Notes under the pieces: model-generated
What the model was told of the DNA's origin: nothing
Databases searched by the model: none
Seen by the model: the letters and a program-made list of their open reading frames with translations, nothing else
Origin: a virus
Taxonomy: Duplodnaviria; Heunggongvirae; Uroviricota; Caudoviricetes
Length of the DNA stretch: 64,000 nt
Reading direction: 5' to 3' (one strand)
Virus record (IMG/VR): IMGVR_UViG_3300025364_000002
Translations under genes and position numbers: made by a program
Shown: positions 1-64,000 of the stretch, piece by piece
Layout: every line of letters begins with the position of its first letter
Position numbering within the stretch: position 1 is the first letter of the stretch

Positions 1-438
1 TTCATTTCTACTATTTACTCTTTGTCGATTCCATTTTTTCTGTATGGAACAAAATTCTTCAAAAGTTACTGGATTTGAGGCGAAAATTTTGTCATGCGGC
101 GTCCAATCTTCCTCAGAGATTTCAAGATCGGTCCCGTCACAAAACGGATATGCATCCGAAGCAAGCAAGGTGTTGCACTTAGGACAATACCAGGGTTTTG
201 TATCGCCCCAACATTCCCAATCAAACTTAAGATCTTCTTCGGTTGGTTCCATTATTTTTTACTTTTCAGATAAGACCAAAAAGGTTTTCTCTTGATAATA
301 AGGTTGTACCATCTTTGAGGAGCTTCCCAACCAGCTCTAATGGTGTTCGAAACAGCAATGGCCGGCAGTCTTGTTAAAAACAAGACGTAACCGGCCATGC
401 TTCCCTTTCTGCGCTTTCTTCGCCTCATATGAGGCAAT

Positions 439-870
439 TTAGTCGTAGGTGCGCCCAATGGTTAAATGAGACTTCCAATTGCTTGGAATACCAAACTCAT
501 CACGGATTTTCCTTACCATCGGGCAATCAACTTCAACAATCCAAAAGTAAGGCTTTTTAGCCTGACGCACTTCATGACTATAGCTGAATTCTACCTTTTG
601 TCCGTCATACTTCTTCCACAGGTGGACCAAGTGCTTTCTAGGCTTTTCACCACGAATAATAGAAATATGCGCATCCCATGCAGGTTGCTTGAGATCAATC
701 ATATAACGACGCCAAACCCACCAGCGGTAATACCTGGTAATTTCACGATCAACTATGATGATTGCCCACCAATCCGTACGCCTCTTCATCCCTGGTCGAG
801 GCGGGTCATACTTAATAATTCCAGTGCTGGTGTGCCACATGATACCCTCCTCACTAAATGACATTGACAC
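439..870 (-). CDS. 2H phosphoesterase family protein (LigT/Acb1-like fold)
   Basis: Two Hx(S/T)h motifs, AHISII and SHLTIG, in a 143-aa ORF. Confidence 0.6.
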   Translation of the reverse strand: MSMSFSEEGIMWHTSTGIIKYDPPRPGMKRRTDWWAIIIVDREITRYYRWWVWRRYMIDLKQPAWDAHISIIRGEKPRKHLVHLWKKYDGQKVEFSYSHEVRQAKKPYFWIVEVDCPMVRKIRDEFGIPSNWKSHLTIGRTYD

Positions 871-873
871 TTC

Positions 874-902
874 ATCTTATCATCTAAGTAAGGAAAAGTC
901 AA
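874..902 (-). promoter_or_regulatory. sigma70-like promoter
   Basis: TTGACT-17 bp-TAAGAT just upstream of the 870 start. Confidence 0.5.
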
Positions 903-922
903 GTGCATTATGAGAAATTGCA

Positions 923-1168
923 TTAATCGTTGAAAAGTGGCAGCGGAATGCCATAAGGCTGTGTCACATCTTCATCATCGGCCCAATCAAAATTATCTTC
1001 TACGTCAGCTGCTGATGGAAATTTCTTTTTCAAGAACTCTTGAACTTCTGCGGCCTGTTTTTCAGTATAATTTTCACAAGTTTCAACGTATCCACATTCA
1101 ATGGATGTTGCACCAAGGTAAATGTTTGGGTAACCACATTTTGGACATCGTTGGATTTTATCAGTCAT
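923..1168 (-). CDS. hypothetical protein with N-terminal Cys cluster
   Basis: 81-aa ORF, CPKC...C...C, acidic tail. Confidence 0.6.
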   Translation of the reverse strand: MTDKIQRCPKCGYPNIYLGATSIECGYVETCENYTEKQAAEVQEFLKKKFPSAADVEDNFDWADDEDVTQPYGIPLPLFND

Positions 1169-1215
1169 TATTAACTCCTTTGATTAGGAGTATTACACAT
1201 CCGAGCAAATGTATT

Positions 1216-1260
1216 TGGACCTTGTTGTCGGATTCGAACCTGTGACCCCCTGATCCCAAA
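1216..1260 (-). pseudogene. 3' half remnant of tRNA-Pro(TGG)
   Basis: TTTGGGA loop, GGTTCGAATCC and terminal CCA but no 5' half; directly after intact tRNA-Pro. Confidence 0.5.
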
Positions 1261-1265
1261 TTTAG

Positions 1266-1337
1266 TCGGAGTGGAGGGATTCGAACCCCCGACCGCCGGT
1301 TCCCAAAACCGGAGCGCTACCACTGCGCTACACTCCG
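1266..1337 (-). tRNA. tRNA-Pro(TGG)
   Basis: Full cloverleaf, loop TTTGGGA, C1-G72, ends A-CTA. Confidence 0.93.
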
Positions 1338-1401
1338 AATATCGGTCTAACTCACCACAATGATAAACTGTATGACAATTTTACCTGTAAGTATTACTAC
1401 T

Positions 1402-3309
1402 CTACACCGGATACTCTCGTATTTGAATAGATTTTGGCCACTCGACAGGATCATCACCTTTTTTACTGTTCAACTTCGACATGGTCAAGCCTGTCAATAT
1501 CGGCTTAGAACCGAGCTGTTTTACAAATACTTTAGTTGATGTACCATTGACGCATTTCACCACGTTGTCTGCCCAAATCCAATCAAAAGCTCGGGCTCCT
1601 GAACCGCTTTCCCCGCCCACAACAATCCAATCAAGGTCATTGACCCAAGGAGAAAAGTCAACGGGTGCTAAGGCTGGTTCGTAACTTGCCCAGCGTACTT
1701 TTGAAGTAGTTCTCAACAGAATTGGGATTCTTTTATCTGCTGTTGACTGGTCTTCACAAGACACTCCGAGCCAAACATTGTTCAGCGGCCACGTTTTGTC
1801 AACTTTATCAGTTTCTTTTCGACCGGTAAGCTTTCTAGCCTCATTGGCACAATATTCAGCTGGTGATGGGACTTGCAAGGCAACCCAATCAAACCAATCC
1901 TTTGCTCTTTCTGGTCTTTTTGTTAATACCTGAAAGGTATGCTTTTGTGCAGCTGCCATTACGCCAAAGACAGCAGCAATGTATTCATTAGCGACGCCAT
2001 GATGAAAGAGATCACTCATTGAATTAACGAACACCATTCTTGGCTTAGTCCAACGAATGGGGTCTGCAAGCTTGTCTGGTACAAGCATAATATTGCCATT
2101 CCACCTTGGACCCTTTTTGCCGACGGCAATTAACCCATGGTAAGGCTCTCCAGGCCCAGAAAACCTATGTGCGACCGTTTCCGCATAGCAATTATGCACA
2201 GCCATTCCTAATGCTATGAATGTACCAGAGGTGGTTTGTATATCTACCAAATTGCGTTTACCAATTCGTCTAATCCCATCAAATTTTATTGATTGTTTTG
2301 ATGGAAATCTTCGTCCATGAAAGTCAACCGTCTTTCTTTGTAATGCAGGTTGAATTGTAGATAAAAATTGAATTTTATCAGAAATGGTTCCCAGGAGTAT
2401 TTCACTTTTGTTTACTTGCGTAGAATATTGTTCATATTTGGATTTAAATCCCAAATCAGCAATTGCACGATGAGCAATGTTCAATAAATTGTTTTCTTTG
2501 GTCTGATTAAATCTTAGATTTTTGCCACTATAACATCCATCCATATCCAAAAAACCAGCAAGAAACCCAGCTTTCCAATTAAAGTCACTTTCTTCCCGTA
2601 TTATAATATTCCTAATTTTTAGGAGATTGTCCATAATCCGAGTTTCAATTTTCAACATGGGAAGGTTGGCTTCCCTGTAAAGAAATGCATCACCTCCATT
2701 AAAGGAGCGAATATTAATATTTTTACAGCCAAATTCGATCAATGCTTTTTTTAAGCGTTCAAGAATTGGTTTATCTGTTGCCAAAACTGCCACACGACAA
2801 TAAGATTGAAGAGTGCCATTTTTCCCAGAACCTTCAATTCTAATTGTGTCGTCGCCACCAACAACTCCAGCAATATATCCTGCCAAATAGGGTTTAGAAT
2901 TTATATCTGGCAACCACTTTGGAAACCCAATACTAGATATTTTTGTGTTTAAATTAATCTTTTCAGCTTTTCTCCAATATGGTCTATGTGGAGATAAAAA
3001 CAAATGGTCAACACTTGATACTATCGTATTAGAACCAAAATATAATTCTACCGCTTCTTTCCTGGTTTTCCAAGTTTTAACAACCGTAGCCTCTTCAAAA
3101 ACTCTATTTTGTCCAACTTTAGGATTGTCAGTAAAAGCAATAACTTTATCACCCTCTTTAATCTCGCCAATAGGCACCCAACTCATATCGGACATTAAAA
3201 CAGGCGTATCTGGGCCCAGGCAATTTTCGCAACCCTTGGAAACTCTAGAACAGCCTCTCAAAGGATTCCATGTGGCATCAGTCCACTGTATTCCGGTCTT
3301 GTTTCCCAT
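1402..3309 (-). CDS. DUF5131 / phage Gp37-Gp68 family protein (CX6CX2C motif) containing an intein
   Basis: WTDATWNPLRGCSRVSKGCEN|CYAE and MVFVNSMSDLFH, WLGVSCEDQ, WIVVGGESG motifs. Confidence 0.88.
   Translation of the reverse strand: MGNKTGIQWTDATWNPLRGCSRVSKGCENCLGPDTPVLMSDMSWVPIGEIKEGDKVIAFTDNPKVGQNRVFEEATVVKTWKTRKEAVELYFGSNTIVSSVDHLFLSPHRPYWRKAEKINLNTKISSIGFPKWLPDINSKPYLAGYIAGVVGGDDTIRIEGSGKNGTLQSYCRVAVLATDKPILERLKKALIEFGCKNINIRSFNGGDAFLYREANLPMLKIETRIMDNLLKIRNIIIREESDFNWKAGFLAGFLDMDGCYSGKNLRFNQTKENNLLNIAHRAIADLGFKSKYEQYSTQVNKSEILLGTISDKIQFLSTIQPALQRKTVDFHGRRFPSKQSIKFDGIRRIGKRNLVDIQTTSGTFIALGMAVHNCYAETVAHRFSGPGEPYHGLIAVGKKGPRWNGNIMLVPDKLADPIRWTKPRMVFVNSMSDLFHHGVANEYIAAVFGVMAAAQKHTFQVLTKRPERAKDWFDWVALQVPSPAEYCANEARKLTGRKETDKVDKTWPLNNVWLGVSCEDQSTADKRIPILLRTTSKVRWASYEPALAPVDFSPWVNDLDWIVVGGESGSGARAFDWIWADNVVKCVNGTSTKVFVKQLGSKPILTGLTMSKLNSKKGDDPVEWPKSIQIREYPV
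2191..3222 (-). mobile_element. intein with LAGLIDADG homing endonuclease (344 aa)
   Basis: Starts CLGPDTPV, ends AVHN before Cys+1; YLAGYIAGVVGGD and FLAGFLDMDG motifs. Confidence 0.92.
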
Positions 3310-3312
3310 TTA

Positions 3313-3537
3313 CTAATTCGTTCGACCAATTTGTCTATTGACCATAGACATCAACTGATTGTACACGCCTGGATCTGGCGGAAGAACCCAGTTTCCTTCT
3401 TCATCTACTCTCATACAGTTTTCTTCAAAAACTGACCAAACGTCACAGTAATAAACGTCGCCCATTTCGGTGCACATGTCTTCAGCAGTTTGAGCAAAAT
3501 CATTCACCAAAAAAACAAGCATGTGTTGCTTGAACAT
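3313..3537 (-). CDS. hypothetical protein
   Basis: 74-aa ORF packed in operon. Confidence 0.6.
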   Translation of the reverse strand: MFKQHMLVFLVNDFAQTAEDMCTEMGDVYYCDVWSVFEENCMRVDEEGNWVLPPDPGVYNQLMSMVNRQIGRTN

Positions 3538-3856
3538 AGCGCATTAAATGTGATGTTTGATGGTCTAATAAACTTAATCTGAAACCACGTTCAAGTTCTG
3601 TTGAATGCATTTGTTCCAGTCTCAACTGCTGAACGTCATTGAACTCTTCAGTTATTCTAATAATTTCTCTATTGTTTTCTTGAATCAATCTCACGGTCTC
3701 AATTTGACCTTCAGCCATTCTAAGTCGCATCGACAATTGATCAACTTGTTCAATGACATATAAACAAAAAAGACATAAAACCATCACTGCTGCTGCTACT
3801 AACGCAGTTCGCAACCCATCTTTACTGTTATTATAAAGCGATTTTAGGAAACTCAT
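3500..3856 (-). CDS. hypothetical membrane-anchored coiled-coil protein
   Basis: One hydrophobic segment followed by a heptad-like region. Confidence 0.6.
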   Translation of the reverse strand: MSFLKSLYNNSKDGLRTALVAAAVMVLCLFCLYVIEQVDQLSMRLRMAEGQIETVRLIQENNREIIRITEEFNDVQQLRLEQMHSTELERGFRLSLLDHQTSHLMRYVQATHACFFGE

Positions 3857-4125
3857 TATGCAAGTGTCTCAACTCTCTCATTAATGCTCAAAACTGCAAC
3901 TTCACAAGTTCCTTCACCAAAAACCTTTTCCCAGGATTTTTTTAGATCACGGGCTCTCTTTTTCACTTCCTTGCTGTCAGGGTCATCTGAATATAATACA
4001 AAGACACGCTTGGGGTCAAATACATATTCTACAGCAGGCGAGTAATTGTCAACAGATTCTCCGTTAACAGTAATCATTGATTCTGTGGTCATGCTAGGCA
4101 CTTGTGCTGAATTGTTTGAGTTCAT
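3856..4125 (-). CDS. hypothetical protein
   Basis: 89-aa ORF; start uncertain because it overlaps the GIY-YIG end. Confidence 0.55.
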   Translation of the reverse strand: MNSNNSAQVPSMTTESMITVNGESVDNYSPAVEYVFDPKRVFVLYSDDPDSKEVKKRARDLKKSWEKVFGEGTCEVAVLSINERVETLA

Positions 4126-4846
4126 TTCTTCTCTCCATTTTGTTTAAAATATAAGGTGTCCAACCTCTATATGTGTTACGTTTATTATTTGCCACTTGAT
4201 TCATCTTTGAAAGATGTAAGTTATTTTCTCTGCAAAATTTCGATAAATTTGTAATTGAAACTATTTCTCCATCAGGAGAAACAATCTTATAAGATTTTTG
4301 ATTTGATTTGATTGCTGCCAAGTTGGTAACTTTAGATGGTCTTTTGCCCCTATTTGCATTTTTTATTTTTTTTACATGTTCTTTTGATAGACTTCTTCCG
4401 GATAGTGCTTTAGATATATTGTTTTTATGTTGTTCTGATAGTAATCGACCTTTGAGTGAAGAAGAAATTTTTCTTTTAGTTTCCTCTGATACAACAGTTT
4501 TTCTTGAATTAAAACTTCCTTCACGTGAAATGGCTTTTTGTCGTAAATTATAGCATTTTTTTCCGGAATCAAAAAATTTATCTAAATATCGCTGTTCTAT
4601 TTCCAATCTCTTGTTCAAATCATTCACTTCTTGAAGAACTTCGAAAATAAAAAATTCTGATCCACATTTAGAAAAATCAGATTGAAGAAATCGATTGCCA
4701 TGCTTCCCCAAAAGAAGAGCATGTTTATGTTTATAGGCTCTTGTTTTAAAAGATTTACAAGAACCATAATAAACTCTATGGTTCTTACGGTTAAAAATTC
4801 TATAAACCCCACCTTTATTGGAACAACCGTTATATATTAACTTCAT
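4094..4846 (-). mobile_element. free-standing GIY-YIG homing endonuclease with NUMOD3-like repeats
   Basis: GGVYRIFN...VYYGS motif; SEETKRKISSSLKG and SEQHKNNIS repeats. Confidence 0.88.
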
Positions 4847-4882
4847 ATAAAAATTGTGGGTACTGCTGGTTATTTTGTCTAA

Positions 4883-5323
4883 CTATTCAATATTTATCCG
4901 CTTTAATTCAGCTCTGCGCTCCATGAGTAAAATTCCTAACCAATTCTTACCCTGACCTGTCTTATTGTCTACTCCCCAAAATTGATCATGCCACGTATTT
5001 CCCTCAATCAAAATGGCTGGTTCGGTAGCAATTAGCATTTCGGCAAAAATCGATCCTTCGGCAAACTTAAGTCTAAGTCCCTCTCTCATCACATGTATTT
5101 TTACAGATTCCCAATCCTTGCGCAAATCTAGAGATTTTCCAGCTCGCTTTGCAGCTCCTGGGGATTTAAGAGAGGCAATGCGCTTTCTTTCGCTGTGTGA
5201 GTTTGTCTTCATTGCTTGATAAAAGTGCTCATTTGTTGCATAGACAATTCCATCATGAATGAAGGGGCTTTCATAGAAATTTGAAAGAAAGCTAAAGTCA
5301 TCAGTAAAACTGTCGATTTTCAT
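4883..5323 (-). CDS. NADAR (YbiA-like) family protein
   Basis: FLSNFY, NEHFYQAMK, LIEGNTWHDQFWG motifs. Confidence 0.9.
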   Translation of the reverse strand: MKIDSFTDDFSFLSNFYESPFIHDGIVYATNEHFYQAMKTNSHSERKRIASLKSPGAAKRAGKSLDLRKDWESVKIHVMREGLRLKFAEGSIFAEMLIATEPAILIEGNTWHDQFWGVDNKTGQGKNWLGILLMERRAELKRINIE

Positions 5324-5643
5324 CTGACATTTGCCCTTCGTGTCTTATTCCGACGCCTTTTTTGTTTTGAAACCCAGGTTGTAAAGTTTACAACTTTTGG
5401 ATGTGTCATTAAAAGCTCTAGCGTATTGTATTCTTTGCCAAGATCCTTTTCGGTAATAAAGTCGTGAAGTGCTTCGTGGCAATCTTCACATATGTCTACA
5501 CCACGATTCAACTCTTCCTTTGAGTACCTTTTCTGATACCATTTCTTAGAATGAAGAGTTCGTGGAATCAGGTGATGAAAAGTAAGACATGTCTCTTCAC
5601 GAGAACACATCGGACAAGTTCCAATTTTATTGATTGTTACCAT
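5320..5643 (-). CDS. small HNH-domain protein
   Basis: CPMC...TFHHLIP...CEDCHEALH. Confidence 0.75.
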   Translation of the reverse strand: MVTINKIGTCPMCSREETCLTFHHLIPRTLHSKKWYQKRYSKEELNRGVDICEDCHEALHDFITEKDLGKEYNTLELLMTHPKVVNFTTWVSKQKRRRNKTRRANVR

Positions 5644-5872
5644 TGTTTTGATATAGAGATTCTATTCTATAAGAGGCAATTTTCATCCCAGAATGTTCAA
5701 CCAACCTCATAAAGATATGCAATGCATGGTTTTCATTTTCAGCATCGATTACAGCTTCGTGTGATTCTTCAGCACCTTTTGTATGTTGATCCTGTTTTAC
5801 TGCCCACCGATTTGAAATGTCAGTAAGTGGCCTAAAAATAATTTTATACTTCATCTTATCCCAAAGCGCCAA
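5627..5872 (-). CDS. hypothetical protein
   Basis: 81-aa ORF in operon. Confidence 0.55.
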   Translation of the reverse strand: MALWDKMKYKIIFRPLTDISNRWAVKQDQHTKGAEESHEAVIDAENENHALHIFMRLVEHSGMKIASYRIESLYQNNGNNQ

Positions 5873-5919
5873 ACGGCATTTTTAATAACTACATTCGAAC
5901 CTGTCTTTAGCTATTTTAG

Positions 5920-6039
5920 CTCCAGAGGAGGGATTCGAACCCCCGACTAATCAGCTATCTTTGAAACCATCGGATTCGCATTGCAACAAGCTTTATCCGA
6001 TTCCCACAACCGATCGCTCTACCATTGAGCTACTCTAGA
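5920..6039 (-). ncRNA. tRNA-Asn-like scaffold with ~47-nt insertion in the anticodon loop
   Basis: Perfect acceptor TCTAGAG/CTCTGGA, G73, normal D and T arms, stem ATCGG/CTGAT enclosing a hairpin insert. Confidence 0.8.
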
Positions 6040-6052
6040 ACGACCAGAATCA

Positions 6053-6117
6053 GCAGACCTGTGGAGTCTCCAATGACCTGGCCTAGTCGCATTCCTCAGT
6101 CCACAATAAAGGTCTGC
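6053..6117 (-). ncRNA. putative structured RNA
   Basis: Stems GCAGACCT/AGGTCTGC and GTGGA/TCCAC in intergenic DNA. Confidence 0.4.
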
Positions 6118-6158
6118 GAGTAGATTTTTACTTTAGAAAGAACAGACGCAAATGTTTG

Positions 6159-7565
6159 CTATAAACATGGATTAACAATAATATCTTCAAGTCTTTCAAC
6201 CATAACCGCTGGGTCTGTAGAAATTAGATGAAAGGTAGCACAATCATCAAAATCTGTGTTGTTAACTGATGCCCCAAAGACTGTCAATGATTCTCCGTGC
6301 GTAAACGAATTACACATTTCCATTTCACGTACTTCTGACAAACCTCTTGTAGAACTTCTATATGTTTGCCCTCTTTCATCAGTAAACATTATCATAATGC
6401 GAATTGAACCTTCCCGCCAAGATAAACCTCTTCTGGTGGGTGAGAGCATATCAGCTATACCATCACCATTTGAATCAATACCGTGTTCAATTTCACCAGT
6501 TGCGCTTTCATAAACTGCATCCCAAGTTGGCTCCTGTGCACCACCATCAGCATCCAAACTAGATAGCCTACTATTAAAGCTAGTGAAATCAGAAAAATCA
6601 AGTTCTACAAATGCTCTTCTGTCTAATGCGCCTCGGCCAGAAATAAGAACCAATGCAAACCTAAATTCGGGATTTCCTGCATACAGTGCTGAAAAAGTTG
6701 TTGTTGCTTCACGAACAGCTGCAATTGTAGAAGACATTGAACCAGAAATATCGATCAAATAAAGAATGTCAAAACCATTTGGTTCTATTGTTATACACAC
6801 CCCATCTTCATAAGCACCATCAATGCATCCATCACAATCATCGTCGACCCTATTACAGGCAAGCAAACCAACTTCTGGCACCGGCGGAATTTCACCATCG
6901 CATTCAGACCAAGTTCCTCCGGTTTCACAAACTTGACGTCCTTTTCGACAAGGTGAGATAATCGAATCTATATTAGGCCCAGAATAGCACCATTGTGATA
7001 AAGGCCCTGTGGAATCACTATTTTCATCTACCTCACCATCACAATCATTGTCAATGTCATCACAATCTTCTGGAACGCAATTTAAAAAAGTACAAGAGCC
7101 TTCAATGCATGCAAATCCTCTTGGACACATATCATCAAATTCACAAATATCTACACAATAGCCATTGCCTGTAATGGAATCAGTGATACATTCTTGCTCA
7201 CCAGAACTTTCTTCATTGTTGCAGTCTTGAGTATTTTCGCATTCAGTAAAACGATCTGATCTGACGCAAGAACCCATACGGCAGTCTGCACCTTCACCAC
7301 ATGGTGGCCCGTTACCACATCTGCAAGAGCCATCTATGCATTGGTCAGAATCCATAATCGGACAAAAATTTCCACAACCCCCGCAATTTCTGAAATCAGT
7401 TCTTAGTCTAGCAAGATCATCACTTTCACACGGGGGTCCAGCATCCGTGTCTGTTATAGACATCAATCCAGAATCAGAGAGTGGCGGTATTAGTGGTATT
7501 CCTTCTTGGTTGGAACACGCAAACAAACCAATGCAAAACACACTTAAAACCGCTACTTTTTTCAT
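6159..7565 (-). CDS. Cys-rich lipoprotein with myxobacterial-type repeats and a C-terminal vWA domain
   Basis: Lipobox LFAC, TDFRNCGGCGNFC, CDDIDNDCDGEVDE repeats, LIDISGSMS MIDAS motif. Confidence 0.8.
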   Translation of the reverse strand: MKKVAVLSVFCIGLFACSNQEGIPLIPPLSDSGLMSITDTDAGPPCESDDLARLRTDFRNCGGCGNFCPIMDSDQCIDGSCRCGNGPPCGEGADCRMGSCVRSDRFTECENTQDCNNEESSGEQECITDSITGNGYCVDICEFDDMCPRGFACIEGSCTFLNCVPEDCDDIDNDCDGEVDENSDSTGPLSQWCYSGPNIDSIISPCRKGRQVCETGGTWSECDGEIPPVPEVGLLACNRVDDDCDGCIDGAYEDGVCITIEPNGFDILYLIDISGSMSSTIAAVREATTTFSALYAGNPEFRFALVLISGRGALDRRAFVELDFSDFTSFNSRLSSLDADGGAQEPTWDAVYESATGEIEHGIDSNGDGIADMLSPTRRGLSWREGSIRIMIMFTDERGQTYRSSTRGLSEVREMEMCNSFTHGESLTVFGASVNNTDFDDCATFHLISTDPAVMVERLEDIIVNPCL

Positions 7566-7636
7566 GTAAGCTCCTGTTTATTACACCTTACCAGATAATC
7601 AATTCTAATTCAACAGAAAAAATTATTAAATAATCC

Positions 7637-8434
7637 TTACTCAAGATCCTCTGAGTTTCTCAGAGTTTGATTACGTTGTGTTAACACCTCACAACCTTCA
7701 TCTGTAACAAGAATGGTATGCTCAAATTGAGCTGAAAGACTGCCATCTAAAGTTAAAACCGTCCATCCATCTGATGCAATGAAGCATCCATCATTGCCCA
7801 TGTTTACAATGGGTTCAATTGTGAAAATCATGCCCGGCTTAAGAACTTCTCCGAGGCCAGGTGTCCCAAAATGAAAAATAGACGGTTTACTGTGAAATTC
7901 TCGACCCACTCCGTGCCCAACAAATTCTTTTACAACTTTAAAACCTTTAGAAGTAACATGCGTTTCAATCGCATGACCAATATGCCCAACAGTAATTCCA
8001 GGTTTTACAATCTCGATAGCCTTCTTGAGGCTTTCACGGGTCGTTTCAACAAGTAGCCTTGCCTCTTGAGAAGGCGTGCCAACATAAAACATAGCACTGC
8101 TATCACCATGAAATCCTCCATTTTTTGGAAAAAAAACGGAGACATCTACATTAATAATGTCACCATTTTCTAGTTTTTCTTTAGTGCTTGGTATTCCATG
8201 ACAAGCAACTTCGTTACGACTGGTACATACGCTCTTAGGGAAGCCCTTATAATTCAAGGGAGATGGATAAGCGCCATTACTTGTAATAAACTCATGCACC
8301 AAAACATTTATATCTTCTGTAGTGATCCCTGGTTGGATGTGTTCGCCAACCAAAACGAGAGTTTCTGCTGTTAATCGGCAAGACTCTCTCATTAATACCA
8401 TTTCTTCTTTGTTTAAAGGTAGCACATTACCCAC
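7637..8434 (-). CDS. map: methionine aminopeptidase type I
   Basis: SVCTSRNEVACHGIP, DVSV, GDSS, GHGVGREFH, TIEP, SAQFEHTILVT motifs. Confidence 0.96.
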   Translation of the reverse strand: MGNVLPLNKEEMVLMRESCRLTAETLVLVGEHIQPGITTEDINVLVHEFITSNGAYPSPLNYKGFPKSVCTSRNEVACHGIPSTKEKLENGDIINVDVSVFFPKNGGFHGDSSAMFYVGTPSQEARLLVETTRESLKKAIEIVKPGITVGHIGHAIETHVTSKGFKVVKEFVGHGVGREFHSKPSIFHFGTPGLGEVLKPGMIFTIEPIVNMGNDGCFIASDGWTVLTLDGSLSAQFEHTILVTDEGCEVLTQRNQTLRNSEDLE

Positions 8435-8584
8435 CGTGTGTTATTAACAATTTTAGACCAACTTTTCAGTGTCAAGGAAACACCTATAAGGTTACTTTAC
8501 TTTTAAGGTGTTGGTCAATATCACTCAAGTATCAACACTAGAGCAAATTATGTAAAGCCACCTAGGTGGCTTCATTGTTGCTTC

Positions 8585-8665
8585 ACAAAGAACTCGGATT
8601 CGAACCGAGAATACCTTTACAGGCGGCGCAAGTTGCGAAGTGTATACCATTTCCACCATTCTTTG
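8585..8665 (-). ncRNA. tRNA-Leu-like RNA with collapsed anticodon loop
   Basis: Leu-type D arm, long variable arm, perfect acceptor and T arms, anticodon arm CGCA-ACT-TGCG. Confidence 0.7.
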
Positions 8666-8681
8666 GAGAGGCAAACAAAGT

Positions 8682-8903
8682 CTAGGTCCAGACCAACTTA
8701 CCTTTCTTTCCATTGTGAAAAAGAGTCAAGCCTCCTTGGTCTCTAAAGCACCCATAGGACTGTCCACGAGAAGTCATAACAGCTTCGAAATGGATAAGGT
8801 ACAATCCATCTAGTACAAAAACCTCCCGCCCTTCTAGGGCGGCATCAAGCAATTGTTCAGCGAGACTTATGTCATACATTGCTTTTGTCGTTACCATATT
8901 CAT
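8682..8903 (-). CDS. hypothetical protein
   Basis: 73-aa ORF. Confidence 0.5.
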   Translation of the reverse strand: MNMVTTKAMYDISLAEQLLDAALEGREVFVLDGLYLIHFEAVMTSRGQSYGCFRDQGGLTLFHNGKKGKLVWT

Positions 8904-9189
8904 TTTTTCGAGCTTTCATCATTGTTTCGGTTTTAATTTGGGCAATAACCGTATCCAACTCATCTGCAAGTTTGCGTAGCTTTTCTGGTGTTATTTCCAC
9001 TCCACCCAGGTGGAACTTGGCTGCGTTGTGGTATGAATTCAATTCCAACTGCTGGGTGGTATTTAATCCCCTAAAAACACCATCGCCATTATCCCAAAAG
9101 TCAGTAACCAACGAAAAAGCTTCGCCGCCATTGTCTTTTTCATTAAAGGTAAATACATGACGAGCAAGATGTTTTTTATCAGAACTCAT
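8872..9189 (-). CDS. hypothetical protein
   Basis: 105-aa ORF in operon. Confidence 0.65.
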   Translation of the reverse strand: MSSDKKHLARHVFTFNEKDNGGEAFSLVTDFWDNGDGVFRGLNTTQQLELNSYHNAAKFHLGGVEITPEKLRKLADELDTVIAQIKTETMMKARKNEYGNDKSNV

Positions 9190-9393
9190 TTATTCATCCT
9201 TATCCTTGTAAATTCGATTTTTTATTGCAAATTGCGGGGTTAGCCAAAATCTTGAGTCTGGCTTTGTTGCTATTTTACTTTCATTTGGATGGTAAGCTCG
9301 GCCATGCAATGGTTGAAAGCAGGGTTTTTCACAATACACACAAGTTGTATTTCCGAAACTTTTTCCAATAGCCTTAGAACATAACTTTGTCAC
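9190..9393 (-). CDS. hypothetical protein
   Basis: 67-aa ORF with CxxC. Confidence 0.5.
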   Translation of the reverse strand: MTKLCSKAIGKSFGNTTCVYCEKPCFQPLHGRAYHPNESKIATKPDSRFWLTPQFAIKNRIYKDKDE

Positions 9394-9707
9394 AAATTTT
9401 CCTTTGCATGGGTTTCAAAGTATTCAATTACATGCCCGGTAACAACATTTCCATTTTCAGGGTTGATAGCCAAAGAAACGAGGTCTTCCATGTATTGCTC
9501 CGGAATGTAAAATTGAAAAATCGTATATGATTTCTTATTTTCTAGTTGATATGACCGAATTTCTTCTAGAAGATCATTGATATTTTTTCTAGGAACAGCA
9601 AACCAAATTTTGGTTTGATCAAATTCAACTATCAATTGGTCAGATGGATCAATCGCATAAGGAAATTCAAAATCTTCACTAAATGTTGCAGACCAAAACT
9701 TTTGCAT
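9390..9707 (-). CDS. hypothetical protein
   Basis: 105-aa ORF with RBS GGGAGA. Confidence 0.65.
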   Translation of the reverse strand: MQKFWSATFSEDFEFPYAIDPSDQLIVEFDQTKIWFAVPRKNINDLLEEIRSYQLENKKSYTIFQFYIPEQYMEDLVSLAINPENGNVVTGHVIEYFETHAKENL

Positions 9708-9722
9708 AATATTTCTCCCGAG

Positions 9723-9794
9723 TGGGTTGCCTGGGATTCAAACCCAGAACCAACATTTTAAGAGACTGTTGCACTACCATTGTAGTGACCACCC
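9723..9794 (-). tRNA. tRNA-Lys(CTT), slightly degenerate
   Basis: Loop CTCTTAA; one mismatch each in acceptor and anticodon stems; T loop TTTGAAT. Confidence 0.7.
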
Positions 9795-9825
9795 AAAAAG
9801 CAACGGTCCTATTATAGGACCGTTG
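9795..9825 (-). terminator. intrinsic terminator-like hairpin
   Basis: CAACGGTCCT-ATAAT-AGGACCGTTG followed by CTTTTT. Confidence 0.55.
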
Positions 9826-10034
9826 GGTTAAAATAATAACTTTAAAAATAAACTAAGTGCGGATTCAATAATATAATAATAAACTTGGGATTTCTCGTCT
9901 TGCCGGCCATAACGCCCCGCACGGCGAATTTTCGGGTTAGCAACGATACTATCCTGCGTCTACAAAACAAAGTTTGCAGATATTTCTACGTTACCATATG
10001 TGTTCGGGTTTATAAACTCGGTTTGGTTTTGGTT

Positions 10035-10104
10035 TGACCCTGGGATTCGAACCCTCAGTCTCCCGATGTTATGTCGGGCGTTCTACCGTTGAACTAAACG
10101 GGTC
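10035..10104 (-). pseudogene. degenerate tRNA
   Basis: Intact D arm and CCCGA/TCGGG stem, loop CATAACA lacks U33, deletion in the 3' T stem/acceptor. Confidence 0.6.
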
Positions 10105-10121
10105 AAAACTTGAGCTAAGTT

Positions 10122-10196
10122 TGGAGCGGGTAGGGGGAATCGAACCCCTCGTCATCTGGTTGGAAGCCAGAAGCTCTACCATTGAGCTATACCCGC
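10122..10196 (-). tRNA. tRNA-Gly(TCC)
   Basis: Canonical cloverleaf, encoded CCA. Confidence 0.95.
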
Positions 10197-10197
10197 A

Positions 10198-10383
10198 TTA
10201 AATCAGTATCGTTAAATACTTTGCGTTGTCTTTGTCTATTTGACTTTTGTGAAAAAGTATTAGCTTTTCTTCATACAGAAAAGAATATGACTCAATAACT
10301 TTTTTAAGTGATTTTGACACTACTGTCTCATAGTAATGAATTCCAACATACACTAACAATGACTCATCTGGAATGGAAATCAT
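10198..10383 (-). CDS. hypothetical protein
   Basis: 61-aa ORF. Confidence 0.4.
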   Translation of the reverse strand: MISIPDESLLVYVGIHYYETVVSKSLKKVIESYSFLYEEKLILFHKSQIDKDNAKYLTILI

Positions 10384-10531
10384 CCCGAATCATAACCTTC
10401 ACTGCTGACTTCATCATTATTATTTCTGGGGATTTGAACGGAAGTATCACGAGCCAGAAATGGCGACAAACTGTCATTAGATTTTCTAGAGGTTTTTCGT
10501 TCTAGATGATATACCTTGCCGGGAATTAGTT

Positions 10532-10942
10532 TTACCACGTATTCCATCCGCAAGTTCCCATCTCTTTTTCAAAATCATCCCAGCGATTTTGTTTTAACAA
10601 GTCTCTTTCTTTTGCACGCCGACGGCGACGGTCAAACTTTTTCCAAGATTTACTTTCTTTTGAATACTGAGATTTACGAAATTTTTTTACGTAACGTTTT
10701 TCTACTGCAACCTTGGTATTACTAAACATTTCCATTTTCCACCGTTCAAAAATGGAAGGTTTGATAATAGTAAAACCCCAATAAGGATTGAAAACCACAG
10801 GACGTCGATAAACTATATCAATATGCGTGCGAGTATCAAAGTAATATTGTCTTCCTTCAGAATCGAATGCGGCCCAACCAATACCATCACGAACTTTTAA
10901 ACCTTTTGGAACAGCGTGACGATTTCTCCATGTTTTAGACAT
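10532..10942 (-). CDS. hypothetical basic protein
   Basis: 136-aa ORF with RBS GAGGAG, Arg/Lys-rich C-terminus. Confidence 0.7.
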   Translation of the reverse strand: MSKTWRNRHAVPKGLKVRDGIGWAAFDSEGRQYYFDTRTHIDIVYRRPVVFNPYWGFTIIKPSIFERWKMEMFSNTKVAVEKRYVKKFRKSQYSKESKSWKKFDRRRRRAKERDLLKQNRWDDFEKEMGTCGWNTW

Positions 10943-10958
10943 ATATTCTCCTCAAAAC

Positions 10959-11360
10959 CTAACGGTTATAAGAAGAGATAAAAATTGTGTTTGCTTCATT
11001 TTCTGTTTTATAGAAACAAATATTGCTAAGCTGAAACCTAGAAATGTAAACAATCTTTTCTTTATGGGAAAATCTTAAATAAATTCCATTGCCTGCTCTA
11101 TTCGTATATCCCGCAGCATCGCCGCAATACAATACAATGTCCTTGTTTGGGATGCTCACGATATTACTTTTGAGTTGATCAACTGCTTCTTGTAAAGAAC
11201 CTTTATGCACATTCCATAGAGGTGCAAATGAATCGCTATTCCAAGCTAAGACACAATCATTCAGTAAGGATTCTACCCTGTAAAGGGTACCCAATGTAAG
11301 TTTATTTTGATAACTTTTACTATTTACTGTAAACTTGTTCAACAATCTATCATGCTCCAA
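10959..11360 (-). CDS. hypothetical protein
   Basis: 133-aa ORF. Confidence 0.6.
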   Translation of the reverse strand: MEHDRLLNKFTVNSKSYQNKLTLGTLYRVESLLNDCVLAWNSDSFAPLWNVHKGSLQEAVDQLKSNIVSIPNKDIVLYCGDAAGYTNRAGNGIYLRFSHKEKIVYISRFQLSNICFYKTENEANTIFISSYNR

Positions 11361-11441
11361 ACCATCATTGTCTTATAAGATTAGAGTGGTAGCACCAAGG
11401 CATTAAATCAAGCCCTGAAAGCTCAATGAGCGAGTTAAAAC

Positions 11442-11747
11442 TCATTGACCTCGGTTTGAAACAAGTTTACCAAATATAGCATTTTTTGAAATCCAACCAT
11501 TAATGAACCCACGATTATTGGATATTTGAAACCTTTCGCCTTGGATTGCACTTATAAGATGCAGATACTGCTTTCCTTTAACTTTGCAAAGAACGATATC
11601 GCCCTTGTCGAATTCAGTTTTTTCTGAAATAGGTTCAACGACTACAAGGTCACCAGACTCAATCAACGGCTTCATCGAGCTGCCCCTAGGTCGGAATTCT
11701 ACTGTTTCACCGCTTTTGAGCTTCTTTATGTATTCTGTGGCCCACAT
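11442..11747 (-). CDS. S24/S26 peptidase-like protein
   Basis: RGSSMKPLIESGDLVVV and KGDIVL...YLH motifs. Confidence 0.75.
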   Translation of the reverse strand: MWATEYIKKLKSGETVEFRPRGSSMKPLIESGDLVVVEPISEKTEFDKGDIVLCKVKGKQYLHLISAIQGERFQISNNRGFINGWISKNAIFGKLVSNRGQ

Positions 11748-12064
11748 TGTTCTTCAACCTTATTAACAAACTCTTCCCATTCTTCATCGGTAAATTTATC
11801 ACCAATTGACTCAAGTGTTTTTCTAAGCCGTGCTTTGACTTCTTTCTCCCAAAGCTCTTCAAATGGTTCACGTTCGCCTAACAAAAAATCATCAACCTCA
11901 TAAAGTTTAACCTTGTATACAGATGAAGCATTGTCATAATATTCTTGTGCTTCTTCTAGAGAAGAAAAGGTACGCTGTCGATAACATTCTTCATAACTTG
12001 TTCCATCATCCCCATAATGGCTTAGCCATTTTTCTACTCGATAATATGTTCTATTTTTGCTCAT
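11726..12064 (-). CDS. hypothetical protein
   Basis: 112-aa ORF in operon. Confidence 0.65.
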   Translation of the reverse strand: MSKNRTYYRVEKWLSHYGDDGTSYEECYRQRTFSSLEEAQEYYDNASSVYKVKLYEVDDFLLGEREPFEELWEKEVKARLRKTLESIGDKFTDEEWEEFVNKVEEQCGPQNT

Positions 12065-12644
12065 ATTGTTTTCTCGGGTCGGCTTCTGTAAATGACCCTC
12101 GCCATGTTCTTGGCCACTCTAATTTTAGAGTTACCATGTAAGTCTCAACAAGTACCTTATAATACCAAGTCTTGTTTTGTTTATCTATCCAATGTTGAAC
12201 CAAGAAAACAGGCTTGCCGAAAGCAATATGATCTAGAAAATTTCTGGACGCCTTTAACCCAGGTGGTTCGATCTTGTTAGTTGACACTACAGGAGCTTGA
12301 CCACAAGTTTTATCTTGGTGCCTGTAAACATACAACTTACCAACGACTGCGGTTTCATCTCTTTCAAATTCGGAATCGTTTCCAAGAATCTTTTCTTCAA
12401 TGTATTTCCTTACGTTCCCTGGAAGGATAATTTGTCTAGAATCAGGAATATCATGCCAATCAAATGGAGCTTTATCCCAACCTAAAATCCTATATTTTGG
12501 CACAGAGTATTTTTGTCGTTCTGGAGACCAGATCAATACCTCCGAACCGTATAATCCACCAACCAACCAATGCCAAGTCTGGTCATTGAAAGTCAGCTTT
12601 CTGGCTTTAGATGGAATTCGTGCTTTATTCACCTGTTTCCCCAA
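12051..12644 (-). CDS. hypothetical protein
   Basis: 197-aa ORF in operon. Confidence 0.7.
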   Translation of the reverse strand: MGKQVNKARIPSKARKLTFNDQTWHWLVGGLYGSEVLIWSPERQKYSVPKYRILGWDKAPFDWHDIPDSRQIILPGNVRKYIEEKILGNDSEFERDETAVVGKLYVYRHQDKTCGQAPVVSTNKIEPPGLKASRNFLDHIAFGKPVFLVQHWIDKQNKTWYYKVLVETYMVTLKLEWPRTWRGSFTEADPRKQYEQK

Positions 12645-12918
12645 CTTCTAATGGTTCAAGAACACCAACCGCCAATTTGACTTCACCAATTCTCTCAACA
12701 ATGGCCACTTCATAATAACAAGACCTACCCCCTGGGTAATTCGGGTCAACCATTTCATCTATGCTGTGACCAAGAAAAATGCAAAAATCTTCAGGGTAAA
12801 GGTGGGCAAACTTTCTTGTTTTACAAGAAACGGCTGTGTATTTCAGTCTGTTGCCAATGTTGCATGACTGACCAATCACAACCATACTTCCAGCTTGATC
12901 ATAAAACTTGTATTCCAT
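12625..12918 (-). CDS. hypothetical protein
   Basis: 97-aa ORF in operon. Confidence 0.6.
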   Translation of the reverse strand: MEYKFYDQAGSMVVIGQSCNIGNRLKYTAVSCKTRKFAHLYPEDFCIFLGHSIDEMVDPNYPGGRSCYYEVAIVERIGEVKLAVGVLEPLEVGETGE

Positions 12919-12997
12919 TTATACCTCTGACAGAGGGTACTTCCAAGAAGTATTTTCTCAAAAGTTTTCCCGTTTTACATTTTGCGTGGTTTCGAAA

Positions 12998-14248
12998 TTA
13001 GAAATGGACAGGAAACGGAATAGCATCGTGCACTTTTTCAAGCTTTGCCGCAAACATTACAAGTCGTTCAATGCCAAGTCCAAATCCAGCATGGGGCACA
13101 GTACCCCATCGACGAGTCTGTAAATACCAGTTCATCGATTCCATATCCATACCAGTTTCAATCATGGCACTCTTTAGCTTGTCATAGTCTTCTTCACGGA
13201 CCGAGCCTCCAACAAGTTCGCCAACATCAGGAAAAATCAAATCAAAACACTCGGCATACAAACCTTCGGTCTTCATATAGAAAGGCTTCATTTGCTTGGG
13301 CCAATGTGTGATGAACACCGGACCATTATATAGATCAACAAGCTTACGCTCGCCCTCGGCGCTCAAATCTTCACCCCAAGATTTACCAAGACGATCAATA
13401 GCTTGATCATAAGTAATTCGGGGCCAAGACTTGGTCTTGGTGAACAACACCTTTTCCAGATGTTTTTGGTCAGTACGAAGCTTATCAAGTTCGGGTTGCC
13501 CAAGCGTCAAAACTGACGCTAGCGACGCTCGTATCAATTCTTCTGCCAGGTCCATCGTTTCTTCTAGATCATAAAAAGCCATTTCCGGCTCAACCATCCA
13601 AAACTCAGAAAGATGTCGACGACCAGTGGACTTTTCTGCACGGAAACAAGGCCCGAAAGTATAAATCTTACCACATGACATCATGCCAACTTCACCATGC
13701 AACTGAGCTGATACCGTTAGATGACTATCCATCCAATCGGATGAAACCTTGAAAGTTTCTCCGGCACCTTCACAATCAGCTGCGGTAATCAGTGGAGCAT
13801 AATACTGGATAAAATCTCTTTTTGTTAGAATTTCATGAATTCGCATTGATAACAGGTGACGAATTCGCCAAACAGCTTGTGTTGCTGCGGTGCGTCCACG
13901 CATTCCTGGAATGGACCTCAAAAACTCTGTGGAATGTTCCTTTGGCTGAATAGGAAAATCGTCATCGGAAGCTCCAACAACTGCAAAGGAAGAAACAAGG
14001 AATTCATACGAACCCCTCGGAGTCTTGGAATCCATTCCCACGGCCTCAAAAGAGGCTCCAATCTTGAGTTCACCAAGAACTCGTGCATCTTCATCGTCGC
14101 CCTTGTGCTTTAGGGTAAGTTGATATTCCTCCTTGCCATCGGTTGCAGCAAGGAAAGTAATTTTTTTACTACGACGAATCGAGCGAATCCATCCATGACG
14201 AATTCGCTCCCCAACGCCAACATCTTTCGGCAAAAATTGCGATACCAT
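12998..14248 (-). CDS. asnS: asparaginyl-tRNA synthetase
   Basis: OB fold N-terminus, LTVSAQLH, GPCFRAEKS...RHLSEFWMVEPE, PHAGFGLGIERL. Confidence 0.92.
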   Translation of the reverse strand: MVSQFLPKDVGVGERIRHGWIRSIRRSKKITFLAATDGKEEYQLTLKHKGDDEDARVLGELKIGASFEAVGMDSKTPRGSYEFLVSSFAVVGASDDDFPIQPKEHSTEFLRSIPGMRGRTAATQAVWRIRHLLSMRIHEILTKRDFIQYYAPLITAADCEGAGETFKVSSDWMDSHLTVSAQLHGEVGMMSCGKIYTFGPCFRAEKSTGRRHLSEFWMVEPEMAFYDLEETMDLAEELIRASLASVLTLGQPELDKLRTDQKHLEKVLFTKTKSWPRITYDQAIDRLGKSWGEDLSAEGERKLVDLYNGPVFITHWPKQMKPFYMKTEGLYAECFDLIFPDVGELVGGSVREEDYDKLKSAMIETGMDMESMNWYLQTRRWGTVPHAGFGLGIERLVMFAAKLEKVHDAIPFPVHF

Positions 14249-14593
14249 GTCTAAAGCTTTTCAGTTAAGAGGGACACCCAAAAAAGTGGTCCAAAAATGG
14301 CTCCGAGAATAATTCCCAAAACAATCCCTATGACAATTCCTAGCGGAATTGTTAACACAACAAGTGTTAATAACATTTTTTCTTTAAAATTTTTCATTAT
14401 TGACAAGTTTGTTCAAATGAGGCAAATCAAGGGTATTTAAAAAGCGTGTGAGAAATCCAGGCAACCCAGGCAACAAACCCCTTTGTGACTCCAGTAAAGG
14501 CACCAACGATAGCACCTATGATCATGCCAATAGGACTTGTAAGAATCGCAAGGCACATTGCCATCAAATATAATACAAGATATAATTTTTCCA

Positions 14594-15502
14594 TCACTTG
14601 CCCAAAATATTTAGAAAGTCATCAGACTGAGAAATTTTAATACGGTCCCCGGTAGTTACCGGGAAAGTCAGTGTAGTACCATCACATGATACCACGGCTT
14701 TTCTAGTTTTACAAGTGATTTCTACAGACTCATCTTTCTTAAAGAAACCACTTGTCCAGCGTAAAGTCATACCTCGTTCCAAATTTTTCACTGGCTCTCT
14801 TACAACAAATTGACCTCTGTCATCTTCTAAATACAAAGGAAGACCGTCAGCACTTAAATTTGCTCCAGTGGAGCCACAAGCTGTAGAAATCCAAATTCCA
14901 CTAGAACGATGCTCTTCTTTTACAATCTCCTCTTTATTTTTAGTAATTCTAAAAACATACTTCGTAAGAGCAGCAGGGTGTGACGCTGCAAACAGTACAT
15001 CATTCAAAATACGATCTTGAATCAGCTCACCATTTATTTCAAGTTTGAATCGCTTTACTCGTTTGCTTGGCAATGAGGAAGAAGCAAGGGGGCCGAAACC
15101 TTTCCAAAGTCTAAATTTAGTTTTAAAATTATTGGCATCTGCGCAAGTAAAAAATCCAACAGAACTGCCGGGTGCGGAGTTTACTCCCATTATTGGGACT
15201 TTTGTGCCAACAAATTTTGATGCCCATAAAAATGTGCCATCACCACCAACCGTAATGACAATATCATAGTTGTCAATCTTTACAGCATTAGCACGATACC
15301 GCACATCAACTTTATCAAGAGTGAAACTTGACAAATTCTCTTTAACAATTTCTAAAGTTCTCTGGTGTGCTTCATGCGTCACCAATATCGAAGCGACACT
15401 TTCATCTCCAGCTTCGATAAGGTCGAGAAGCTTCTCGTTCTTTCGCTCTTTTGCCAACTGGTAGGCACTTTTTTTATAAATAACGAGAACCTTCTTAGAC
15501 AT
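14594..15502 (-). CDS. nadK: NAD kinase
   Basis: VITVGGDGTFL, ILNDV, SSGIWISTACGSTG motifs. Confidence 0.9.
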   Translation of the reverse strand: MSKKVLVIYKKSAYQLAKERKNEKLLDLIEAGDESVASILVTHEAHQRTLEIVKENLSSFTLDKVDVRYRANAVKIDNYDIVITVGGDGTFLWASKFVGTKVPIMGVNSAPGSSVGFFTCADANNFKTKFRLWKGFGPLASSSLPSKRVKRFKLEINGELIQDRILNDVLFAASHPAALTKYVFRITKNKEEIVKEEHRSSGIWISTACGSTGANLSADGLPLYLEDDRGQFVVREPVKNLERGMTLRWTSGFFKKDESVEITCKTRKAVVSCDGTTLTFPVTTGDRIKISQSDDFLNILGK

Positions 15503-15594
15503 TTTTATTTACTTAATAGATTGAACTTTTAAATCATTTTTAGCTTAATTTGATGTCAGCAGCTCATAAAATCATAGGATTATTTTAATCCATT

Positions 15595-16479
15595 TCAGAT
15601 TTCCATGGCGCTCCAATAATAGCGGAAGCTAAGCATTACCCAGAAATTAAAATCTCTTAATGGTGTTCTTTCTAAACGAATTTCAGCCTCAGGACCCCAC
15701 CGACCACCATCTGCTTCATCGTGAACATTTAAAAACAATCGCTCTTGGATAAGAAAACCAGTGGTCTGCCAATTTACTAAACCACCGCCGCCAGACTCAG
15801 CTTCTGGATCACGTGGCGGAACCTCGCACATAAGGTCGCCACCGGCAAGAACTTCGTCGAAGTTGTCACAAACAATTTCTGTTCCTGACAAATCAATTTC
15901 TCCGGTGCCCACTTCCAAATTTTGGTATACAGAGACCTGTAAAAAATTTTCAAACCGCCAAAACTTGGCTCGAATTCTTGCACCTACTTGAATACCCCAT
16001 TCTTGAAGATTGACATTGTTCAATGATTCATCAAAGTAATCTACTCCTAAATTTACATCAACTCTAACAATGTCTTCGTGTGAACGAGTATACGAAAAGC
16101 CAGCCAACAGTCTCAGTTCATCACCATCAAGATATCGACGGTAGGTAATATCAGAAACTCCAATAGCTAAAAGATGTCCATAACCTGAAACCTCTGTAAA
16201 TAACCAATCATTAGGAGAGTTACCTAAAGCACCTATGTTGACATTTAATCCCACATATGCCCAATCTGATTGGAAATCAAATCCACCACCACCAACGACA
16301 CCCGCTGAATCATGCCTCGACATTAGACCGAGGCCGCCGTTTAATGTCAATACGGGAAAGTGGGGTTCATTATTTTCTGACTCTTCCGTTGAATTTTGTT
16401 CGTTGGTACCGTTAGTGGCTTGAGCCAATGCAAAATTTGGCACTATGACCAAGAATGTGATTAATGAAATGTATTTCAT
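15595..16479 (-). CDS. secreted protein, possible outer-membrane beta-barrel
   Basis: Signal peptide ending ALA, alternating amphipathic strands, aromatic C-terminus. Confidence 0.55.
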   Translation of the reverse strand: MKYISLITFLVIVPNFALAQATNGTNEQNSTEESENNEPHFPVLTLNGGLGLMSRHDSAGVVGGGGFDFQSDWAYVGLNVNIGALGNSPNDWLFTEVSGYGHLLAIGVSDITYRRYLDGDELRLLAGFSYTRSHEDIVRVDVNLGVDYFDESLNNVNLQEWGIQVGARIRAKFWRFENFLQVSVYQNLEVGTGEIDLSGTEIVCDNFDEVLAGGDLMCEVPPRDPEAESGGGGLVNWQTTGFLIQERLFLNVHDEADGGRWGPEAEIRLERTPLRDFNFWVMLSFRYYWSAMEI

Positions 16480-16874
16480 TCTTTCTCCAGGTTCAGCTGT
16501 TTCATAACAAAAGCAATTTGCTTATCAAGTATTCTTGCAGAATTGCCAACATCTACCAAATTTAATTTGGCAGCTATATAACGATCCTCAGAGGTTTTTC
16601 TTTCTAACTCACATGTAGCTAGAAATGCAGACTCTAAATAAGCATCACAGGTTTCGGCATGTTCTGCGGCTTTTTGGAGTAAAACTGTTAGTTCTGCTTC
16701 TCTGTCCCCTGCGACTAGTTTTATATCTTTAAAGTTTTGTTCAGCTACATAATCTTGAACGACCATCATTAATGATTGTTCAATCATTTCTATGAGGCTG
16801 GACTCGTCCAATAGATTTTGATGATTTTTCAGGCGTTCCCAAAGGTCTTCTGCTTCAGACTTGAAGTTCTTCAT
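16476..16874 (-). CDS. hypothetical helical protein
   Basis: 132-aa ORF, translationally coupled. Confidence 0.65.
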   Translation of the reverse strand: MKNFKSEAEDLWERLKNHQNLLDESSLIEMIEQSLMMVVQDYVAEQNFKDIKLVAGDREAELTVLLQKAAEHAETCDAYLESAFLATCELERKTSEDRYIAAKLNLVDVGNSARILDKQIAFVMKQLNLEKE

Positions 16875-17082
16875 TATCCAATTCCAGTGCTTTTAACACC
16901 TTACGGTATCTGGATATGATTTTAACCTGGTTCATCACTGCATCAGCAATGGCTGAAAGCTCTTCTTCGGAAAGACCTGGCTTTAGCTTGGGTGTGATAT
17001 CAATATAAAATTTCTTATTTGAGATAAGAGGGTCGTCATACTCAAAAACTATCGAATTGCTATTTTTAGTTGATTTTGCCAC
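16855..17082 (-). CDS. hypothetical protein
   Basis: 75-aa ORF preceded by ATACTTA. Confidence 0.6.
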   Translation of the reverse strand: MAKSTKNSNSIVFEYDDPLISNKKFYIDITPKLKPGLSEEELSAIADAVMNQVKIISRYRKVLKALELDNEELQV

Positions 17083-17201
17083 TACTTTTAAGTATTTCTA
17101 ATACCGTTTCGTATCGAATGTAGATTATGAAACTAGACGCTAGCTATCGTCCCCATATTTTACAATAAAATTACTAATTCTTTGGTCTTTAGTTTTGAAC
17201 A

Positions 17202-17429
17202 TTAACCGCCCAAAATGCAAATCAAGCTATATGTCTGATATGAAATGCCATCTCTTGGATAGGTGTCCATGCGCCATGTATTTCGATACGCAGCTGCCCA
17301 CTCTCCTCTTTTCAGATTCGTAGCAACTTTACGATAAGCTCTTGCATCATCAGAATTAGTTTCTTTGCTTGCAAGATTTTCCAATTCGAAAATTGCTTCT
17401 TCGATTCGTCTTTGGAGTTTTTCTGGCAT
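17202..17429 (-). CDS. hypothetical protein
   Basis: 75-aa ORF. Confidence 0.6.
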   Translation of the reverse strand: MPEKLQRRIEEAIFELENLASKETNSDDARAYRKVATNLKRGEWAAAYRNTWRMDTYPRDGISYQTYSLICILGG

Positions 17430-17439
17430 TTTTATTTAA

Positions 17440-17515
17440 TAGGACGCCCAGGAATCGAACCTGGTGACGACACAGTTTATAAGACTGCCGGCTTGAACCA
17501 TCGGCCTCACGTCCT
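17440..17515 (-). tRNA. tRNA-Ile(TAT)
   Basis: Cloverleaf with loop CTTATAA, A73. Confidence 0.88.
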
Positions 17516-17538
17516 GAACTATTACCAAGTATAGCAGC

Positions 17539-17859
17539 TCACCTTGGATTGTTGAACAGAAAAAGATTTATCCTCTTCCTAAGTTCATTAGCTTTTTTAC
17601 TATCTTCATCTTCTGAAGAAATCAGATACTGTAATATATTTCTAAGCTCTTCTCTAAAGAATTGTACACGATCAGCTGACGCATCTCTTTCGTCTATAAT
17701 TGTTTTAACTGACGCTTCAATAGAAAGTCCCGCAGCATTAGGTGCTCTTCTGCTAAGAATTGCCGAAGTCATTTCAAACTTTTTACGCCAAGCAGCATTT
17801 TCATTTAATAAACGAATCAAAGCTTCATTGAGTTCTTCAACATCTTTTTCTTTTGGCAT
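17539..17859 (-). CDS. hypothetical coiled-coil protein
   Basis: 106-aa ORF preceded by ATACTTA. Confidence 0.65.
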   Translation of the reverse strand: MPKEKDVEELNEALIRLLNENAAWRKKFEMTSAILSRRAPNAAGLSIEASVKTIIDERDASADRVQFFREELRNILQYLISSEDEDSKKANELRKRINLFLFNNPR

Positions 17860-18113
17860 CTAAGATAAGTATGTGAAATATCACTTCGAAAGCATGATAA
17901 CAATTAAAAACGATGACAATACCACAATGTCAATAGGAAATTGGCGTCGCTGGTTTTTTTCCAGATATAGAAGGAAGCTACAACCTAAGCCTATTAACAT
18001 TATGGTATTGTCATCGTGAAAAATGCACAGAGGAAATCAGCAGCGCTGGTTAAAGATTACAATTTAGAAGGAAGCTCTAACTTAAGCCTCTGGCATAAGT
18101 ATCAGTTAATCTC

Positions 18114-20297
18114 CTATGCTAGGAATTCATTCAAAACTGATTCAATCTCAGTTGCATTGAAGTCGCAGTCCGTAACACCGATCGTAAGATCGGCTTCATC
18201 ACGGTCCTGAACCAGGATAGCACCTCGGCCATGAACATTGAACAAGGCAAGGTCAAGCATGTTCGGCTTCGTCTCAGCCATCCTGGAGATTTCTCTCGTA
18301 ATAGCAGAAACCGATTCAAGCGAATTTTCAACTCGGTTGTAAAGAATACGATTCCCCACATAGAGGTCTACAAAGACAATTTCATTAGTGTGCAAGTCTA
18401 CAATCATTGGAAGACTGTATGCGGCACGACCATTCAAGTTGAAAGCATTTTCAACCGTCTTGATATCAAAAGACTTGTACTTTTTATCAACCTTTTTACG
18501 GCACATCCAACCAGCATAGCACTCGTCCATATCAGCAAAGGAATCACCAGCGAAACGATAAATTTGTGGTGCAACATAACGAACGCCCCTCTTCTTTAAG
18601 ACATCAATCTTGACGTCAATGAATTCAGATGCACCATACGGAGCAGAGGTGATATCACCGGAGTGAACAATGCCAGAATCCGAAAGACGGGTGTAGCTAA
18701 CATGACCCCTAAAATTCATATTCTCGTCAAACTGAACCAAGGAAAGGTCAAGGTCTGTACAGGTATTCTTTTGCTTCCACCAAATGAAAAGACGAAGAAC
18801 TTTTGAATCGTCGAACTTAAGACGAGTTCCTCGACCAACAGTCAAGAAAGAATCAGAAGCCTTGCGCTGTTGAAGCGGCACAACAAAGCTCTTCAAAATC
18901 GGGTCAACCCAAACCTTCTTATCGGCCCAGCTTTCCTTTTCCTGTGCAATCTTCTTTTTAATTGCATCAGCCATGATAGCACCAGCAGCTACACCAGTGC
19001 GGTCAAGCTTTGGAAGCTCGTTCTTGAAGATCTTAATTTTGCCCTTTTTATTGATAACAGTACGATAATCGCAGTCATCAACTGTCCAGAAATAACGCTC
19101 CAAAACAAGAAGGGTTTTGAGTGGGACACGCTCTGCAACCTGCTCAAAAGCAGTTAAAACTTCGCCCTCACCACCATGAGCCGAAGCTCGACGAAGAACT
19201 GCGTGAAGTCGTCGAGCGAACTCACCCGGACGCTGCTTGAGCATCTCAAGATCATAAGAACCCGCAGACATAAGCATTTCGATTGTGTTGTTCCACGTGG
19301 CAAGCTTTTTCTCGCTGATTAGAGCGAAACCAGCAACCGCTGTCTTGTATTTGCCAATGTATTCACCAAAGTGAAGACCACGACCAATTGCGATCCAGAG
19401 ACCACGATAAGTCTGCATATCCGTTGCCAAGCCTGGGAATTTATCCAAGGTTGCCATGATCAAACGTCGTTGCCTACGAGAAAATTTTGGAAACTTAATC
19501 TTTTCAGAAAGCGAAATGTCGCTATCTGTAAGTGCAGCAAAAAGACGCAAAAGGTCTGTCGGGGCAGACGCAAGATTTAGCGCAGCCTCATAGTCCCCCT
19601 TGCTCCAGAAATACTTCTGGACGTACGCCTTCGTTTCCTTGAAGGAAATTTGGTCACCGGGAATGTAATCTGCGCCATAAAGGTCAAGCAGAGTTTCAAT
19701 ATCTTCCCTGATGGTTTCTTTGATGGAAGACTTTGCTGTCAAAATATCGTTTAGATACTTCTGCCCAATTTCCCAAGCCTCATGTTCCGTAACAAAACGA
19801 AGCTTTGAAAGTGACTTGGCCGTGTCTTCTTCACGGGCCTTTTGGTTATCAATTCCCTTGAGAAAGAGACCAAGATCTTGAAATTGAGTAATTGGGTCAA
19901 CACCGAACTCATTGAGATCAAAAAGCCATTCAGGTATAATTACGCCCGAATCAAGCGTTTGACCGTTGGTAAACAATCCCAATACATTTCCCATAAGGCC
20001 ATAAAACCTCTTTGAGAAATGCTCAAGTTCCGAAGGAACCTTGTTGGGAAAACCGGAAAAGAGCGGTACGTAATCTACATGACCAGCTTTTAACTTCTTA
20101 AGTGAGTTGATAATCTTTGAATGGTTATCAAGAACAGTGTCAGCATACTTGTGCGTATCAATTGGTTCATAACCAAGAGAAGCCAGGCCGGAAAGGAAAA
20201 TAAGCTTTTTTGCTGGAGTGGCACTCGTGCCATCCGGCACAACTAAAATACGCTTTTGACGGAGTAGTACGTCTGCCAATTTTTTGGAATATGTCAT
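18114..20297 (-). CDS. large protein with C-terminal TerD-like domain
   Basis: LRLFIWW, DLDLS, HSGDITSAPYGASEFIDV motifs; start moved to MTYSKK because the longer ORF overlaps two tRNAs. Confidence 0.75.
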   Translation of the reverse strand: MTYSKKLADVLLRQKRILVVPDGTSATPAKKLIFLSGLASLGYEPIDTHKYADTVLDNHSKIINSLKKLKAGHVDYVPLFSGFPNKVPSELEHFSKRFYGLMGNVLGLFTNGQTLDSGVIIPEWLFDLNEFGVDPITQFQDLGLFLKGIDNQKAREEDTAKSLSKLRFVTEHEAWEIGQKYLNDILTAKSSIKETIREDIETLLDLYGADYIPGDQISFKETKAYVQKYFWSKGDYEAALNLASAPTDLLRLFAALTDSDISLSEKIKFPKFSRRQRRLIMATLDKFPGLATDMQTYRGLWIAIGRGLHFGEYIGKYKTAVAGFALISEKKLATWNNTIEMLMSAGSYDLEMLKQRPGEFARRLHAVLRRASAHGGEGEVLTAFEQVAERVPLKTLLVLERYFWTVDDCDYRTVINKKGKIKIFKNELPKLDRTGVAAGAIMADAIKKKIAQEKESWADKKVWVDPILKSFVVPLQQRKASDSFLTVGRGTRLKFDDSKVLRLFIWWKQKNTCTDLDLSLVQFDENMNFRGHVSYTRLSDSGIVHSGDITSAPYGASEFIDVKIDVLKKRGVRYVAPQIYRFAGDSFADMDECYAGWMCRKKVDKKYKSFDIKTVENAFNLNGRAAYSLPMIVDLHTNEIVFVDLYVGNRILYNRVENSLESVSAITREISRMAETKPNMLDLALFNVHGRGAILVQDRDEADLTIGVTDCDFNATEIESVLNEFLA

Positions 20298-20317
20298 TGT
20301 TTCCCTAATAATATTAG

Positions 20318-20392
20318 TGTGATCGGGGAGAATTGAACTCCCATTTCCCGAGTCACAGTCGGGCGCCTTAAACCATTGAGACCACGACCACC
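20318..20392 (-). tRNA. tRNA-His(GTG)
   Basis: Loop CTGTGAC, encoded G-1, A73 rather than C73. Confidence 0.88.
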
Positions 20393-20403
20393 ACAAAATT
20401 TGA

Positions 20404-20480
20404 AGACGAGGTAGGGAATCGAACCCTAATAACATGCGGTTTTGCAGACCGCCGGCAGCAAACCCAGCTACAACCTCGTC
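20404..20480 (-). tRNA. tRNA-Cys(GCA)
   Basis: Loop CTGCAAA, U73. Confidence 0.88.
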
Positions 20481-20523
20481 ATTAGACTTATATTTTTAGC
20501 AGGCAATCACTAAAGTGTAAACC

Positions 20524-22107
20524 CTATTGGCCACTTTTTCCATAATTAGGCAACACTCTAGCACTTGGATCGGTAACCTTGCAATTTTCCCATTCTTGGT
20601 TGGGCAACCAAAGTGCAGGTATAAGCTTGTCACGACCAGGATAATGTTTGTCAAAGATTTGACGGTAAAACAAACCTTCTTTGCTTAGTGGAGGTACATG
20701 TTTATATTCAGCACTCCATGCTTCAAACTCTTTATCAGAAATCATCATTTCTGCATATGCCTTAATTCCATCAGCAACTGAATGTCCAACTGCGTCAGAA
20801 AATGCTGCTTTATCTCTAAATAAAACATCTTTAGGCAGAAGTTTGAATTCTTCAAAAGAAGAACGTAGAAGGTGCTTTCCAATGCCTGTTGTGTTCATCT
20901 TAACCTGTGGATCAATTGACATAACGAAATCAACAAATTCAAGATCGCCAAATGGCACACGAGCCTCTAGAGCGTGTGAAGAAATACAACGGTCAGCTCT
21001 CAACACGTCATAAAGATAAAGCTCTCTGATGCGCTTCTGAGCCTCTTCCTGAAAAGCCGCAGGAGTCGGTGCAAAGTCTGTGTACTTGTAACCAAAAAGC
21101 TCATCAGAAACTTCACCAGTCATAAGAACTTTAATATCAGTATTCTCACGAATCCATTTACAAACCAAGTACATTCCGATAGATGCTCTTATTGTTGTTA
21201 CATCCCAAGTTTCAAGCTGATAAATCAACTCGTCAAGGGTGTTCATAACTTCCTGTTGAGTGAAAGTTACGGTTGTGTGTTCCGCACCAATATATTCGGC
21301 CACCTTTTCAGCCCATGGGTTATCAATAGCATCAAGCTCTGATCCTACCGAAAAAGTTCTAATTGGAGTTTTCAAAAGTTTTGAAGCGATGGCACAAACC
21401 AAACTAGAATCTAAACCACCGCTAAGCAGGAAACCAATCGGTGCATCTGAATGCAAACGCTTTTCTACAGCTTTTGTAAGTTTGGTTGCAATTCCATCCT
21501 TCACTTCTTCAATAGGCCGATGAAACGTATGCTGGTCTACCATCGACCGAAAGGGCTTCAATTGTCCATTAATGAGGATATGTCCTGGCGGAAACGGCAT
21601 TACCGTTTCGAATAGATCAGTCAATGCTTTTGCTTCGGATGCTAGTGCATATTCTCCATCTGGATTGACTCCGTAAAATAGAGGTCGAATACCAATTGGA
21701 TCTCGTGCCGCTTGCAGATCATCAGAACTTGCATTATAATAAACCAGTGCGAATTCAGCATCTAAGTTTTGGGCCGCACGAAGCATACCGACGTTAGCTA
21801 TTAACGGCAACAGTGCTTCACAATCAGAAGTAGATCGATAATCATAGCCAGAATACATCTCTCTTAGATGCTTTTCATTGTAAATCTCACCGTTGCAAAC
21901 TACGAATGCTTCGTTAGTGTAATCAACAAATGGCTGGTTTCCACGAAACGTCAAATCCATGATTGATAAACGATGAAATGCAATGAAAACATCATTAACT
22001 CTTTGATACGTGGTCAAGTCAGGTCCACGATGCTTTAACCTTGAAGCAGCTTCTACAAGTTTATGTTCAGGGATTTTTATGCCCTTATACGCAAAGATTC
22101 CGCACAT
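20524..22107 (-). CDS. asnB: asparagine synthetase B (glutamine-hydrolyzing)
   Basis: N-terminal MCGIF Ntn nucleophile, HRGPD, CNGEIYN, RDPIGIRPL, LLSGGLDSS, EARVPF. Confidence 0.96.
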   Translation of the reverse strand: MCGIFAYKGIKIPEHKLVEAASRLKHRGPDLTTYQRVNDVFIAFHRLSIMDLTFRGNQPFVDYTNEAFVVCNGEIYNEKHLREMYSGYDYRSTSDCEALLPLIANVGMLRAAQNLDAEFALVYYNASSDDLQAARDPIGIRPLFYGVNPDGEYALASEAKALTDLFETVMPFPPGHILINGQLKPFRSMVDQHTFHRPIEEVKDGIATKLTKAVEKRLHSDAPIGFLLSGGLDSSLVCAIASKLLKTPIRTFSVGSELDAIDNPWAEKVAEYIGAEHTTVTFTQQEVMNTLDELIYQLETWDVTTIRASIGMYLVCKWIRENTDIKVLMTGEVSDELFGYKYTDFAPTPAAFQEEAQKRIRELYLYDVLRADRCISSHALEARVPFGDLEFVDFVMSIDPQVKMNTTGIGKHLLRSSFEEFKLLPKDVLFRDKAAFSDAVGHSVADGIKAYAEMMISDKEFEAWSAEYKHVPPLSKEGLFYRQIFDKHYPGRDKLIPALWLPNQEWENCKVTDPSARVLPNYGKSGQ

Positions 22108-22182
22108 ATGTGTCTTCCTACTTTCTCTATGGAAGATATCATCTTATGAAAAAGCTGTTTACCAGCTTTGGAAATTAACAAA

Positions 22183-22267
22183 GGAAGGTGGACTTGCACC
22201 ACATACGGATATATCCTCACTCCTGAATACTGGAGCTGCTTTCACCATACCCATACCGCACCTCTCC
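22183..22267 (-). pseudogene. degenerate class II tRNA-like sequence
   Basis: GGAGAGG start, GTGG-TGCAAGT-CCAC T-like arm, 8-nt loop. Confidence 0.35.
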
Positions 22268-22305
22268 ACGAGGTGGTCAGCACGCTTGTCTGATTCATCC
22301 AGTGT

Positions 22306-22392
22306 TGGCGGAAGGCAGAGGAGTTGAACCCCATGGCCGAAACCACTCCACGCTTAGCAGGCGGGACCTGTCACCGTTCAGGATTACCTTCC
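22306..22392 (-). tRNA. tRNA-Ser(GCT)
   Basis: Loop CTGCTAA, long variable arm, G73, CCA. Confidence 0.92.
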
Positions 22393-22448
22393 ATGTTGTT
22401 TGTTTTCAATAACAATACACTCTTTTAAAGAGCTTATTCTTACGTTAG

Positions 22449-22539
22449 CGGAGAGCACTGGAGTCGAACCAGATGCGAGTTTCTCACCCGCACGCACCGC
22501 TTTCCAGGCGGCCCCCATCACCGTCAGGGCTTACTCTCC
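22449..22539 (-). tRNA. tRNA-Ser(GGA)
   Basis: Loop CTGGAAA, long variable arm, G-CTA end. Confidence 0.92.
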
Positions 22540-22793
22540 AAAATTATTCAAATGAATTTCACAGAAATTACTAAGCATCATTGCCGTATCCTTGTAAGTA
22601 TGGGACTACAAAGAAAGAATAGATAGTTCACACCCTGCATTAGCACAATAACGCTTGTAAGTTTAAGCAAATCGTGGTCCACTATTTCAATCAAAAACAC
22701 AGATTGTTCTTCAAATGATTTTACATTGAGCACGCATCTAAGATACAGTTACAACTCAAACGTTCTCTGCTTGAGCATCTTTTTCTTGCTTAG

Positions 22794-22930
22794 TCGAGAA
22801 GGTAGGGATCGAACCTACTATCATCCGTTGGATACGGAAGTCAAGAACATACATGTTCACACAATTATGAGTCATGTAGCACTTGTGGCATCCTTCACTG
22901 GGACCGCTTTTCCAGTAAGCTATCTTCTCG
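22794..22930 (-). ncRNA. 137-nt tRNA-scaffold RNA with several anticodon-like hairpins
   Basis: Acceptor CGAGAAG/CTTCTCG, D arm and T arm enclose hairpins with loops CAGTGAA, CTCATAA, TGTA and TATCCAA. Confidence 0.8.
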
Positions 22931-22931
22931 T

Positions 22932-23018
22932 TGGTGGAAGGTTGAGGTGTCGATCCCCACAGCCGAAGCTGCGCACTGTTTTCAAGACAGGCCCCGGAGC
23001 CGTCCGGGTTAACCTTCC
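22932..23018 (-). tRNA. tRNA-Ser(TGA)
   Basis: Loop CTTGAAA, long variable arm, atypical T loop ATCGACA, CCA. Confidence 0.85.
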
Positions 23019-23426
23019 AAAATTATCATTGACATGTATCATATCAGTCGTTTATATTCTTACAAACTCTATTACTCGCCTTCTGTAGGTTTGCTTACTT
23101 CAAGATTTACTTCTGCTAAAACTTGTTCAAGGCCCACTTGGTCAGTCTCTTCTTCACCTTTTTTAGTAAGGTTATCACACATAGTTTTGTGATGACATTT
23201 CAAACCCTTGTTGGCTGATACATGAATGATAAGTTGTTTTTGTTGTCAACAAAAACAACCAAGTAGTTACGCAGACCGTGTCTAGAATTATTTACCCATC
23301 CATCTTTCTGTTAGCACCCTCAACCAGCATGCCAAAACTTTCTCGTTCGTTGTTGAATGCTCACAAATCAACGACGTTGCTAAAAGCCCCAAACTAATAA
23401 ATTAAAAGACGAACAGCTTTCTGCTT

Positions 23427-23822
23427 CTAAAATAGAAACACATCACCTGCTCCACCGAATTGGCGGATAAAGCCTAACGCATAATTCCAACCAGCTTCGT
23501 TGGCCTGAAAGAGTGACACAGAATATCGATTATCTGTGACTTCATCCTCCCAAACCCATCGTATTTCTTTTTTTATTTCAAAAATCTTGCGAAGTTGAAC
23601 ATAGTCAACGTGGTTTCTATAAACCAATATAATGTTTTTAGTTCTAATAGCAAGAAGTGAACCAAAGATAGCAAATTGCTTTATTTCTTTGTCTTCTGTT
23701 AAAAACTTGATTGCATCAAGTGATGTTTGAGAATGGCCTTGGTTCTCCAGAGATTTTAACTTCACAAGTATGTCCTCGGAAGATTTTGGGGAGTTGCTCG
23801 CCAACTTCTTTATTTTTGACAT
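23427..23822 (-). CDS. hypothetical protein (start uncertain)
   Basis: Protein-like C-terminal part; overlaps the upstream ORF. Confidence 0.45.
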   Translation of the reverse strand: MSKIKKLASNSPKSSEDILVKLKSLENQGHSQTSLDAIKFLTEDKEIKQFAIFGSLLAIRTKNIILVYRNHVDYVQLRKIFEIKKEIRWVWEDEVTDNRYSVSLFQANEAGWNYALGFIRQFGGAGDVFLF

Positions 23823-24003
23823 AGAAAAAAATCCTATCAGTTCCAATTCCAACAGCTCTAACTCCAGTTGATTCGCCATTCTCTTGTTCTACAAACTGTT
23901 CAGAAGCAAGTTTGGCAGCCTCACGTAAAGGAAGTTCCTCATTGCTGGGATGGGAGTATGGATCAATGTATTTTGTTTGTTTGGTCATCTCTTTCTTACT
24001 CAA
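23716..24003 (-). CDS. hypothetical protein
   Basis: 95-aa ORF with natural composition. Confidence 0.6.
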   Translation of the reverse strand: MSKKEMTKQTKYIDPYSHPSNEELPLREAAKLASEQFVEQENGESTGVRAVGIGTDRIFFYVKNKEVGEQLPKIFRGHTCEVKISGEPRPFSNIT

Positions 24004-24042
24004 TCATAACGCTTTATGTGCATCAGTTTACCACATGCCTGG

Positions 24043-25908
24043 CTATTCTTCAAGCCTTTTTTCAAAGGCCATACAAGCTTCTCCGTAATCCTTGAGAAGT
24101 TTGTCAAAATCTTCAAAACTAATATATGCACGACCATTTTTGCCCCAGCTGTTTCCAGACCAAACAGCTTTACCATTTCGTCTCACAAAAACAATCTGAT
24201 TTGGAACACTGACACAGTAAACCTTTCCCTTGTATTGTTCTTTCTGTGGCACCCAACCACAACCAGGACTTGGTGTCCTTTGTATTTCTTTAATACCAAC
24301 TCTATATTCAACAAAACGAGTTGTTCCTGATTTGTTTTTTCGACCTACTCTATCAACAAAAGAAACATCGCCACAACGTCCTGTTTTTAAGCACAACTCT
24401 TGAAAATCGTCAGCCAATTTTTTTGAGGAAGTGTAATATGTTCTTTTAATGCTTCCGTTTTTTCCTTCTTTAATAGAGCCATCGCCCAACATCAGTGCCT
24501 GATACAATACCTCTAATTTTGCGGCCGAAAGCGCTTTAATGTTTGCTAGAATGTACTTTTCATGTGATTTTCCGAAATCAATCAAATACTCGTACAATTC
24601 TTTGGAGGCGCAGGTCCATGTGCCACTTTTTTCATTTCTACAAAAATTGAAAGGAAGCCTGCGCAAACATTGTTCAATTTTTTCAATATTTGCCCTACTT
24701 TTAGTTTGCGATATTGAGGTAATAAATTGCTGTTCGACAACTGCCTTGTTATACGTGGTCGTTTCGACGAATTCCTTTTCGTCTTGACCGAGTAAATACC
24801 TACCAGTTGTTACGCTTCGTCCAGGTTTGGTTATGAATCGTTCATGTTTTACACGTTTTATTCGAGGTTTGCGTATAAAGGTATTTTTACTGCAATGCCC
24901 TTCAGAAAGAAAATACCCGAGAAATTCTAACCAGTCCTCTGTCGGTACAACCTTCTTTCCCACTCTAAAGGTGGGAATGTCCTCGCCCTGCCAAAGTGCG
25001 TCTTTTTTCATGTGAAAAAACTTAATTGGTATTTTTCTGGCTTCCTCTAATTGCCAAACTTCTGAGCTTCTTGGCTTGTAATAAATCCTATGATTTGGTG
25101 TAATAGCCAAATCAACGTCACGTGATTTGTAGTTTCACATTTCTCCGACGTAAGGATAGCAGTGATGCTCACTAGGAATTTGGAATTCAAGTTGCTCAGT
25201 TTGACTGTTTAGAGTAGCAACTTTGTCGGACACACATAAATTTCTAAAAAGCTTCCATCCACTTTCTGTAAGTATTTCCGTTTGATCATCGAAACAACGT
25301 CCCCAAGAATTCTTAATCCTGAAGCGCTGCTTTTTTACATTAACACCAGTGATAACATATGCATGGCCACCAGCTTTATGACCCGTCGCTTTAATAAGTC
25401 CATTTTTATCGGGATAAAACATATCTGAATACCACCAAGTGCCTACAACCATTGGACCAAGGTGCAACACCGTTTGGACAACTTCATCTAAGGTAGATGC
25501 CCATCTAAACTCTGAAACAACACCTAATTGTCGAAGAATTTTGGCACCTGCTCTAACGCTCGTACCATCATAATCCTCACCTACCCATTCGTCAATTTTT
25601 TGAGCTTCGTTGTAAATGCTCGCCGGGTTGAAAAGAGGCTGATGTTTTTCATGACGAGATTCATTAAGGTAGGAAGGATCAAAGTCACGATTCTTGTAGA
25701 AATGCGTAATTGGACCATCTTCCAACCAATGCACCCAAGAAAATGCAACGCAATGTGGCAAATAACCTTGGTCACCCCACCAAGCAGAATCCCACCAGTA
25801 ACGATATTCTCTCTCAGGGGCAGAACCTTTGGGAGGAAGTGCTTTGGAAATTGGATAATTTTTGTCCCGACTATCGGGAATGTGAACACGACCTAATGCA
25901 TATTTCAT
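24043..25908 (-). CDS. papain-like (C1A) cysteine peptidase with an intein interrupted by one in-frame TGA
   Basis: DQG..PHCVAFS, GGHAY, KNSWGR|SWGKNGRAYISF; ORFs 25135..25965 and 24043..25110 are in the same frame. Confidence 0.85.
24151..25296 (-). mobile_element. intein with LAGLIDADG domain, TGA at 25135-25137
   Basis: Starts CFDDQTEILTESGW, ends CVSVPNQIVFVRRNGKAVWSGN before Ser+1; FLGYFLSEG and ALMLGDG motifs. Confidence 0.9.
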
Positions 25909-25942
25909 AATGATCTCAAAAATATTTAGGTCGCCGAATGGA

Positions 25943-26383
25943 TTAGAACTTTCTTGTGAACTCATCCACCTTGTTATTAAGCCAAGCTTGCCTTGTATTA
26001 GTTTTTTGGTGGCCTTTCACATGTCTTATCTTTATCAAACAATCCTGAGAGTCCAGCAACTCATAAAGAATTGCACGAATTTTCAACCAATCATTTCTTT
26101 TGAGACCTTCGACACCATTGGGGCGATATTTCAAATAATGCATTGCAACTTGAGAATCAGTGCAGACAAGAACACCCTTTATCTCTTCATTGCGCCAAGT
26201 TTCAAATATTTCTACAACACCAATGAGTATCGCTGCAATCTCAGCAGAGTTACTACATTTGACCCATTTAGGCAATTTTCCATGCTTGGTTATCCGGCCT
26301 CTATCACTTTTGGCCCAAAATCCCCATCCGCCTTCCTTTGTTTCAGGAAACCAGCTCGCATCCGTATAAATGGTGACCCACAT
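25943..26383 (-). CDS. ribonuclease HI-like protein
   Basis: IYTDAS, SNSAEIAAI, CTDSQ, HVKGH, NNKVD catalytic pattern. Confidence 0.85.
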   Translation of the reverse strand: MWVTIYTDASWFPETKEGGWGFWAKSDRGRITKHGKLPKWVKCSNSAEIAAILIGVVEIFETWRNEEIKGVLVCTDSQVAMHYLKYRPNGVEGLKRNDWLKIRAILYELLDSQDCLIKIRHVKGHQKTNTRQAWLNNKVDEFTRKF

Positions 26384-26384
26384 G

Positions 26385-26891
26385 TTATCTTTCGTTAAAT
26401 AAGTAGAGGACTGCTGCCCAGCCACTATCCAACAATTGAGGAGGTTCATCCCGATCCGTCAATTTATCACCATGTTTGACAATTAAATCCAAAAAAAGTT
26501 TTGCATGAAGCATTGCTTCTATTTGTGGGCGAGTGTGCTTGAGCCAATCTGAATTATGTGAGAGATCAAAATCATGTCCAGTACCAGCTTTAACGATCTC
26601 ACGAAACCAATGATTAAGTTCCCACTCATCACCAGCAATCTTTTCGAAGAAATTGACCAAACGTTGTGTTAGCTCTTGTGAGCGATATGTTTTAAAACTG
26701 CAATGGTAGAAACGATAAAACATATCGGCAACACCCCAATCGTCATCAAGATCAGCCTGAAGTTTTTTCGCCTCATCTAGATGTTCTTTGATTTGCTGGA
26801 AGAATCGACGGTGTTTTTCTTCACGTGCTTGTTGTTCCTGGCGAATCTTTTCTCTGCGCTCATTGAGCTTTAACTCTTTGTCTTCGGTCAT
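26385..26891 (-). CDS. hypothetical protein
   Basis: 168-aa ORF. Confidence 0.7.
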   Translation of the reverse strand: MTEDKELKLNERREKIRQEQQAREEKHRRFFQQIKEHLDEAKKLQADLDDDWGVADMFYRFYHCSFKTYRSQELTQRLVNFFEKIAGDEWELNHWFREIVKAGTGHDFDLSHNSDWLKHTRPQIEAMLHAKLFLDLIVKHGDKLTDRDEPPQLLDSGWAAVLYLFNER

Positions 26892-26892
26892 C

Positions 26893-27384
26893 TTAAACTC
26901 TGCACAAATCTTTAACTTGTTGTATCACTTCATCCATAGAAACTGCAACCGTTCTACGTGGAAATTGTTTGTTAAATTTATATGCCAAATATCGGCACTT
27001 TTCAGCACCAGGGGGGTAACCTAAAATTATTTTTCTTTTTTTATCTAACCACCAACCGAATTCAACATTCGTTGTAAATCCAGGCATGCCACCTTCAATG
27101 TCCCTAGGAATCCAAAATATTAAAATATCAGAATACCTAATGGCTTCTTCTTCCCAATCTACTTGATCTAAGTAATTTTTGTTCCAAATGCCATTTCGTG
27201 GTTCTGGAATAAGAACTTCAGTGACCATCGAACTCCTCAAGTCCTTGAGCTTTAAAAGCATTTCAGGTCGCCAAGATGGTAATGGAGTATCGGCCCTTGG
27301 GGTGGGACCGGCTAAAAATACAGATTGTCCAATCTTGAGACCCTTGTGTTTAGGCAGCGGCTCCTGTGCATATATGAGTTTCAT
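26893..27384 (-). CDS. nucleoside 2-deoxyribosyltransferase-like protein
   Basis: VFLAGP...SWR, QVDWE, IFWIPR...MPGFTTNVEFG. Confidence 0.82.
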   Translation of the reverse strand: MKLIYAQEPLPKHKGLKIGQSVFLAGPTPRADTPLPSWRPEMLLKLKDLRSSMVTEVLIPEPRNGIWNKNYLDQVDWEEEAIRYSDILIFWIPRDIEGGMPGFTTNVEFGWWLDKKRKIILGYPPGAEKCRYLAYKFNKQFPRRTVAVSMDEVIQQVKDLCRV

Positions 27385-27428
27385 TTTCTACCCTTAGAAT
27401 TGTTTTCTACTGCCTTATGAACATAAAG

Positions 27429-27821
27429 TCAAAGACAAATATTACCCCAAGGGATTGTACTGCCAGCGCAATAACCAGAACATCCTATTGCGGTTGAGTA
27501 TGCTCTGCCCGAGCAACATCCCGTTGCGGTTCTAATTTGACCCTCATATGCAGGACCCCAACAACCGCAACTTAGAATAACTGCTCCAGGTGGACGGCAA
27601 GATGGCGGTGGAGGTGTTGTACCAGCATCTACTGATGGAGGTGTTGTACTGCAAGTGCAACCGCCCCAACGCTCACCATCATACGAGCAAGTTTGAGAAC
27701 CAGATTCACCATTTGGGCAAACGCAAGTCTTTGTGTCACCAGGATCACAAACTCGTTCTCCTCCACTACATTCAACTCCCATGAGTAGTGCAGCTGCCAT
27801 AACAATACCAATCATTCTCAT
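27429..27821 (-). CDS. Cys-rich secreted/lipoprotein of myxobacterial type
   Basis: Signal peptide, CDPGDTKTCVCPNG..GSQTC, VDAG, Pro linker. Confidence 0.72.
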   Translation of the reverse strand: MRMIGIVMAAALLMGVECSGGERVCDPGDTKTCVCPNGESGSQTCSYDGERWGGCTCSTTPPSVDAGTTPPPPSCRPPGAVILSCGCWGPAYEGQIRTATGCCSGRAYSTAIGCSGYCAGSTIPWGNICL

Positions 27822-27840
27822 TTCATAATTCTTTTTAGGT

Positions 27841-27916
27841 TGGAGCTAGCGAGGGGAGTCGAACCCCTAGCCTCAGCTTTACAAGAGCCGTGCTCTACCA
27901 ATTGAGCTACGCTAGC
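27841..27916 (-). tRNA. tRNA-Thr(TGT)
   Basis: Canonical, CCA. Confidence 0.95.
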
Positions 27917-28215
27917 TTATTGTGGTTTATAAATTGCTCCCACGAAATTCCATATTCGGCAAGCATTGGGGTTAATACTTCTTCAACAGTTGGGTGATAT
28001 GGAACTTTAATAGTTGAGCTAAAACTTATAGTCCAACAACAGTCTTCCAAATCACCATTGTGCCTATTTTGAGCTTCTATAAGAATATGTTCTCTTGCTA
28101 TATCCATAGAAACCCCTGCGGTTTCGGACCAAATATAGGTCGCAACAATCGCATGATCAAGAGCTTGTGTCCAATGCTTATACATCTTTTCCTGTTCTGA
28201 TGACAGAGTTGCCAC
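27907..28215 (-). CDS. hypothetical protein
   Basis: 102-aa ORF. Confidence 0.6.
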   Translation of the reverse strand: MATLSSEQEKMYKHWTQALDHAIVATYIWSETAGVSMDIAREHILIEAQNRHNGDLEDCCWTISFSSTIKVPYHPTVEEVLTPMLAEYGISWEQFINHNKLA

Positions 28216-28435
28216 CCCATTTTGATTGTTTGGTCAGTTTCTTCTTTTTTACCCGTCCATTTGGACATATGCAATAAGCTACAACGCCAATATCCTTACC
28301 ATTCCAAGAAGCATTCTGTGTTGTATTGACAATGCCTGAGTTGGCACAAAGGCCACACATGGGTATTTTACACTCAAGGTGATCAGCATAAGCATATACC
28401 GTGAATTCTTCCCATGCATCTATAGGTTTTCCCAT
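28178..28435 (-). CDS. hypothetical protein with Cys pairs
   Basis: CGLC...CIC; start at MGKPID with RBS GGAGA. Confidence 0.6.
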   Translation of the reverse strand: MGKPIDAWEEFTVYAYADHLECKIPMCGLCANSGIVNTTQNASWNGKDIGVVAYCICPNGRVKKKKLTKQSKWGGNSVIRTGKDV

Positions 28436-28446
28436 CAAAGTCTCCT

Positions 28447-28522
28447 TGGTTGCGGGGTTGTGTTGCACCAGACATGAGCAAGATTATGAGCTTTGCTTGA
28501 GACTGAGTCTCTCCTCCCCGCC
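28447..28522 (-). pseudogene. degenerate initiator-like tRNA-Met(CAT)
   Basis: GCGGGG...CCCCGCAACCA ends, loop CTCATAA, decayed D and T arms. Confidence 0.6.
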
Positions 28523-28682
28523 ATAACTTTTAATCAAATTTATGGGTGATCCAGATCGAATTTAAACCGTTGACGTGAAATTTTTCAAAATACATCCACC
28601 TGTCAGCAATGACTCCAAGGCGCTAGCCTGGTTTCTCGAAGACCTGCATGCTGGTACAGGCAGCCTTCCTTGGAATCATAAC

Positions 28683-28964
28683 CTATGCAGATTTTCTTTT
28701 AACTTGTTTTATCTTTTTTTCTACCCGACGAATTGCTTCTCGCCACAAAGGATGAATTTGTTTAGATTCATGAATTTCCTTTAAAAGGTTGCCTTCCTCA
28801 TCTTTAAAGGCGTAAACTTTTCCTTCCTTAGTAACTTGACGATCAACTGATTTCACACGTCTAAGCAGTTCTGTGATCATTTGTGTTACTTCTTCTGGCG
28901 TCAACTGAGCTTCTTTTGGAGCTAAGAATCTAATTCTTCTTGTAAGAGTTATCTTCGGTTCCAT
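28683..28964 (-). CDS. hypothetical protein
   Basis: 93-aa ORF preceded by ATATTTA. Confidence 0.65.
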   Translation of the reverse strand: MEPKITLTRRIRFLAPKEAQLTPEEVTQMITELLRRVKSVDRQVTKEGKVYAFKDEEGNLLKEIHESKQIHPLWREAIRRVEKKIKQVKRKSA

Positions 28965-28987
28965 CTAAGTAAATATCTTTGTTGATG

Positions 28988-29494
28988 TTATCTGCCGTGT
29001 CTGCGGTTACCCCTGCGTCGACCATTAAAACTTTCATCACAGTCCTCATCAACGTCTTCATCGAAGTCTTCGTCAACGTCTTCATCACAATCAAATCCAG
29101 CATCAAAACCCGAATCAAAGTGTTCGTCAAATCCAGAATCAGATAAAAGTTCTGAACCGCCATCATTCTCATTATTTGAGGCATCTAAAATTTTTGTTCC
29201 AGAGTCAGCAGAGCTGATACTTGCATCAGTATAGATGCTTGCATCAAAGCTGTATCCAGCATCTTCTACTTGCAAGTTTGCATCTTCAAAATCTGTAGAT
29301 GCAATTTCTCCAGAACAACTATCACTGCAACCTACAAGCAGAATAGCTATTGTATAACCATATGCATAATACTTCATTATATGACCTTTCGAGAAAAGTA
29401 TATTCTGTCTAACATTTTTAATTTGTCTGAAATTACAATCCACATAACACACTATTGAATTGCTTCTCCCCTTATTGAGACAATTGTTCATCAA
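28988..29494 (-). CDS. putative lipoprotein with acidic DAG/DSG repeats (likely start MKYYAY)
   Basis: LLVGC lipobox, repeated DAG/DAS/DSG, acidic tail. Confidence 0.6.
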   Translation of the reverse strand: MMNNCLNKGRSNSIVCYVDCNFRQIKNVRQNILFSKGHIMKYYAYGYTIAILLVGCSDSCSGEIASTDFEDANLQVEDAGYSFDASIYTDASISSADSGTKILDASNNENDGGSELLSDSGFDEHFDSGFDAGFDCDEDVDEDFDEDVDEDCDESFNGRRRGNRRHGR

Positions 29495-29711
29495 GACGAT
29501 GATGAGAAATTACACGTTCCACGTGAACCTTTTCCCCAAATTTCTCTTTAATATTGAAGATTGCATCTTCTGCTGCTTCGACATGAAGCACATTTTTTCC
29601 TACGCCAGTTAGTTCAACGTTTGAAGCAGGGGTCAAAAAATCAACGATTTCTGTGATCACCACCGTATTTCTAAATTCTGGTTTTATTGCAATAGTGTAC
29701 GTATTATTCAT
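29472..29711 (-). CDS. hypothetical protein
   Basis: Start at MNNTY after tRNA-Arg. Confidence 0.6.
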   Translation of the reverse strand: MNNTYTIAIKPEFRNTVVITEIVDFLTPASNVELTGVGKNVLHVEAAEDAIFNIKEKFGEKVHVERVISHHRLDEQLSQ

Positions 29712-29726
29712 TGTGAATTTCCTTAG

Positions 29727-29798
29727 CATCCCCGGAGAGACTCGAACTCCCAACCACCTGGTTCGAAGCCAGGTGCTCTTCCTTTGAGCTACGGGGAC
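29727..29798 (-). tRNA. tRNA-Arg(TCG)
   Basis: Canonical, G-CTA end. Confidence 0.93.
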
Positions 29799-29803
29799 AA
29801 ATG

Positions 29804-29884
29804 AGCACCGAACAGGATTCGAACCTGCAAACTTTGACCTAATTTCTCAAATCTCTGGACTTTACCAATTAAGCCTATACGGTG
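29804..29884 (-). pseudogene. tRNA-like RNA (Gln-type body) with altered, extended anticodon arm
   Basis: D and T arms recognisable; anticodon region TTTGA-GAAATTAGG-TCAAA. Confidence 0.55.
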
Positions 29885-29890
29885 ATTCAG

Positions 29891-29962
29891 CAGGCCGGGT
29901 AGGGGTCGAACCTACATCTTCTCGTTTTGGAGACGAGCATTTTTCCATTAAACTACCGACCT
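29891..29962 (-). tRNA. tRNA-Trp(CCA)
   Basis: Loop CTCCAAA, A1-U72, G73. Confidence 0.92.
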
Positions 29963-29973
29963 ATTTTTTGCTT

Positions 29974-30381
29974 TCAGAGTAATTTTTCTTTAATGCAGTT
30001 AAGTAAATCTTTTCCTTGTTGCTCAACTTCTTTCGAAAGAACTTTAGAATTTTCTGGTCGATGTCTGTGATCGAACCTTTTTGTTAGTTCCCAATAATAG
30101 TCCCTATCTTTCGGAGCATGTTGCTTTTGATATTGTTGTATTGTTTGATACTGTTGCATTATCTTCACGAGATCTACAGTAGCCTCATTCGTTATTGACT
30201 TCGGAACTAAATTGATAATTGCGTCTTGTACAAATTTGGCAGCAGATGAAGCACTATCGGCAGCAGCGGGTATTTCTAAAGTTGTTGGTATCACTTCCTC
30301 ATTCCCATTTTCGTCAACTTCAATAACTGCCGTCAAGATACGAATCTTGTATGTCTTGCCGTTTTTACTCTTTTTCTTCAT
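29974..30381 (-). CDS. hypothetical protein
   Basis: 135-aa ORF. Confidence 0.65.
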   Translation of the reverse strand: MKKKSKNGKTYKIRILTAVIEVDENGNEEVIPTTLEIPAAADSASSAAKFVQDAIINLVPKSITNEATVDLVKIMQQYQTIQQYQKQHAPKDRDYYWELTKRFDHRHRPENSKVLSKEVEQQGKDLLNCIKEKLL

Positions 30382-30814
30382 ACGTTTTTTCCATCATCAC
30401 TTTAATAGGCTGTTCCTCAGATATAACTTCATCCTTGGTGTGTCTAACAGTACCATCAGAAAGAATTATATACACAACACCTGGCTTTTTCCACATGTAC
30501 TTGATTGTTTCCCAGGTGCCAGAACCTTTTTGTAAAAGTTTGTCAGTTGGAGGCAATCCAATCAAAACATCAGAAACTTCTACCAAATACCGATTTCTAG
30601 CCATATGCCCTAAGTTGTATGGGGTTACGCCCGTAGAAGCTCCCAGGTCCGCCGCTAAAGCTCTAAACATTTTGTCGGCACCTTCGCCATCATTGTGAAT
30701 ACATAACAGCTTGTGGTTTTTTAGAAAATGAACAAGAAGCTCTTTGAGTTTTTCGATTTGAGCTTCTGTAAAACCTTCTCGTCTGCCAGTAAAACCTACC
30801 ACTAATCCTTCCAT
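30365..30814 (-). CDS. SLOG superfamily (DprA/YspA-like) protein
   Basis: VGFTGRREG, EGAD, MARNRYLV, GSGTWETIKY. Confidence 0.72.
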   Translation of the reverse strand: MEGLVVGFTGRREGFTEAQIEKLKELLVHFLKNHKLLCIHNDGEGADKMFRALAADLGASTGVTPYNLGHMARNRYLVEVSDVLIGLPPTDKLLQKGSGTWETIKYMWKKPGVVYIILSDGTVRHTKDEVISEEQPIKVMMEKTYEEKE

Positions 30815-30844
30815 TGGAACACCTTGCAACAAATAGTAATTTAG

Positions 30845-30969
30845 CGGTATCCACAGGAATCGAACCTGTCTTGTGAGTTGCCTCGTCAGGCACCGGTAGC
30901 GGTCCCACAATGTCTCCCAGCACGGCCGTAGCCATGAAAGCGCAATGTTAGCGCTTATTGACGAATACC
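30845..30969 (-). ncRNA. 125-nt tRNA-ended RNA with a multi-hairpin core
   Basis: Acceptor GGTATTC/GGATACC-G-CTA and canonical T arm; core has four hairpins and no D arm or anticodon. Confidence 0.8.
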
Positions 30970-30974
30970 ATATT

Positions 30975-31068
30975 TGGTAGGGCTAGAGGGGCTCGAACCC
31001 CCATCTCAGGTTTATCAGACCTTAAGCCGGTTATAAACCGGTTGCATTCACCATTATGCTATAGCCCC
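30975..31068 (-). tRNA. tRNA-Ile(TAT) with a second Ile(GAT)-like stem-loop as variable arm
   Basis: ACCGG-TTTATAA-CCGGC followed by AGGT-CTGATAA-ACCT; CCA encoded. Confidence 0.85.
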
Positions 31069-31072
31069 AAAT

Positions 31073-31220
31073 TTTGTCTGTAAAGGTACCGTTACCTTCA
31101 ATACCTACCCGCAATGGTAGGCCCCACGGGAACTTCCATCGCACGTATTATTCAAACCCAGCGTTTAGGCTGGTTGAATGAATAAACCCTTGAGTTCAGT
31201 CATTTTCGGTTACAGACAAA
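31073..31220 (-). ncRNA. structured ncRNA with 11-bp closing stem
   Basis: TTTGTCTGTAA/TTACAGACAAA enclosing at least four hairpins. Confidence 0.65.
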
Positions 31221-31242
31221 GCTCGTAATCCATCGAGCTTAG

Positions 31243-31316
31243 TGGAGTCATCGGGATTCGAGCCCGATTCTTCGGTTTGCAAGACCGAGATTTTACCCAA
31301 CATAAACTATGACCCC
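31243..31316 (-). tRNA. tRNA-Ala(TGC)
   Basis: G3-U70, loop CTTGCAA. Confidence 0.9.
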
Positions 31317-31322
31317 ATTTTA

Positions 31323-31411
31323 CGACACAACGACCGGGATTCGAACCCGGACTAGGAGCCTACTAAACGCAAATGCTGGGCCCCTGTGCTCCCATTACAC
31401 TATCGTGTGTC
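31323..31411 (-). ncRNA. tRNA-like RNA (Gln-type body) with 18-nt anticodon loop
   Basis: Canonical D and T arms, GGGGCC/GGCTCC stem enclosing CAGCATTTGCGTTTAGTA. Confidence 0.72.
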
Positions 31412-31530
31412 GGCTTTCGCCGACTTACTTCAACAAGGATACTCACTTCACTACTCTGAAGGCGCCCGACTTCGTGTTCCGCTGCATTACTAACTTGCAA
31501 GCCTGTCCAGGCCCTTCCCCTGGCTCATGG
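31412..31530 (-). ncRNA. putative structured RNA
   Basis: CCAGG/CCTGG hairpin and GTCGGC-GAAA-GCCGAC tetraloop in a GC-rich spacer. Confidence 0.4.
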
Positions 31531-31645
31531 TTTTTTAAGCCTTTGCGTTTGTTACTAACAAACTTTCATGCAGTATTGTGTCCGTTGGCGTTCCAACATT
31601 TCGATCCGTTTTCACCTGATTATTTCAGAAGGTTACTCGCAAAAT

Positions 31646-31963
31646 TTATCTTATTCTACATCTGACATTGGACCAACCATTCACAAATGGATTCCATAGG
31701 TCATTTGTATAGACGAAAACATATGCAACTCTTCCTGGGTATACAACGCCCCCAGCGTCTGACCAGAGACGATGCCCAGAACGAAGTTGGCCAATAACTC
31801 TGCCACGACAAACAATCGGGCGATCAAGACCATTGTAAATGGCACCTACGACTCTTCCAGAAGTTACTTCAACTCGAACATTTGCTTGCCACCAAGCATA
31901 AGCAGTAGTAGTGACAAAAAATAATAATAGTGCAGCAATTGCTGCTAATACAGCTTTTTTCAT
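31646..31963 (-). CDS. secreted hypothetical protein
   Basis: Signal peptide ending AYA. Confidence 0.7.
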   Translation of the reverse strand: MKKAVLAAIAALLLFFVTTTAYAWWQANVRVEVTSGRVVGAIYNGLDRPIVCRGRVIGQLRSGHRLWSDAGGVVYPGRVAYVFVYTNDLWNPFVNGWSNVRCRIR

Positions 31964-31984
31964 TATAGCCTCAATTTAGTTTAG

Positions 31985-32059
31985 TGCCCATGGAGGGAAT
32001 CGAACCCACATTCACCTAATTTTGAGTTAGGCTGCTTTGCCAGATTAGCATACACGGGC
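31985..32059 (-). tRNA. tRNA-Leu(CAA), short variable arm
   Basis: Loop CTCAAAA, A73. Confidence 0.88.
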
Positions 32060-32111
32060 ATCAATTTACAACATAATTTTTTGTCTTAAAGAAGAGTGTT
32101 GTTTATGTTAG

Positions 32112-32192
32112 CGGAGAGCAGCGGAATCGAACCGCCGTCGGTAGCTATCCGACGCCATCCCCAGGAGCGTTTCACTTCTCCCAAGACTCTCC
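32112..32192 (-). ncRNA. tRNA-Ser-like scaffold with rearranged D/anticodon region
   Basis: Ser acceptor GGAGAGT/GCTCTCC-G-CTA, T arm and GTCGG/CCGAC arm intact. Confidence 0.62.
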
Positions 32193-32195
32193 TAA

Positions 32196-32366
32196 TGGCC
32201 CATAAGGAATCGAACCTCACTCTCCTGGAAATAAGCTCCAGGCGACCGTCTCAGCAGTCTGCAGCGCATGTATGTCTTTCCGTACTGTCATCCTGTTTCT
32301 TCAGGCAATAACTTCTCATTCGGGGAAGTCCCTATTTCTACACGTTGACGTCATTATGCAGAACGG
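32196..32366 (-). ncRNA. structured RNA with 3' D-armless tRNA-like domain
   Basis: 5' domain closed by ACCGT/ACGGT, then CCTGGA/TCCAGG arm and GTGAGG-TTCGATT-CCTTAT T arm. Confidence 0.55.
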
Positions 32367-32370
32367 TTAG

Positions 32371-32453
32371 TACCGGCGACAGGATTTGAACCTGCACTCA
32401 CTTTCGTGAACTGGCTTCTAAGACCAGCATGTCTTCCATTCCATCACACCGGC
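32371..32453 (-). tRNA. tRNA-Leu(TAG)
   Basis: Canonical class II. Confidence 0.93.
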
Positions 32454-32458
32454 AAATA

Positions 32459-32594
32459 AAACGTCGGCGTTCACCATCGGACTCGTTGACTATCAGCTAG
32501 GCGAACTCACCTCTTGGCTTACACGTCACATATAAGGAGTTACCATTAATTTCCATCCCCATAATGGTGGAAATTGATTCAGGCTCCGACGTTT
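32459..32594 (-). ncRNA. structured ncRNA with 9-bp closing stem
   Basis: AAACGTCGG/CCGACGTTT and internal AATTTCCA/TGGAAATT. Confidence 0.6.
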
Positions 32595-32596
32595 AG

Positions 32597-32669
32597 TACA
32601 CGGTACAGGAATTGAACCTGTCTAAGCCATCTTGTAAGGATGGTGCCTCCCCAGCCGGACCCACCGTGC
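32597..32669 (-). tRNA. tRNA-Val(TAC)
   Basis: Loop CTTACAA. Confidence 0.88.
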
Positions 32670-32903
32670 TCATTTCTTACGCTCTGCTCTAAGAGCTTTA
32701 GTTTTTTTCAATGAAAGGTACATAAAATACAAGTTTAAAAAAACAACAATTAAAAGGGCTGTTCCGCTAAAAATTTGCCCTTGAGCTAATATCGTTACAC
32801 CAACCAGCAAACAAAATATAATGGACATACTATACCAGTAACACTTGCGACGTTCGTTTTCGATTTCAAGCTCAAGAACTCTGCTTTCTAAATCTAGACT
32901 CAT
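32670..32903 (-). CDS. small membrane protein
   Basis: Two hydrophobic segments. Confidence 0.65.
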   Translation of the reverse strand: MSLDLESRVLELEIENERRKCYWYSMSIIFCLLVGVTILAQGQIFSGTALLIVVFLNLYFMYLSLKKTKALRAERKK

Positions 32904-33099
32904 GCATTTCCTCTTTTAGGATTGATTCAATTGCCGTTAAACAATTTGGGCACCCAACAAGCCTACCAACCATTCTATTGTTGTTATACCAGTGATCTAT
33001 GCTAGTGAAATGAAACTCCTTTCGGATATCCTTGTCACAAAGTGATTTTCTTTTGTGTTCTTCATGATTTCTAGTAATATGACATTGCCATTCTTTCAT
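32872..33099 (-). CDS. hypothetical protein with Cys pairs
   Basis: 75-aa ORF with RBS AGGAAA. Confidence 0.6.
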   Translation of the reverse strand: MKEWQCHITRNHEEHKRKSLCDKDIRKEFHFTSIDHWYNNNRMVGRLVGCPNCLTAIESILKEEMHESRFRKQSS

Positions 33100-33112
33100 A
33101 TTTTTTCCTTAG

Positions 33113-33187
33113 AGCGGATAGAGGGATTCGAACCCTTCACCACCTGGTTGGAAGCCAGGCATGCTAGCCGTTAAACACCATACCCGC
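33113..33187 (-). tRNA. tRNA-Gly(TCC)
   Basis: Canonical. Confidence 0.93.
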
Positions 33188-33191
33188 ATCT

Positions 33192-33302
33192 TGAAAGTAA
33201 CCAACTTTCCATCACCTGGTGAGGGTGAGCCCGTTGAGCTTTTCGCATTACAGTGCTCGTACGAGAAACTTCATCTGTCATCAGGTTACCTAGGTAACCT
33301 GA
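33192..33302 (-). ncRNA. putative multi-hairpin RNA
   Basis: Long palindromic hairpin TCAGGTTACC/GGTAACCTGA plus three more hairpins. Confidence 0.45.
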
Positions 33303-33307
33303 TGGCG

Positions 33308-33385
33308 TGGGGTGTCCGACGAGACTTGAACTCGCACTCTCTCGGGTCACAACCGAGCGCTCTAACCAATTAAGCTACGGACACC
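33308..33385 (-). tRNA. tRNA-His(GTG)
   Basis: G-1:C73, CCA. Confidence 0.95.
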
Positions 33386-33391
33386 ATAATT

Positions 33392-33470
33392 TGGTCAGGG
33401 TAGCTGGATTCGAACCAGCGGCCTCCTGCGTCCGAGGCAGGCACTCTAAACCAGACTGAGCTATACCCTG
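33392..33470 (-). tRNA. tRNA-Pro(CGG)
   Basis: Canonical, CCA. Confidence 0.95.
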
Positions 33471-33479
33471 TTATGTTAG

Positions 33480-33553
33480 TCAGAGTGATAGGATTCGAAC
33501 CTACAGCCTCCCGGATCCAAACCGGGTACTCTTCCAGATTGAGCTACACTCTG
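33480..33553 (-). tRNA. tRNA-Pro(TGG)
   Basis: Canonical. Confidence 0.94.
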
Positions 33554-33562
33554 ATGATTATT

Positions 33563-33640
33563 TGGTCGGGATGGAGGGATTCGAACCCACGACCTCTGGT
33601 ACCCAAAACCAGCGCTCTACACAAGCTGAGCCACACCCCG
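33563..33640 (-). tRNA. tRNA-Pro(TGG)
   Basis: Canonical, CCA. Confidence 0.93.
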
Positions 33641-33641
33641 T

Positions 33642-33875
33642 TTATTCACAAAGCTCTGGCAGCTTTGCTCTAAGAAAGTTGTTGTACTTGTTGATTCTCT
33701 TTGCTAAGTTGTCGCTATATTCGAGCAAGGAAGTTAACTCCGCTCTAATCGTATCTTCATATAGATTATGAAACTTTCTTAAATCTTCGACGACTTCAGA
33801 TTGTTTCATCATCTGATTTACTTTTTCTTCAAGCGAGCCTTGAAGTTTCAGAGTTTTGTCTTTCTTGACAATCAT
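33642..33875 (-). CDS. hypothetical coiled-coil protein
   Basis: Start at MIVKK, downstream of tRNA-Asn. Confidence 0.6.
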   Translation of the reverse strand: MIVKKDKTLKLQGSLEEKVNQMMKQSEVVEDLRKFHNLYEDTIRAELTSLLEYSDNLAKRINKYNNFLRAKLPELCE

Positions 33876-33898
33876 ATCATACCGTTCACAGGATTTAG

Positions 33899-33982
33899 CT
33901 CCTGGGGTAGGAATCGAACCCACATACACCTTTCGGATCACCGGTTAACAGCCGGCCGCTTAAACCATTCAGCCACCCAGGA
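33899..33982 (-). tRNA. tRNA-Asn(GTT) with long variable arm
   Basis: U1-A72, G73, loop CTGTTAA, variable hairpin with GAAA loop. Confidence 0.88.
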
Positions 33983-34289
33983 AAAAAGAGCCTAAGGCTC
34001 AAATCGTTTTTTGAGAGAGAACTGTTACAATGTCTTTCGGAAAAGAACCTTGGCAGTGTCAAACGCAATATTTCGAGGTCTGGAAGAGAAACCCTATCTC
34101 CCAATCAACTAGTCACAATTCGTCTTATCCAATATGAAAGTCTCTTCGTTACGACTTGCGAGTTTTATTCGTTCGTATCTTCACGTCTTACGGGGTCTAG
34201 CCTGCGTTTTCGGGGTTTAGGCTCCTCAAAATTGAGGATATGAACTAGTCATCTGTACTTCCATCGGCCTACTTTTGTACAGCGAGTTT

Positions 34290-34365
34290 TGGAGCTACCT
34301 TCGAGAATCGAACTCGAATCTCACCCTTACCAAGGGCGTGTAATTGACCGTTATACTAAGGTAGC
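34290..34365 (-). tRNA. tRNA-Thr(GGT)
   Basis: Canonical, CCA. Confidence 0.93.
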
Positions 34366-34373
34366 AAACTTAG

Positions 34374-34445
34374 CAGGGAGAGAAGGACTTCCACCTTCAA
34401 CTTCCGGCTCAATACGCCGGGCTTTTGTCGTTAAGCTATCTCCCT
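34374..34445 (-). tRNA. atypical tRNA, anticodon ATT
   Basis: All four stems pair perfectly; loop GTATTGA, T loop TGGAAGT, D loop lacks GG. Confidence 0.55.
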
Positions 34446-34631
34446 ATAGTGGGCTTCAACTCTTATCTTTCGACAGCAAATGTTTTCTGTGCCATTCTAC
34501 GCAGCCACGGTAATAAGATAAACTTTGAAACCCAATGAAGTCCCTAACTTTACACGTGTCGTCAACTGCCAAATGACTTCAATTTACAGCGTTCTTTGGC
34601 ACGTATAAAGCACAAGATTTCTCTTGTTGAG

Positions 34632-34702
34632 AGCGGCTAGTGGGAGTCGAACCCACGCTCACAGCTTGGCAAGCTGTTGTACTACCGTAATACTTTAGCC
34701 GC
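34632..34702 (-). tRNA. tRNA-Gly(GCC)
   Basis: Canonical. Confidence 0.93.
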
Positions 34703-34727
34703 AAATCCCCAATATGGGGCGACACGT

Positions 34728-34931
34728 TCATTTACATATGTCAAACTTTTCTCTTTCTGTCCAAGGTCGGAAAGTAACCCAATATATCGGTTTACCTTTC
34801 TTATCGTATCCCACAGGTTCTTTAACCCAAACCGCAAACACATCATATTGTTTTAGATCGGCTGTGCAGTGACCAATTCTACCCTTTTCAAGGTAGAAAT
34901 CACTGTCAGGGTTACCGATATCCTCGGTCAA
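34728..34931 (-). CDS. hypothetical protein
   Basis: 67-aa ORF. Confidence 0.55.
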   Translation of the reverse strand: MTEDIGNPDSDFYLEKGRIGHCTADLKQYDVFAVWVKEPVGYDKKGKPIYWVTFRPWTEREKFDICK

Positions 34932-35012
34932 TTTTACCTAATGATTGAGGTATCCTTCATCTTCTATTTTCATATTTGCCTCCATTTGCAAAGTGCGCTC
35001 TTGGAGCCTTAG

Positions 35013-35086
35013 CAAGCTGTCTAGGACTCGAACCTAGAACATTTCCTTCGTAGGGAAGTATGATAATCCAATTTCACCAACAGCCC
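35013..35086 (-). tRNA. tRNA-Arg(ACG)
   Basis: Loop CTACGAA. Confidence 0.9.
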
Positions 35087-35089
35087 ATT

Positions 35090-35557
35090 TTAATTATATC
35101 CGCCTTTACAATGTGTAGGTAATGTCGCATTACAATTTGGACATAAAAATCTTAGATTTTCTAATCTGTTATCATTTCTTATTCCATTTATATGGTCAAG
35201 AATCAATGATATCTTTTTTCCATTCCAATTATCATCCAATGGACACATAGAACAAGTGTAAGATATTAGTTTGTCTTTGACAATCCTATTTCTAAGAACA
35301 GATCTTGCAACTGTAGAATTTACTACAAATATATCTTTGTATCCTCTTTTGCTTAGAGATTTTGTCTGATACAAATAATTTGCCATTTCTTTTCTACCTA
35401 AAAAATGACTAGTGTCTATATTCCATTCTTTTATTTTCTTTTTTAGAGTTTTGTACGCAGAACTAGAAGCATTGCGCTCAAATTTATCTAAAACCATCTT
35501 GTAGCTCAATGAAACTTTCACCGCTTCTTTTAGCGTTTTTTCTGTATATTGTTTCAT
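35090..35557 (-). mobile_element. HNH homing endonuclease
   Basis: CSMC...LILDHINGIRNDNRLENLRFLCPNCN; start at MKQYTE. Confidence 0.9.
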
Positions 35558-35587
35558 AGAAATGCTCTTCCTTTGAGCTATGGGAGC
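35558..35587 (-). pseudogene. 5' half of an Arg-type tRNA abutting the HNH start codon
   Basis: GCTCCCA-TA-GCTC-AAAGGAA-GAGC-A-TTTCT followed directly by ATG. Confidence 0.75.
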
Positions 35588-35614
35588 AAAGATAACTATC
35601 CTCAGCAAATCTAG

Positions 35615-35701
35615 TTTGCCGATGGGACTCGAACCCATACTGGACCGGGTTCGAGCTTTCGCCCTACTACCAGCGCCTCTGCCAAATTGGGCTACGGAGG
35701 A
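35615..35701 (-). ncRNA. tRNA-Leu-like scaffold with a GNRA hairpin replacing the anticodon
   Basis: D arm GCCC-AATTTGGCAGA-GGC, CTGG/CCAG stem enclosing GGGC-GAAA-GCTC, T arm intact, weak acceptor. Confidence 0.6.
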
Positions 35702-35705
35702 AAGT

Positions 35706-35782
35706 TGGAGCTGGCACAGGGAATCGAACCCTGATTTCTCGCTTACGAGGCGAGTGTAATGTGACCGTTATACTATGCCAGC
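35706..35782 (-). tRNA. tRNA-Thr(CGT)
   Basis: Canonical, CCA. Confidence 0.93.
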
Positions 35783-35814
35783 AATGATTTAAATAGTTTC
35801 AATCTCTAAATTTC

Positions 35815-35923
35815 GTCGCTCGGGAAGGACTTCAACCTTCAGGCCCCTGAAAAGGGATTTGTTCCACTGACCTCCAGTGACGACGGAGTTGCACCGTCTA
35901 CCCGCCCTGTTTCTCAGGGCGAC
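35815..35923 (-). ncRNA. structured ncRNA with two T-arm-like hairpins
   Basis: GTCGC/GCGAC closure; GACGG-TGCAACT-CCGTC and GAAGG-TTGAAGT-CCTTC. Confidence 0.65.
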
Positions 35924-35933
35924 AAAGATTTAG

Positions 35934-36007
35934 TTCCCAAGGGTGGATTCGAACCACCATCACATGGCTTCAGAGACCAGTATCATAAACCGTTAGACCA
36001 CTTGGGA
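35934..36007 (-). tRNA. tRNA-Gln(CTG)
   Basis: Loop CTCTGAA. Confidence 0.9.
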
Positions 36008-36063
36008 ATATCAAAAGAAATCTTTAAAATGCCTACTTTACGCCGACACGAGGTTTCTTTTAG

Positions 36064-36134
36064 CTCGGGGTGAGGGAATCGAACCCCCATTCATGGAGTC
36101 AAAGGCCATTGTCCTACCGTTGGACGAACCCCGA
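36064..36134 (-). tRNA. tRNA-Gln(TTG)
   Basis: Loop CTTTGAC. Confidence 0.92.
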
Positions 36135-36143
36135 AAAATCTAG

Positions 36144-36216
36144 CTCTGGGAGAGGGACTCGAACCCCCGACCAAGAAGTTAACAGCTTCCCGCTCTACCA
36201 ACTGAGCTATCCCAGA
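36144..36216 (-). tRNA. tRNA-Asn(GTT)
   Basis: Canonical. Confidence 0.95.
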
Positions 36217-36352
36217 ATATTGCGTATACCATACGCAGAAACAATAGGTAACCTATCTACTTTATATCTTTTGTCAGGATATCAATGACTATTGTCGTTT
36301 GTACCTCATTATTCAGAACAACTAATCCAAAATAAACTAGTTGAATTCCTTT

Positions 36353-36425
36353 TGGTACCACCGGAGAGAATTGAACTCTCACCCAAGTGCTTATGAAACA
36401 CTGGTCCACGCCTTTGGTCGGTGGT
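36353..36425 (-). tRNA. tRNA-Met/Ile2(CAT) with atypical D arm
   Basis: Loop TTCATAA, perfect acceptor and T arm, CCA. Confidence 0.72.
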
Positions 36426-36437
36426 GTACCATATCAT

Positions 36438-36520
36438 GTACTCTATGGGATTTGAACCCATTTCTCCCTCCTTTTAAAGGGCGTTTTCTCCTGCCGAACC
36501 AAGCCTTTCCAGAGGTAACC
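36438..36520 (-). pseudogene. degenerate tRNA-like sequence
   Basis: ATGGG-TTCAAAT-CCCAT T arm; the rest is poorly formed. Confidence 0.4.
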
Positions 36521-36567
36521 ATGGATTCTCTAGCGGTATTTTTTCGGCTAAACTAAGAGCACATTAG

Positions 36568-36640
36568 TGGAACCTAAGGGATTTGAACCCTTGACCTTCT
36601 GTATGCCATACAGATGCTCTCCCAACTGAGCTAAGGCCCC
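36568..36640 (-). tRNA. tRNA-Ala(GGC)
   Basis: Canonical. Confidence 0.95.
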
Positions 36641-36651
36641 ATTAATTTGTT

Positions 36652-36727
36652 TGGTGGAGAGAAGGGGAATCGAACCCCTCACACGGTGCTTGCAAGGCGT
36701 CCTCGCCCCCTTGGAACATGCCACCCC
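36652..36727 (-). tRNA. tRNA-Ala(TGC), atypical D arm
   Basis: Loop CTTGCAA, G3-U70, CCA. Confidence 0.8.
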
Positions 36728-36808
36728 AAATAACAAACCCGAAAGCAATACCCATGATCTGGGGATTGTAAACCACCACGTTCGTGGCCCCTAACTGCTT
36801 GGGTTGGT

Positions 36809-36884
36809 TGGTGTCACCCACAGGACTTGAACCTGTACGCCTCGGGCTTCAACCGAGCGCTCTACCAAATTGAGCTAGGGTGAC
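36809..36884 (-). tRNA. tRNA-Phe(GAA)
   Basis: Canonical, CCA. Confidence 0.95.
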
Positions 36885-36885
36885 G

Positions 36886-37242
36886 TTAGTAGATAACTTT
36901 TACTGCGTGTCCTGCTTTTAGCAGGTCTTCATTTAAGGTTTCAGAAGAATCCTCAGGCGAAACGGTTACTATCCATCTTCCGTATTTACCTTGAAGCTTT
37001 TCGGACTCAATCAAGAATCTGTTTGGCGCTTTGGAAGCGAACCAGTTTTCCACAAATTCTTTAGCAGCCATACCTTTTTGGTATTCTTCGGATTCCTTCT
37101 TTACACCATATGTTTCTGGTGTATCTAATCCAGCAAGTCTTACTCGCACTTTGGTGCAAATTCTAAATCCTAGATCTACTGTAATGTCTAGAGTGTCGCC
37201 ATCGACAACACGATCAAGAGTTGCATAATAGTTGTGTACCAT
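36886..37242 (-). CDS. thermonuclease (SNase-like) family protein
   Basis: RVVDGDT, VRLAGLDTPE, GKYGR. Confidence 0.9.
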   Translation of the reverse strand: MVHNYYATLDRVVDGDTLDITVDLGFRICTKVRVRLAGLDTPETYGVKKESEEYQKGMAAKEFVENWFASKAPNRFLIESEKLQGKYGRWIVTVSPEDSSETLNEDLLKAGHAVKVIY

Positions 37243-37267
37243 GTTAGTAAATATGGCACACGTTTAG

Positions 37268-37357
37268 TGTGTCCCTCCGGATTTGAACCAGTCGTCATAA
37301 CCAACCCCACTTATTTTTTGACAACGGTTTTACAGACCGCCGTGAGGAAAGGAACCC
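37268..37357 (-). tRNA. tRNA-Tyr(GTA), D-arm-less with enlarged variable region
   Basis: Loop CTGTAAA; only TTTCCTCACG between acceptor and anticodon stems. Confidence 0.72.
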
Positions 37358-37384
37358 ATTCGATATTCAATTTTCAAAGATTAG

Positions 37385-37465
37385 TGGGGACGGTAGGAAT
37401 CGAACCTACTTGCCCGAAGGCCACGGGGTTACAGCCCGCTGCCGTACCGTTACGGCGTCGCCCCC
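37385..37465 (-). tRNA. tRNA-Tyr(GTA)
   Basis: Canonical class II. Confidence 0.93.
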
Positions 37466-37583
37466 ATTAGAGATATATTTGCATTTTATATGCAGTGTTA
37501 ACAAGGTATAAACATACTTTTGTCTTAAAATCGATTCATACAATCTACATTTGTCAGATGCTGGTAAATTAATGTTTGACATT

Positions 37584-37658
37584 TGGTAGCGGGTGAGGGA
37601 TTCGAACCCCCGTCTCTTGGTTATGAGCCAAGCGAGATGACCACTTCTCCAACCCGCA
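37584..37658 (-). tRNA. initiator-like tRNA-Met(CAT)
   Basis: 1:72 mismatch, GAGA/TCTC D stem, CCA; only two G-C pairs closing the anticodon stem. Confidence 0.88.
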
Positions 37659-37663
37659 ACAAA

Positions 37664-37777
37664 AAACTTATCGAACCGCCAACCTTACCCTTCATGGGTA
37701 CATGACTGCTGGTCTCCACACCAGGGAGCCTAGTTGTGGAGAACTAGGCTCTCGTTCCTTAGCTGCTTTAAGGCAGC
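37664..37777 (-). ncRNA. kissing-loop ncRNA family, copy 1
   Basis: Adjacent hairpins with complementary loops CTCCAC/GTGGAG; shared AACGA, CAGTC and TTGRCGGTT motifs. Confidence 0.75.
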
Positions 37778-37783
37778 AAATAT

Positions 37784-37872
37784 TGGTAGCCAGGGCGAGA
37801 TTCGAACTCGCACTCCATTTTACTGGAACTGGATCCTTAGTCCAGCGGGTCTGCCAATTCCCCCACCTGGCC
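37784..37872 (-). tRNA. tRNA-Leu(AAG)
   Basis: Class II, loop CTAAGGA, CCA. Confidence 0.9.
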
Positions 37873-37877
37873 ATATG

Positions 37878-38034
37878 AGGCTACCCCGATTTAGGGCGAT
37901 TTAATCTGGATTCAAGTCCAGAACCTCCAAAAACTTTCATAACTTGTCTGGTGTTTGACGCACCAGGGCGTCAGTGTGGATATTGATACCCGCTTCACGC
38001 CATCAGCCTTTCGGCTTCCAATATTCGTTATGAT
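37878..38034 (-). ncRNA. putative pseudoknotted RNA
   Basis: TCATAAC/GTTATGA closure, GAAA hairpin, TGACG complementary to loop CGTCA. Confidence 0.5.
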
Positions 38035-38050
38035 TAGTGACCTCGACGGG
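38035..38050 (-). pseudogene. 3' tip remnant of a Glu-type tRNA
   Basis: CCCGT-CGAGGTC-A-CTA immediately after the HNH stop codon. Confidence 0.6.
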
Positions 38051-38464
38051 TCATCTATATTGTTTTCTTTTCCAAGTTCGTAACCTATGACAATTAGAAC
38101 AGACTAATTCACATTTTTTAATTTCTTCCAAAAGTCGTTTTTGAGAGAAACCATTTACAATCCCATCTGACAATTCGAAACTTTTATTGCCAAGATGATC
38201 AAAGTCCATGCAAACAGGATGGTATGTTTTTTCACAATCAACACAAGGTGATTTTTTTATCTCCCACAAAAAATCCTTATTAAGTTTTTTTCGTTTGCGA
38301 TCATAAGCCTTTTCTTTCTTTTGATTATTTCTATAATAATCAACTCTTGCTTTCGCAGCACAAACTTTACAGTAGGCTTGTAAACCTTTTTTACCAGATT
38401 TGTACGTTCTTGAATGAAAGGCTTTATTAGATTTTTCTATCTTACATTTTATACATGTTTTCAT
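38051..38464 (-). mobile_element. HNH homing endonuclease
   Basis: CIKC...YCKVC, PCVDC...MDFDH...CELVCSNCHRLRT. Confidence 0.9.
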
Positions 38465-38469
38465 AATAA

Positions 38470-38541
38470 TGACCCTACGGAGACTCGAACTCCGATCACG
38501 AGATTGAAAGACTCGTATCCTTGCCGTTAGACGATAGGGCC
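38470..38541 (-). tRNA. tRNA-Glu(TTC)
   Basis: Loop CTTTCAA. Confidence 0.92.
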
Positions 38542-38588
38542 AAAGGGAAATCCTTATTCAGTTTTCAAGGAAGAAACTTAGTATATCA

Positions 38589-38660
38589 TCGTCCGAACAG
38601 GGATTGAACCTGTGACCTCTTCCGTGTCAAGGAAGCGCTCTCCCACTGAGCTACCGGACG
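38589..38660 (-). tRNA. tRNA-Val(GAC)
   Basis: Canonical. Confidence 0.93.
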
Positions 38661-38841
38661 GATTGTAAATATTGTTTTGCTCTTTCTAAAATCTCCACAG
38701 AATCCCTGAAAAGACCTAATCCAGTATTACAACTACTGTAACGCTTGAAACTCCTGTTTGCAACTTTGACAAATCTTCGTTTCTTTTTTCTCTGTATCTC
38801 ATGGTGTTAACAGTTTATCATGAGATAAAAAGACTGTTTAG

Positions 38842-38914
38842 TTGGCCCACTGGGAATCGAACCCAGATCTCAGCTTTATCAGAGCTGCGTGCTAAACCGC
38901 TCTACTATGGGCCA
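38842..38914 (-). tRNA. tRNA-Ile(GAT)
   Basis: Loop CTGATAA. Confidence 0.9.
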
Positions 38915-38970
38915 ATAGTTTCATCAGACGGAGGGTGTACTGCCCAATATTTTTAACTATGTTATTTTGT

Positions 38971-39246
38971 TTACTTTTTGTCTAAATCTTCGATATCTTC
39001 AGGATACACATTTCCGTTTTCATCTCTCATGGGCTGATATTCTTCCCAACCCATAATTTCGTTTCTTTTCTGGGCTGCTTCCAGCCTGGTTTTTGCATTA
39101 TATTCAGCAATCAGCTGAACCTTTTCTTTGAAAAATCCAAGACGGTATGCAATCGATTCTAGCCGATTTCTACGGCACTCGAAACTGTCTTTGGGTGATA
39201 GACTAATGCTGCCATCATATTCATTTTCCCAGATTTGAAACAACAT
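38971..39246 (-). CDS. hypothetical protein
   Basis: Start at MLFQIW, downstream of tRNA-Lys. Confidence 0.7.
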   Translation of the reverse strand: MLFQIWENEYDGSISLSPKDSFECRRNRLESIAYRLGFFKEKVQLIAEYNAKTRLEAAQKRNEIMGWEEYQPMRDENGNVYPEDIEDLDKK

Positions 39247-39257
39247 TGGTTTTCTCT

Positions 39258-39332
39258 TGGTGGGGCGCCTGGGAATCGAACCCAGCTCATTCGGCTTAAA
39301 AGGCCGTTGCATCGCCTTGATGCTAACACCCC
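39258..39332 (-). tRNA. tRNA-Lys(TTT)
   Basis: Canonical, CCA. Confidence 0.94.
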
Positions 39333-39350
39333 AAATTTACATAGTTTATT

Positions 39351-39510
39351 TGGTGGAGCTTATTGAAGCTGTCGCCACCGGAATATTACATCCGAAACGT
39401 ATTGCCCGGCGTCGCTTGTTCGGCGTCGGGGCGCCCGCCATTCCCTGCGAATCTCTTATTCTACCCTAGGTCGGCGCCAGTTTCAACCTCGTTTCCAGTT
39501 GAAACCTATT
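39351..39510 (-). ncRNA. GC-rich structured RNA ending in CCACCA
   Basis: GTTTCAAC/GTTGAAAC, GGCGCC/GGCGCC and CCGG stems; 3' AGCTT-CAAT-AAGCT-CCACCA. Confidence 0.55.
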
Positions 39511-39544
39511 GCGTCTCAAAATGTAACGAAGAAATTTAAAAGAC

Positions 39545-39766
39545 TCAGACAGTAGTTGCTGTCATTGCAGTCTGCATAGAATACTTCAGGCATTCAAGCT
39601 GAATGAGCGTCTTTTCAAGAACAACACCTGTGAGGCGCTCATCGCCATCCGTGCATTCCAATACAAAACTATGAACTTCACCTACGGTGAGTCGCCCATC
39701 TCGAATGGCAATTGCGAATCCCTTGACGAGATCATCAGCAGTATTAATTTGAAAGTTGCTGTACAT
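39545..39766 (-). CDS. hypothetical protein
   Basis: RBS AAGGAGG, 73 aa. Confidence 0.7.
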   Translation of the reverse strand: MYSNFQINTADDLVKGFAIAIRDGRLTVGEVHSFVLECTDGDERLTGVVLEKTLIQLECLKYSMQTAMTATTV

Positions 39767-39843
39767 GTTTCCTCCTTAGGGATTTCTAAGGCTAAGGAAG
39801 GATAACATCCCAGGGTTTGAGAGTAAACCTTATTTCAAATTTC

Positions 39844-40134
39844 TTACCAGCCTGCTGCCTTGAGTTTGGCCTGTACTGCTTGCTTGATAAGTTCTTTTTG
39901 CTGAGGATCTTTTTCACCCTTCATTGCTGCAAGAAGCTGATCAAGATTCATATTTGCATTCAACCAAGGATTTTGGCCTGCTTTTGCAGCCTGGGCACGG
40001 CCTGGAGTGCCTCCGGGCTTAAAACCACTGCGCTGCTGTCCAGCTCCTGGTAAACCAGAAATTTGTTCATCAATTTGCTCACGTACGGCCTCACGGACCA
40101 TTTCTTTAAGCTGTTTAAAGGTAAGTTTTGCCAT
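39844..40134 (-). CDS. hypothetical protein (probable late/virion-associated)
   Basis: LTFKQLKEMVREAVRE leader typical of huge-phage proteins. Confidence 0.7.
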   Translation of the reverse strand: MAKLTFKQLKEMVREAVREQIDEQISGLPGAGQQRSGFKPGGTPGRAQAAKAGQNPWLNANMNLDQLLAAMKGEKDPQQKELIKQAVQAKLKAAGW

Positions 40135-40213
40135 TGTGTTTACTCCGATTGCAGTAATCTGCCTGTGAGTAAATAGTTGTCTTTAGGCATTATTCTTTTC
40201 TTAGAAAAAATTT

Positions 40214-40257
40214 TGGTCGTTCCGGGAAGAATCGAACTTCCATATTCGCTTTATCAG
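40214..40257 (-). pseudogene. 3' half of tRNA-Ile(GAT)
   Basis: CTGATAA-AGCGA-ATAT-GGAAG-TTCGATT-CTTCC-CGGAACG-A-CCA. Confidence 0.8.
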
Positions 40258-40802
40258 TCAACCAATCCAAGTTGGCGTAGTTTCTTCTTTACAGCAACGT
40301 CAGACACACCGACAATTTTGGCTATTTCTGTATAGGTCATCTTGTTTTTTACAGCTAAACTCAAATCAACCTTTTCCCATTTACCTTTGATTTTAGTTTT
40401 GCCAACACAAGCCTGCGAACAATATTTTCGCAAATCAGATTTCAATTTACCACAATGTTTACAAGGTGTTAGATTTATATGTTTTTCTTTGCGATATTTC
40501 TCAAAAGAAAAATCAAATCTAACAATATCTTTTGGGATTGTTGTGATTTCGTCATGAACTTCACGATGACAATTTGCACAAAGTAAAACACATTTTTTTG
40601 CTTCTTTTACTAGTTTTTCCCATCGTGCTACCTTGTTCCATTTTGAAAATGTGAAATCTTTTTCATCTTTATTTAGATGATGGAATTCTAAAGCTTTTAG
40701 TGTTTTACTGTATCCACATATTCCGCATTTACTTCCAAAAGCCTCTTTGAGACGTTTAATGGTGCGTTCACGCCATGCTTTTACATACTTGTATTCTGCC
40801 AT
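40254..40802 (-). mobile_element. HNH homing endonuclease inserted in tRNA-Ile
   Basis: CGICGY...LEFHHL...CVLLCANCHREVH; stop codon lies in the anticodon loop. Confidence 0.9.
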
Positions 40803-40856
40803 CGTCTAACCTCAATGCATAACTATATCATAGTTGGATATAAATCTATAGAGGTT

Positions 40857-40887
40857 CGATGCCCTTAGGCCATTAGACGACGGAACG
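40857..40887 (-). pseudogene. 5' half of tRNA-Ile(GAT)
   Basis: CGTTCCG is complementary to the 3' half acceptor CGGAACG; D arm and TCG follow. Confidence 0.75.
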
Positions 40888-40902
40888 ATATGCCGGATCA
40901 AT

Positions 40903-40978
40903 ACAACAACAGTTGGATTCGAACCAACAACCTGGACTTTCATAGAGCCCCGCTCTACCATTGCAGCTATGTGTTGTA
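40903..40978 (-). tRNA. atypical tRNA, anticodon ATG
   Basis: Loop CTATGAA, good T arm, bulged acceptor. Confidence 0.55.
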
Positions 40979-40988
40979 AAGGCGACAT

Positions 40989-41063
40989 TGGTCGGTCGCC
41001 TGGGAATCGAACCCAGCTCTGATGGATTAAGAGTCCAGTGCATCGCCTTGATGCTAACGACCG
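40989..41063 (-). tRNA. tRNA-Lys(CTT)
   Basis: Canonical, CCA. Confidence 0.92.
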
Positions 41064-41158
41064 AAACGAAAGTTCACTCATGAGAAGTCATGGAATCCTG
41101 GCAGTGAACATTTCCAAAGTAAGCACTCTAGCCATTTTGATTCATTCGAGTTACTTAG

Positions 41159-41231
41159 TGGAGAATAAGGGATTCGAACCCTTGACTCCGGTGTGCAAGA
41201 CCGGTGTGTTCCCAATTAGCACCAATTCCCC
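41159..41231 (-). tRNA. tRNA-Ala(TGC)
   Basis: G3-U70, canonical. Confidence 0.94.
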
Positions 41232-41233
41232 AA

Positions 41234-41427
41234 AAAACTTGCAACCGTCAAGCCATGCCCCCAGGGGGACCGCCAGACTGCCTCTCTGCCAAGAGGGAAC
41301 TTGATGGTGGCAGCCATCTTGTTTCGTTGCTTGAATTTGCATCGTCTCTCCGACGTGTCAAGTCTAGTGCTCGGGAGTCCTTCAAAGTTTGAAGGGTCCT
41401 TTGCTGGGACGTACCGACTTTCGAACC
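41234..41427 (-). ncRNA. kissing-loop ncRNA family, copy 2 (with 5' extension)
   Basis: Complementary loops CTGCCA/TGGCAG and the same conserved motifs as copy 1. Confidence 0.75.
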
Positions 41428-41503
41428 TGGCGGGACCGACGAGATTTGAACTCGCACCCTCTCCCGTGACAGGGGAGCGCACTGCCAATTATGCTACGGC
41501 CCC
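41428..41503 (-). tRNA. tRNA-Asp(GTC)
   Basis: Canonical, CCA. Confidence 0.95.
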
Positions 41504-41507
41504 AAAA

Positions 41508-41625
41508 CATGACCTATAACAGATGATCAGTCTGTCAGGTGGTTGCCTATGGCAACTCTTACCATTTACATGACCTATAATCAATCGATCTCATTGATCA
41601 GGTAGATGTTCTCCATCTTTTACCA
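41508..41625. repeat. two tandem copies of a structured motif with covarying stems
   Basis: CATGACCTATAA-[stem]-TCAGGT-[stem]-TTACCA twice; stems differ in sequence but still pair. Confidence 0.8.
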
Positions 41626-41630
41626 GTTAG

Positions 41631-41705
41631 TCAGGATGGCGGGACTCGAACCCACATGATCCCGGCTCCAAACCGGGTGACTCAAACCAATTAGCCTACA
41701 TCCTG
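41631..41705 (-). tRNA. tRNA-Pro(TGG)
   Basis: Canonical. Confidence 0.93.
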
Positions 41706-41708
41706 TTG

Positions 41709-41819
41709 AAATTTCCCATTCCATTACCCATTGGACTTGAAGTGTCACGACTTGGCATGAACATTAAGGACTTGTAACCAACTTGCCGCTTCTGATATTC
41801 GGGGACACCTGGGAAATTT
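41709..41819 (-). ncRNA. structured ncRNA with 10-bp closing stem and four CAAGT repeats
   Basis: AAATTTCCCA/TGGGAAATTT; GTGTC/GACAC; CAAGT four times. Confidence 0.6.
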
Positions 41820-41894
41820 GGCATCTCTGGTAGGACTCGAACCTACACCCTACCGGGTAGAAGCCGGTGGCTCTTCCAATTGAGCTTCAGAGAC
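41819..41894 (-). tRNA. tRNA-Arg(TCT)
   Basis: Canonical, CCA. Confidence 0.94.
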
Positions 41895-41978
41895 AAAAAC
41901 CTGCCCAGATTAGGACTGCACTATCCAATCCAGCTCCATAAAGGTTTTTAGCGGTTTATTGACCGACAGGTATTTTAG

Positions 41979-42052
41979 CAGGCCACCAGAGACTCGAACT
42001 CTGACCTTCCGGTTTTGGAGACCGGCGTGCTACGCAATTACACCAATGACCT
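41979..42052 (-). tRNA. tRNA-Trp(CCA)
   Basis: Canonical. Confidence 0.92.
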
Positions 42053-42061
42053 ATTATTTAG

Positions 42062-42149
42062 TGGGCCCCTAGGGATTCGAACCCTAAATGGGGATTGGTT
42101 ACCCGCCTGGTTAAGAGCCAGGTGCCTTCAACCGTTCAGCCAGAGACCC
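42062..42149 (-). tRNA. tRNA-Lys(CTT) with long variable arm
   Basis: Loop CTCTTAA, variable hairpin GGG-TAACCAAT-CCC. Confidence 0.85.
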
Positions 42150-42156
42150 ATGTTAG

Positions 42157-42228
42157 CGGGGCAGGTTGGATTCGAACCAACACTTTCTAGCTTCAGCTAG
42201 ACGTGCTACCAATTAACACTACCGCCCC
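42157..42228 (-). tRNA. atypical tRNA with 6-nt anticodon loop (CTGAAG)
   Basis: All stems perfect, G73, loop one nt short. Confidence 0.6.
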
Positions 42229-42306
42229 AAAAGCGTATTCAGTTGTCAAAGAGAACTATACTTTTGTAGCCTCAGGAAGCGCTACAAACAAATAAAAAGA
42301 TTTTAG

Positions 42307-42379
42307 TGACCCCAGGGGGACTTGAACCCGCCACCTCATGCTTGAGAGGCATGCCACCTACCATTAGTTAGATGGGGCC
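42307..42379 (-). tRNA. tRNA-Glu(CTC)
   Basis: Loop CTCTCAA; weak D stem. Confidence 0.85.
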
Positions 42380-42430
42380 AAAAAGATTTGATTGTGTAAA
42401 ATCGTTCTCTGTTTCAAGAACGTAAGATAC

Positions 42431-42459
42431 AGTGTAGTACGTTATAAATAGGATGTCAA
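42431..42459 (-). promoter_or_regulatory. sigma70-like promoter at the head of the tRNA array
   Basis: TTGACA-17 bp-TACACT, with a CTATTTA motif in the spacer. Confidence 0.7.
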
Positions 42460-42559
42460 CCGGTTTTTTCCGGCCCCTGTGATTTTTCTCTCTTCGATTT
42501 CATCGAAAATTTATTTCTCACAGGGATTATGACAACTTAGACGCCTTATTTGTATTGAG

Positions 42560-42874
42560 TCAGGCTTCAGTTTTTGTCAATTGACGTTGAGCATGCTCTC
42601 CCGAGCCTTCAATTGCTGTTCCAGAACCCGATTCGCTTTCAGCATCAATCCATTCAATTACAGTCTTTCCACCATGTCCATGAATGTGGATCATTTCCAC
42701 TGTACTATGGTAAATACCAATACTCCGAGTATCAGTAAGCCAACTAATGACACACTGTCCGTCGGAGAACTTGATACCTTCGGCTACATAACCAGTGCCC
42801 GAAACACCACTCTCATCTTCATTACGCTTGAGGCGAAATCGACGAAGTTCTACTTTCCTTTTAGGTTCAGCCAT
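42560..42874 (-). CDS. conserved hypothetical protein
   Basis: RRFRLKRNEDESGVSGTGYVAEG..FSDG motif; RBS AGGAG. Confidence 0.75.
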   Translation of the reverse strand: MAEPKRKVELRRFRLKRNEDESGVSGTGYVAEGIKFSDGQCVISWLTDTRSIGIYHSTVEMIHIHGHGGKTVIEWIDAESESGSGTAIEGSGEHAQRQLTKTEA

Positions 42875-42951
42875 TGCTAGCTCCTGTTGTTTTAAGAAGG
42901 AGATGATTGGAGAATAACCCAGAACACCTAAGATGTGAACCAAAAAATTTC

Positions 42952-43311
42952 TTAGAGATATCCACATGTTGCAAATAACAATAAATTTGCTACAAACCAC
43001 ACCATTAATATAGCATACAAAACAAAAGTGAAAACAATACCAAATGTAGCCAAAGGTTGAGAACGAATTTTATAAAGAAAAGCAACTAGGATAGGTATTA
43101 TTACAAGTTTAAAGCCTAGAAACCATAATACACCCTTTTCCATAAGGAAGCCCATTACGGGGTTCGCTTCGGTGGCAATTCCCTTAAAAAGGATCAAATA
43201 CCAAGAAAGACCACCATCAATGAAATTAAAAAGGATAAGCAATATTGCTATTACAAGCAGCACCCGATCGCTTGTAATCCATGATTTAAACAATTTCCAA
43301 CGTTCATTCAC
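42952..43311 (-). CDS. DUF5658-like membrane protein
   Basis: Hydrophobic segments with D..LS and TEANPVM. Confidence 0.72.
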   Translation of the reverse strand: MNERWKLFKSWITSDRVLLVIAILLILFNFIDGGLSWYLILFKGIATEANPVMGFLMEKGVLWFLGFKLVIIPILVAFLYKIRSQPLATFGIVFTFVLYAILMVWFVANLLLFATCGYL

Positions 43312-43348
43312 ATTAGAAGTATTGAATCATACCATAACAAAAGAATAA

Positions 43349-43876
43349 TCAAGCAGCACCAACTCCGGCGGCTCCGGCGGCTTGTTGTGCTCCAGGCATT
43401 GGAGCAGTTTGCTGTGCTGCTTCAGGTGGTGGTCCTGGGGGTGTTGGTTGTTGCTGCTGGGCCTGTCCTTGTTGTGTCTGTTGTTCAATATCATCTACAC
43501 CGGTCACAAGCTTAGCAATTTGACTGAGAAGATTATCAAGATTTGATTTTTCCTCTTCTTCTAGATTTTTAAAGAACGTGACAAGCGTACCATAAACTTC
43601 GGGGTCGGTAAACGAACGACCACCTCTGATAGTATTTAGTTCGTCTATCATATCATCAACAGTATATTGGTTGGGAACTTCAGTATCAGGCGTAGCTACC
43701 GGCGGCGGGTCCCCGACCTCAGGTTGAGGTACTTGTTGATCTGCGGGTTGTTGAGCGACTGGTTGATTTGCAGCTTGTTCCGCCAATACATTTATTACAG
43801 CTTCTTCGATCATGTTTTTAATAAAGCGTTGGCGTCGCTCTTTGTGAATTTTGTACTCTTTTCTGAGTTCGCTCAT
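43349..43876 (-). CDS. hypothetical Gln/Pro-rich protein
   Basis: 175-aa ORF, LNTIRGGRSF core. Confidence 0.75.
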   Translation of the reverse strand: MSELRKEYKIHKERRQRFIKNMIEEAVINVLAEQAANQPVAQQPADQQVPQPEVGDPPPVATPDTEVPNQYTVDDMIDELNTIRGGRSFTDPEVYGTLVTFFKNLEEEEKSNLDNLLSQIAKLVTGVDDIEQQTQQGQAQQQQPTPPGPPPEAAQQTAPMPGAQQAAGAAGVGAA

Positions 43877-43908
43877 TGCAAATCCTTATTTTACTTTGAT
43901 AAGTATCA

Positions 43909-44472
43909 TTACCAATGGATTGATCCAAAGACGATTTCCACGTAAGCAATATCTTTATGACGTTTTGAACACATTGGAGAAATCTTAACTCGCTCTAATT
44001 TTTGCGAAGTTATTCCCTTGCTTCCTTTAGGCGGAACATGTTCAAATTTTTCTCCATTATTCCATTCAATAATAGATTTAAGTAATAATATACGTTTTCC
44101 TTGTACCCCCGAGCGAGCTTGTGCTTTTAACATAATTTGTTGAAGTTTCATGGCCTCAGTAAATCGCATCATCAATTTGTAACAACTAGTATGCTCAATT
44201 ACTTCCGAGCGGCGGTAATCTCCCTTGAAATAATAAACACGTTTAGCAAATTTGAGAACGAACGTAATAGTAGGTCTGAGTCGGGATTGTGTTTGGTCCG
44301 ACTTTTTTTCATTTTTAGTTAATTGATTGCTCAGTAAATTAGCGTAGGGACTTTTGACAATCAACTCGACCTGTTGGTTTTTTTCAACCATGTTTTCAGT
44401 ATCAAGTTGTTCGAAATCAACATCTTCACTTACTATGTAAGTTTCACCATCTAAATTTACTTTTTTGGGCAT
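43909..44472 (-). CDS. hypothetical protein
   Basis: 187-aa ORF. Confidence 0.65.
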   Translation of the reverse strand: MPKKVNLDGETYIVSEDVDFEQLDTENMVEKNQQVELIVKSPYANLLSNQLTKNEKKSDQTQSRLRPTITFVLKFAKRVYYFKGDYRRSEVIEHTSCYKLMMRFTEAMKLQQIMLKAQARSGVQGKRILLLKSIIEWNNGEKFEHVPPKGSKGITSQKLERVKISPMCSKRHKDIAYVEIVFGSIHW

Positions 44473-44490
44473 GTGTATGAGTATGAATTA

Positions 44491-44769
44491 TCAAAAAAAT
44501 TCTTGATAAATTTCTTCTATTTCTATTAGAACTTCTCGTACTTTTTCTTTCATTATTGGTTCATATACGAGCATAACATCAACGATATTTTCATTATAGG
44601 ATGGCGAAGCCTGCATATGAATTTCCTTGTGGGTTTTAATCTTGGTAAGCTTTACAAGGAAAGATTTTGCTTCGTATTCAACATTAAATTGAAATGCTTT
44701 AAAACACTAAAGGGTGGCTTGGAACTGCCACCCTTGCTTTTTATCGAAATTCGATAAATTTTCGCTCAT
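44491..44769 (-). pseudogene. ORF of 92 codons with an internal TAG at codon 21
   Basis: MSENLSNFDKKQGWQFQATL*CFKAFQF...IEEIYQEFF fills an otherwise empty 300-bp gap. Confidence 0.45.
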
Positions 44770-44770
44770 A

Positions 44771-45637
44771 TCAATCTTTCTTTTTCTTAGGTCTTCCACG
44801 CTTACCAGGAGGGAATACCTTTTTGGACACGAGGGACTGATAACTTTTGAAGAGGTTATCATCATCCTCGATGTCCTGCAAAAGAATGAGCATGATGTTT
44901 TCTAGTGGCTTTGACTTCAGGATTTCCAATCCCTCAAGTTCTTCGGGTTCGATAATCTTGAGATCCGTAGGAGTAAGAACCTGGCCTTTAGCCAGGTTTC
45001 GAAGAAATTCTGCGACCGAAGACGCAGACTTTAACATTTCAGCAAATTCAGCTGCGCCTTCGGCACGAGCTGCCTTGATCTTACGAAGAAATGCTTCCAA
45101 ATCTTCATCGTCTAGATCTTCAGGGTGTTTCCCACCTGTAAGCTTTGCAAACTTACCCATACCAGATGTTGCAAGCTTGTTAATCATAGTAGGTGTAACA
45201 CCACCAAGCTCTTTGCCAATATCCTTGAGTGAAACATCTCCAGTTTGATACTTGGCCTTTTCATCATCTTCTTCTGATTCATCCCGAGTGTCAAGATCAT
45301 CAGCAGCAGAACCAAGCTTAGCTGTAAGATCAACTTTGGCCTTCCAGAGATTAACCAAGTTCCTTGGAGAAGAAGGGAAAAGTTTACCACCTTTTGCAGA
45401 ACTAATATAGTCTAAAACATTGTTCTGAGTTACAGAAGGATCATACCAAGGCTTATCTTCATGCTTGACAGGATCAAAATACTGCCTCATGATCCATGCC
45501 TTAAATTCACCCATTTGAGATTTAGGCACCTTATTAAAGAGGGGATTGACGTCTTCTTTCAAAGCCCTCTGAACCTCTTCCTTGACAAGTTCTGCAATAC
45601 GATTGCGAAGTGTTGTTACTGGAGTCTTCTTAGCCAT
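44771..45637 (-). CDS. hypothetical protein
   Basis: 288-aa ORF. Confidence 0.8.
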   Translation of the reverse strand: MAKKTPVTTLRNRIAELVKEEVQRALKEDVNPLFNKVPKSQMGEFKAWIMRQYFDPVKHEDKPWYDPSVTQNNVLDYISSAKGGKLFPSSPRNLVNLWKAKVDLTAKLGSAADDLDTRDESEEDDEKAKYQTGDVSLKDIGKELGGVTPTMINKLATSGMGKFAKLTGGKHPEDLDDEDLEAFLRKIKAARAEGAAEFAEMLKSASSVAEFLRNLAKGQVLTPTDLKIIEPEELEGLEILKSKPLENIMLILLQDIEDDDNLFKSYQSLVSKKVFPPGKRGRPKKKKD

Positions 45638-45726
45638 ATAACCTTTCCCCGTTTCTCAGTGAGGTACGCACTATACCTCATAAGTATCGTGGTGTGAACC
45701 CTTTTCTTAAGGGGTTATTTTTATAG

Positions 45727-46011
45727 TTATGCTACGTCGTCATCTGAGGAATTCCGACCACGCTCACGTTCACCGACACCTTCAGCTGTGACTTTGCCGT
45801 TGTTGCTGGTCCATCGTCTACCAAAATAAAGTGCTAAAATGGGTGACAAGTAAGCCATGGCAGTTGCTGCGTCAAAAGCTGGTACTGGTACGCCAAAAGG
45901 CGATGCAATAAGCCAAGCTAATAACCAAAAAGTTACAGTAACGAAAGAAATAACCGACATTGTCAAGGAAGCACTTGGCTCACCTTCAGTATTTTTGATC
46001 CAAATTCCCAT
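45727..46011 (-). CDS. small membrane protein, holin-like
   Basis: Two TM segments and a charged C-terminus next to murein hydrolases. Confidence 0.55.
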   Translation of the reverse strand: MGIWIKNTEGEPSASLTMSVISFVTVTFWLLAWLIASPFGVPVPAFDAATAMAYLSPILALYFGRRWTSNNGKVTAEGVGERERGRNSSDDDVA

Positions 46012-46072
46012 TTTTACCTCTTGTTGAGGTAAATATATTGTTATGAAAGTTTAGGTATAATATTTCAAATTA

Positions 46073-46777
46073 TTAAAGATCAAATTCAATTCCATATAAT
46101 ACATCTTCACACATTAGCGGATGTATTTCACAGACATCAACATCTTCAATAGCTTCGGCATTTTGTTGAAGTTCCCTCATGTTTCGCAGTACGTGCCTTG
46201 CAAAACGAGGAGAGTTTCCACAACGACCACCAATATATCTTTGAAGACCTCGTCTAACATTGTTTGAACAGCGTTCAATAGAAGCTCTTAATATTGTCGC
46301 AGAATTTGCAATGATAGACTCTTGACAAGCATCCGGTTGCTGCCGACATGTCCGTCTATAATCAATGCTAGTAAAAAATCGATCGTATCGTCGATAACTT
46401 GTATCAAAGGGAATCCCCATAATTCCGCTTGCTAAATTTTCTTCAATATTAAATGGATTAAAATTAGAAGCTTCAATAGCTAATCCCAACAAAAGCCATG
46501 GATCTAAATCGTTTCGCCTCGCCTCTCTGAAAATCAAATTGACTAAAGCTTCAACACGACTTTCACAGCCCATTGGCGCATATTCGTCTCTGCAAAAATT
46601 CATATATTCACCATTGGGCAACCTTAGGTGATTCAATACTACTTCTTTTGCTTTGTTTTTTTGATTATATGAATACATCGTGTCCATTGGGTCATCACCG
46701 ACTTGTGCAAATGTCGTCGATGGTATTAAAAAGAACAATATCAACATAATTTTTTTCATGTAAATTCTCATATGCAT
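46073..46777 (-). CDS. secreted SLT-like transglycosylase paralog
   Basis: Signal peptide; LDPWLLLGLAIEASNFNP resembles the paralog's DPWLLAAIAWHESRFNP. Confidence 0.65.
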   Translation of the reverse strand: MHMRIYMKKIMLILFFLIPSTTFAQVGDDPMDTMYSYNQKNKAKEVVLNHLRLPNGEYMNFCRDEYAPMGCESRVEALVNLIFREARRNDLDPWLLLGLAIEASNFNPFNIEENLASGIMGIPFDTSYRRYDRFFTSIDYRRTCRQQPDACQESIIANSATILRASIERCSNNVRRGLQRYIGGRCGNSPRFARHVLRNMRELQQNAEAIEDVDVCEIHPLMCEDVLYGIEFDL

Positions 46778-46840
46778 TAATAACTGGCGACCACACTATC
46801 ATGCAATGTTGATCTTGTTGAACACCAATACTCTTCTAAA

Positions 46841-47587
46841 TCATTCCTTGACGAAAATGCGTTCATTATTCGGTTGCGTAAAAACAAAAAAATTATTTTC
46901 TACAATCGCCTTTGCTCGGTTTGTAATATCTGCCATGGCAGCAAATACGGCTCTGGGGTATCGACGAGGTCCATTGCATCTACCTGAATTGTACATTCTT
47001 AACCCATCATGAACGGAGCCACAATGTTCGATAGAACGCTTAAGCCAATACACTGCTCGCTCTACAATCGGTCGTTGACAGGAACCAAATTCTCTACGGC
47101 ATTGTTGTCTATACCAACGTTGTCGAACGAATTGAAGCCCTTGAGACCAGCGAGACCGACGAAGTATCTGCACTAAACCCACAGCGCCTTCACTAGATTC
47201 AGCAAATGGATTGAACCGAGATTCATGCCAGGCAATGGCTGCAAGTAACCAAGGATCAAATCCTGCCTGTATTGACACATCAAAAATGTAGTCAACCAGC
47301 ACAGAAATTTCTTTTTCGCAACCATAAGTTAGTTGACGACAGTGTCTAGCGTATATTTGACTATCATCTGCCGGTCTAGTCCACACTGTTAGTTTTTGCA
47401 GAACAGCATTTGTCATAAGCGTCCTATCCACAGCAAATTCAGCTTGATCTATTTCAGAAATTTCATATTCGTATGAATAGCATCCTTCGCCGCTTCTTTC
47501 ATCACATTCGGTTGCCTGTGCGACTCCAATTGACGTGGTAAAAACAACTGTCAAAAAGGCAGTCATTGCCACTTGAAAAGTTTTCAT
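46841..47587 (-). CDS. lytic transglycosylase (SLT domain), secreted
   Basis: AIAWHESRFNPFAESSEGAVGLVQI, YNSG. Confidence 0.85.
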   Translation of the reverse strand: MKTFQVAMTAFLTVVFTTSIGVAQATECDERSGEGCYSYEYEISEIDQAEFAVDRTLMTNAVLQKLTVWTRPADDSQIYARHCRQLTYGCEKEISVLVDYIFDVSIQAGFDPWLLAAIAWHESRFNPFAESSEGAVGLVQILRRSRWSQGLQFVRQRWYRQQCRREFGSCQRPIVERAVYWLKRSIEHCGSVHDGLRMYNSGRCNGPRRYPRAVFAAMADITNRAKAIVENNFFVFTQPNNERIFVKE

Positions 47588-47590
47588 ATT

Positions 47591-48340
47591 TCACCTAAGT
47601 TGGTTGAGAATGCAATTCTCAATACGAGGGATTACCCTACTAGCCCAATCGTTTGCACCCTCAAAAGTAAAATGTAAGCCATCCCCCGTTCTACCAAAAG
47701 TTCCGGTGATATCTCTTGATTCAATATAATGTTCTGGTCCAACTACCTCATGAATAATTCTTGCAGCTTGATCTCTGCCTCGTTGTTTTTCTCTCGCTCG
47801 TTCGTCATCTCCGACAATTACAGCAGGGGATATCCAACAGTAACTAACTGTTTGCCCCGATGGCTTGTTCGCCTCAGCTTTTTCTCTAATATATTCCCAG
47901 AGCTGCTCAACCTCATTATGATAATTTGGATTTCTGGACCGTTGCCAATCATTGCCACCAAGTTCAATTAAAACTAAAGTAGGTTGATGATTCCCCATAA
48001 AACGATTAATATTATGTCGATGTACCCACCAATTTCTCACGCCCCAACCAGGTTGTCCTGCACGAGCATAATAACTAGCACCTGCGCCAGTAACGTGTGC
48101 AAGCATTGCCACTCCAAAAGAACCAGCGACTTGTGAATTTCCCAAAAGAAAAACTCTCTGATTGTCAATAGGAGATCTCGGGGAGCCTTGAGCCTCAACA
48201 TATTCATTTGAATATGAGTCCTCCTGGGCTAAACTTGGCAAGGCTACGACTAATATTAGTGTTGCAAAACTAACAAAATAAACTATGGCACTTAATCGTT
48301 TCATCAAAACTCCGACAGTTAAACTGTATCGCTCACACAT
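47591..48340 (-). CDS. SGNH/GDSL hydrolase, secreted
   Basis: LLGNSQ, ELGGND, DGLHF. Confidence 0.8.
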   Translation of the reverse strand: MCERYSLTVGVLMKRLSAIVYFVSFATLILVVALPSLAQEDSYSNEYVEAQGSPRSPIDNQRVFLLGNSQVAGSFGVAMLAHVTGAGASYYARAGQPGWGVRNWWVHRHNINRFMGNHQPTLVLIELGGNDWQRSRNPNYHNEVEQLWEYIREKAEANKPSGQTVSYCWISPAVIVGDDERAREKQRGRDQAARIIHEVVGPEHYIESRDITGTFGRTGDGLHFTFEGANDWASRVIPRIENCILNQLR

Positions 48341-48345
48341 AAATT

Positions 48346-48621
48346 TTAACGTTTTTCTTCATGAAGATATAACACATTGCTTTCATCTGCCACAACAACT
48401 TCAAAGTTATTGCGTGATAGATCGTAAGATACGCCTACAGGTACTTTCCACACAGAGTTAGACTCTTTTTTTTGCATTTTTTCTTGCAGTGCTTCTAAAT
48501 CACGTATAATCAACTCTATTCTTGCAGGTGTAAGAAGTTGTCCAAGATGCTTTTCATAAAGCTGACTTGTATACCACATCAACGCTTTTGTCATGTGAGA
48601 TTTTATGATTCTTAACTTCAT
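48346..48621 (-). CDS. hypothetical protein
   Basis: 91-aa ORF. Confidence 0.6.
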   Translation of the reverse strand: MKLRIIKSHMTKALMWYTSQLYEKHLGQLLTPARIELIIRDLEALQEKMQKKESNSVWKVPVGVSYDLSRNNFEVVVADESNVLYLHEEKR

Positions 48622-48637
48622 ATTCTATAGTATTAGC

Positions 48638-48874
48638 TCATTTGTCAGACTTGTTCGATTTTGCTTCATGTAGTCGAATCATCCACCAATTAGCGATTCC
48701 ACCCATAAGAAAACAAATTCCATTGGCAAGAAAAAGCTGTGCATACACGTGAGATAAACCGATAAAAAAACATACAAGTGCAAAAATCATGTTCAGGACA
48801 ACCATAAACAAACAAAACTTGTACATGCGATGAGGGTTTAGAATTTGTTTTAATTTATTGATCGTCTTCATCAA
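48638..48874 (-). CDS. small membrane protein
   Basis: Two hydrophobic segments. Confidence 0.6.
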   Translation of the reverse strand: MMKTINKLKQILNPHRMYKFCLFMVVLNMIFALVCFFIGLSHVYAQLFLANGICFLMGGIANWWMIRLHEAKSNKSDK

Positions 48875-49148
48875 ACTTTATACCAAAATAATTGATTGGT
48901 ACTACCATACCCGGATTATCATCTGATATGAATAAGCAATAGTGAAACCACCAGTCAAATGTGTTGGGATAGATATAATCTCTGCTACGACAGTTCCGAC
49001 ATGACCATCCCAAACTGCATCTGTAGACCAAAACATACCCCTCTGTATCCGGGTTTTTTGTTGAGCATCTTTTTCTCGAAGATAACCCCGTCTTTAACTT
49101 TTCTCATTTAATAGCCTGATGATATTCTTCAGTGTATACGGTATAGGA

Positions 49149-49829
49149 TTACTTTAATCCTGTTATTTTACCACGATAATAATCTTTGTAGGATATTTTC
49201 TTACCAGTAATGTGACAACTTACAATGTTGTGCTTTACCTGGATGGTGCGAATCTTATCTCCACGCATTCCGGAGCCGACCTGTTCTTGACGAATTTGCT
49301 CACGCTTTTTCGAATATATTTTTTTCTTTTCACTTAAGAGCTTTGCTTTTAAGATTGCAAGAGCATTTTCTCGGTTAGTTTTTTGACTTTTTGAACTCTC
49401 AGCTCTTACAGTAACACCAGATGGTAGATGTGTTAACTGAACAGCGGTTGCATTCTTGTTTCGATGTTGGCCACCAGGCCCACTTCCGCAAGTAAACGAT
49501 TCTTTTAAATCCTTAGGATCTATATGAATTTCCTGCTGCTTTGCCTCAGGTAACACAGCTACCGTAATAGTGCTGGTATGTACTCGCCCACGTTTTTCGG
49601 TTGGTGGTACACGTTGCCAACGCAAGCCACCAGCTTCACTTTCAAAGAATCTTATTACTCCTTTTCCAGAAACCTTAAAAACAACAATATTTTCGTTAAT
49701 TGTTATTTCTTCTATAGAAAAATTCATAAGATTACAAGCTTTCCCATAAATTCCAAATTGTACGTGTATCAAATCACGGGCATCGGCACCACCCTCTCCG
49801 GGCCTTATTTCTACAATTATACTTTCCAT
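49149..49829 (-). CDS. short class I peptide chain release factor (RF1-like, PrfH-sized)
   Basis: EIRPGEGG, QRVPPTEKRGRVHTST, GPGGQHRNK, KIRT. Confidence 0.88.
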   Translation of the reverse strand: MESIIVEIRPGEGGADARDLIHVQFGIYGKACNLMNFSIEEITINENIVVFKVSGKGVIRFFESEAGGLRWQRVPPTEKRGRVHTSTITVAVLPEAKQQEIHIDPKDLKESFTCGSGPGGQHRNKNATAVQLTHLPSGVTVRAESSKSQKTNRENALAILKAKLLSEKKKIYSKKREQIRQEQVGSGMRGDKIRTIQVKHNIVSCHITGKKISYKDYYRGKITGLK

Positions 49830-50097
49830 TTTTTTCTCCTATTTGGAGAGAGGAAATAGATATCAACACCAGACCAACTCCATGTCCTGAATGTTCTTCT
49901 GAAGAACCATTTCGTAATGGGTTCTATCGTGGACGTGCTGGTGTCAAACAAGCTCAACGTATGATTTGTAAAACTTGCAACTATAAATGGAAGATAAAGG
50001 TCAAAGCCAATCCAATAAGCTGATTTGTACAAGCTTGTACGAGTTATCACACTCAGCAGCACGGATTTCTACGATAATTGACATTTTCTTCTCCTGT

Positions 50098-50173
50098 TGG
50101 TGCCCAGGAAGGGATTCGAACCCTCACTGTGCCGGTTCTGAGCCGACTGCCTCTGCCATTGGGCTACCTGGGC
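50098..50173 (-). tRNA. tRNA-Leu(CAG), short variable arm
   Basis: Loop CTCAGAA, CCA. Confidence 0.92.
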
Positions 50174-50294
50174 GTGCGACAGCGTACCCTATAAGTATAC
50201 TGTCTTTTACTCTATTGTTCCAAACTTAGGAATAGCCGATCAATGCCAATGGTCCAACCGACACCTTCACAATTTTCGCTCCTTAAAAGATTCC

Positions 50295-51118
50295 TCACTC
50301 TTTCAGTCTGAGCTTCTTCAATTCTCGGGAGCTAATTTGACGAAGTTGCCAACAATATACGCTCTTTCCATAAGTCTGTTCACACTTGCGAGCGCCCTCA
50401 CGTCCATCATATCCCTCAGTAAAATTAGAAACTTTGAGATAAACGTCGTAAAAATCTCCATGACGCCACATTTCACGAACAAATTCCCGTCCTCCGTAAC
50501 CGATTCGTCGATCTTGGTACGATTCAGCCTTGGGAATCTTTTTTAGAGCGGTCTTGTACCAGATTCCGTGTTTACGAACGTAAATCTTTCCCTGATATTT
50601 AAATACGTCAGGGTTATCTTTGCGAGGTTTTCTTTTTGGCAATCGAGGAGCACGACGAAGGATGCCATCAGAATCAACATAAAAGGAATTGTCTCGACCA
50701 CGATCGATTACCTCGTGTTCCAAACCCCAAACGTCAAGCGCATAGAGTTTGCCATCATCCTTGTAATAGGCAACACGATCAACATATCCCCAAAGATGTT
50801 GATAAATGTGTGCATTCACAGCATTATCGTTAGGGCAAACCTTTCGAATTTCCGAGTAAACGTCATCCCACTTACGGCCAATCGAACTACGCAAAAATCG
50901 AACCAGAGGACCAAGGTGTTCGCCAAAAGACTTGTCACCACGGGCACGCTTGCCAAACATAGATTCCTTACGAGGAAGGGACCACTCATCGTAGTCACCT
51001 TTCGTAGCTTGTTGAATCTTTTTTTTAGAACCTTTTCTTTTATTAAGAGCTTTTTTTTGTTAATCCAACCCTGATAGCGAGGTTCCTCGCAGAGTACCTT
51101 TTTGAAATCTTTTCTCAT
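50295..51118 (-). CDS. conserved hypothetical protein, frameshifted at an A8 run
   Basis: N-terminus MRKDFKKVLCEEPR is in one frame and the body ESMFG...LGPLVRFLRSSIGRKWDDVYSEI is in the -1 frame. Confidence 0.65.
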
Positions 51119-51230
51119 AAACCTTTTCTCCTGCTAAAGTACATATCAACCATATCCCTGTCGAATGGGTTGTAGTCTCAAAATGATTACTTTGCAGTAG
51201 ATGGTTCACTGATTTCTCCAAAAGAGGCGA

Positions 51231-51536
51231 TCACTTAGACTGAAGTACCAATCCTCGGTCGAAACCGCCTCGAAGTTGTAATTTTTTAATTCTAGTTTGC
51301 TCTATTTCAACAGAATTGTGTCCAAGAGCCTTAGCCAAGGAGTAAACGACTTCTATCACATCAGCCATTTCTTCTAAACTCGGTTCAGCAACAAGTTCAG
51401 AAGCTTCCTCAATTACCTTGTCAAGTAAGAGAGGGATTTTTTCATTGTCATGACACGAGATAATTTCAAGGTTATCAGAGAGACCGCCATTATCATCAAT
51501 AATTTTAGGTATCTTATCTCGTATTAACTTTCTCAT
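51231..51536 (-). CDS. MazG-like nucleotide pyrophosphohydrolase
   Basis: KLIRDKIP, KVIEEASE, EEMADVIEV, RGGFD. Confidence 0.85.
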   Translation of the reverse strand: MRKLIRDKIPKIIDDNGGLSDNLEIISCHDNEKIPLLLDKVIEEASELVAEPSLEEMADVIEVVYSLAKALGHNSVEIEQTRIKKLQLRGGFDRGLVLQSK

Positions 51537-51545
51537 GTTATGAGT

Positions 51546-51636
51546 TGGCGGAAGGCAGAGGACTTGAACCCCAACGGTTGTTGACCGTCCATCCGCTTTC
51601 GAGACGGCGGCGATCACCCGGATCGCTTTACCTTCC
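51546..51636 (-). tRNA. tRNA-Ser(CGA)
   Basis: Loop CTCGAAA, long variable arm, CCA. Confidence 0.9.
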
Positions 51637-51653
51637 AAAGGTTTGTGTAATTA

Positions 51654-51929
51654 TTATTTGTCTTCCAATTCGCCAAGGATTTCTCCAGTGCTTATGCTAT
51701 ATTCATAGCGTGATGGAGGTAATGTAAAAGTTGCCACAAATTGATCATAACAATCTTCACAAATGTCCCAAGCATGCTTTTGCATGTCTTTGCGAGACCA
51801 AAATCCCCAATGAACCTCTAAGGAGGCGTAATCTTTCTCAGTTTCATGGTCACACTGACTCCCACACTTGTTGCAGTAAACTGCATCAGTCTCTTGAACT
51901 TGGATAGTTTTTATCGTAAATGTTTTCAT
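51654..51929 (-). CDS. hypothetical Zn-binding protein
   Basis: CNKC...CEDC. Confidence 0.7.
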   Translation of the reverse strand: MKTFTIKTIQVQETDAVYCNKCGSQCDHETEKDYASLEVHWGFWSRKDMQKHAWDICEDCYDQFVATFTLPPSRYEYSISTGEILGELEDK

Positions 51930-52129
51930 TATTTTCGCCTAAAGGTCCAAACCCAGGCAGCAATATGCTCAACGATATCGTTGTGCAGGGCTGATTTTGT
52001 AGCGAATTCTCGTATCACCTGTGCGTTTTCCCACGCATCTCTGGAGATGCCCTGCATCTTCGCTGATTTAGCTGATAGCATCAACCTTTTTCTAGCTTCA
52101 ATTTTGGACTGAACATCTATTTCAGACAT
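51929..52129 (-). CDS. hypothetical protein
   Basis: 66-aa ORF, coupled. Confidence 0.55.
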   Translation of the reverse strand: MSEIDVQSKIEARKRLMLSAKSAKMQGISRDAWENAQVIREFATKSALHNDIVEHIAAWVWTFRRK

Positions 52130-52142
52130 AATGGAGATTAGA

Positions 52143-53318
52143 TCACTTTACAAGTTTTGTAAACAGCTCAGTCTCACGTCGTTCAATTTCTTGTCCGATT
52201 TCTCGTCCCTTTAAACCCTGAGCCATCAACTCTTGTCCACTCACGGATGGTTCGTATTTAATAAATGCATCTACCAAATTCATGTCCGGCTCACCACTAA
52301 GTTGAGCAAATTCCTTCAAGTCCTCAGGAGAAAGTCGTGTCGGCTTCCACAATTTTTTCAAATGATAAGCATTCTCGGGAGAAAGGTTTTGAAAAAGATT
52401 AAGAAAAGCAATTTGCCTAGTTTCAACTACACTGTATTTTAAGTTGTTTAACTTTTGAGACAAAACTTTAGGATTGTTATCTCGTGTAAGAAGAGCAAGT
52501 TGCACTGGGATGTTCTTTGTTTCTTCATACCACGTGTTTAGCTTTAACCCAGGTAAAATCTTTTCCCATAAATTGAAAGAGTCATAAAGACGATGTAAGG
52601 CCCTGACGGATTGGGCACTCTTAATGCTTTTCAAGAATTCATCTCTGATTCTTTCAGGCGACACACCCTCTAAGGAATTATTTGCCCTAATGGCGTCTTC
52701 GGTCGGTTTATCAAGCCCAGCACCCATACGAGCTGCAAATCTAATAGCTCGCAAAATTCTCAGTCTGTCCTCATCAAATCTTTCTGAGGGATCTCCAACA
52801 GCTCTAACCACACCTTTTTCTAGATCTTCAAGACCGCCTACCAAGTCCACAACTTCTTGACTGTCGATGTCATAAAAAAGTGCGTTAATTGTAAGATCAC
52901 GACGTTTCACATCATTTTCAATAGTAGTAAACTCAACTGCATCGGGTCGTCGACCCACCAAAGACTTAAATTCTCGATATTCTTCTGGAAAAAGTTGTGC
53001 GGCTTTATTTTTCCAATTAGCCGACTCTGTCAACTTGTTTGTGGTTGTTGGGGTAAATGTGATAAAGATACCATCTGTAGGATCACCCTCCACGACACTG
53101 ATACTATCAGTGCTGTACTCATCGAAAATTTTATAGTGTTCATCCCACCAATCTTCTTCGGGTGTACCTGCTTCATATCGACATCCGAGTGTATGAGTTT
53201 CAATGAACCAGCCATTTACAATAACAGTATCACCACAAGTTCTTGCAGTCTTCAATTTAGCCAGAAGGTCATTTCCAGCCTTTTGAACGGTTGCAGGTAA
53301 ATCTTCATACTTGGTCAT
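52143..53318 (-). CDS. CCA-adding tRNA nucleotidyltransferase, C-terminal part (motifs B-E) with ~120-aa extra N-terminus
   Basis: GRRPD, DVKRRDLTINAL, GGLEDL, RFDEDRLRILRAIRF, VSPERIRDEF. Confidence 0.85.
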   Translation of the reverse strand: MTKYEDLPATVQKAGNDLLAKLKTARTCGDTVIVNGWFIETHTLGCRYEAGTPEEDWWDEHYKIFDEYSTDSISVVEGDPTDGIFITFTPTTTNKLTESANWKNKAAQLFPEEYREFKSLVGRRPDAVEFTTIENDVKRRDLTINALFYDIDSQEVVDLVGGLEDLEKGVVRAVGDPSERFDEDRLRILRAIRFAARMGAGLDKPTEDAIRANNSLEGVSPERIRDEFLKSIKSAQSVRALHRLYDSFNLWEKILPGLKLNTWYEETKNIPVQLALLTRDNNPKVLSQKLNNLKYSVVETRQIAFLNLFQNLSPENAYHLKKLWKPTRLSPEDLKEFAQLSGEPDMNLVDAFIKYEPSVSGQELMAQGLKGREIGQEIERRETELFTKLVK

Positions 53319-54039
53319 CAACATATCTCCACATAAAACCACCAGCTTGTTTCCTGTACTTTTTGTTTCTGGCAGCACAGCTAATGTTTCTAATTCCCAA
53401 GTCTTTTTGAGCTTTATCAACACTTTCCCAAATTTGGATCATTTCACCGTCTAAAGTCATTTGCATTACTTTTTTCTTGTTCCAAGCTGATTTTCCTCTA
53501 CGAGCTTTAGAAATCTTCTGCTTTTGTGCTTCTGTACAAGGTTTTCCAAGTCTTCTGGTGTTACCTATAAGTGACTTGGAAATATTTTTCTTGTGTACAG
53601 AAGTTAATTTTCGACCCTTATGCTGTCTAGCAACTTGTGCTATTTTTTGCTTCGCCTTCTCACTGTGCTTATAACCGTGAGATCCAACCTCTCCTCCAGA
53701 AGTGACATTTGTTAAATCACAACCTTTGTCTTTGAAATATTGAATCCAATACCGCTCTCGTTCTGTCAACAAACTTTCTTCACATTTTTCAATGGCAATT
53801 ATCCTCAGTTTGGAGAGCAATCCTTTTCTCTCCAATAATCGCAACCAATTATTCTTATGCGAGTTATTCTTGTTCCTTCGATGCTTATGCTTAGAGAGTC
53901 TAACGTTTAGCTTTGATACAGTTTTACCAACATATCTGACCTCATTAGTCATTGGGCATACGAGCGAGTAGACGCAGCCTTTTCTTCCAGTTTTCTGGCT
54001 GTTTTTCTTGGATGAATTTAACGAAACTTTCATAATCAT
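53305..54039 (-). mobile_element. GIY-YIG homing endonuclease (NUMOD3/NUMOD1) splitting the CCA enzyme gene
   Basis: GCVYSL...VRYVGKT, HSEKAKQKI, KQAGGFMWRY. Confidence 0.9.
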
Positions 54040-54892
54040 CTTTTAAATATGAATCTTCACGGAAAGTTGCTATTTCATATTCATTGCCCTCAGGGGTTAT
54101 AACATTGATAACACCAAATGCCTTCCCAACTTCCATTGTTTTGTACTCTGGGAATTTCCTGATTATTTCAAGAATGCGATTAGGATTAGCATCTGTGGCC
54201 ACATCATAATCCTTAGGTTCTTTACCCAGCAATGCATCCCGTACTGCTCCACCTACAACGTAAAGTTGATGTCCAGCTTTTGAAAAGATTTGTGATAATC
54301 TTTGAATGTCAGCAGGTATTTTCATATTAAAGGGCTTTCGCACTGATTCAACTAAGAAATTGAAATTTTCATTTAAAATTTCATCAATAAGCCATTTAAC
54401 GCTTTCGTTTTTAGCCTCAGTTTCTTGGTTGTCTTTTTTTGGCACCTGATCCAGTGGCGAAGGTTGCTTTTTCTGCAAATATTTTTTAAACTTGCGCTCC
54501 CGTTTTTTGCGAGGTACAGTGTAATGTTTTTTTAACAACTGATCAATGGTAGATTGGTACCAGCGCTTTGCCTGTCCAGCAAGTTTGTTGTCATCTACAA
54601 AATGATCAATATAAAGACGCACTCCGTGCGTATCACCGGATTGACGTGGGTCCATATCTGGATCCATTTTAAGCAAGCCTGACAACTGGTCGAGTTTCTT
54701 GGTTGGAGAGTATCCTCCCCTGACTGATGACACGGAAAACTTAGCAAGTTTAGTCAAATCATCATGAATTTCGGGAAAATTTTTCTTCATGTGATTAACG
54801 TAATCTTGCGATAGCTCCTCACGGTGTTCGAGCATGACTTCATCAAGCACTTCCTCAATCAAATATACAAGGTCTTTCTTTTTCATGGACAT
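53945..54892 (-). CDS. CCA-adding tRNA nucleotidyltransferase, N-terminal part (motif A) with ~170-aa N-terminal extension
   Basis: LYVVGGAVRDALLGKEPKDYDVATDA, EIATFRED. Confidence 0.88.
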   Translation of the reverse strand: MSMKKKDLVYLIEEVLDEVMLEHREELSQDYVNHMKKNFPEIHDDLTKLAKFSVSSVRGGYSPTKKLDQLSGLLKMDPDMDPRQSGDTHGVRLYIDHFVDDNKLAGQAKRWYQSTIDQLLKKHYTVPRKKRERKFKKYLQKKQPSPLDQVPKKDNQETEAKNESVKWLIDEILNENFNFLVESVRKPFNMKIPADIQRLSQIFSKAGHQLYVVGGAVRDALLGKEPKDYDVATDANPNRILEIIRKFPEYKTMEVGKAFGVINVITPEGNEYEIATFREDSYLKDDYESFVKFIQEKQPENWKKRLRLLARMPND

Positions 54893-54895
54893 AAC

Positions 54896-54902
54896 TAAAT
54901 AT
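54896..54902 (-). promoter_or_regulatory. ATAYTTA motif (putative phage late-type promoter element), example copy
   Basis: ATA(C/T)TTA recurs shortly upstream of starts at 17082, 17859, 28964, 43876, 46011, 54892, 56503 and 58223. Confidence 0.5.
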
Positions 54903-54921
54903 TATTTCTAAAACTAACAAC

Positions 54922-55233
54922 ATGAATGATTGGATTAAAACTGAAGACGGCAAAAAAATTAAAACATTATATAATGGAAAAATTGCCGTTGTTGGACCAG
55001 AAGATACATCTAGTATTGTTCCTTTGTTTTGTTCTTGTTGTAATTTTCCAATGAGAACTACTGATGATAGTGTCAGTTATCGTAAATATGGCGTTTGTAG
55101 CAAATGCGATAATCGTTGGACTTCAAAACCTGGGGTGACGTGGCCTGAAGGACCTGATAAATCATCTGTGGACTGGCGAGAATATCTTGAACACAGACTG
55201 ATACTTGAAAAACCTGTAATAAACTTCAAATAA
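54922..55233 (+). CDS. hypothetical protein with CxxC..CxxC
   Basis: 103-aa ORF, first gene after the strand switch. Confidence 0.7.
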   Translation: MNDWIKTEDGKKIKTLYNGKIAVVGPEDTSSIVPLFCSCCNFPMRTTDDSVSYRKYGVCSKCDNRWTSKPGVTWPEGPDKSSVDWREYLEHRLILEKPVINFK

Positions 55234-55284
55234 TAAAACTACTTGTATGTCACGCTCTAATTATCTTGAGCCAAGGATATAAAG

Positions 55285-55683
55285 ATGGAAACCGATTACA
55301 AGAAACTTCTTAGAATCTCACAAGTTCTCAATAACACATTTGGTACTGATGGACCTGGATACCAACATATAAGCGGAATGAATGTCAGGCTTGATCCAAT
55401 CGACAGCGGGCTACTGAAAGCACGTTGTATTATGACCGTTACTTTTCGTTCCGATCAAATGATGAGAGAAAGACTTCGCAAACACAGAGATGAAGCTGTT
55501 GCTATGATCAAAGGAGCACTTGATCGCTTCAAAGACGATTATCAAGCTCGATTTGACGAGGAAATAAGTTACGAAATGGATGATAAAGCTCTTGAAGAGA
55601 GCACAGAGTTTATTCATGTTTCCCAATACACAGCTTTGAGTCGGGCTTTTTATAGAGTTAATACTCTAGTACGAATAAAATAA
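55285..55683 (+). CDS. hypothetical protein
   Basis: 132-aa ORF. Confidence 0.72.
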   Translation: METDYKKLLRISQVLNNTFGTDGPGYQHISGMNVRLDPIDSGLLKARCIMTVTFRSDQMMRERLRKHRDEAVAMIKGALDRFKDDYQARFDEEISYEMDDKALEESTEFIHVSQYTALSRAFYRVNTLVRIK

Positions 55684-55694
55684 TTTCCAATGGT

Positions 55695-56474
55695 ATGAAT
55701 AACCAAATTTATAAAAAATGTCAAAAGGATTTTGAATTCTACTGTGAATACTCACTGAGTATCGAATCACCGATTTATGGCGAAGTGCCATTTAAAATAG
55801 GCGAAGTGCCATTTAAACTATTTGATTACCAAAAATATGTTTCCAGACTCTTAGATAATAAGAAAAAAATGGTGGTTGTTACACCTAGGCAAATGGGTTT
55901 TACCAGTTTAGTTGCTGCTCGCTGCTTTTGGGAAATACAGTCTAAACCTAATATAAATGTGTTGGTTGTTGTACCAGGACATCACATGGTTAAATATTTT
56001 ATGTCCATAATTGATCGTTGGATCTCATACGGGAAGTATTTCAAACAAAGTCCTAACGGTCATTGGTCTACAAAAGTTGGAGAAATCAAATGTATTGCCA
56101 ACAACAGCACCTTAACATGTCATTCTTCAATATCGACATTTCATAATATTCGTGGAAAATCTATTGACATACTGGTGCTGCTTGATTTTGCCTGGTGTGA
56201 TACCGCACAGGAAATAATAAAAACATTATTTCCGGCGTTGACGCCAAGTTCTAAAGTTTTGATGGTTTCTACACCTGCAAATACTTCCAAGGTGGAATCA
56301 GCAAAAGTCTTCAAAGAATTTTATTTCGATGCCCAAAAGGGCAAAAATGATTTTTATCCATACCGAGTGCCCTGGTGGTCCAAACCAGGGCATAGTATAA
56401 ATAAGTTCGCCGATATCGTTAGTAACTTTAGCATTAATGATTATGATTATGAAATCTTAGCAAAGTTTGACTAA
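55695..56474 (+). CDS. terminase large-subunit ATPase-only paralog, degenerate Walker B
   Basis: VPFKLFDYQ, PRQMGFTS, RGKSIDILVLLDFAW, VSTP; no nuclease domain. Confidence 0.75.
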   Translation: MNNQIYKKCQKDFEFYCEYSLSIESPIYGEVPFKIGEVPFKLFDYQKYVSRLLDNKKKMVVVTPRQMGFTSLVAARCFWEIQSKPNINVLVVVPGHHMVKYFMSIIDRWISYGKYFKQSPNGHWSTKVGEIKCIANNSTLTCHSSISTFHNIRGKSIDILVLLDFAWCDTAQEIIKTLFPALTPSSKVLMVSTPANTSKVESAKVFKEFYFDAQKGKNDFYPYRVPWWSKPGHSINKFADIVSNFSINDYDYEILAKFD

Positions 56475-56502
56475 AATCTCAAGTCACATACTTACTTGAG
56501 TA

Positions 56503-58194
56503 ATGCCAAGGAGAAAAAATCACAAAGGAAAGAGCAAGGCTCCTTCCAAAAAGATACAAATGCAAGAAATTGTGAAGTGTGGCTCAGATGCTGCTTACTT
56601 CATCAATAATTATGTAAAAATCCCACATCCAATTAAGGGAATGATTCCCTTTAAGACATACCCATTCCAGGATGACTGTTTAAAAGCATTTCAACAAAAT
56701 AAAAACGTAATTGTAAACAAAAGTCGTCAGTTAGGATTATCAACAATTGTAGCTGCTTATTCTCTTTGGATGGCTCTTTTCCAAAAGGAAAAGAGCATTC
56801 TTGTTATTGCTATTAAACTTGAGACGGCAAAACTTTTCATCAAAAAGGTTGAGGCTATGCTTGCCGGTTTGCCGGATTGGCTTGTTATGCCACAAATCCG
56901 AGCACAATCCGTTAGATATATCATCTTCTCTAACGGTAGTAAAATTCAAGCAATTCCAACATCTCCTGGAGCTGGTCGTGGTGAAGCCCTTTCTTTACTC
57001 ATTGTCGATGAAGCTGCGCACGTTGAAGGAATTGATGATATTTGGCTTGGTCTACAACCAACGCTTTCTACTGGTGGTTCATCTATCTTGATTTCAACAC
57101 CTTCTGGTGTTGGTACTCTGTTCCACAAAATTTGGACAGCCTCTAAAGAGGAGAGAAATGATTTCCACGCTATCGAACTTCCTTGGACTGTTCACCCTGA
57201 ACGAGATCAAGAATGGTTCGAAGAGCAAAGAAGAGGCATTATTGAAGCACACGGAGAGCGTGGCGTAGCTCAAGAACTTCTATGTTCCTTTGCAGCATCA
57301 GGTGACACGTTTCTTAGAAGCGATGTCATGGAAAAAATATATGTTGACATCAAAGACCCAATTTCTTATTGGGGGCCAGAAGGTGTTGCCAAAAAAGATA
57401 CGTGGATTTGGAAGCATCCAGTAACAAATCACAAATATGTAATTGCTGCTGACGTAGCAAGGGGCGATGGCGAAGATTTTTCAGCGTTTCATGTCATTGA
57501 TATAGATGCGGATGAGGTTGTAGCTGAATTCAAAGGTAAAGTTGCACCGGATAAATTAGCAGAAATGCTTGTACAAGTTGGCATGAGATATAACATGGCA
57601 ATGATCTGTCCTGAGAAGAACTCTATTGGCATCGGTTGCGTTCTTAAATTAAAAGAACTCAACTATCCGAATCTTTATTATGACAAATTACACAAGAATA
57701 TTTACATGGTTTATTCGACTATGGACACTGAAAACGAAATACCAGGCTTTGATACAAACCCTAAAACTCGTATAGAAGCACTTGTAAAACTTGAAGATGT
57801 ACTAAGAAACAGAAGACTTAAAACATATTCTAAACGTCTCTATGAGGAACTCCAAACCTTCATCTGGAAAGGTAATAAGCCAATGGCGCAAAAGGGCTAT
57901 CATGACGACCTTGTTATGGCTCTTGCTATTGGTAATTCTTTATATGAAGCTAGTGGTACAAACACTTATAGTAACGACGATTTAGCCAAAGCCATGATCG
58001 CAGGTATGTCTGTAGCACACAACTCTATGGATTCAAACCCAACTCCAAATTCAACTCCGATGCCACCAGTTATGACCGACGGTTCTCTTTCCAGTTTTCT
58101 CGATCAAGCGAGAGCAAAATCTATGCGAAACTCCAAAATTCAAAATTATAACGATCCGTACTGGCAGCAATTTAATTGGCTTTGGAAAGATTGA
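56503..58194 (+). CDS. terL: terminase large subunit (T4 gp17-like)
   Basis: KSRQLGLST, LIVDEAAH, STPSG, IAADVARGDG, HDDLVMALAI. Confidence 0.93.
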   Translation: MPRRKNHKGKSKAPSKKIQMQEIVKCGSDAAYFINNYVKIPHPIKGMIPFKTYPFQDDCLKAFQQNKNVIVNKSRQLGLSTIVAAYSLWMALFQKEKSILVIAIKLETAKLFIKKVEAMLAGLPDWLVMPQIRAQSVRYIIFSNGSKIQAIPTSPGAGRGEALSLLIVDEAAHVEGIDDIWLGLQPTLSTGGSSILISTPSGVGTLFHKIWTASKEERNDFHAIELPWTVHPERDQEWFEEQRRGIIEAHGERGVAQELLCSFAASGDTFLRSDVMEKIYVDIKDPISYWGPEGVAKKDTWIWKHPVTNHKYVIAADVARGDGEDFSAFHVIDIDADEVVAEFKGKVAPDKLAEMLVQVGMRYNMAMICPEKNSIGIGCVLKLKELNYPNLYYDKLHKNIYMVYSTMDTENEIPGFDTNPKTRIEALVKLEDVLRNRRLKTYSKRLYEELQTFIWKGNKPMAQKGYHDDLVMALAIGNSLYEASGTNTYSNDDLAKAMIAGMSVAHNSMDSNPTPNSTPMPPVMTDGSLSSFLDQARAKSMRNSKIQNYNDPYWQQFNWLWKD

Positions 58195-58222
58195 ACCAGG
58201 TTAGGATATTTAAGAATAAACA

Positions 58223-59224
58223 ATGTCAAACTATATCTTTTCAGCATCATTATCGCCAGGCAATGGAGCCGACGCTTTTTTCTTTTTAAAAGAAACGTTA
58301 GTTGCTGCTGGTTTTACTGTTCCATCATCAAGCGATGGTTCTTCCCTTTCGGCTGGCGATATTATTAACACTTCTGCGGACTTAAATAACAACAATGCTT
58401 GGTTCATTGTTCGTCAGCCACAAAGTGCTACTTCGTCTCATGGCGGTGTACAGCGAGAATATGCTTTTCAACGTGGAACAACTTCAAGAACCTGGAGAGC
58501 AAAATATTCTTATAGCGCAAGTTTCACAGGTAGTGCTAATGCTACAACAATGCCTACTGCTGCTGATGAAGTACGTTTAATCGGCTCTGAGCTTCCTTCA
58601 TTTGCATTTGACTCTAATACACTTTTAACAGATGGCACCTATAGACTTAATATTGCTGTTGATCAAGAACCGCCACATTCGTTTTACTGGGTTACCTTTC
58701 CTAATGGTGGTGGCGATCCAGGCAACTGTTTATTAGTTGATGGAATGCTTAGCGGTACTTTTGCGCCAGGCGACAATGATCCATATGTGCAATATTGGGC
58801 TGATATTAGTGTATTAAGCGGCGAGGTATCAACAGGAGGACCTGCTCTTTCCATAACAGCTTCAGCCATTACAAGCCCGGCATGTTGGACTCGCAAGGGT
58901 GAGTCTGATGAAGTTTATGGTGGAATAGGACTGCTGATATATACTCTGTACGATACCCTTCAGCGTGAATTTGTTGACGGCTGTGGAACAACAAATGGTC
59001 ATAATGGTAAAGATGATCTTTTGCCAGCAATATGGTTTAGATCAGCTAATTCAAACCCGACGGGACCTGGTGGTTACAAAGGCGTTAGTTCATTACTTAA
59101 AATTCCATCTGGTCCAGATCGATCAACCGGGGACACCTATTCAACCACAGCGTCCGGCTCAAAAGACTTTATAAGATTAGGTGATATGGCATTGCCTTGG
59201 AACGGAACTGATCCAACAATATAA
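58223..59224 (+). CDS. probable virion structural protein
   Basis: 333 aa, Gly/Ser/Thr-rich, downstream of terminase. Confidence 0.55.
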   Translation: MSNYIFSASLSPGNGADAFFFLKETLVAAGFTVPSSSDGSSLSAGDIINTSADLNNNNAWFIVRQPQSATSSHGGVQREYAFQRGTTSRTWRAKYSYSASFTGSANATTMPTAADEVRLIGSELPSFAFDSNTLLTDGTYRLNIAVDQEPPHSFYWVTFPNGGGDPGNCLLVDGMLSGTFAPGDNDPYVQYWADISVLSGEVSTGGPALSITASAITSPACWTRKGESDEVYGGIGLLIYTLYDTLQREFVDGCGTTNGHNGKDDLLPAIWFRSANSNPTGPGGYKGVSSLLKIPSGPDRSTGDTYSTTASGSKDFIRLGDMALPWNGTDPTI

Positions 59225-59232
59225 TTTAAACT

Positions 59233-59487
59233 ATGGCAAATTTTGATAGCGCAGAACCGGTTAGTAGCTCTCTTTCTTTGATATTGTCAAGTGACAATAC
59301 TAAAGCAAATACCGGAATTGGAGGTAATACCTTTGCCAAATTCGAAGTTATAACTCAGGAAGTTCAAGTAGGTGGAGGTACAACACTGACGCCCATCTAT
59401 CGAGGGCTTGTAGGAAGTAACTACGTAATTTCCCTGGGATCTCCACCAGTTGGAGCCACATTTGTTACCATTGTTGGATTCCAATGA
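59233..59487 (+). CDS. hypothetical protein
   Basis: 84-aa ORF. Confidence 0.6.
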   Translation: MANFDSAEPVSSSLSLILSSDNTKANTGIGGNTFAKFEVITQEVQVGGGTTLTPIYRGLVGSNYVISLGSPPVGATFVTIVGFQ

Positions 59488-59751
59488 TCCAAAAGTGATC
59501 TAGTTTCAATTACTTAGAAAACCACAAGGTATCCATTTCAATTTCTGTTAATTAAACTCAAGATCGTTCGTCAATTCGTTCGAATCGAACTTATAGACAG
59601 AACTCCTCTGCCAAGTCAGAGTATTTCTTAGTCTAATCGAACTATAGCCGATCAATCTTTCGTTTTAAATCTTAATTTATTAATTTAACAAGTTTAAATT
59701 AAACTATAGATCTACTGGAGGTAGGAATTCCAGGTTCAAATTCAGGTTGAA

Positions 59752-59997
59752 TTGCTCATAACACTATGGTATCATGCCTTCATGAACAAAACTGGAGAAG
59801 TTTGGCTATGTCCAGCTTGTGAGACCAATGCTAGATCTTGCAGGATCTGTGATGGATCTGGATTTTTAACTAATCTGGAATTCCTTCATTATGAAGCAAG
59901 CAAGTTACCTAAACAGGCAAACAAACTGAGCAACTCTTGTAATGAGAAACAAACTCTACTTACACTAGACTTGTCTGAATTCGAAAGCGAGAAATAA
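59752..59997 (+). CDS. hypothetical Zn-ribbon protein
   Basis: CPAC...CRICDGSG. Confidence 0.6.
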   Translation: MLITLWYHAFMNKTGEVWLCPACETNARSCRICDGSGFLTNLEFLHYEASKLPKQANKLSNSCNEKQTLLTLDLSEFESEK

Positions 59998-60001
59998 ACT
60001 T

Positions 60002-60892
60002 ATGACGATGAAAGTTCAGGAACATACCATCCAGGTGGAACGTAAGGATCATCCAAATGCAACACGATATCCTTGCCGTTCAACTCATGAAGTCCTTGAG
60101 GCAGGTAGAAAACTTCTAACCTCCCTTCCCCCAGCTGATCTTGATCTTTTGTCTGAAAGACAGCTCATCGTTGATGAAGAAGATACTGAAGAACTCTTTG
60201 ATGAATTCAAAGAGAATGACATTATCGGATTGGGAGTTGTAAAGCCTGATGGATTCTACGCAAATACCTACAGAATTGAAAAGATCCACAAGGGTGAAGA
60301 TTGGATGGAATGCGAAAACGCCTATACTAAGTTAACTGAAGAAATTTCTTTTCAGGACGTTTCCGTTGGAATGGCTCTGGGCTTTGCAGAGATCCTTTAT
60401 AGGGATGACAAACCTTTTGGTGTTTCCAGCCATTATGACTTCACCATCAAGTACGAAGTCGATGAGGTTGAAGATGAAGAAGAAGACAACTCCGGAAATA
60501 GTACCGCTTCGGCTGGAAGACATGACGGAAGCGCAGATGCGAAACGTGAAGGCACTGTTGAACGAATCGAAGAAAATTCTACAACGTCCGAGACTTCGAA
60601 AGAGGTATCTGAAAGTGCTATTGAACCTTCGCTTGACTTCAACGAATGTTGCTATGCTTTTGGATTCGACGCATCCACAATGACACATTATGTGGTAATA
60701 ACGCCAATCAAATTGTGGAATGACGAGAATTTGATTTGCAACCAAGGATCAGCTGATCACTTAGCCAAAAAGCTTGGTTTACTTCCTTTCAAGGAAAGCA
60801 TGTACGAATATGAACATCAGTATAATGAATCACAACTTCGACAGCTTATGACAGCTTTTAGAGCACAAGAAATCACTGCTCTAATTGCATAA
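60002..60892 (+). CDS. hypothetical acidic protein
   Basis: 296-aa ORF. Confidence 0.75.
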   Translation: MTMKVQEHTIQVERKDHPNATRYPCRSTHEVLEAGRKLLTSLPPADLDLLSERQLIVDEEDTEELFDEFKENDIIGLGVVKPDGFYANTYRIEKIHKGEDWMECENAYTKLTEEISFQDVSVGMALGFAEILYRDDKPFGVSSHYDFTIKYEVDEVEDEEEDNSGNSTASAGRHDGSADAKREGTVERIEENSTTSETSKEVSESAIEPSLDFNECCYAFGFDASTMTHYVVITPIKLWNDENLICNQGSADHLAKKLGLLPFKESMYEYEHQYNESQLRQLMTAFRAQEITALIA

Positions 60893-60965
60893 TATGTCTC
60901 GAAATTTGGTAACTCAGTGCAAGTATTCGAAAATGGTGCTATCCTGAATTGTACAGGAGATAAAA

Positions 60966-61418
60966 ATGACAGAACGTAAAGTTGTAATCATGCGTGGTCC
61001 ATCCGGTTCAGGAAAGTCCACCTACATCAAATCTCATCTGCCCAATGCATATGTGTGCTCGGCAGATCACTTTTTCTATGATGACGAGGGCAATTACTCG
61101 TTTGATCCGAGTAAGCTCGGTGCAGCACACGAGACATGCAAGCGCAAGTTCAAAAAGGCTCTACAACAAGGTAAGTCGCTCGTCGTCGTCGACAATACCA
61201 ACACGAAGATGTGGGAAATGAAGCCCTACATCATGGCAGCCAAGAGCGCAGGATACGAAATCGAATTCGTGAGGCTTAATACGCCCGCTGATGTGGCTGC
61301 ATCCCGAAACGTTCATGGTGTACCGCTTGACGCTGTAAAGCGTATGGCTGACCGAATGCAAGATCTTCCACCCGACCTAGCACGCAAGGAAAAGGTTGTG
61401 GAAGGTGTCAGTCAATAA
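60966..61418 (+). CDS. P-loop kinase (AAA_33 / N4BP2-like polynucleotide kinase)
   Basis: MRGPSGSGKST, CSADHFF, VVVDNTN..WEMKPY, RNVHGVP. Confidence 0.85.
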   Translation: MTERKVVIMRGPSGSGKSTYIKSHLPNAYVCSADHFFYDDEGNYSFDPSKLGAAHETCKRKFKKALQQGKSLVVVDNTNTKMWEMKPYIMAAKSAGYEIEFVRLNTPADVAASRNVHGVPLDAVKRMADRMQDLPPDLARKEKVVEGVSQ

Positions 61419-61713
61419 TAACGTGCTCAAAGAAATAAGACGCTTGAGTCAAAGTATTAGATCCTATCTTGGTCAGATGCTTTGGTACAAGTGTATTGAA
61501 TACGATAGCAAGTTTAATATGTTTGCATTGCTTTGGAAGCCTGTAATGATTGTCTCGGTATCCGAAGTTTGTTTAGGTGAACAACCCTATTTTATAACAA
61601 TAGTTTTCTATCTCGATGGGGAAATAAAAAAGTTGCGAGTATTCAGTAATCATCAATTTCACAGTTATTTCAAAATAGATGACCCTCGAAGAGAGACAAA
61701 AGTTCTTAAATGA
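61396..61713 (+). CDS. hypothetical protein
   Basis: 105-aa ORF. Confidence 0.55.
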   Translation: MWKVSVNNNVLKEIRRLSQSIRSYLGQMLWYKCIEYDSKFNMFALLWKPVMIVSVSEVCLGEQPYFITIVFYLDGEIKKLRVFSNHQFHSYFKIDDPRRETKVLK

Positions 61714-61933
61714 ACATTACACTGGTCGATTAGTTCAGCTTCCCAACAACATTGGGCTTACTACGAAATTCAAAATCGCAAGAGAAAATCTAATTTACGT
61801 CGGAATACTCATAAAAGAAAAAGTTTCTATAAGAAGATGGCAAGGTGACACTACTTCACTTGTGAAGTGGATAAATGAAAAATCTAATGAAATTCAGAAC
61901 AAAGAGAACAAAGCAAAAGAAAATGGGAGCTGA
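61679..61933 (+). CDS. hypothetical protein
   Basis: 84-aa ORF. Confidence 0.55.
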   Translation: MTLEERQKFLNEHYTGRLVQLPNNIGLTTKFKIARENLIYVGILIKEKVSIRRWQGDTTSLVKWINEKSNEIQNKENKAKENGS

Positions 61934-62216
61934 CACTCGTAGCTCAGACCTTTATTTTGAAGCCTTCTCTTATGTCATGAAAAATGTCGTGGGCGGTCTT
62001 TATTTTAAAAATGGCAAACCTGTACTGATTTCCAGTGTAGAAGTTATCGACTCTTATAACAAAAGAGTAGAAATACATTATCTTATTGACTCAAAAACTA
62101 ATGATTGCACCGTTGACTCAATAGATGAATTTCATAATATGTTCCTAACAAAAGAAGAATACGAAAAACGACAAAGTGCGCTAAAAATATTTGGATTTGA
62201 TGAAGAAACCGAATGA
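61923..62216 (+). CDS. hypothetical protein
   Basis: Similar to the next ORF (..LTKEEYE..). Confidence 0.6.
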   Translation: MGADTRSSDLYFEAFSYVMKNVVGGLYFKNGKPVLISSVEVIDSYNKRVEIHYLIDSKTNDCTVDSIDEFHNMFLTKEEYEKRQSALKIFGFDEETE

Positions 62217-62583
62217 AATAAAACCGATTAAAGATATCGATAAGATATACTTCAATGCTGTTCAAGAAGCATTAAATGAGCTTGTCGGACAAGTTATGCA
62301 CCGACGTAGCAACGATTACGAGCCCTTGCTGATAGTTTCAGCAAAAGTTGAAAGTCTTGGCCGAAAAGATCTTTTGAAAATTGAGCTTTTGATAGATGAG
62401 AAAGTTCACAAGGTTTCTTACGAAAACTGGAAAAGTTTAAGAAAAGACCTCATTACTAATGAAGAATATGAAGCTCGAAAAGATGGAATTGAAGCCTTGC
62501 AGAGAATGCGAGAAGCTTTTAAAAAAGTTTCAATGAAACGATTAGGTCGACGACCTTCTAAACAACACATTAGATATAAATGA
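62200..62583 (+). CDS. hypothetical protein, paralog of preceding ORF
   Basis: LLIVS.KVE...LID...LITNEEYE. Confidence 0.6.
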   Translation: MKKPNEIKPIKDIDKIYFNAVQEALNELVGQVMHRRSNDYEPLLIVSAKVESLGRKDLLKIELLIDEKVHKVSYENWKSLRKDLITNEEYEARKDGIEALQRMREAFKKVSMKRLGRRPSKQHIRYK

Positions 62584-62858
62584 ATGCTTCCCTTTCAGTA
62601 GTAAAACCACATATTGGAAAATTATTTAGAGCAAACACTAAATTAAGTTCGATATTTGCTCATACGACATCTGTTGTAAAGACAGTGCCTAAAGATGCTG
62701 TGTTGTTGTTGTACAGTGTTGAAGACCTTGGAGTTGTAACATATGAATTGCCCAACCAAATAGTTTGTCATTTTATTTACCAAGACTGTCGCTTTGTTGA
62801 AGTATTTAAACATAGTGGTGACTTATTTGACAAAATGTGCCTTATCAACAATGACTAA
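62580..62858 (+). CDS. hypothetical protein
   Basis: 92-aa ORF. Confidence 0.55.
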   Translation: MNASLSVVKPHIGKLFRANTKLSSIFAHTTSVVKTVPKDAVLLLYSVEDLGVVTYELPNQIVCHFIYQDCRFVEVFKHSGDLFDKMCLINND

Positions 62859-62869
62859 AGCTATTGAGG

Positions 62870-62897
62870 TTTACAAAAAAACCAAGCTCTATATAAT
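62870..62897 (+). promoter_or_regulatory. sigma70-like promoter
   Basis: TTTACA-16 bp-TATAAT upstream of tRNA-Val. Confidence 0.5.
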
Positions 62898-62909
62898 AAG
62901 AAGATGTTC

Positions 62910-62981
62910 GGGCGATTAACTCAGTGGAAGAGTGGCTGCTTTACACGCAGTAGGTCGGCGGTTCGAATCCGTCATCGCCCA
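62910..62981 (+). tRNA. tRNA-Val(TAC)
   Basis: Canonical; the only plus-strand tRNA seen. Confidence 0.95.
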
Positions 62982-63156
62982 CAAAGCAATGCTCGCCAGA
63001 GCCCCGAGAATAAACTCGATTCCTTAAAAATTAAGGTGTGATTGACCTAATCAATTTAGCTATGGAGTCCCTGTGCTCCTATTCGCAGGGTGGTCGGGGC
63101 GAGCACTATTGTGCAAAAAAAGACGGGCTTGATCCCGTCTTTTTTTATGGAGTGAT

Positions 63157-63393
63157 ATGAGTTGGCCAAATGAATTATCGAAAATTTCGGGACTGCAATC
63201 TTCTCTTTTTAGAAGACTTGAGGTTAGAAGAAGGTATATCAAATTTCTCAATTCTGGTATTGTTCATATTCATGCTAATGATATCGCAGAGAAAAAACGT
63301 TGGAGTCAAAATGTGTATTTACCTTCTTTTGTCATAGCACCCACTAAACCAGTCGAATATATTAAAATGAACTTCCATCTCTTCAACAAATAA
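63157..63393 (+). CDS. hypothetical protein
   Basis: 78-aa ORF with RBS GGAG. Confidence 0.5.
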   Translation: MSWPNELSKISGLQSSLFRRLEVRRRYIKFLNSGIVHIHANDIAEKKRWSQNVYLPSFVIAPTKPVEYIKMNFHLFNK

Positions 63394-63524
63394 AATGAAG
63401 ATGATGCTTGATAAACATTACTGTAAACGAGTTTTTTACTAGACATGATATTTCGTTTAGCTGATAATCGATTTCTAAATGTCTTGAAATAGTATGATGA
63501 ATGTGATGGTATAGACGAGTCCCA

Positions 63525-63764
63525 TTGGCAAAAAACAACTATATGCAGCAGGTAGCTCAAGTAAAAAATAAAGCGGAATGGACTGGTTATGTAATTGGAA
63601 ACGAAAAAAACCATGAGCGCTGTGAAAGACGTATTAGAAACACTGATGTTCTAATTAAGCTGCCAATTCCAACAGAACAATTGCCTGAATGGGTTAAGCA
63701 ACGTCGTGATTTTATCGAAAACATCGATAAAATCGATGAAGTCTTTAAGAAAATGACGAATTAG
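63525..63764 (+). CDS. hypothetical protein
   Basis: 79-aa ORF. Confidence 0.5.
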   Translation: MAKNNYMQQVAQVKNKAEWTGYVIGNEKNHERCERRIRNTDVLIKLPIPTEQLPEWVKQRRDFIENIDKIDEVFKKMTN

Positions 63765-63775
63765 ACTGAACTGTT

Positions 63776-64000
63776 ATGATTGCACCTAAAGTTTTCTATA
63801 TTCCTCAAAAAGTTGATTATGTAGTTGTCAGTGACATGTTTGCTGAAGATTACCCAGGCGGCGCCGAGTTAACGCTCGAAGCTCTAATGTCAAAAGCCCC
63901 AGGCCAAGTATATAAGCTACATTCACAGCTTGTTACAACTGAATTGATTGAGAATCACAAGGAGAAAGTGTGGATTATCGGAAACTTTTCCCAAATGTCA
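63776..64000 (+). CDS. partial CDS, possible glycosyltransferase N-terminus
   Basis: MIAPKV...VVSDMFAEDYPGGAELTLEAL; open at the window end. Confidence 0.55.
   Translation, partial: MIAPKVFYIPQKVDYVVVSDMFAEDYPGGAELTLEALMSKAPGQVYKLHSQLVTTELIENHKEKVWIIGNFSQMS

Follow-up and report, generated by a model that had tools for sequence, protein, structure and literature searches.

The tRNA array of this huge phage holds 50 genes together with a dozen tRNA-shaped genes that are unable to read codons. An earlier note on this DNA had described eight such loci as one recurring group of RNAs with altered anticodon regions. We read them instead, with a probability of roughly 0.55, as products of a fast-changing tRNA array that fall into two sorts. 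The first sort, made up of 30845, 31323 with a ∼240-nt domain upstream of it, 35615, and an additional element at 32203, would be conserved non-decoding RNAs. These seem to retain the part that maturation enzymes read, namely, an acceptor stacked on a T arm and followed by the discriminator and then CTA or CCA, and a structurally constrained core would occupy the place of the D and anticodon arms. The second sort (5920, 8585, 29804, 22794, and 32112) would descend from ordinary tRNAs, either recently or in one lineage only, through a duplication or insertion, a small deletion, or recombination in the anticodon arm; its members are most simply taken as disabled tRNAs, some of them already eroding.

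Survey of the tRNA Array

All eight loci lie on the minus strand of the window, by which we mean the whole 64,000-nt stretch of DNA that was analysed, as do 51 of the 52 tRNAs called there by ARAGORN. When a strict T arm is defined as a 5-bp stem with a TTCGANN loop, the window contains 59 of them against 0.9 expected from first-order Markov simulations, and 16 of the 59 lie outside ARAGORN-called tRNAs. Every candidate carries a strict T arm, and none has a usable anticodon loop. Acceptor pairing, as read off the ARAGORN drawings, is 7/7 in 5920, 8585, 22794, 30845, 31323, and 32112, 5/7 in 29804, and 4/7 in 35615. The description of eight tRNA-shaped RNAs with a T arm is thus borne out. The D arm is canonical in 5920, 22794, 31323, and 29804 and reduced or replaced in 8585, 30845, 32112, and 35615. 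It also proved correct that five candidates (5920, 22794, 30845, 32112, and 35615) end in the discriminator and CTA as tRNAs of this array do: the tails of 45 ordinary tRNAs scored with Rfam are CTA in 22 cases and CCA in 16. Only 5920 (50.5 bits) and 31323 (32.4 bits) score above the Rfam tRNA threshold, and ARAGORN in its default mode calls only 8585, as an implausible Ser-ACT. At least six further loci like the eight were found, including those at 32193-32290, 36353-36425, 36434-36562, 36652-36725, and 9723-9794. Fragments consisting of a tRNA 5′ half only are present as well (35558-35587 and about 40850-40887), so the selection of loci by their T arm is in part an ascertainment bias.

Comparison with orthologous loci in three related phage lineages (protein identity 57-70%) splits the eight: 30845, 31323, and 35615 are conserved, 5920 and 8585 are freshly disabled, and 22794, 32112, and 29804 are lineage-specific or eroding copies. 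Judged by these sequences, the candidates do not form one class. The idea that damage centers on the anticodon holds for 5920 and 8585 when they are set against their intact orthologues and is not general, as the D arm is also replaced in 30845 and 35615 and the acceptors of 29804 and 35615 are eroded.

A Conserved Family at 30845

Candidate 30845 (30842..30969, minus strand) belongs to a conserved family of 120-140-nt RNAs that combine a 7-bp acceptor with three hairpins, a GACG-loop hairpin, a T arm, and a G-CTA tail; the D arm and the anticodon are both missing in 30845. A covariance model of the family, R1, gives exactly one match per genome, and each of three lineages has one copy at the equivalent array position (other members: L014 5759-5877, L015 1757-1875, and L019 1314-1454). 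The family was not found in the more distant huge phages searched. The RNAalifold consensus, which is based on an unsupervised MAFFT alignment of only four sequences from three lineages, contains 35 pairs, 15 of them with compensatory double changes, and 94.3% of the cells are paired. The observed values were reached in 0 of 500 shuffles, and sliding the structure by 1-3 columns as a control left only 1-3 double changes. A hand-segmented table of the family places double changes at 20 of the 35 positions.

The earlier note had suggested that the phage may use tRNA bodies as carriers of RNA domains. The 30845 family, in which many compensatory changes have preserved the acceptor, the T arm, and three non-tRNA hairpins across three lineages, matches what would be expected of a tRNA-bodied carrier of another RNA domain, and the suggestion is partly supported by these alignments. 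It gains further from 31323 and 35615, which are conserved well above the neighbouring coding DNA, but it does not hold for a single class, given the lesions in 5920 and 8585, the absence of 22794 and 32112 from relatives, and the fast evolution of 29804. In the engineered "tRNA scaffold", the anticodon arm is made to carry a foreign RNA while the acceptor and T arm are kept, and the product is stable with correctly processed ends. That scaffold was devised in the laboratory and still has its D arm, whereas in the natural 30845 family the D arm is replaced too.

All eight loci could alternatively be non-functional debris, that is, tRNA pseudogenes and the scars of mobile-element insertion, in which the T arm and acceptor survive as the most conserved and most recognisable parts, with gene conversion among about 60 paralogues perhaps renewing them. 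We regard this as unlikely for the set as a whole, since compensatory double changes are seen in non-tRNA hairpins of the 30845 family and tRNA gene conversion cannot supply these. The same account has difficulty with 31323 and its upstream domain, the 32203 element, and 35615, which are 86-93% identical to their relatives where spacers are otherwise unalignable.

31323, Its Upstream Domain, and the 32203 Element

Candidate 31323 (31323..31408, minus strand) is a tRNA-like module in which the D and T arms are canonical and the anticodon loop measures 19 nt, and its identity is 93% to L014 and L015 and 86% to L019. It is the 3′ end of a larger RNA of ∼330 nt that is about 87-90% conserved and that includes a contiguous upstream domain of ∼240 nt (31409..31646, minus strand). 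One segment of this domain is complementary to the enlarged anticodon loop of 31323 (AAACGCAAA vs TTTGCGTTT), and the domain also holds an alternative 5′ partner for the 3′ strand of the acceptor. The region is 90% identical to L014 across 677 nt, compared with 66-76% for coding DNA and spacers that cannot be aligned; a third lineage also conserves both 31323 and the upstream domain. Covariation in the 330-nt RNA is weak (5 double changes, equalled in 4 of 500 shuffles) because the RNA is too conserved to yield much of it. A search of the upstream domain against Rfam matched no family. In the predicted fold of the 330-nt RNA, a long helix that leads to an interior domain of ∼160 nt is closed by an acceptor helix and T arm, an arrangement that recalls tmRNA. 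It differs from tmRNA in that a separate D arm is present in the local tRNA-like module, neither ARAGORN nor the Rfam tmRNA models detect the RNA, and G3-U70, an encoded CCA, and a convincing tag reading frame are all missing.

A neighbouring tRNA-like element that had not been listed earlier (32193..32364, minus strand; T arm 32203-32219) carries about 100 nt of conserved upstream sequence and is 91% identical to L014 4271-4441 over 173 nt.

35615 and tRNAs Split by HNH Genes

Candidate 35615 (35612..35701, minus strand) is 88% identical to L014 8402-8476, a homologue with the same sequence in L012 and L015. It has a class II-type D arm, a T arm, and an A-CTA tail, and its anticodon region is swapped for a GNRA-capped hairpin within a CTGG/CCAG stem. 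In the comparison, which involves only two distinct sequences, the T stem shows two double compensatory changes and the hairpin a change from G-U to G-C. The family is conserved, yet the window copy, with its 4/7 acceptor, may be dying here.

This candidate is located before an HNH cassette (35090..35587, minus strand), in which an orphan tRNA-Arg 5′ half (35558-35587) leads straight into an HNH endonuclease gene with its ATG at 35557. The half matches the beginning of the L014 Arg(ACG) gene exactly, and a distinct, complete tRNA-Arg(ACG) lies beyond the HNH gene at 35012-35086. A second tRNA (40214..40887, minus strand) is interrupted within the anticodon arm by an HNH endonuclease ORF; its 5′ half starts from 40887 and its T arm, acceptor, and CCA are at 40214-40241. 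Two tRNAs split by HNH genes at the anticodon arm count in favor of debris.

Probably Disabled, Lineage-Specific, and Eroding Copies

Candidate 5920 (5917..6039, minus strand) is a tRNA-Asn(GUU) derivative whose anticodon arm holds an insert of 48 nt, in part a duplicate of the arm itself. Its anticodon reads GTG, and the 7/7 acceptor, canonical D and T arms, and G-CTA tail are in place. In the sister genome, the orthologue at this position (L022 17784-17859) is a tRNA-Asn(GTT) without interruption. Candidate 8585 (8582..8665, minus strand), aligned to a canonical Leu(TAG) of the same genome (L022 13136-13220), is a tRNA-Leu(UAG) derivative in which a 4-nt deletion shrinks the anticodon loop to 3 nt. 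It retains the 7/7 acceptor, the long variable arm, and the T arm, and its tail is neither CCA nor CTA. Relative to the L022 gene, its acceptor, variable arm, and T stem all show compensatory changes. Because its stems have been kept through compensatory changes, 8585 may still be used, and "disabled tRNA" may undersell it.

Inserts of this kind could in principle be introns, removed by self-splicing or by a phage endonuclease and ligase to give decoding tRNAs, and ARAGORN in intron mode does assign the canonical 37/38 position to two inserts, those of 5920 (48 nt) and 30845 (37 nt). We nevertheless consider introns extremely improbable. The inserts are merely 13-67 nt, no group I intron was matched at E = 10 with relaxed filters, and no bulge-helix-bulge motif was seen by eye. 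Removing the insert yields a canonical tRNA in no member of the 30845 family, which is without a D arm and in which the "CAT loop" belongs to a covarying stem. The orthologue of 5920 is an intronless tRNA-Asn, 5920 itself has GTG with G37 and G38 on an Asn body and no G-1 for His, and the lesion in 8585 is a deletion and not an insert.

The remaining members of the second sort have a more limited distribution or are changing quickly. Candidate 22794 (22791..22930, minus strand) is a 137-nt tRNA-ended RNA (fold z-score −2.8) with a 7/7 acceptor, canonical D and T arms, a multi-hairpin core of ∼67 nt, and an A-CTA tail. Its start lies 1 nt past the CCA of a tRNA-Ser(UGA)-like gene that had not been called. 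At the syntenic site in L009 and L012 it is missing, with Ser(UGA) followed directly by Ser(GGA), and it has no homologue in any related locus compared. Candidate 29804 (29801..29885, minus strand), whose homologue at L014 8163-8230 is 73% identical, pairs 5/7 in the acceptor and is degenerate in the anticodon and variable region. It differs from a near relative at 8 positions in 115 nt (7%), compared with 1.4-3.6% in neighbouring pieces, and is probably eroding. Candidate 32112 (32109..32192, minus strand) is a class II (Ser-type) tRNA-like element that shares its exact acceptor and tail (G-CTA) with tRNA-Ser(GGA); its variable arm is long, its D arm is degenerate, and its loop reads CTGGGGA. 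It is absent from the syntenic site in L014, and a near-relative contig is without 83 nt (32123-32205), with the joint falling within the T loop common to 32203 and 32112, where 11 nt are shared.

Several of these observations count for debris: 5920 and 8585 are lesioned forms of tRNAs that the sister genome keeps intact, 29804 evolves fast, 32112 is partially deleted in a near relative, T-loop recombination is seen directly, and the sample is biased by T-arm selection. Clear pseudogenes exist in the array as well. One is an ordinary tRNA-Lys(CUU) pseudogene (9723..9794, minus strand; Rfam 30 bits) that differs from the L022 Lys(CTT) by an acceptor mismatch, a C56T change in the T loop, an anticodon-stem mismatch, and CCA changed to CTC. 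It is decaying in all arms and is an internal contrast to the eight candidates; 36663 shows similarly clear pseudogenisation. The array is remodelled both by T-loop recombination and by HNH endonuclease genes inserted in anticodon arms. Two other loci extend the range of forms. An uncalled 70-nt tRNA-like gene (36353..36425, minus strand), 76% identical to L019 8502-8572, has a CAU anticodon loop and a reduced D arm, encodes its CCA, and is missed by ARAGORN. A 126-nt tRNA-ended element (36434..36562, minus strand) has a 7/7 acceptor, a T arm, and a hairpin core and is without a homologue among the related loci compared.

Proposed Maturation and Possible Roles

Under our preferred reading, RNAs of the first sort would be co-transcribed with neighbouring tRNAs, excised at the 5′ end by RNase P, trimmed at the 3′ end to the discriminator or C74, completed by the CCA-adding enzyme, and accumulated as stable RNAs with the core as the working part. 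Each of these elements starts 1-6 nt past a tRNA 3′ end. Among sequencing runs on record as RNA, none contains this DNA. The phage encodes its own CCA-adding enzyme, with a PolyA_pol head domain and an RNA-binding domain (Pfam); a GIY-YIG endonuclease gene separates the two pieces of the enzyme's gene (52143..54892, minus strand).

It is quite unlikely, in our judgment, that the elements are only processing punctuation, i.e., minihelices that direct RNase P and 3′ enzymes to cut the array transcript and release neighbouring mRNAs or spacer RNAs, with no other role. The acceptor and T-arm module is indeed the sole part retained across the set, and several elements abut ORFs: 35615 lies by the HNH cassette, a conserved 135-aa gene begins 28 nt beyond 30845, and 5920 and 8585 are both located between genes. 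An established precedent also exists in plant mitochondrial t-elements (PMC1920247), which, like the MALAT1 mascRNA, are tRNA-shaped for recognition by RNase P and RNase Z and not for decoding. Those structures, however, sit at mRNA or lncRNA ends in eukaryotic systems, while the elements here are inside a tRNA array with its own cleavage sites, and some of their cores are constrained. Punctuation leaves unexplained the constrained 30845 cores and the 240-nt domain fused to 31323, and the ordinary tRNAs flanking nearly all loci would already supply the cuts.

A role as charged or protein-binding tRNA mimics, for instance decoys for host defence nucleases that target tRNAs or substrates of phage mini-synthetases that are blind to the anticodon, which is the stronger form of the earlier note's reading, strikes us as very unlikely. 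Seryl-tRNA synthetase recognises features of the Ser-type acceptor and long variable arm without reading the anticodon, and 32112 keeps both. In relatives, short tRNA-synt_1b and tRNA-synt_2c genes (186-262 aa) adjoin non-canonical elements, but these genes are missing from the corresponding window sites. Identity elements were not found, and G3-U70 occurs in none of the elements. Phage tRNAs are known to counter anticodon nucleases (PMC10264068, PMC11464382, PMC11555353), but an element with no anticodon loop cannot decoy nucleases that recognise that loop.

Known RNAs of Similar Form

YrlA-type Y RNAs, tRNA mimics bound by Ro60/Rsr, are likewise non-coding, contain a tRNA-like module, and occur in phages too; YrlA of M. 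smegmatis is cleaved by RNase P and acquires CCA (PMC4201824). YrlA genes differ in adjoining a Ro60 (TROVE) gene, and most YrlA termini lie within the Ro-binding stem. No TROVE protein was found here, the VWA protein beside 5920 being of the MopE/VWA type, and the best match to the Rfam YrlA model scored 26.7 against a threshold of 69 and fell on ordinary tRNA-Pro genes.

The closest precedent, which shares this architecture, is the species 1 RNA of phage T4 (rnaC), the function of which has been called unknown (PMC9697503). Like rnaD, this 139-nt RNA is encoded in the T4 tRNA cluster; it lies on the tRNA strand, its T arm (CCGGG-TTCGAAT-CCCGG) is canonical, and a set of hairpins replaces the D and anticodon arms in its middle. 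By manual reading, the 3′ strand past the T arm can pair 5/7 with its own 5′ end, although the computed fold shows a shorter closing stem. Sequence similarity is limited to the 17-nt T arm, and T4 has one or two such RNAs, compared with a dozen in several unrelated families in this phage. Most acceptors in this phage's elements are perfect 7-bp stems with CTA or CCA after them, and one element is fused to a 240-nt conserved domain.

Eight tRNA-Shaped Loci without a Usable Anticodon Loop

The eight candidates, which we name by the positions given for them in the earlier note (5920, 8585, 22794, 29804, 30845, 31323, 32112, and 35615), each carry a strict T arm, defined as a 5-bp stem and a TTCGANN loop in the minus-strand reading. 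The window holds 59 strict T arms, against 0.9 expected from first-order Markov simulations, and 49 that also have a 7/7 acceptor partner, against 0.1 expected. The acceptor stem is fully paired (7/7) in 5920, 8585, 22794, 30845, 31323, and 32112, and partly paired in 29804 (5/7) and 35615 (4/7). None of the candidates presents a 7-nt anticodon loop on a 5-bp stem, so that the canonical cloverleaf (Rfam RF00005) is absent from all of them: the loop measures 3 nt in 8585 and 19 nt in 31323, the arm is interrupted by 48 nt in 5920, hairpins stand in its place in 22794, 30845, and 35615, and it is degenerate in 29804 and 32112. Two candidates score above the RF00005 gathering threshold of 29 bits (50.5 for 5920, 32.4 for 31323) because a loop insert is tolerated by the model; the scores of the remaining six are below it.

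The tRNA-shaped loci with altered anticodon regions that the earlier note described are real, and further loci exist. A T-arm scan of the window returns tRNA-like loci at 32193-32290 (-), 36434-36562 (-), and 9723-9794 (-), one with an encoded CCA at 36353-36425 (-), a degenerate one with CCA at 36652-36725, and a T arm with CCA at 40214-40241 (-), the 5′ half of which lies 650 nt upstream, beyond an HNH gene. At 36353-36425 lies a tRNA of 70 nt in which the anticodon loop (CAU) is canonical and the D arm is reduced; it is 76% identical to positions 8502-8572 of the related locus L019 and is probably functional, if unusual.

The Phage Genome and Its Relatives

ARAGORN finds 52 tRNA genes in the window, 51 of them on the minus strand, and 47 loci exceed the Rfam tRNA threshold. 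The same stretch encodes an AsnRS-type synthetase, an asparagine synthase, a methionine aminopeptidase, a T4-type large terminase, a release-factor-like protein, and several homing endonucleases. Its DNA is present in hypersaline-lake metagenome runs, none of them recorded as RNA, and a 461-kb contig carries one of its proteins, which identifies the source as a huge phage. A megablast search of the tRNA array against 50,697 phage records gave no nucleotide-level match; the nearest record in that collection is LR745206 (634 kb), with 55% identity in the synthetase. Homologues of a 773-aa window protein, 86%, about 70%, and 57% identical to it, occur on Logan and ENA contigs, and a search of IMG/VR for relatives of this protein found none. 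By walking along the contigs with these homologues, we obtained the syntenic arrays of two further lineages, the first represented by loci L009, L014, and L022 (507-kb contig), along with their close variants L012, L015, and L023, and the second by L017 and L019 (164-kb contig). IMG/VR loci anchored on MetAP were too distant for useful comparison. In alignments of the window with the L014 lineage, identity is 66-76% for coding DNA and 75-100% for tRNAs, and most spacers cannot be aligned. Scans for promoters and terminators gave results at or near chance level.

Comparison with these lineages does not uphold the proposal that the eight loci form a single class of scaffolds. About half of the loci appear to be conserved tRNA-ended RNAs under structural constraint; 30845 makes the strongest case, 31323 a strong one, and a moderate one is made by 35615 and by an element that the earlier note did not list, which we call the 32203 element after its T arm (32203-32219). 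The remaining loci appear to be recent or eroding derivatives of ordinary tRNAs.

30845 Represents a Covarying Family without a D Arm

Counterparts of 30845 occupy the same place in the arrays of L014, L015, and L019, and in both the window and L019 the element stands directly before a conserved 135-aa gene. The primary sequence similarity among the four sequences is low, and the fold is common to all. It opens with a 7-bp acceptor and a hairpin of 5-6 bp where the D arm would stand, continues with a second hairpin, the conserved stretch GGGGA, and a helix around a hairpin with a GACG loop, and closes with the T arm and the acceptor 3′ strand, followed by G-CTA or G-CCA. An RNAalifold consensus computed on an unsupervised MAFFT alignment contains 35 pairs, 15 of them with double changes, and 94.3% of its cells are paired. 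Values as high for pairing, double changes, and covariation score were reached by none of 500 shuffles, and when the 3′ partners were slid by 1-3 columns as a control, only 1-3 double changes remained. Our hand-made helix-by-helix table gives double changes at 20 of 35 positions. A covariance model of the family (R1) matches exactly the four known sequences, with no member in LR745206 or in four IMG/VR huge-phage contigs. A gapped-pattern scan gave 127 matches and no convincing member; 18 of these are ordinary tRNAs (13 of them tRNA-Gln), and the rest contain no ARAGORN tRNA and mostly lack an acceptor partner.

ARAGORN reports 30845 as a tRNA-Met with an intron. The CAT loop on which this call relies is part of a covarying stem in the relatives, and the element has no anticodon. 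An intron-bearing tRNA, in which removal of a recognizable intron would restore the canonical form, was rejected: no lineage has a D arm in its 30845 member, and 5920 has as its orthologue an Asn gene with no intron. A group I intron was likewise dismissed, with no Rfam match, as was a bulge-helix-bulge intron, the motif for which was checked by eye only. A mini TyrRS/TrpRS-type gene lies beside the element in L014 and L019 and is absent at the window site, and we accordingly dropped the idea of a fixed pairing between the two.

31323 Is the 3′ End of a Conserved Block of about 330 nt

The D and T arms of the 31323 module are canonical and its 19-nt loop is invariant; identity is 93% to L014 and L015 and 86% to L019. 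The module forms the end of a block of about 330 nt (window 31317-31650, minus strand; L014 4523-4852; L019 205-565) that is conserved in three lineages with a mean column identity of 87% and lies within a 677-nt stretch 90% identical to L014. The enlarged loop is complementary to an invariant upstream segment about 170 nt away (AAACGCAAA versus TTTGCGTTT, extended by GCT versus AGC). An upstream heptamer can also take the place of the local 5′ strand of the acceptor, and one A-U to G-C double change is compatible with both alternative pairings. The RNA hardly varies, so that covariation across it is weak: 5 double changes, a count that 4 of 500 shuffles also attained. Rfam searches, also with relaxed filters, assigned it to no family, and exact-pattern scans of viral, metagenome, and genome contigs with its core gave no match. 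The RNA was considered as a tmRNA and rejected: ARAGORN and Rfam give no model match, the acceptor pairs as read off include no G3-U70, and no tag is present.

35615, 29804, and a Tandem Trio in a Related Lineage

In the L014 lineage, 35615 has a homologue with 88% identity at another place in the array, where three non-canonical elements stand in tandem and the homologue occupies the third position. The two copies differ by two double compensatory changes in the T stem and by a G-U to G-C change in the GNRA-capped hairpin that replaces the anticodon loop. The acceptor is poor in the window copy and is good and extended in the L014 copy. Exact-pattern scans of viral, metagenome, and genome contigs with the family core gave no match. 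The first element of the trio is homologous to 29804 (73% identity), and the folds of the central region differ between the two genomes. Against a near relative, 29804 shows 8 differences in 115 nt, where neighboring pieces differ by 1.4-3.6%; we read this locus as eroding. We note that the trio (L014 8156-8490, also in L012 and L015) has a repeated AAGTTCCAAG spacer motif between its members, that its middle element has a 6-nt anticodon loop, and that it stands 166 nt upstream of a 255-aa AlaRS-core-like gene.

Recent Lesions and Loci without Counterparts

The positional orthologue of 5920 is an uninterrupted 76-nt tRNA-Asn(GTT), flanked by the same VWA-domain gene and downstream genes. The body of the two is the same; in 5920, GTT has become GTG, G stands at positions 37 and 38, and the 48-nt insert repeats both strands of the anticodon stem. 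Exact-pattern scans for 5920 returned ordinary tRNA-Asn genes only. Similarly, 8585 can be aligned with a canonical tRNA-Leu(TAG) gene in the sister genome; in 8585, a 4-nt deletion has removed the anticodon and left the 3-nt loop. Its acceptor, variable arm, and T stem carry compensatory changes relative to this orthologue, which argues against simple drift. The tRNA-Pro(GGG) upstream of MetAP in L017 was also considered as the counterpart of 8585 and found not to be orthologous.

Neither 22794 nor 32112 has a homologue in any fetched locus. At the syntenic site of 22794 in L009 and L012, Ser(GGA) directly follows a tRNA-Ser(UGA)-like gene, and in L014 no 32112 separates Leu(CAA) from the 32203 element. 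The variable arm of 32112 is long, and its acceptor and tail are those of tRNA-Ser(GGA). Directly upstream of 22794, the tRNA-Ser(UGA)-like gene (22931-23020, minus strand), which is kept in L009, encodes its CCA, has the unusual T-loop sequence ATCGACA, and receives no ARAGORN call.

In contrast to 5920 and 8585, the further locus 9723 is the orthologue of tRNA-Lys(CTT) with every arm damaged, and illustrates ordinary decay within this array.

Remodeling of the Array

Near-relative contigs from a microbial-mat run lack 83 nt (32123-32205), and the joint falls in 11 nt that the T loop of 32112 shares with that of the 32203 element. The loss is a case of T-loop recombination, a process that creates or destroys chimeric tRNA-like genes. 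The same contigs also skip a 383-nt stretch (29919-30301). Elsewhere, anticodon arms hold two HNH endonuclease genes: the halves of a tRNA are split by one of them (40214-40887, minus strand), and at 35090-35587 (-) an orphan tRNA-Arg 5′ half (35558-35587), identical to the start of the L014 tRNA-Arg gene, is followed by the other. After this cassette comes a different, complete tRNA-Arg(ACG).

These events bear on the earlier contention that the damage is unlike random decay. The lesions do cluster in the anticodon arm, owing to T-loop recombination, HNH insertion, and small indels (5920, 8585). The contrast with random decay is in part an effect of selecting loci by their T arms, since HNH-inserted tRNAs leave fragments consisting of a 5′ half only. 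An nhmmer search for such remnants found none, with a test that detects only 32 of 50 known tRNAs, missed the two real HNH-derived 5′ halves, and is too insensitive to show asymmetry. Remodeling by T-loop recombination, homing-endonuclease insertion in anticodon arms, and small indels supplies the raw material for tRNA-ended RNAs, and the array seems to show that some of the products later come under structural constraint.

Encoded 3′ Tails and a Putative Maturation Pathway

A discriminator followed by CTA ends five of the eight candidates, and the sharing of this tail with the functional tRNAs is borne out: among the 45 Rfam-scored tRNAs, CTA follows the discriminator in 22 and CCA in 16. The triplet is usually part of CTAA (for example, 1263-1265, 20315-20317, and 31240-31242). 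Because CTA is common in ordinary tRNAs, the tail is a real signature of the array; T4 tRNA genes follow no such rule. Encoded C74 and U75 suggest that maturation depends on a CCA-adding or CCA-repair enzyme. The window contains a CCA-adding enzyme gene (52143-54892, minus strand) as two ORFs around, and overlapped by, a GIY-YIG/NUMOD3 endonuclease ORF; the first covers positions 1-77 of the PolyA_pol head-domain profile, and the second covers positions 74-126 and the RNA-binding domain. Such a gene would fit this array, since CTA and not CCA is encoded by half of its genes.

Each element begins 1-6 nt past the 3′ end of the preceding tRNA. RNase P, 3′ end trimming, and the CCA-adding enzyme recognize the acceptor and T-arm minihelix and not the anticodon arm. 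We infer that the elements would be transcribed with the array, processed, and given a CCA end. A bolder reading, to which we assign a probability of roughly one in four, is that the tRNA array in this phage group doubles as a small-RNA factory, with the 30845 family and the 330-nt RNA as effectors. Through its core, each would bind a specific partner from host or phage, such as a tRNA-targeting defense nuclease, a tRNA-modifying enzyme, or a phage synthetase core without an anticodon reader; maturation, the CCA end, and perhaps charging would come from the tRNA handle.

Comparison with Known tRNA-Like RNAs

The closest known design is that of T4 species 1 RNA (rnaC), 139 nt long, the function of which has been described as unknown (PMC9697503). 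Like rnaC, the candidates lie within a phage tRNA cluster in the orientation of the tRNAs. The T4 RNA has a canonical T arm and a hairpin core with a fold z-score of -4.6, and by our reading its later 3′ strand can pair 5/7 with its own 5′ end, although the computed fold has a shorter closing stem. In the same way, 22794, 30845, and 5920 place a T arm and an acceptor-like stem around a non-tRNA hairpin core in 120-140 nt. Short-word blastn of the candidates against rnaC gave only a 13-17-nt T-arm match and no homology. By analogy, we regard the present elements as rnaC-like in their working, yet non-homologous.

YrlA-type Y RNAs are also tRNA mimics, which RNase P can cut and to which CCA can be added, as for YrlA of M. 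smegmatis (PMC4201824). They accompany a Ro60 gene, whereas the candidates have none: Pfam identified no TROVE domain in the 43 window ORFs searched, a subset of all ORFs. The 468-aa VWA protein adjoining 5920 has no PDB or NCBIfam match, its ESM Atlas neighbors are viral MopE/VWA proteins, and 5920 was rejected as a Y RNA of a Ro60 pair because this protein is not a TROVE protein. With the Rfam YrlA model, no score exceeds 26.7 bits (threshold 69), and this one comes from tRNA-Pro genes and from no candidate. A tmRNA identity was rejected, with no ARAGORN or Rfam detection, no G3-U70, and no tag reading frame.

Discussion of tRNA genes in phages is usually confined to decoding or to the replacement of tRNAs cut by host defenses. 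The arrays of huge phages also carry conserved RNAs that have given up decoding and kept the tRNA handle, which points to another use, and these RNAs match the design of T4 species 1 RNA. T4 already provides an example of this kind of object; new here are the families, how many of them a genome carries, and the fusion of 330 nt. To our knowledge, the role of species 1 RNA has been unknown for fifty years, and 30845, with covariation in three lineages, and the 330-nt fusion of 31323 provide concrete objects for this old question. For annotation, standard tRNA finders miss or miscall about a dozen such genes per genome.

Other Observations

A short release-factor-like protein (49149-49829, minus strand; 226 aa, PCRF and RF-1 domains) adjoins the tRNA array. 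The DUF5131 gene of the window (1402-3309, minus strand) encodes 635 aa with a LAGLIDADG-like segment, its counterpart in the sister genome (L022 19672-20547) encodes 291 aa, and the longer form looks like the product of an intein or endonuclease insertion. Finally, a non-canonical tRNA-Arg is conserved in L014 (14837-14915, anticodon loop TCT) and L019 (about 5093-5170, anticodon loop TCG). The 7-bp acceptors of the two covary, both end in G-CTA, and neither receives an ARAGORN call; the usual place of the D arm is empty, and a D-loop-like hairpin follows the anticodon arm instead.

Follow-up and report, generated by a model that had tools for sequence, protein, structure and literature searches.

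The mascRNA (RF01684) and the tRNA-like RNAs of murine gammaherpesvirus 68 do not decode: they are released by RNase P and RNase Z and are given a CCA end. Bacterial RNase P, RNase Z, and CCA-adding enzymes accept minihelices made of an acceptor and a T arm. In phages, small stable tRNA-like RNAs from the tRNA cluster of T4 have been known for fifty years without a function; in particular, the biological role of species 1 RNA (rnaC) is unknown (PMC3014915). The tRNAs of Lak megaphages contain "enigmatic introns," with a conserved inserted sequence (10.1101/356790).

Here we describe a 125-nt RNA with the ends of a tRNA, encoded in a stretch of viral DNA of 64,000 nt (the window). With a probability of roughly 70%, we think that it is a real RNA that is processed like a tRNA and does not decode. 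We are similarly confident that it represents a small family of tRNA-derived RNAs, not catalogued before, that occurs in a clade of uncultured huge phages. These conclusions are drawn from sequence comparisons.

The RNA and its locus

The RNA gene belongs to the genome of an uncultured huge phage (the same protein is found on a 461-kb contig). DNA of the window is present in metagenomes from hypersaline lakes, and a 97% relative is present in microbial-mat metagenomes. ARAGORN identifies 52 tRNA genes in the window, all but one of them (51/52) on the minus strand. The window also codes for a T4-type large terminase, an asparagine synthase, a CCA-adding enzyme, and a release-factor-like protein, as well as for a class II synthetase (Asp/Lys/Asn family) that is taken here as AsnRS. 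About 30 nt separate the 125-nt RNA from the start codon of the SLOG/YAcAr-like protein downstream (Table 1). A promoter and terminator scan gave nothing specific.

Several other features of the window were noted. A shortened class I release factor of 226 amino acids, with partial PCRF and RF-1 domains, is encoded at 49149-49829 (minus strand). A DUF5131 protein (1402-3309, minus strand) has a central LAGLIDADG-like segment that may be an intein, and a second ORF with a LAGLIDADG-like domain is at 24043-25110 (minus strand). The gene for tRNA-His(GUG) (5919-6039, minus strand; 50.5 bits with Rfam) carries, near position 37/38, a structured anticodon-loop insert of 48-51 nt; just upstream of this tRNA gene is the gene for a 468-amino-acid protein with a C-terminal VWA domain (6159-7565). 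At 22793-22930 (minus strand), ARAGORN with introns allowed reports a tRNA-Trp-like frame with a 67-nt insert in the anticodon loop and good acceptor, D, and T arms; the build of this RNA differs from that of the 125-nt RNA. Among the odd tRNA calls (42156-42228, 8585-8665, 40905-40977, and 34373-34445, all on the minus strand) are one with a two-letter anticodon in a 6-nt loop and ones with A34 (Ser ACU, His AUG, and Asn AUU). Finally, in the structured spacer between tRNA-Ala and tRNA-Ile, the 97% mat relative has coupled changes at 31163-31168 (G>C, T>A, T>A, and G>C) that are palindromic, as if a loop or stem had been swapped; these are from one contig at a depth of 2.

Table 1. Features of the 125-nt RNA and its surroundings, in window coordinates
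Feature	Position	Strand	Remarks
tRNA-shaped RNA, 125 nt	30845..30969	-	G1 = 30969; discriminator G = 30845
Acceptor 5' strand GGUAUUC	30963..30969	-	pairs with 30846-30852; one U-G pair
Linker GUCAAU	30957..30962	-	GUC invariant; putative pairing with GAC at 30912-30914
Hairpin 1: 6-bp stem, loop UAACAUU	30938..30956	-	3/6 pairs doubly changed; 100% of cells paired
Hairpin 2: 6 bp, UACG tetraloop	30921..30936	-	dispensable; 6/6 pairs doubly changed
Single-stranded 10-nt joiner CUGGGAGACA	30911..30920	-	carries conserved GG(R)GA(Y)A, D-loop-like
Long arm: 7-bp stem UUGUGGG/CUCACAA and junction of two 4-bp hairpins	30871..30910	-	4/7 stem pairs doubly changed
Branch hairpin a, ACCG-CUAC-CGGU	30892..30903	-	dispensable
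Branch hairpin b, GCCU-GACG-AGGC, then AA	30878..30891	-	GACG loop invariant (5/5)
T arm ACAGG-UUCGAUU-CCUGU	30853..30869	-	canonical T loop; 2/5 pairs doubly changed
Acceptor 3' strand GGAUACC	30846..30852	-	pairs with 5' strand
3' trailer CUAA	30841..30844	-	same signal behind ~28 ordinary window tRNA genes
Upstream neighbor tRNA-Ile(UAU), encoded CCA	30975..31068	-	3' end 5 nt before G1 of the RNA
Downstream neighbor, 149-aa SLOG/YAcAr-like protein	30365..30814	-	context; route to relatives; no demonstrated partner role
CCA-adding enzyme genes	52143-54892	-	phage-encoded

An earlier, sequence-only reading of this DNA had described an acceptor, a G73 followed by CTA, a T arm, two hairpins, and a three-way junction at 30845-30969, and we find all of these parts on the minus strand. 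The three-way junction is present, but its details needed correction: the closing stem has 7 bp instead of 5, and the first branch is ACCG/CGGU instead of ACC/GGT. The unconstrained minimum free energy fold is exactly this structure (-48.4 kcal/mol, z = -3.6), and just 1 of 200 shuffled sequences folds as stably as the native RNA.

The RNA has several of the features of a tRNA, namely, a 7-bp acceptor stacked on a 5-bp T stem, a UUCRANY loop, and a discriminator. The T arm abuts the acceptor directly, and a single nucleotide separates it from the long arm, which occupies the place of the anticodon arm. The claim that there is no D arm has to be qualified: the GG(R)GA(Y)A of the joiner resembles the 3' half of a D loop and its stem, and a 3-bp helix is possible. 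The description of the core as entirely different from a tRNA was therefore slightly overstated, as a vestige of the D loop (GG) is retained.

By eye, we also considered a hammerhead core: CUGACGA is present, but GAAA and suitable helices are not, and we rejected this candidate.

Known families, relatives, and covariation

The sequence-only reading had named an Rfam search and a covariation analysis as checks. In the Rfam search, the 125-nt RNA did not match any known family. With Rfam 15 at gathering thresholds, the window yields tRNAs only, none of which is at 30845-30969, and the tRNA model (RF00005, gathering threshold 29 bits) does not match the RNA even at E <= 10. When the homologs from L019 and L141 (two related contigs; see below) were searched alone, there were no matches to tRNA, tRNA-Sec, or tmRNA. 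ARAGORN with default settings reports no tRNA at the locus. The Y RNA models do not match the RNA, and there is no TROVE-domain protein among the window proteins tested. A match to the mascRNA model falls on the neighboring tRNA-Ile and not on the 125-nt RNA.

At E <= 10, the matches on the RNA are to cyano_tmRNA (15.7 bits, with gathering at 70) and tmRNA_permuted (10.9 bits, with gathering at 47). These weak matches, the acceptor and T arm, and the long helix in place of an anticodon arm might suggest a minimal rescue RNA of the tmRNA type, pared down to the tRNA-like domain much as the mitochondrial tmRNAs of jakobids are reduced. However, both matches are partial, covering only the T arm and its flank, and are far under the gathering thresholds. 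The RNA, at 125 nt, is too short for a tmRNA, as the sequence-only reading had noted; it has neither a tag frame nor a pseudoknot. It also lacks G3-U70, again as noted: the pair is U3-A70 in the window RNA and is U-A or C-G across the family. A gene for SmpB was not found in the window, and ARAGORN's tmRNA search was empty. We give the rescue RNA almost no credence.

We found relatives of the RNA via neighboring proteins. Homologs of the SLOG-like protein led to contigs L019 and L013/L014. In relatives, the SLOG-like gene is followed by a gene for a truncated TrpRS-like protein, whose homologs led to L139 and L141/L142. From the window RNA alone, we built a covariance model (R1) that matches L019:763-870 (86.9 bits) and L013:1314-1451 (42 bits), and a three-sequence model (R2) matches L141:1418-1533 (85.1 bits) and L139:5430-5545 (84.8 bits). 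The family thus comprises five sequences from four lineages: the window RNA and four copies in related uncultured huge phages. Pairwise identity over shared columns is 63-76%.

The covariation across these sequences is extensive. In our main five-sequence alignment, which was fitted to the covariance model, 98.2% of the cells are standard pairs, and 21 of the 39 pairs are doubly changed. As controls, none of 500 shuffles reached these values, and when the 3' partners were slid by 1-3 columns, only 1-4 doubly changed pairs remained. An alignment that is independent of the model agrees: MAFFT with RNAalifold, which recovered the 7-bp stem, the T arm, the acceptor, and hairpins 1, 2, and b, gave 16 doubly changed pairs. 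In the main alignment, all seven helices contain one or more doubly changed pairs; compensatory changes keep the helices across the five sequences. The RNA is conserved and matches no known family, and neither of the outcomes that the sequence-only reading had said would refute it was observed. Furthermore, the combination of paired substitutions with indels of 17 nt and about 9 nt implies that the overlapping ORFs are not protein coding.

Other searches for relatives were negative. Copies of the RNA are absent from the fetched stretches of L015-L017 and L021-L024, which keep neighboring genes, from the region upstream in L001 (the first relative found via a neighboring protein), and from the relatives derived from the terminase. 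Because the fetched stretches of several related contigs lack the RNA, it is not essential to the clade. Pattern scans of IMG/VR (T arm with acceptor, joiner with T loop, tRNA-Ile, joiner with stem, and GACG hairpin) identified no member; the matches in two scans (five in one, many in the other) are ordinary tRNAs. A single pattern scan of JGI metagenomes gave three chance matches and no relative, and blastn against a phage collection gave no match to the RNA. The contigs of the 97% relative reach no further than the 3' 46-57 nt of the RNA, and in this part the sole change is an A at the discriminator, at a depth of 2.

We rejected a weak match of 123 nt in L015-L017 as a family member, as it looks like a different object. 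This element (L015:7222-7344, L016:221-343, and L017:5603-5725) has tRNA-type ends and a second, internal T-arm-like hairpin, GGGUUCAAAUCCC; it may be a gene that resembles tRNA-Ile(UAU) and carries a structured extension at its 5' end.

The truncated TrpRS-like proteins that led to some of the relatives (L019:2800-3450, L013:2220-2780, L139:6001-6624, and L141:1989-2612) are about 190-220 amino acids long; they keep the KMSKS motif and lack the N-terminal catalytic part (profile positions before about 88). At E < 1e-20, these proteins have more than 220 relatives, many of them on contigs of 200-670 kb, so such proteins are widespread in huge phages; the window has none.

The family has strictly conserved parts and optional parts. 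In the acceptor, G1-C72 and G2-C71 are invariant and positions 3, 4, and 7 are doubly changed in relatives; pair 3-70 is U-A in three members and C-G in two, and never G-U. The discriminator G is kept in all five copies (the A mentioned above is in one variant contig of depth 2). The GUC at positions 8-10 and the joiner nucleotides G53, G54, G56, A57, and A59 are identical in 5/5 sequences, and the T loop is invariant or nearly so. The loop of hairpin 1 keeps a UA..AUU frame in 6 or 7 nt, and AA follows hairpin b in four of the five copies, with L013 being rearranged there. Hairpin 2 is absent from L019, and in L013 and L141 the same hairpin has a wholly different sequence. In place of hairpin a, L141 and L139 have AAA and L013 has a larger branch. 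This modular anatomy, with an invariant acceptor, T loop, GG joiner, and GACG hairpin alongside optional hairpins, offers a guide to targets for mutation.

Two of the conserved single-stranded parts might interact. G8-U9-C10 can pair with G56-A57-C58 in 5/5 sequences, with only one-sided change; we hypothesize that this helix might be a remnant of the D stem, with one or two hairpins taken up into its loop. By analogy with tRNA, the joiner would be the partner of the T loop. An alternative D stem, 10-13/59-62, fits L019, but we rejected it because in L141 positions 60-62 covary with 97-99, in the 7-bp stem.

The RNA evolves faster (59-71% identity) than do true tRNAs in the arrays that contain it (72-96%), it is missing from some relatives, and duplicates abound in the tRNA arrays of huge phages. 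All of this would be expected of a decaying tRNA pseudogene, that is, a dead duplicate that has acquired insertions and has no function. However, at 63-76% identity, all of the helices are intact, with 98% of the cells paired and 21 pairs doubly changed. Also, the unpaired GUC, GG-GA, GACG, and AA and the T loop are invariant or nearly invariant, and a neutral relic would not retain these. We therefore consider a pseudogene to be highly improbable.

The alignment also bears on the possibility that this is the precursor of a decoding tRNA, such as tRNA-Met(CAU), from which splicing of an intervening sequence would give a normal tRNA. With introns allowed and a threshold of 80%, ARAGORN does report a tRNA-Met(CAU) here, with a 37-nt insert and a 21-nt variable region. 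The same window contains the tRNA-His with its 48-51-nt insert and the tRNA-shaped gene with its 67-nt insert, and introns in megaphage tRNAs have been published (10.1101/356790). However, the anticodon stem of this tRNA-Met takes up the 3' strand of hairpin 1, which has three doubly changed pairs of its own. The proposed 3' anticodon strand sits in hairpin a, which is missing from L141 and L139. The CAU is lost in L019, where the module is deleted, and is CAC in L013. Furthermore, G37 would be beside the CAU, and the D arm would be without GG. More broadly, there is no single contiguous deletion by which every member would acquire a 7-nt loop with U33. We consider an interrupted decoding tRNA to be extremely improbable.

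A conserved 7-nt anticodon loop with U33 is absent from the five members, which bears out the earlier claim that the RNA has no anticodon. The loops are instead of 4 nt (GACG, UACG, GCCG, or CUAC) or are the 6-7-nt UA..AUU loop, which has an A in the place of U33.

Processing and possible roles

The sequence-only reading had suggested that RNase P and the CCA-adding enzyme mature the RNA; this seems probable given its position, its 3' flank, and the CCA-adding enzyme of the phage. A tRNA or tRNA-like gene precedes each of the five copies, its 3' end lying 3-8 nt before the RNA begins. The window has tRNA-Ile in this place, L019 has tRNA-Asp, L013 and L139 have tRNA-Arg(CCG), and L141 has an element with a T arm. 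At the 3' end, G is followed by CUAA in the window and by CUA in L019 and L013, and L141 and L139 have an encoded G-CCA. This encoded CCA suggests a tRNA-type mature 3' end, as it would otherwise be hard to explain. The strictly kept part of the RNA is the acceptor/T-arm minihelix.

Among the tRNAs that ARAGORN finds in the window, 18 have a CCA encoded in the gene, with A as the usual next base, and in about 28, N73 is followed by CUAA. The genes at 29726-29798, 31242-31316, and 33479-33553 are examples of these two classes of 3' ends, and CUAA, which is one base off CCA, looks like a conserved 3' processing signal. The CCA-adding enzyme itself is apparently split: part of the head is encoded at 53945-54892, and the rest of the head and the RNA-binding part are encoded at 52143-53423. 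An ORF for a homing endonuclease (GIY-YIG/NUMOD3; 53305-54039) is situated between these parts and overlaps each of them.

We propose that the RNA would be cotranscribed with the tRNA array. RNase P would cut at G1, the 3' end would be trimmed to the discriminator, and the CCA would be added or kept. The product would be a stable RNA of 108-138 nt that accumulates. With no anticodon loop, it would not read codons. As its most likely mode of action, the elbow formed by its acceptor and T arm would let tRNA-handling proteins accept it. The GACG hairpin and the GG joiner may give it a specific partner. The RNA would thus act as a mimic of tRNA (a decoy, a competitor, or a carrier) and not in translation itself.

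The location of the RNA also raises the possibility of a purely structural element: a tRNA-shaped cut site or stabilizing scaffold that parts the tRNA precursor from the downstream mRNA and has no function in trans. In 5/5 genomes, the RNA sits where a run of tRNAs gives way to a block of protein genes, and in the window it is about 30 nt from a start codon. However, the tRNA-type gene 3-8 nt upstream would already supply a cut, and in L019, L141, and L139, the next called gene after the RNA is on the opposite strand. Nor would a mere processing signal need the conserved GACG hairpin, the AA bulge, or the loop of hairpin 1. A scaffold seems quite unlikely to us. If such RNAs were only processing scaffolds, they would be natural counterparts of the engineered "tRNA scaffold" for recombinant RNAs.

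Any particular downstream role that we might assign to the RNA is doubtful. Gene order alone links it to the SLOG-like and TrpRS-like neighbors, and we rejected a functional link to either: the window lacks a TrpRS-like gene at the locus, L141 and L139 lack a SLOG-like gene, and L021 has both and no RNA.

One specific role would be as an aminoacyl carrier outside of decoding, charged by a synthetase that does not require an anticodon. SerRS, for example, reads tRNA-Ser without touching the anticodon. Several aspects of the RNA resemble what SerRS-style recognition might use: G1-C72 and G2-C71 are invariant, G73 is conserved, the hairpin in the anticodon position is dispensable, and the long arm comes one nucleotide before the T arm, like the variable arm of a class II tRNA. 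In relatives, truncated TrpRS-like and AlaRS-like genes are near the RNA. However, this argument is by analogy, and the arm is longer than known variable arms and is branched. Also, the phage of the window has lost the TrpRS-like gene at the locus yet keeps the RNA, and one variant contig has A73. A carrier of this kind is very unlikely.

More speculatively, the RNA could belong to a broad and essentially undescribed class of phage tRNA mimics that are CCA-ended and anticodon-less and that act in trans as decoys or competitors by displaying a tRNA elbow and acceptor end, with the GACG hairpin providing specificity; we think it unlikely that this is correct. In such a class, the targets of a decoy or competitor might be host enzymes that attack or modify tRNAs, or else a tRNA-handling enzyme of the phage, although this too is a guess that we would not expect to hold. 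If these RNAs are decoys or carriers that make use of the tRNA machinery of the host, large phages would have a further means of taking over or protecting translation.

Comparison with known systems

The YrlA RNAs (PMC4201824) are also noncoding RNAs with a module that mimics tRNA, and they too occur in phages. However, their topology is opposite: the two ends of YrlA lie in the Ro60-binding stem and its acceptor mimic is closed by a loop, whereas the ends of the window RNA form the acceptor and its far end is closed.

The biogenesis that we propose for the 125-nt RNA is the same as that of mascRNA and the gammaherpesvirus RNAs. These differ from it in being eukaryotic, in being about 60-75 nt long, and in keeping the cloverleaf, and they have no relation to it in sequence.

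The tRNA-like domain of tmRNA (clan CL00001; PMC3985003) shares with the window RNA an acceptor and a T arm, the lack of an anticodon, and a GG-containing strand that resembles a D loop. In both, a long helix leaves the body. tmRNA is processed by RNase P and has a CCA end, as would probably be the case for the window RNA. On the other hand, tmRNA has G3-U70, an mRNA-like domain, and pseudoknots, and it is 260-400 nt long, versus about 125 nt here.

The intron-containing tRNAs of Lak phages are, as here, oversized genes of the tRNA type in huge phages. Once the insert is removed, the Lak tRNAs have a cloverleaf and an anticodon, whereas the window RNA yields these under no single deletion.

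The closest analogue is T4 rnaC (NC_000866, 70908-71046). At 139 nt, rnaC likewise lies within a cluster of phage tRNAs. As in the window RNA, there is a canonical T arm and, directly after it, a 3' strand of the acceptor type that is paired with the 5' end; the D and anticodon arms give way to hairpins. The core of rnaC differs, being one long composite hairpin and a 10-bp hairpin; its acceptor has two U-U mismatches; and the host and the phage lineage differ as well. The similarity is one of design, with no demonstrable descent: when the T4 tRNA region was searched with R2 and with filters off, rnaC scored 21 bits, which is the level of ordinary tRNAs (18.5 bits for T4 tRNA-Ser and 23-26 bits for unrelated phage tRNAs). 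The RNA family is new to Rfam, and the design itself is known but poorly understood. The RNA shows that the combination of tRNA ends with a core that is not a tRNA's has an independent origin in huge phages of hypersaline lakes and microbial mats, where selection maintains it across lineages whose neighboring proteins are only about 67-72% identical.

Follow-up and report, generated by a model that had tools for sequence, protein, structure and literature searches.

A phage tRNA-Ile(UAU) gene with a second hairpin displaying GAU, and the family to which it belongs

Why should a single tRNA carry two isoleucine anticodon triplets, UAU and GAU, on two separate hairpins? The question is raised by a gene on a 64,000-nt stretch of viral DNA (Caudoviricetes; IMG/VR record IMGVR_UViG_3300025364_000002), to which we refer in its entirety as the window. 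Reading AUA, alone among the codons, requires a special trick in bacteria, namely lysidine made by TilS. A plain UAU anticodon is poorly charged by isoleucyl-tRNA synthetase (IleRS) and is prone to reading AUG, which is the reason for the lysidine trick. A sequence-only reading of the locus had proposed that the gene is a recombination product of two Ile tRNAs, a conformational switch between two anticodons, or a tRNA with a built-in decoy loop.

The two-arm gene and its surroundings

The gene was called by ARAGORN as tRNA-Ile(tat) of 94 nt, exactly at 30975-31068 on the minus strand. The Rfam tRNA model RF00005 agreed that this is a canonical tRNA: it matched 30978-31068 with 57.6 bits (gathering score 29), aligned all of model positions 1-71 and placed 20 nt in a variable-region insert. 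The acceptor stem comprises 7 bp, including G1.U72, and the D arm consists of a 4-bp stem (GCAU/AUGC) and an 8-nt loop. The next hairpin, arm 1 (ACCGG-UUUAUAA-CCGGC, 31026-31042, minus strand like all parts of the gene), is the presumed AUA-decoding arm; its anticodon UAU lies at 31033-31035, and its stem comprises four Watson-Crick pairs with an A27.C43 mismatch on top. ARAGORN, the sequence itself, the Rfam alignment and the relatives described below all delimit it in this way.

A UU linker (31024-31025) joins arm 1 to the second hairpin, arm 2 (A-AGGU-CUGAUAA-ACCU-G, 31007-31023), in which an A.G pair tops a 4-bp stem and GAU lies at 31014-31016, and which is evident from the sequence, the fold and covariation. 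Next come a variable loop of 4 nt (AGAU, 31003-31006), the T arm (GGGGG-UUCGAGC-CCCUC, 30986-31002, by sequence and Rfam) and, at the 3' end, A73 and an encoded CCA. Both hairpins appear in the minimum free energy fold (-34.4 kcal/mol, z = -2.45). The sequence-only reading, which saw a normal UAU arm followed by a hairpin AGGU-CUGAUAA-ACCU, is thus upheld by direct inspection and by the fold, and its description of acceptor, D arm, T arm and CCA as intact is upheld by direct inspection, ARAGORN and the end-to-end Rfam match.

An assembly artefact had been considered as a trivial explanation, and was not borne out. A 74.6-kb contig from a hypersaline-lake metagenome run spans the entire window, the two-arm tRNA region included, at a depth of 19, and a 1104-nt contig from a different run of the hypersaline-lake series covers 30400-31082 without any difference, so that the independent run is identical over the whole tRNA gene. 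In the microbial-mat runs X6 and X7, relatives of the tRNA flanks were found at 95-99% identity, on short contigs that stop outside the tRNA. The sequence at 30975-31068 is a real tRNA gene, and it belongs to a large phage family of five-arm tRNAs.

The window is part of a large, AT-rich phage genome (40% GC) that encodes a T4-type large terminase, a class II aminoacyl-tRNA synthetase of the Asp/Lys/Asn type, an asparagine synthase and ORFs resembling CCA-adding enzymes. A search of IMG/VR for phage relatives by way of the terminase (TerL) returned only five fragments of about 3-9% estimated completeness that carry no tRNA array, and the pattern matches on them were noise. According to ARAGORN, the window has 52 tRNA genes, and almost all of them lie on the minus strand. 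AUA is not a neglected codon in the genes of the window: it occurs 11.3 times per 1000 codons, equal to AUC, and makes up 19% of the isoleucine codons. A second tRNA-Ile(UAU)-like gene of normal length lies at 17440-17515 (minus strand); it was found by ARAGORN and is irregular, its Rfam score of 28.0 bits falling just below the gathering score of 29. In the 173-nt spacer upstream of the two-arm tRNA, which we inspected for a translated AUA leader, nothing stood out. On its other side, a tRNA-like element of 125 nt (30845-30969, minus strand) begins 5 nt after the gene. This element has an acceptor-like helix and a T arm without a normal core, and the T-arm part matches the tmRNA model only weakly.

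The window also encodes an ordinary tRNA-Ile(GAU) (38841-38914, minus strand, from ARAGORN and sequence), whose anticodon arm AGCU-CUGAUAA-AGCU is followed by G-AGAU. The loop of arm 2 had been described as identical to the anticodon loop of this tRNA, which we can confirm, and the variable loop AGAU after arm 2 is the same as well. Across positions 28-48, 18 of 20 nt are shared, and the differences amount to one compensatory pair swap (G30-C40 in arm 2, C30-G40 in the tRNA-Ile(GAU)). The heptamer CUGAUAA is not rare by itself, with 13 copies in the window against 10 expected. The non-random features are that it forms a hairpin loop in a UAU tRNA and that GAU is invariant throughout the family.

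A phage family with a conserved second arm

The sequence-only reading had suggested searching phage sequences for further second arms containing CTGATAA. We scanned IMG/VR with a strict pattern (a UAU-type loop, then CUGAUAA, then a T loop) and obtained 9 places, 7 of which are two-arm tRNA-Ile(tat) genes of 89-94 nt. These seven have quite different bodies and covarying second stems. When the second loop was relaxed to C-N-GAU-N-A, IMG/VR yielded at least 120 matches, almost all of them true family members. Altogether, at least 140 distinct two-arm sequences were collected from viral contigs; they form 65 clusters at 85% identity, counts that overstate independence because the members share ancestry. 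The gene of the window is a singleton among these clusters, and it has every trait by which we recognize the family: UAU in a 7-nt loop of arm 1, a GAU hairpin of about 4 bp followed by a variable loop of 4-5 nt, A73, and a 7/5 architecture of acceptor and T stem.

Two cultured phages turned out to carry members in a BLAST search with one family type: Sinorhizobium phage Phosso, where the gene is annotated merely as tRNA-Ile(tat), and Synechococcus phage S-SRM01, where it is unannotated. The tRNA of the window had no BLAST match among cultured phages, nor had two other family types, and a search of plasmids with two family types gave no match either. The strict CUGAUAA pattern, which represents a minority loop form, had 48 matches in 185,579 bacterial and archaeal species genomes, none of them a two-arm tRNA. 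Some strict-pattern matches on bacterial MAG contigs (L214, L229, L250, L254, L258) are 3' halves of tRNA-Ile(GAU) that follow unrelated AT-rich sequence, with the look of attachment sites duplicated by integrated elements. A metagenome scan anchored on arm 1 of the window gene returned four unrelated non-tRNA matches and one family member with CUGAUAA in arm 2. A full-text search of the literature found no published description of the two-arm tRNA architecture.

The anatomy of the family is uniform in 114 members that could be parsed. The stem of arm 2 has 4 bp, with pairing in 102-114 of the 114 at each position; it is preceded by a linker of 0-5 nt and followed by a variable loop of 4 or 5 nt in all 114. 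The 7/5 architecture is likewise found in 114/114 and in the window, CCA is encoded in about 70%, and the largest family cluster has very small D loops. The second loop reads CAGAUUA in 85 members, CAGAUAA in 12, CUGAUAA in 10, CUGAUUA in 5 and CCGAUUA in 2, and forms such as UAGAUCG are also present in the family. The CUGAUAA of the window is therefore a minority form, and CAGAUUA is the commonest. Across the family, only G34, A35 and U36 are nearly fixed in this loop, while C and U alternate at position 32, A predominates at position 33, and positions 37 and 38 vary.

The triplet itself was left free in three further scans. With the flanks UCU...AA, 93 matches included 5 two-arm tRNAs, all 5 with GAU. 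With the flanks CA...UA, GAU was present in 113/113 family members among the matches listed, and the 8 listed matches with other triplets were all non-tRNA noise; orthologs that do not conserve GAT, which the sequence-only reading had named as a possible objection, were thus not what this triplet-free scan found. A scan that required nothing between the first loop and the T loop gave 52 long UAU tRNAs among the first 80 matches listed, and in 51 of them GAU stands in the centre of a 7-nt second loop, the lone exception being GAC. At the loci that were new to this arm-2-unconstrained scan, 23 of 26 had GAU, with GAC, AAC and AGC as exceptions. The second loops of the long UAU tRNAs with other triplets read CUAACAA (L463, 4399-4487, minus strand), CUAGCAA (L472, 8974-9064, minus strand) and UGGACGA (L414, 7871-7962, plus strand). 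In the reverse approach, with the first loop left free, every class I-bodied two-arm tRNA that was found had UAU in arm 1, and C32/U32, U33, UAU and A37 were kept in arm 1 of relatives found without constraint there.

The earlier suspicion that GAU is unlikely to be a chance feature of a variable arm is therefore borne out, as the triplet is near-invariant (about 95% with nothing constrained in the second arm) across a diverse family. These comparisons indicate that GAU in the second loop is under selection. The stem points in the same direction: in 61 cluster representatives, 97.3% of the cells are paired and 69 double changes occur, and the covariation score of 0.99 compares with 0.21 in shuffles and at most 0.16 for slid partner columns, with 0 of 500 shuffles as high. 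Judged by this pattern, the 4-bp stem of arm 2 is under selection and the flanks of the loop are not. Two structural explanations of the loop were tried and rejected. A 33:37 pair closing a GAU triloop is ruled out by A/A, U/U and C/U combinations, and kissing of the two tRNA loops is ruled out because complementarity is absent from the main loop type.

Extra arms, which are common on class I tRNAs at other phage loci, look different on other long class I phage tRNAs. They end in a tetraloop in 22 of 28 hairpins, 16 of these being GNRA, and 7-nt loops are absent from them (tRNAs for Asn, Lys, Arg, Gln and others) with one ambiguous exception. Two tRNAs of the window carry extra variable-arm hairpins of their own, a tRNA-Asn(GUU) of 85 nt (33898-33982, minus strand), with a GAAA tetraloop, and a tRNA-Lys(CUU) of 89 nt (42061-42149, minus strand). 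A CUGAUAA loop on a 4-bp variable stem also occurs in ordinary class II tRNAs of other phages, namely a tRNA-Leu(CAA) (L113, 4380-4468, plus strand) and a tRNA-Ser(UGA) (L122, 5833-5920, minus strand).

With the family at hand, the idea of a recombination between two Ile tRNAs can be divided. As a local event it does not hold: the architecture is found in 65 clusters, and sequence comparison indicates that it is old and widespread and not a one-off recombinant. An ordinary tRNA-Ile(GAU) with a canonical loop shares the locus with the two-arm tRNA in about 40 cases and in the window, and the arm 2 stem is identical to that of its co-resident at 3.14 of 8 stem bases, compared with 2.77 for shuffled pairs. 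Ongoing gene conversion by the co-resident gene was considered on the same figures and is at most marginal. What stays plausible of the idea is an ancient origin through insertion of an anticodon arm.

What may read the second arm

Arm 1 (UAU) most likely reads AUA. For arm 2 we favor, with a probability of about 0.4 and from comparative sequence data, a non-decoding display of GAU that most plausibly serves as an identity signal for IleRS while arm 1 decodes AUA. Arm 1 would occupy the anticodon-arm position on the ribosome, and arm 2 would be a small hairpin that selection maintains for its display of the anticodon of the major tRNA-Ile, with the host IleRS as its likeliest partner. Charging would then proceed through arm 2 plus A73, and decoding through arm 1. 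We propose this route of charging because IleRS recognises G34 and A35 and charges plain UAU poorly. The E. coli enzyme has been reported to charge UAU tRNAs poorly, a property that is altered by a single change at Trp905, and the wobble base is read by the Zn-binding domain of IleRS (PMC3575796). In the complex of the S. aureus enzyme, A35 is the only base contacted specifically by the anticodon-binding domain, C32 and U33 being partly open to solvent (PMC11685878). A fixed GAU with free flanks, as in the arm 2 loop, would fit these contacts of a bacterial IleRS.

The normal L-shape places the anticodon-binding domain of IleRS away from the position of a variable arm, so the IleRS model needs a rearrangement of the junction. 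Both arms leave the five-way junction at the level of positions 26/44 and have the same length, so either might stack under its D stem. It is a shade more tentative that identity (GAU arm, synthetase) and decoding (UAU arm, ribosome) are split within one tRNA in such a way that the two arms exchange their coaxial position in the five-way junction.

The nucleotides known to matter to IleRS provide a further comparison. The bacterial identity set comprises A73, G34, A35, U36, t6A37, A38 and C29-G41, plus minor pairs, and C29-G41 is a determinant in E. coli (PMC9976931). A73 is present in 139/139 family members versus 59% of other phage tRNAs. C29-G41 is found in 90% of the arm 2 stems, compared with 24% of the arm 1 stems, 47% of ordinary phage tRNA-Ile(GAU) and 9% of other tRNAs. 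In the window, A73 and the arm 2 loop CUGAUAA together supply A73, G34, A35, U36, A37 and A38, and position 34 of arm 1 is U instead of G. Among the minor determinants, C4-G69 and U12-A23 are replaced in the window by G4-C69 and A12-U23; C29-G41 is present in arm 1 only, arm 2 having G29-C41 there.

Several observations speak against IleRS as the reader. Most members have U37 and hence lack t6A37, which has been reported as a strong determinant for bacterial-type IleRS (PMC9976931). The three exceptions to GAU and the lack of C29-G41 in arm 2 of the window weigh in the same direction, as does the existence of plain UAU tRNAs in phages. Normal-length tRNA-Ile(UAU) genes were seen in 9 distinct forms among the phage loci examined, in addition to the irregular copy in the window, and the extra arm is therefore not obligatory.

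The alternatives differ mainly in what they let the GAU loop do. The conformational switch of the sequence-only reading and its close relative, a tRNA with two heads of which either enters the ribosomal A site so that AUA, AUC and AUU are read by one molecule, would make arm 2 a decoding arm. The window itself and about 10 relatives lend themselves to this idea with a perfect anticodon loop, CUGAUAA, followed by a canonical variable loop of 4-5 nt. However, by far most relatives carry A33 in arm 2, so that the U33 of a U-turn is missing, and U37 in place of A37 is frequent, flanks that a decoding anticodon loop would not be expected to tolerate, and the arm 2 stem has 4 bp, not 5. A separate tRNA-Ile(GAU) is usually present (about 40 loci and the window), so arm 2 is not needed for AUC/AUU. 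A switch between decoding anticodons is thus unlikely for the family, even though the loop of the window is canonical, and we consider the two-headed decoder the least probable of all readings. A built-in loop that does not decode, be it a decoy or a display, comes closest of the three mechanisms originally offered to the comparative data, with GAU fixed between A33/U37 flanks. As a decoy or shield, arm 2 would mimic the anticodon of tRNA-Ile(GAU) in order to bind, titrate or escape a host factor, for example a defence anticodon nuclease or toxin; arm 1 would decode, and charging would not depend on arm 2. Counteracting defences that target tRNAs is regarded as a role of phage tRNA arrays, a conserved GAU with free flanking bases would suit any protein that reads the triplet, and the arm appears specific to phage-borne genes, given that none of the 48 matches of the strict CUGAUAA pattern in species genomes is a two-arm tRNA. 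But we know of no nuclease specific for the GAU anticodon, and nothing obliges a decoy to reside in one particular tRNA, yet the arm is tied to UAU in every class I-bodied two-arm tRNA that the scan with a free first loop found. Since A73 and the enrichment of C29-G41 also point to a synthetase over a nuclease, we regard the decoy as unlikely.

Somewhat less likely again is a partner made of RNA, such as a host ileS T-box leader (through its specifier) or another mRNA element bearing AUC/AUU, or a role of arm 2 as a handle for folding or processing whose GAU is read by some other partner. If the triplet worked by simple base pairing, one would expect it to be exposed and strictly conserved between free neighbours. 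However, three base pairs give little affinity without the architecture of an anticodon loop, which A33 and U37 abolish; the hosts are diverse, those of the cultured phages including an alphaproteobacterium and a cyanobacterium; no partner sequence emerged; and loop-loop pairing inside the tRNA is not conserved across loop types. More improbable still, at a level little above that of the two-headed decoder, is a class II-like tRNA charged through its long extra arm by LeuRS or SerRS, which ignore the anticodon, so that AUA would partly be read as Leu or Ser. There is precedent for this in long-armed UAU tRNAs charged with Leu (PMC3333845) and in long-armed tRNAs with Ser identity, whose predominant anticodons include UAU (PMC7609411), and A73 is the discriminator of Leu too (PMC9976931). 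The bodies of the two-arm tRNAs argue otherwise, as they are of class I (see the D arm of the window gene and the very small D loops of the largest cluster) and 7/5 without exception in the parsed members, not 8/4 or 9/3. G73 of tRNA-Ser is found in no member, and the idea offers no reason for an invariant GAU.

Known systems and implications

The preferred reading, in which IleRS reads arm 2 and the ribosome arm 1, can be set beside systems that solve parts of the same problem. Mycoplasma mobile has a TilS-independent tRNA-Ile2(UAU) and a solution on the side of the enzyme, Arg865 in IleRS (Taniguchi et al. 2013, PMC3575796). In systems of this type, IleRS is adapted at the residue that reads the wobble base, with Arg or Lys replacing E. 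coli Trp905 (PMC3575796). Like this tRNA, the phage tRNAs are of bacterial type, would read AUA through UAU and not through lysidine, have A73 and face the problem that IleRS accepts U34 poorly. Unlike the M. mobile tRNA, which is a four-arm cloverleaf of normal length, they have the extra GAU hairpin and a non-standard length.

Class II tRNAs (Leu, Ser, Tyr) share with the family an extra helix between anticodon arm and T arm, and tRNA finders accordingly model arm 2 as a variable arm. This is the sole class II feature of the window gene. Its D arm is of class I (a 4-bp stem and an 8-nt loop, versus 3 bp and an enlarged loop), it has A73 and the anticodon UAU, not one for Leu, Ser or Tyr, and arm 2 does not end in the short loop of a class II variable arm but in a 7-nt loop with a conserved triplet, after which 4-5 unpaired nt follow as in a normal variable loop. 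The nematode nev-tRNA-Ile(UAU) (Hamashima et al. 2012, PMC3333845) and the bacterial allo-tRNA(UAU) (PMC7609411) resemble the family in combining a long arm with UAU. They accept Leu or Ser and have bodies of the matching type, whereas the two-arm tRNAs are of class I, always have A73 and display GAU. Allo-tRNAs are further marked by an 8/4 or 9/3 architecture and Ser identity (Mukai et al. 2017, reviewed in PMC7609411), in contrast to the 7/5 of the window gene and 114/114 relatives.

A parallel to the proposed display is found outside tRNA decoding. The operator hairpins of E. coli thrS are mimics of the anticodon arm that are bound by the synthetase. Other synthetase-bound anticodon mimics are those in yeast mRNAs bound by aminoacyl-tRNA synthetases (PMC6542539) and a tRNA-like element of HIV-1 bound by LysRS (PMC5113203). 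The shared principle would be a hairpin with the cognate anticodon that is read by the anticodon-binding domain of the synthetase and has no decoding role. Those mimics reside in mRNAs or viral genomes, where they regulate or recruit; the phage mimic would instead sit inside a tRNA and serve its own aminoacylation.

A widespread phage tRNA with UAU and a conserved GAU hairpin suggests a third solution to the AUA problem, one that is built into the tRNA. If this is true, phages bring along a decoder for AUA that depends on neither lysidine synthesis nor an adapted IleRS. Confirmation would make it the first natural tRNA in which identity and decoding elements for the same anticodon position lie on different arms, and such a tRNA could be a template for engineered orthogonal tRNAs in which charging is uncoupled from the codon that is read. 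The mechanism is directly testable, because members of the family exist in cultured phages with tractable hosts. Annotation pipelines label such genes simply as tRNA-Ile(tat) or miss them, as happened with the copy of S-SRM01.

The tRNA array of the window shows further peculiarities. The 3' ends of its 52 tRNAs fall into two classes, N73-CCA-A (at least 15) and N73-C-U-A-A, in which CUA replaces CCA (at least 17); examples are found at 1265-1337, 29726-29798 and 38841-38914. The same phage that has this CUA-ending class also encodes the ORFs resembling CCA-adding enzymes. A34 anticodons were called by ARAGORN for Ser(ACU), Asn(AUU) and His(AUG), together with one tRNA that has an irregular, unassigned anticodon loop (8585-8665, 34373-34445, 40905-40977 and 42156-42228, all on the minus strand). 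The PolyA_pol head domain of the CCA-adding enzyme is split across two ORFs with another ORF between them (52143-53423, 53305-54039 and 53945-54892, all on the minus strand), and a DUF5131 protein (1402-3309, minus strand) contains a LAGLIDADG-like insert. It is possible that both the split PolyA_pol and the insert in DUF5131 represent inteins or homing endonucleases.
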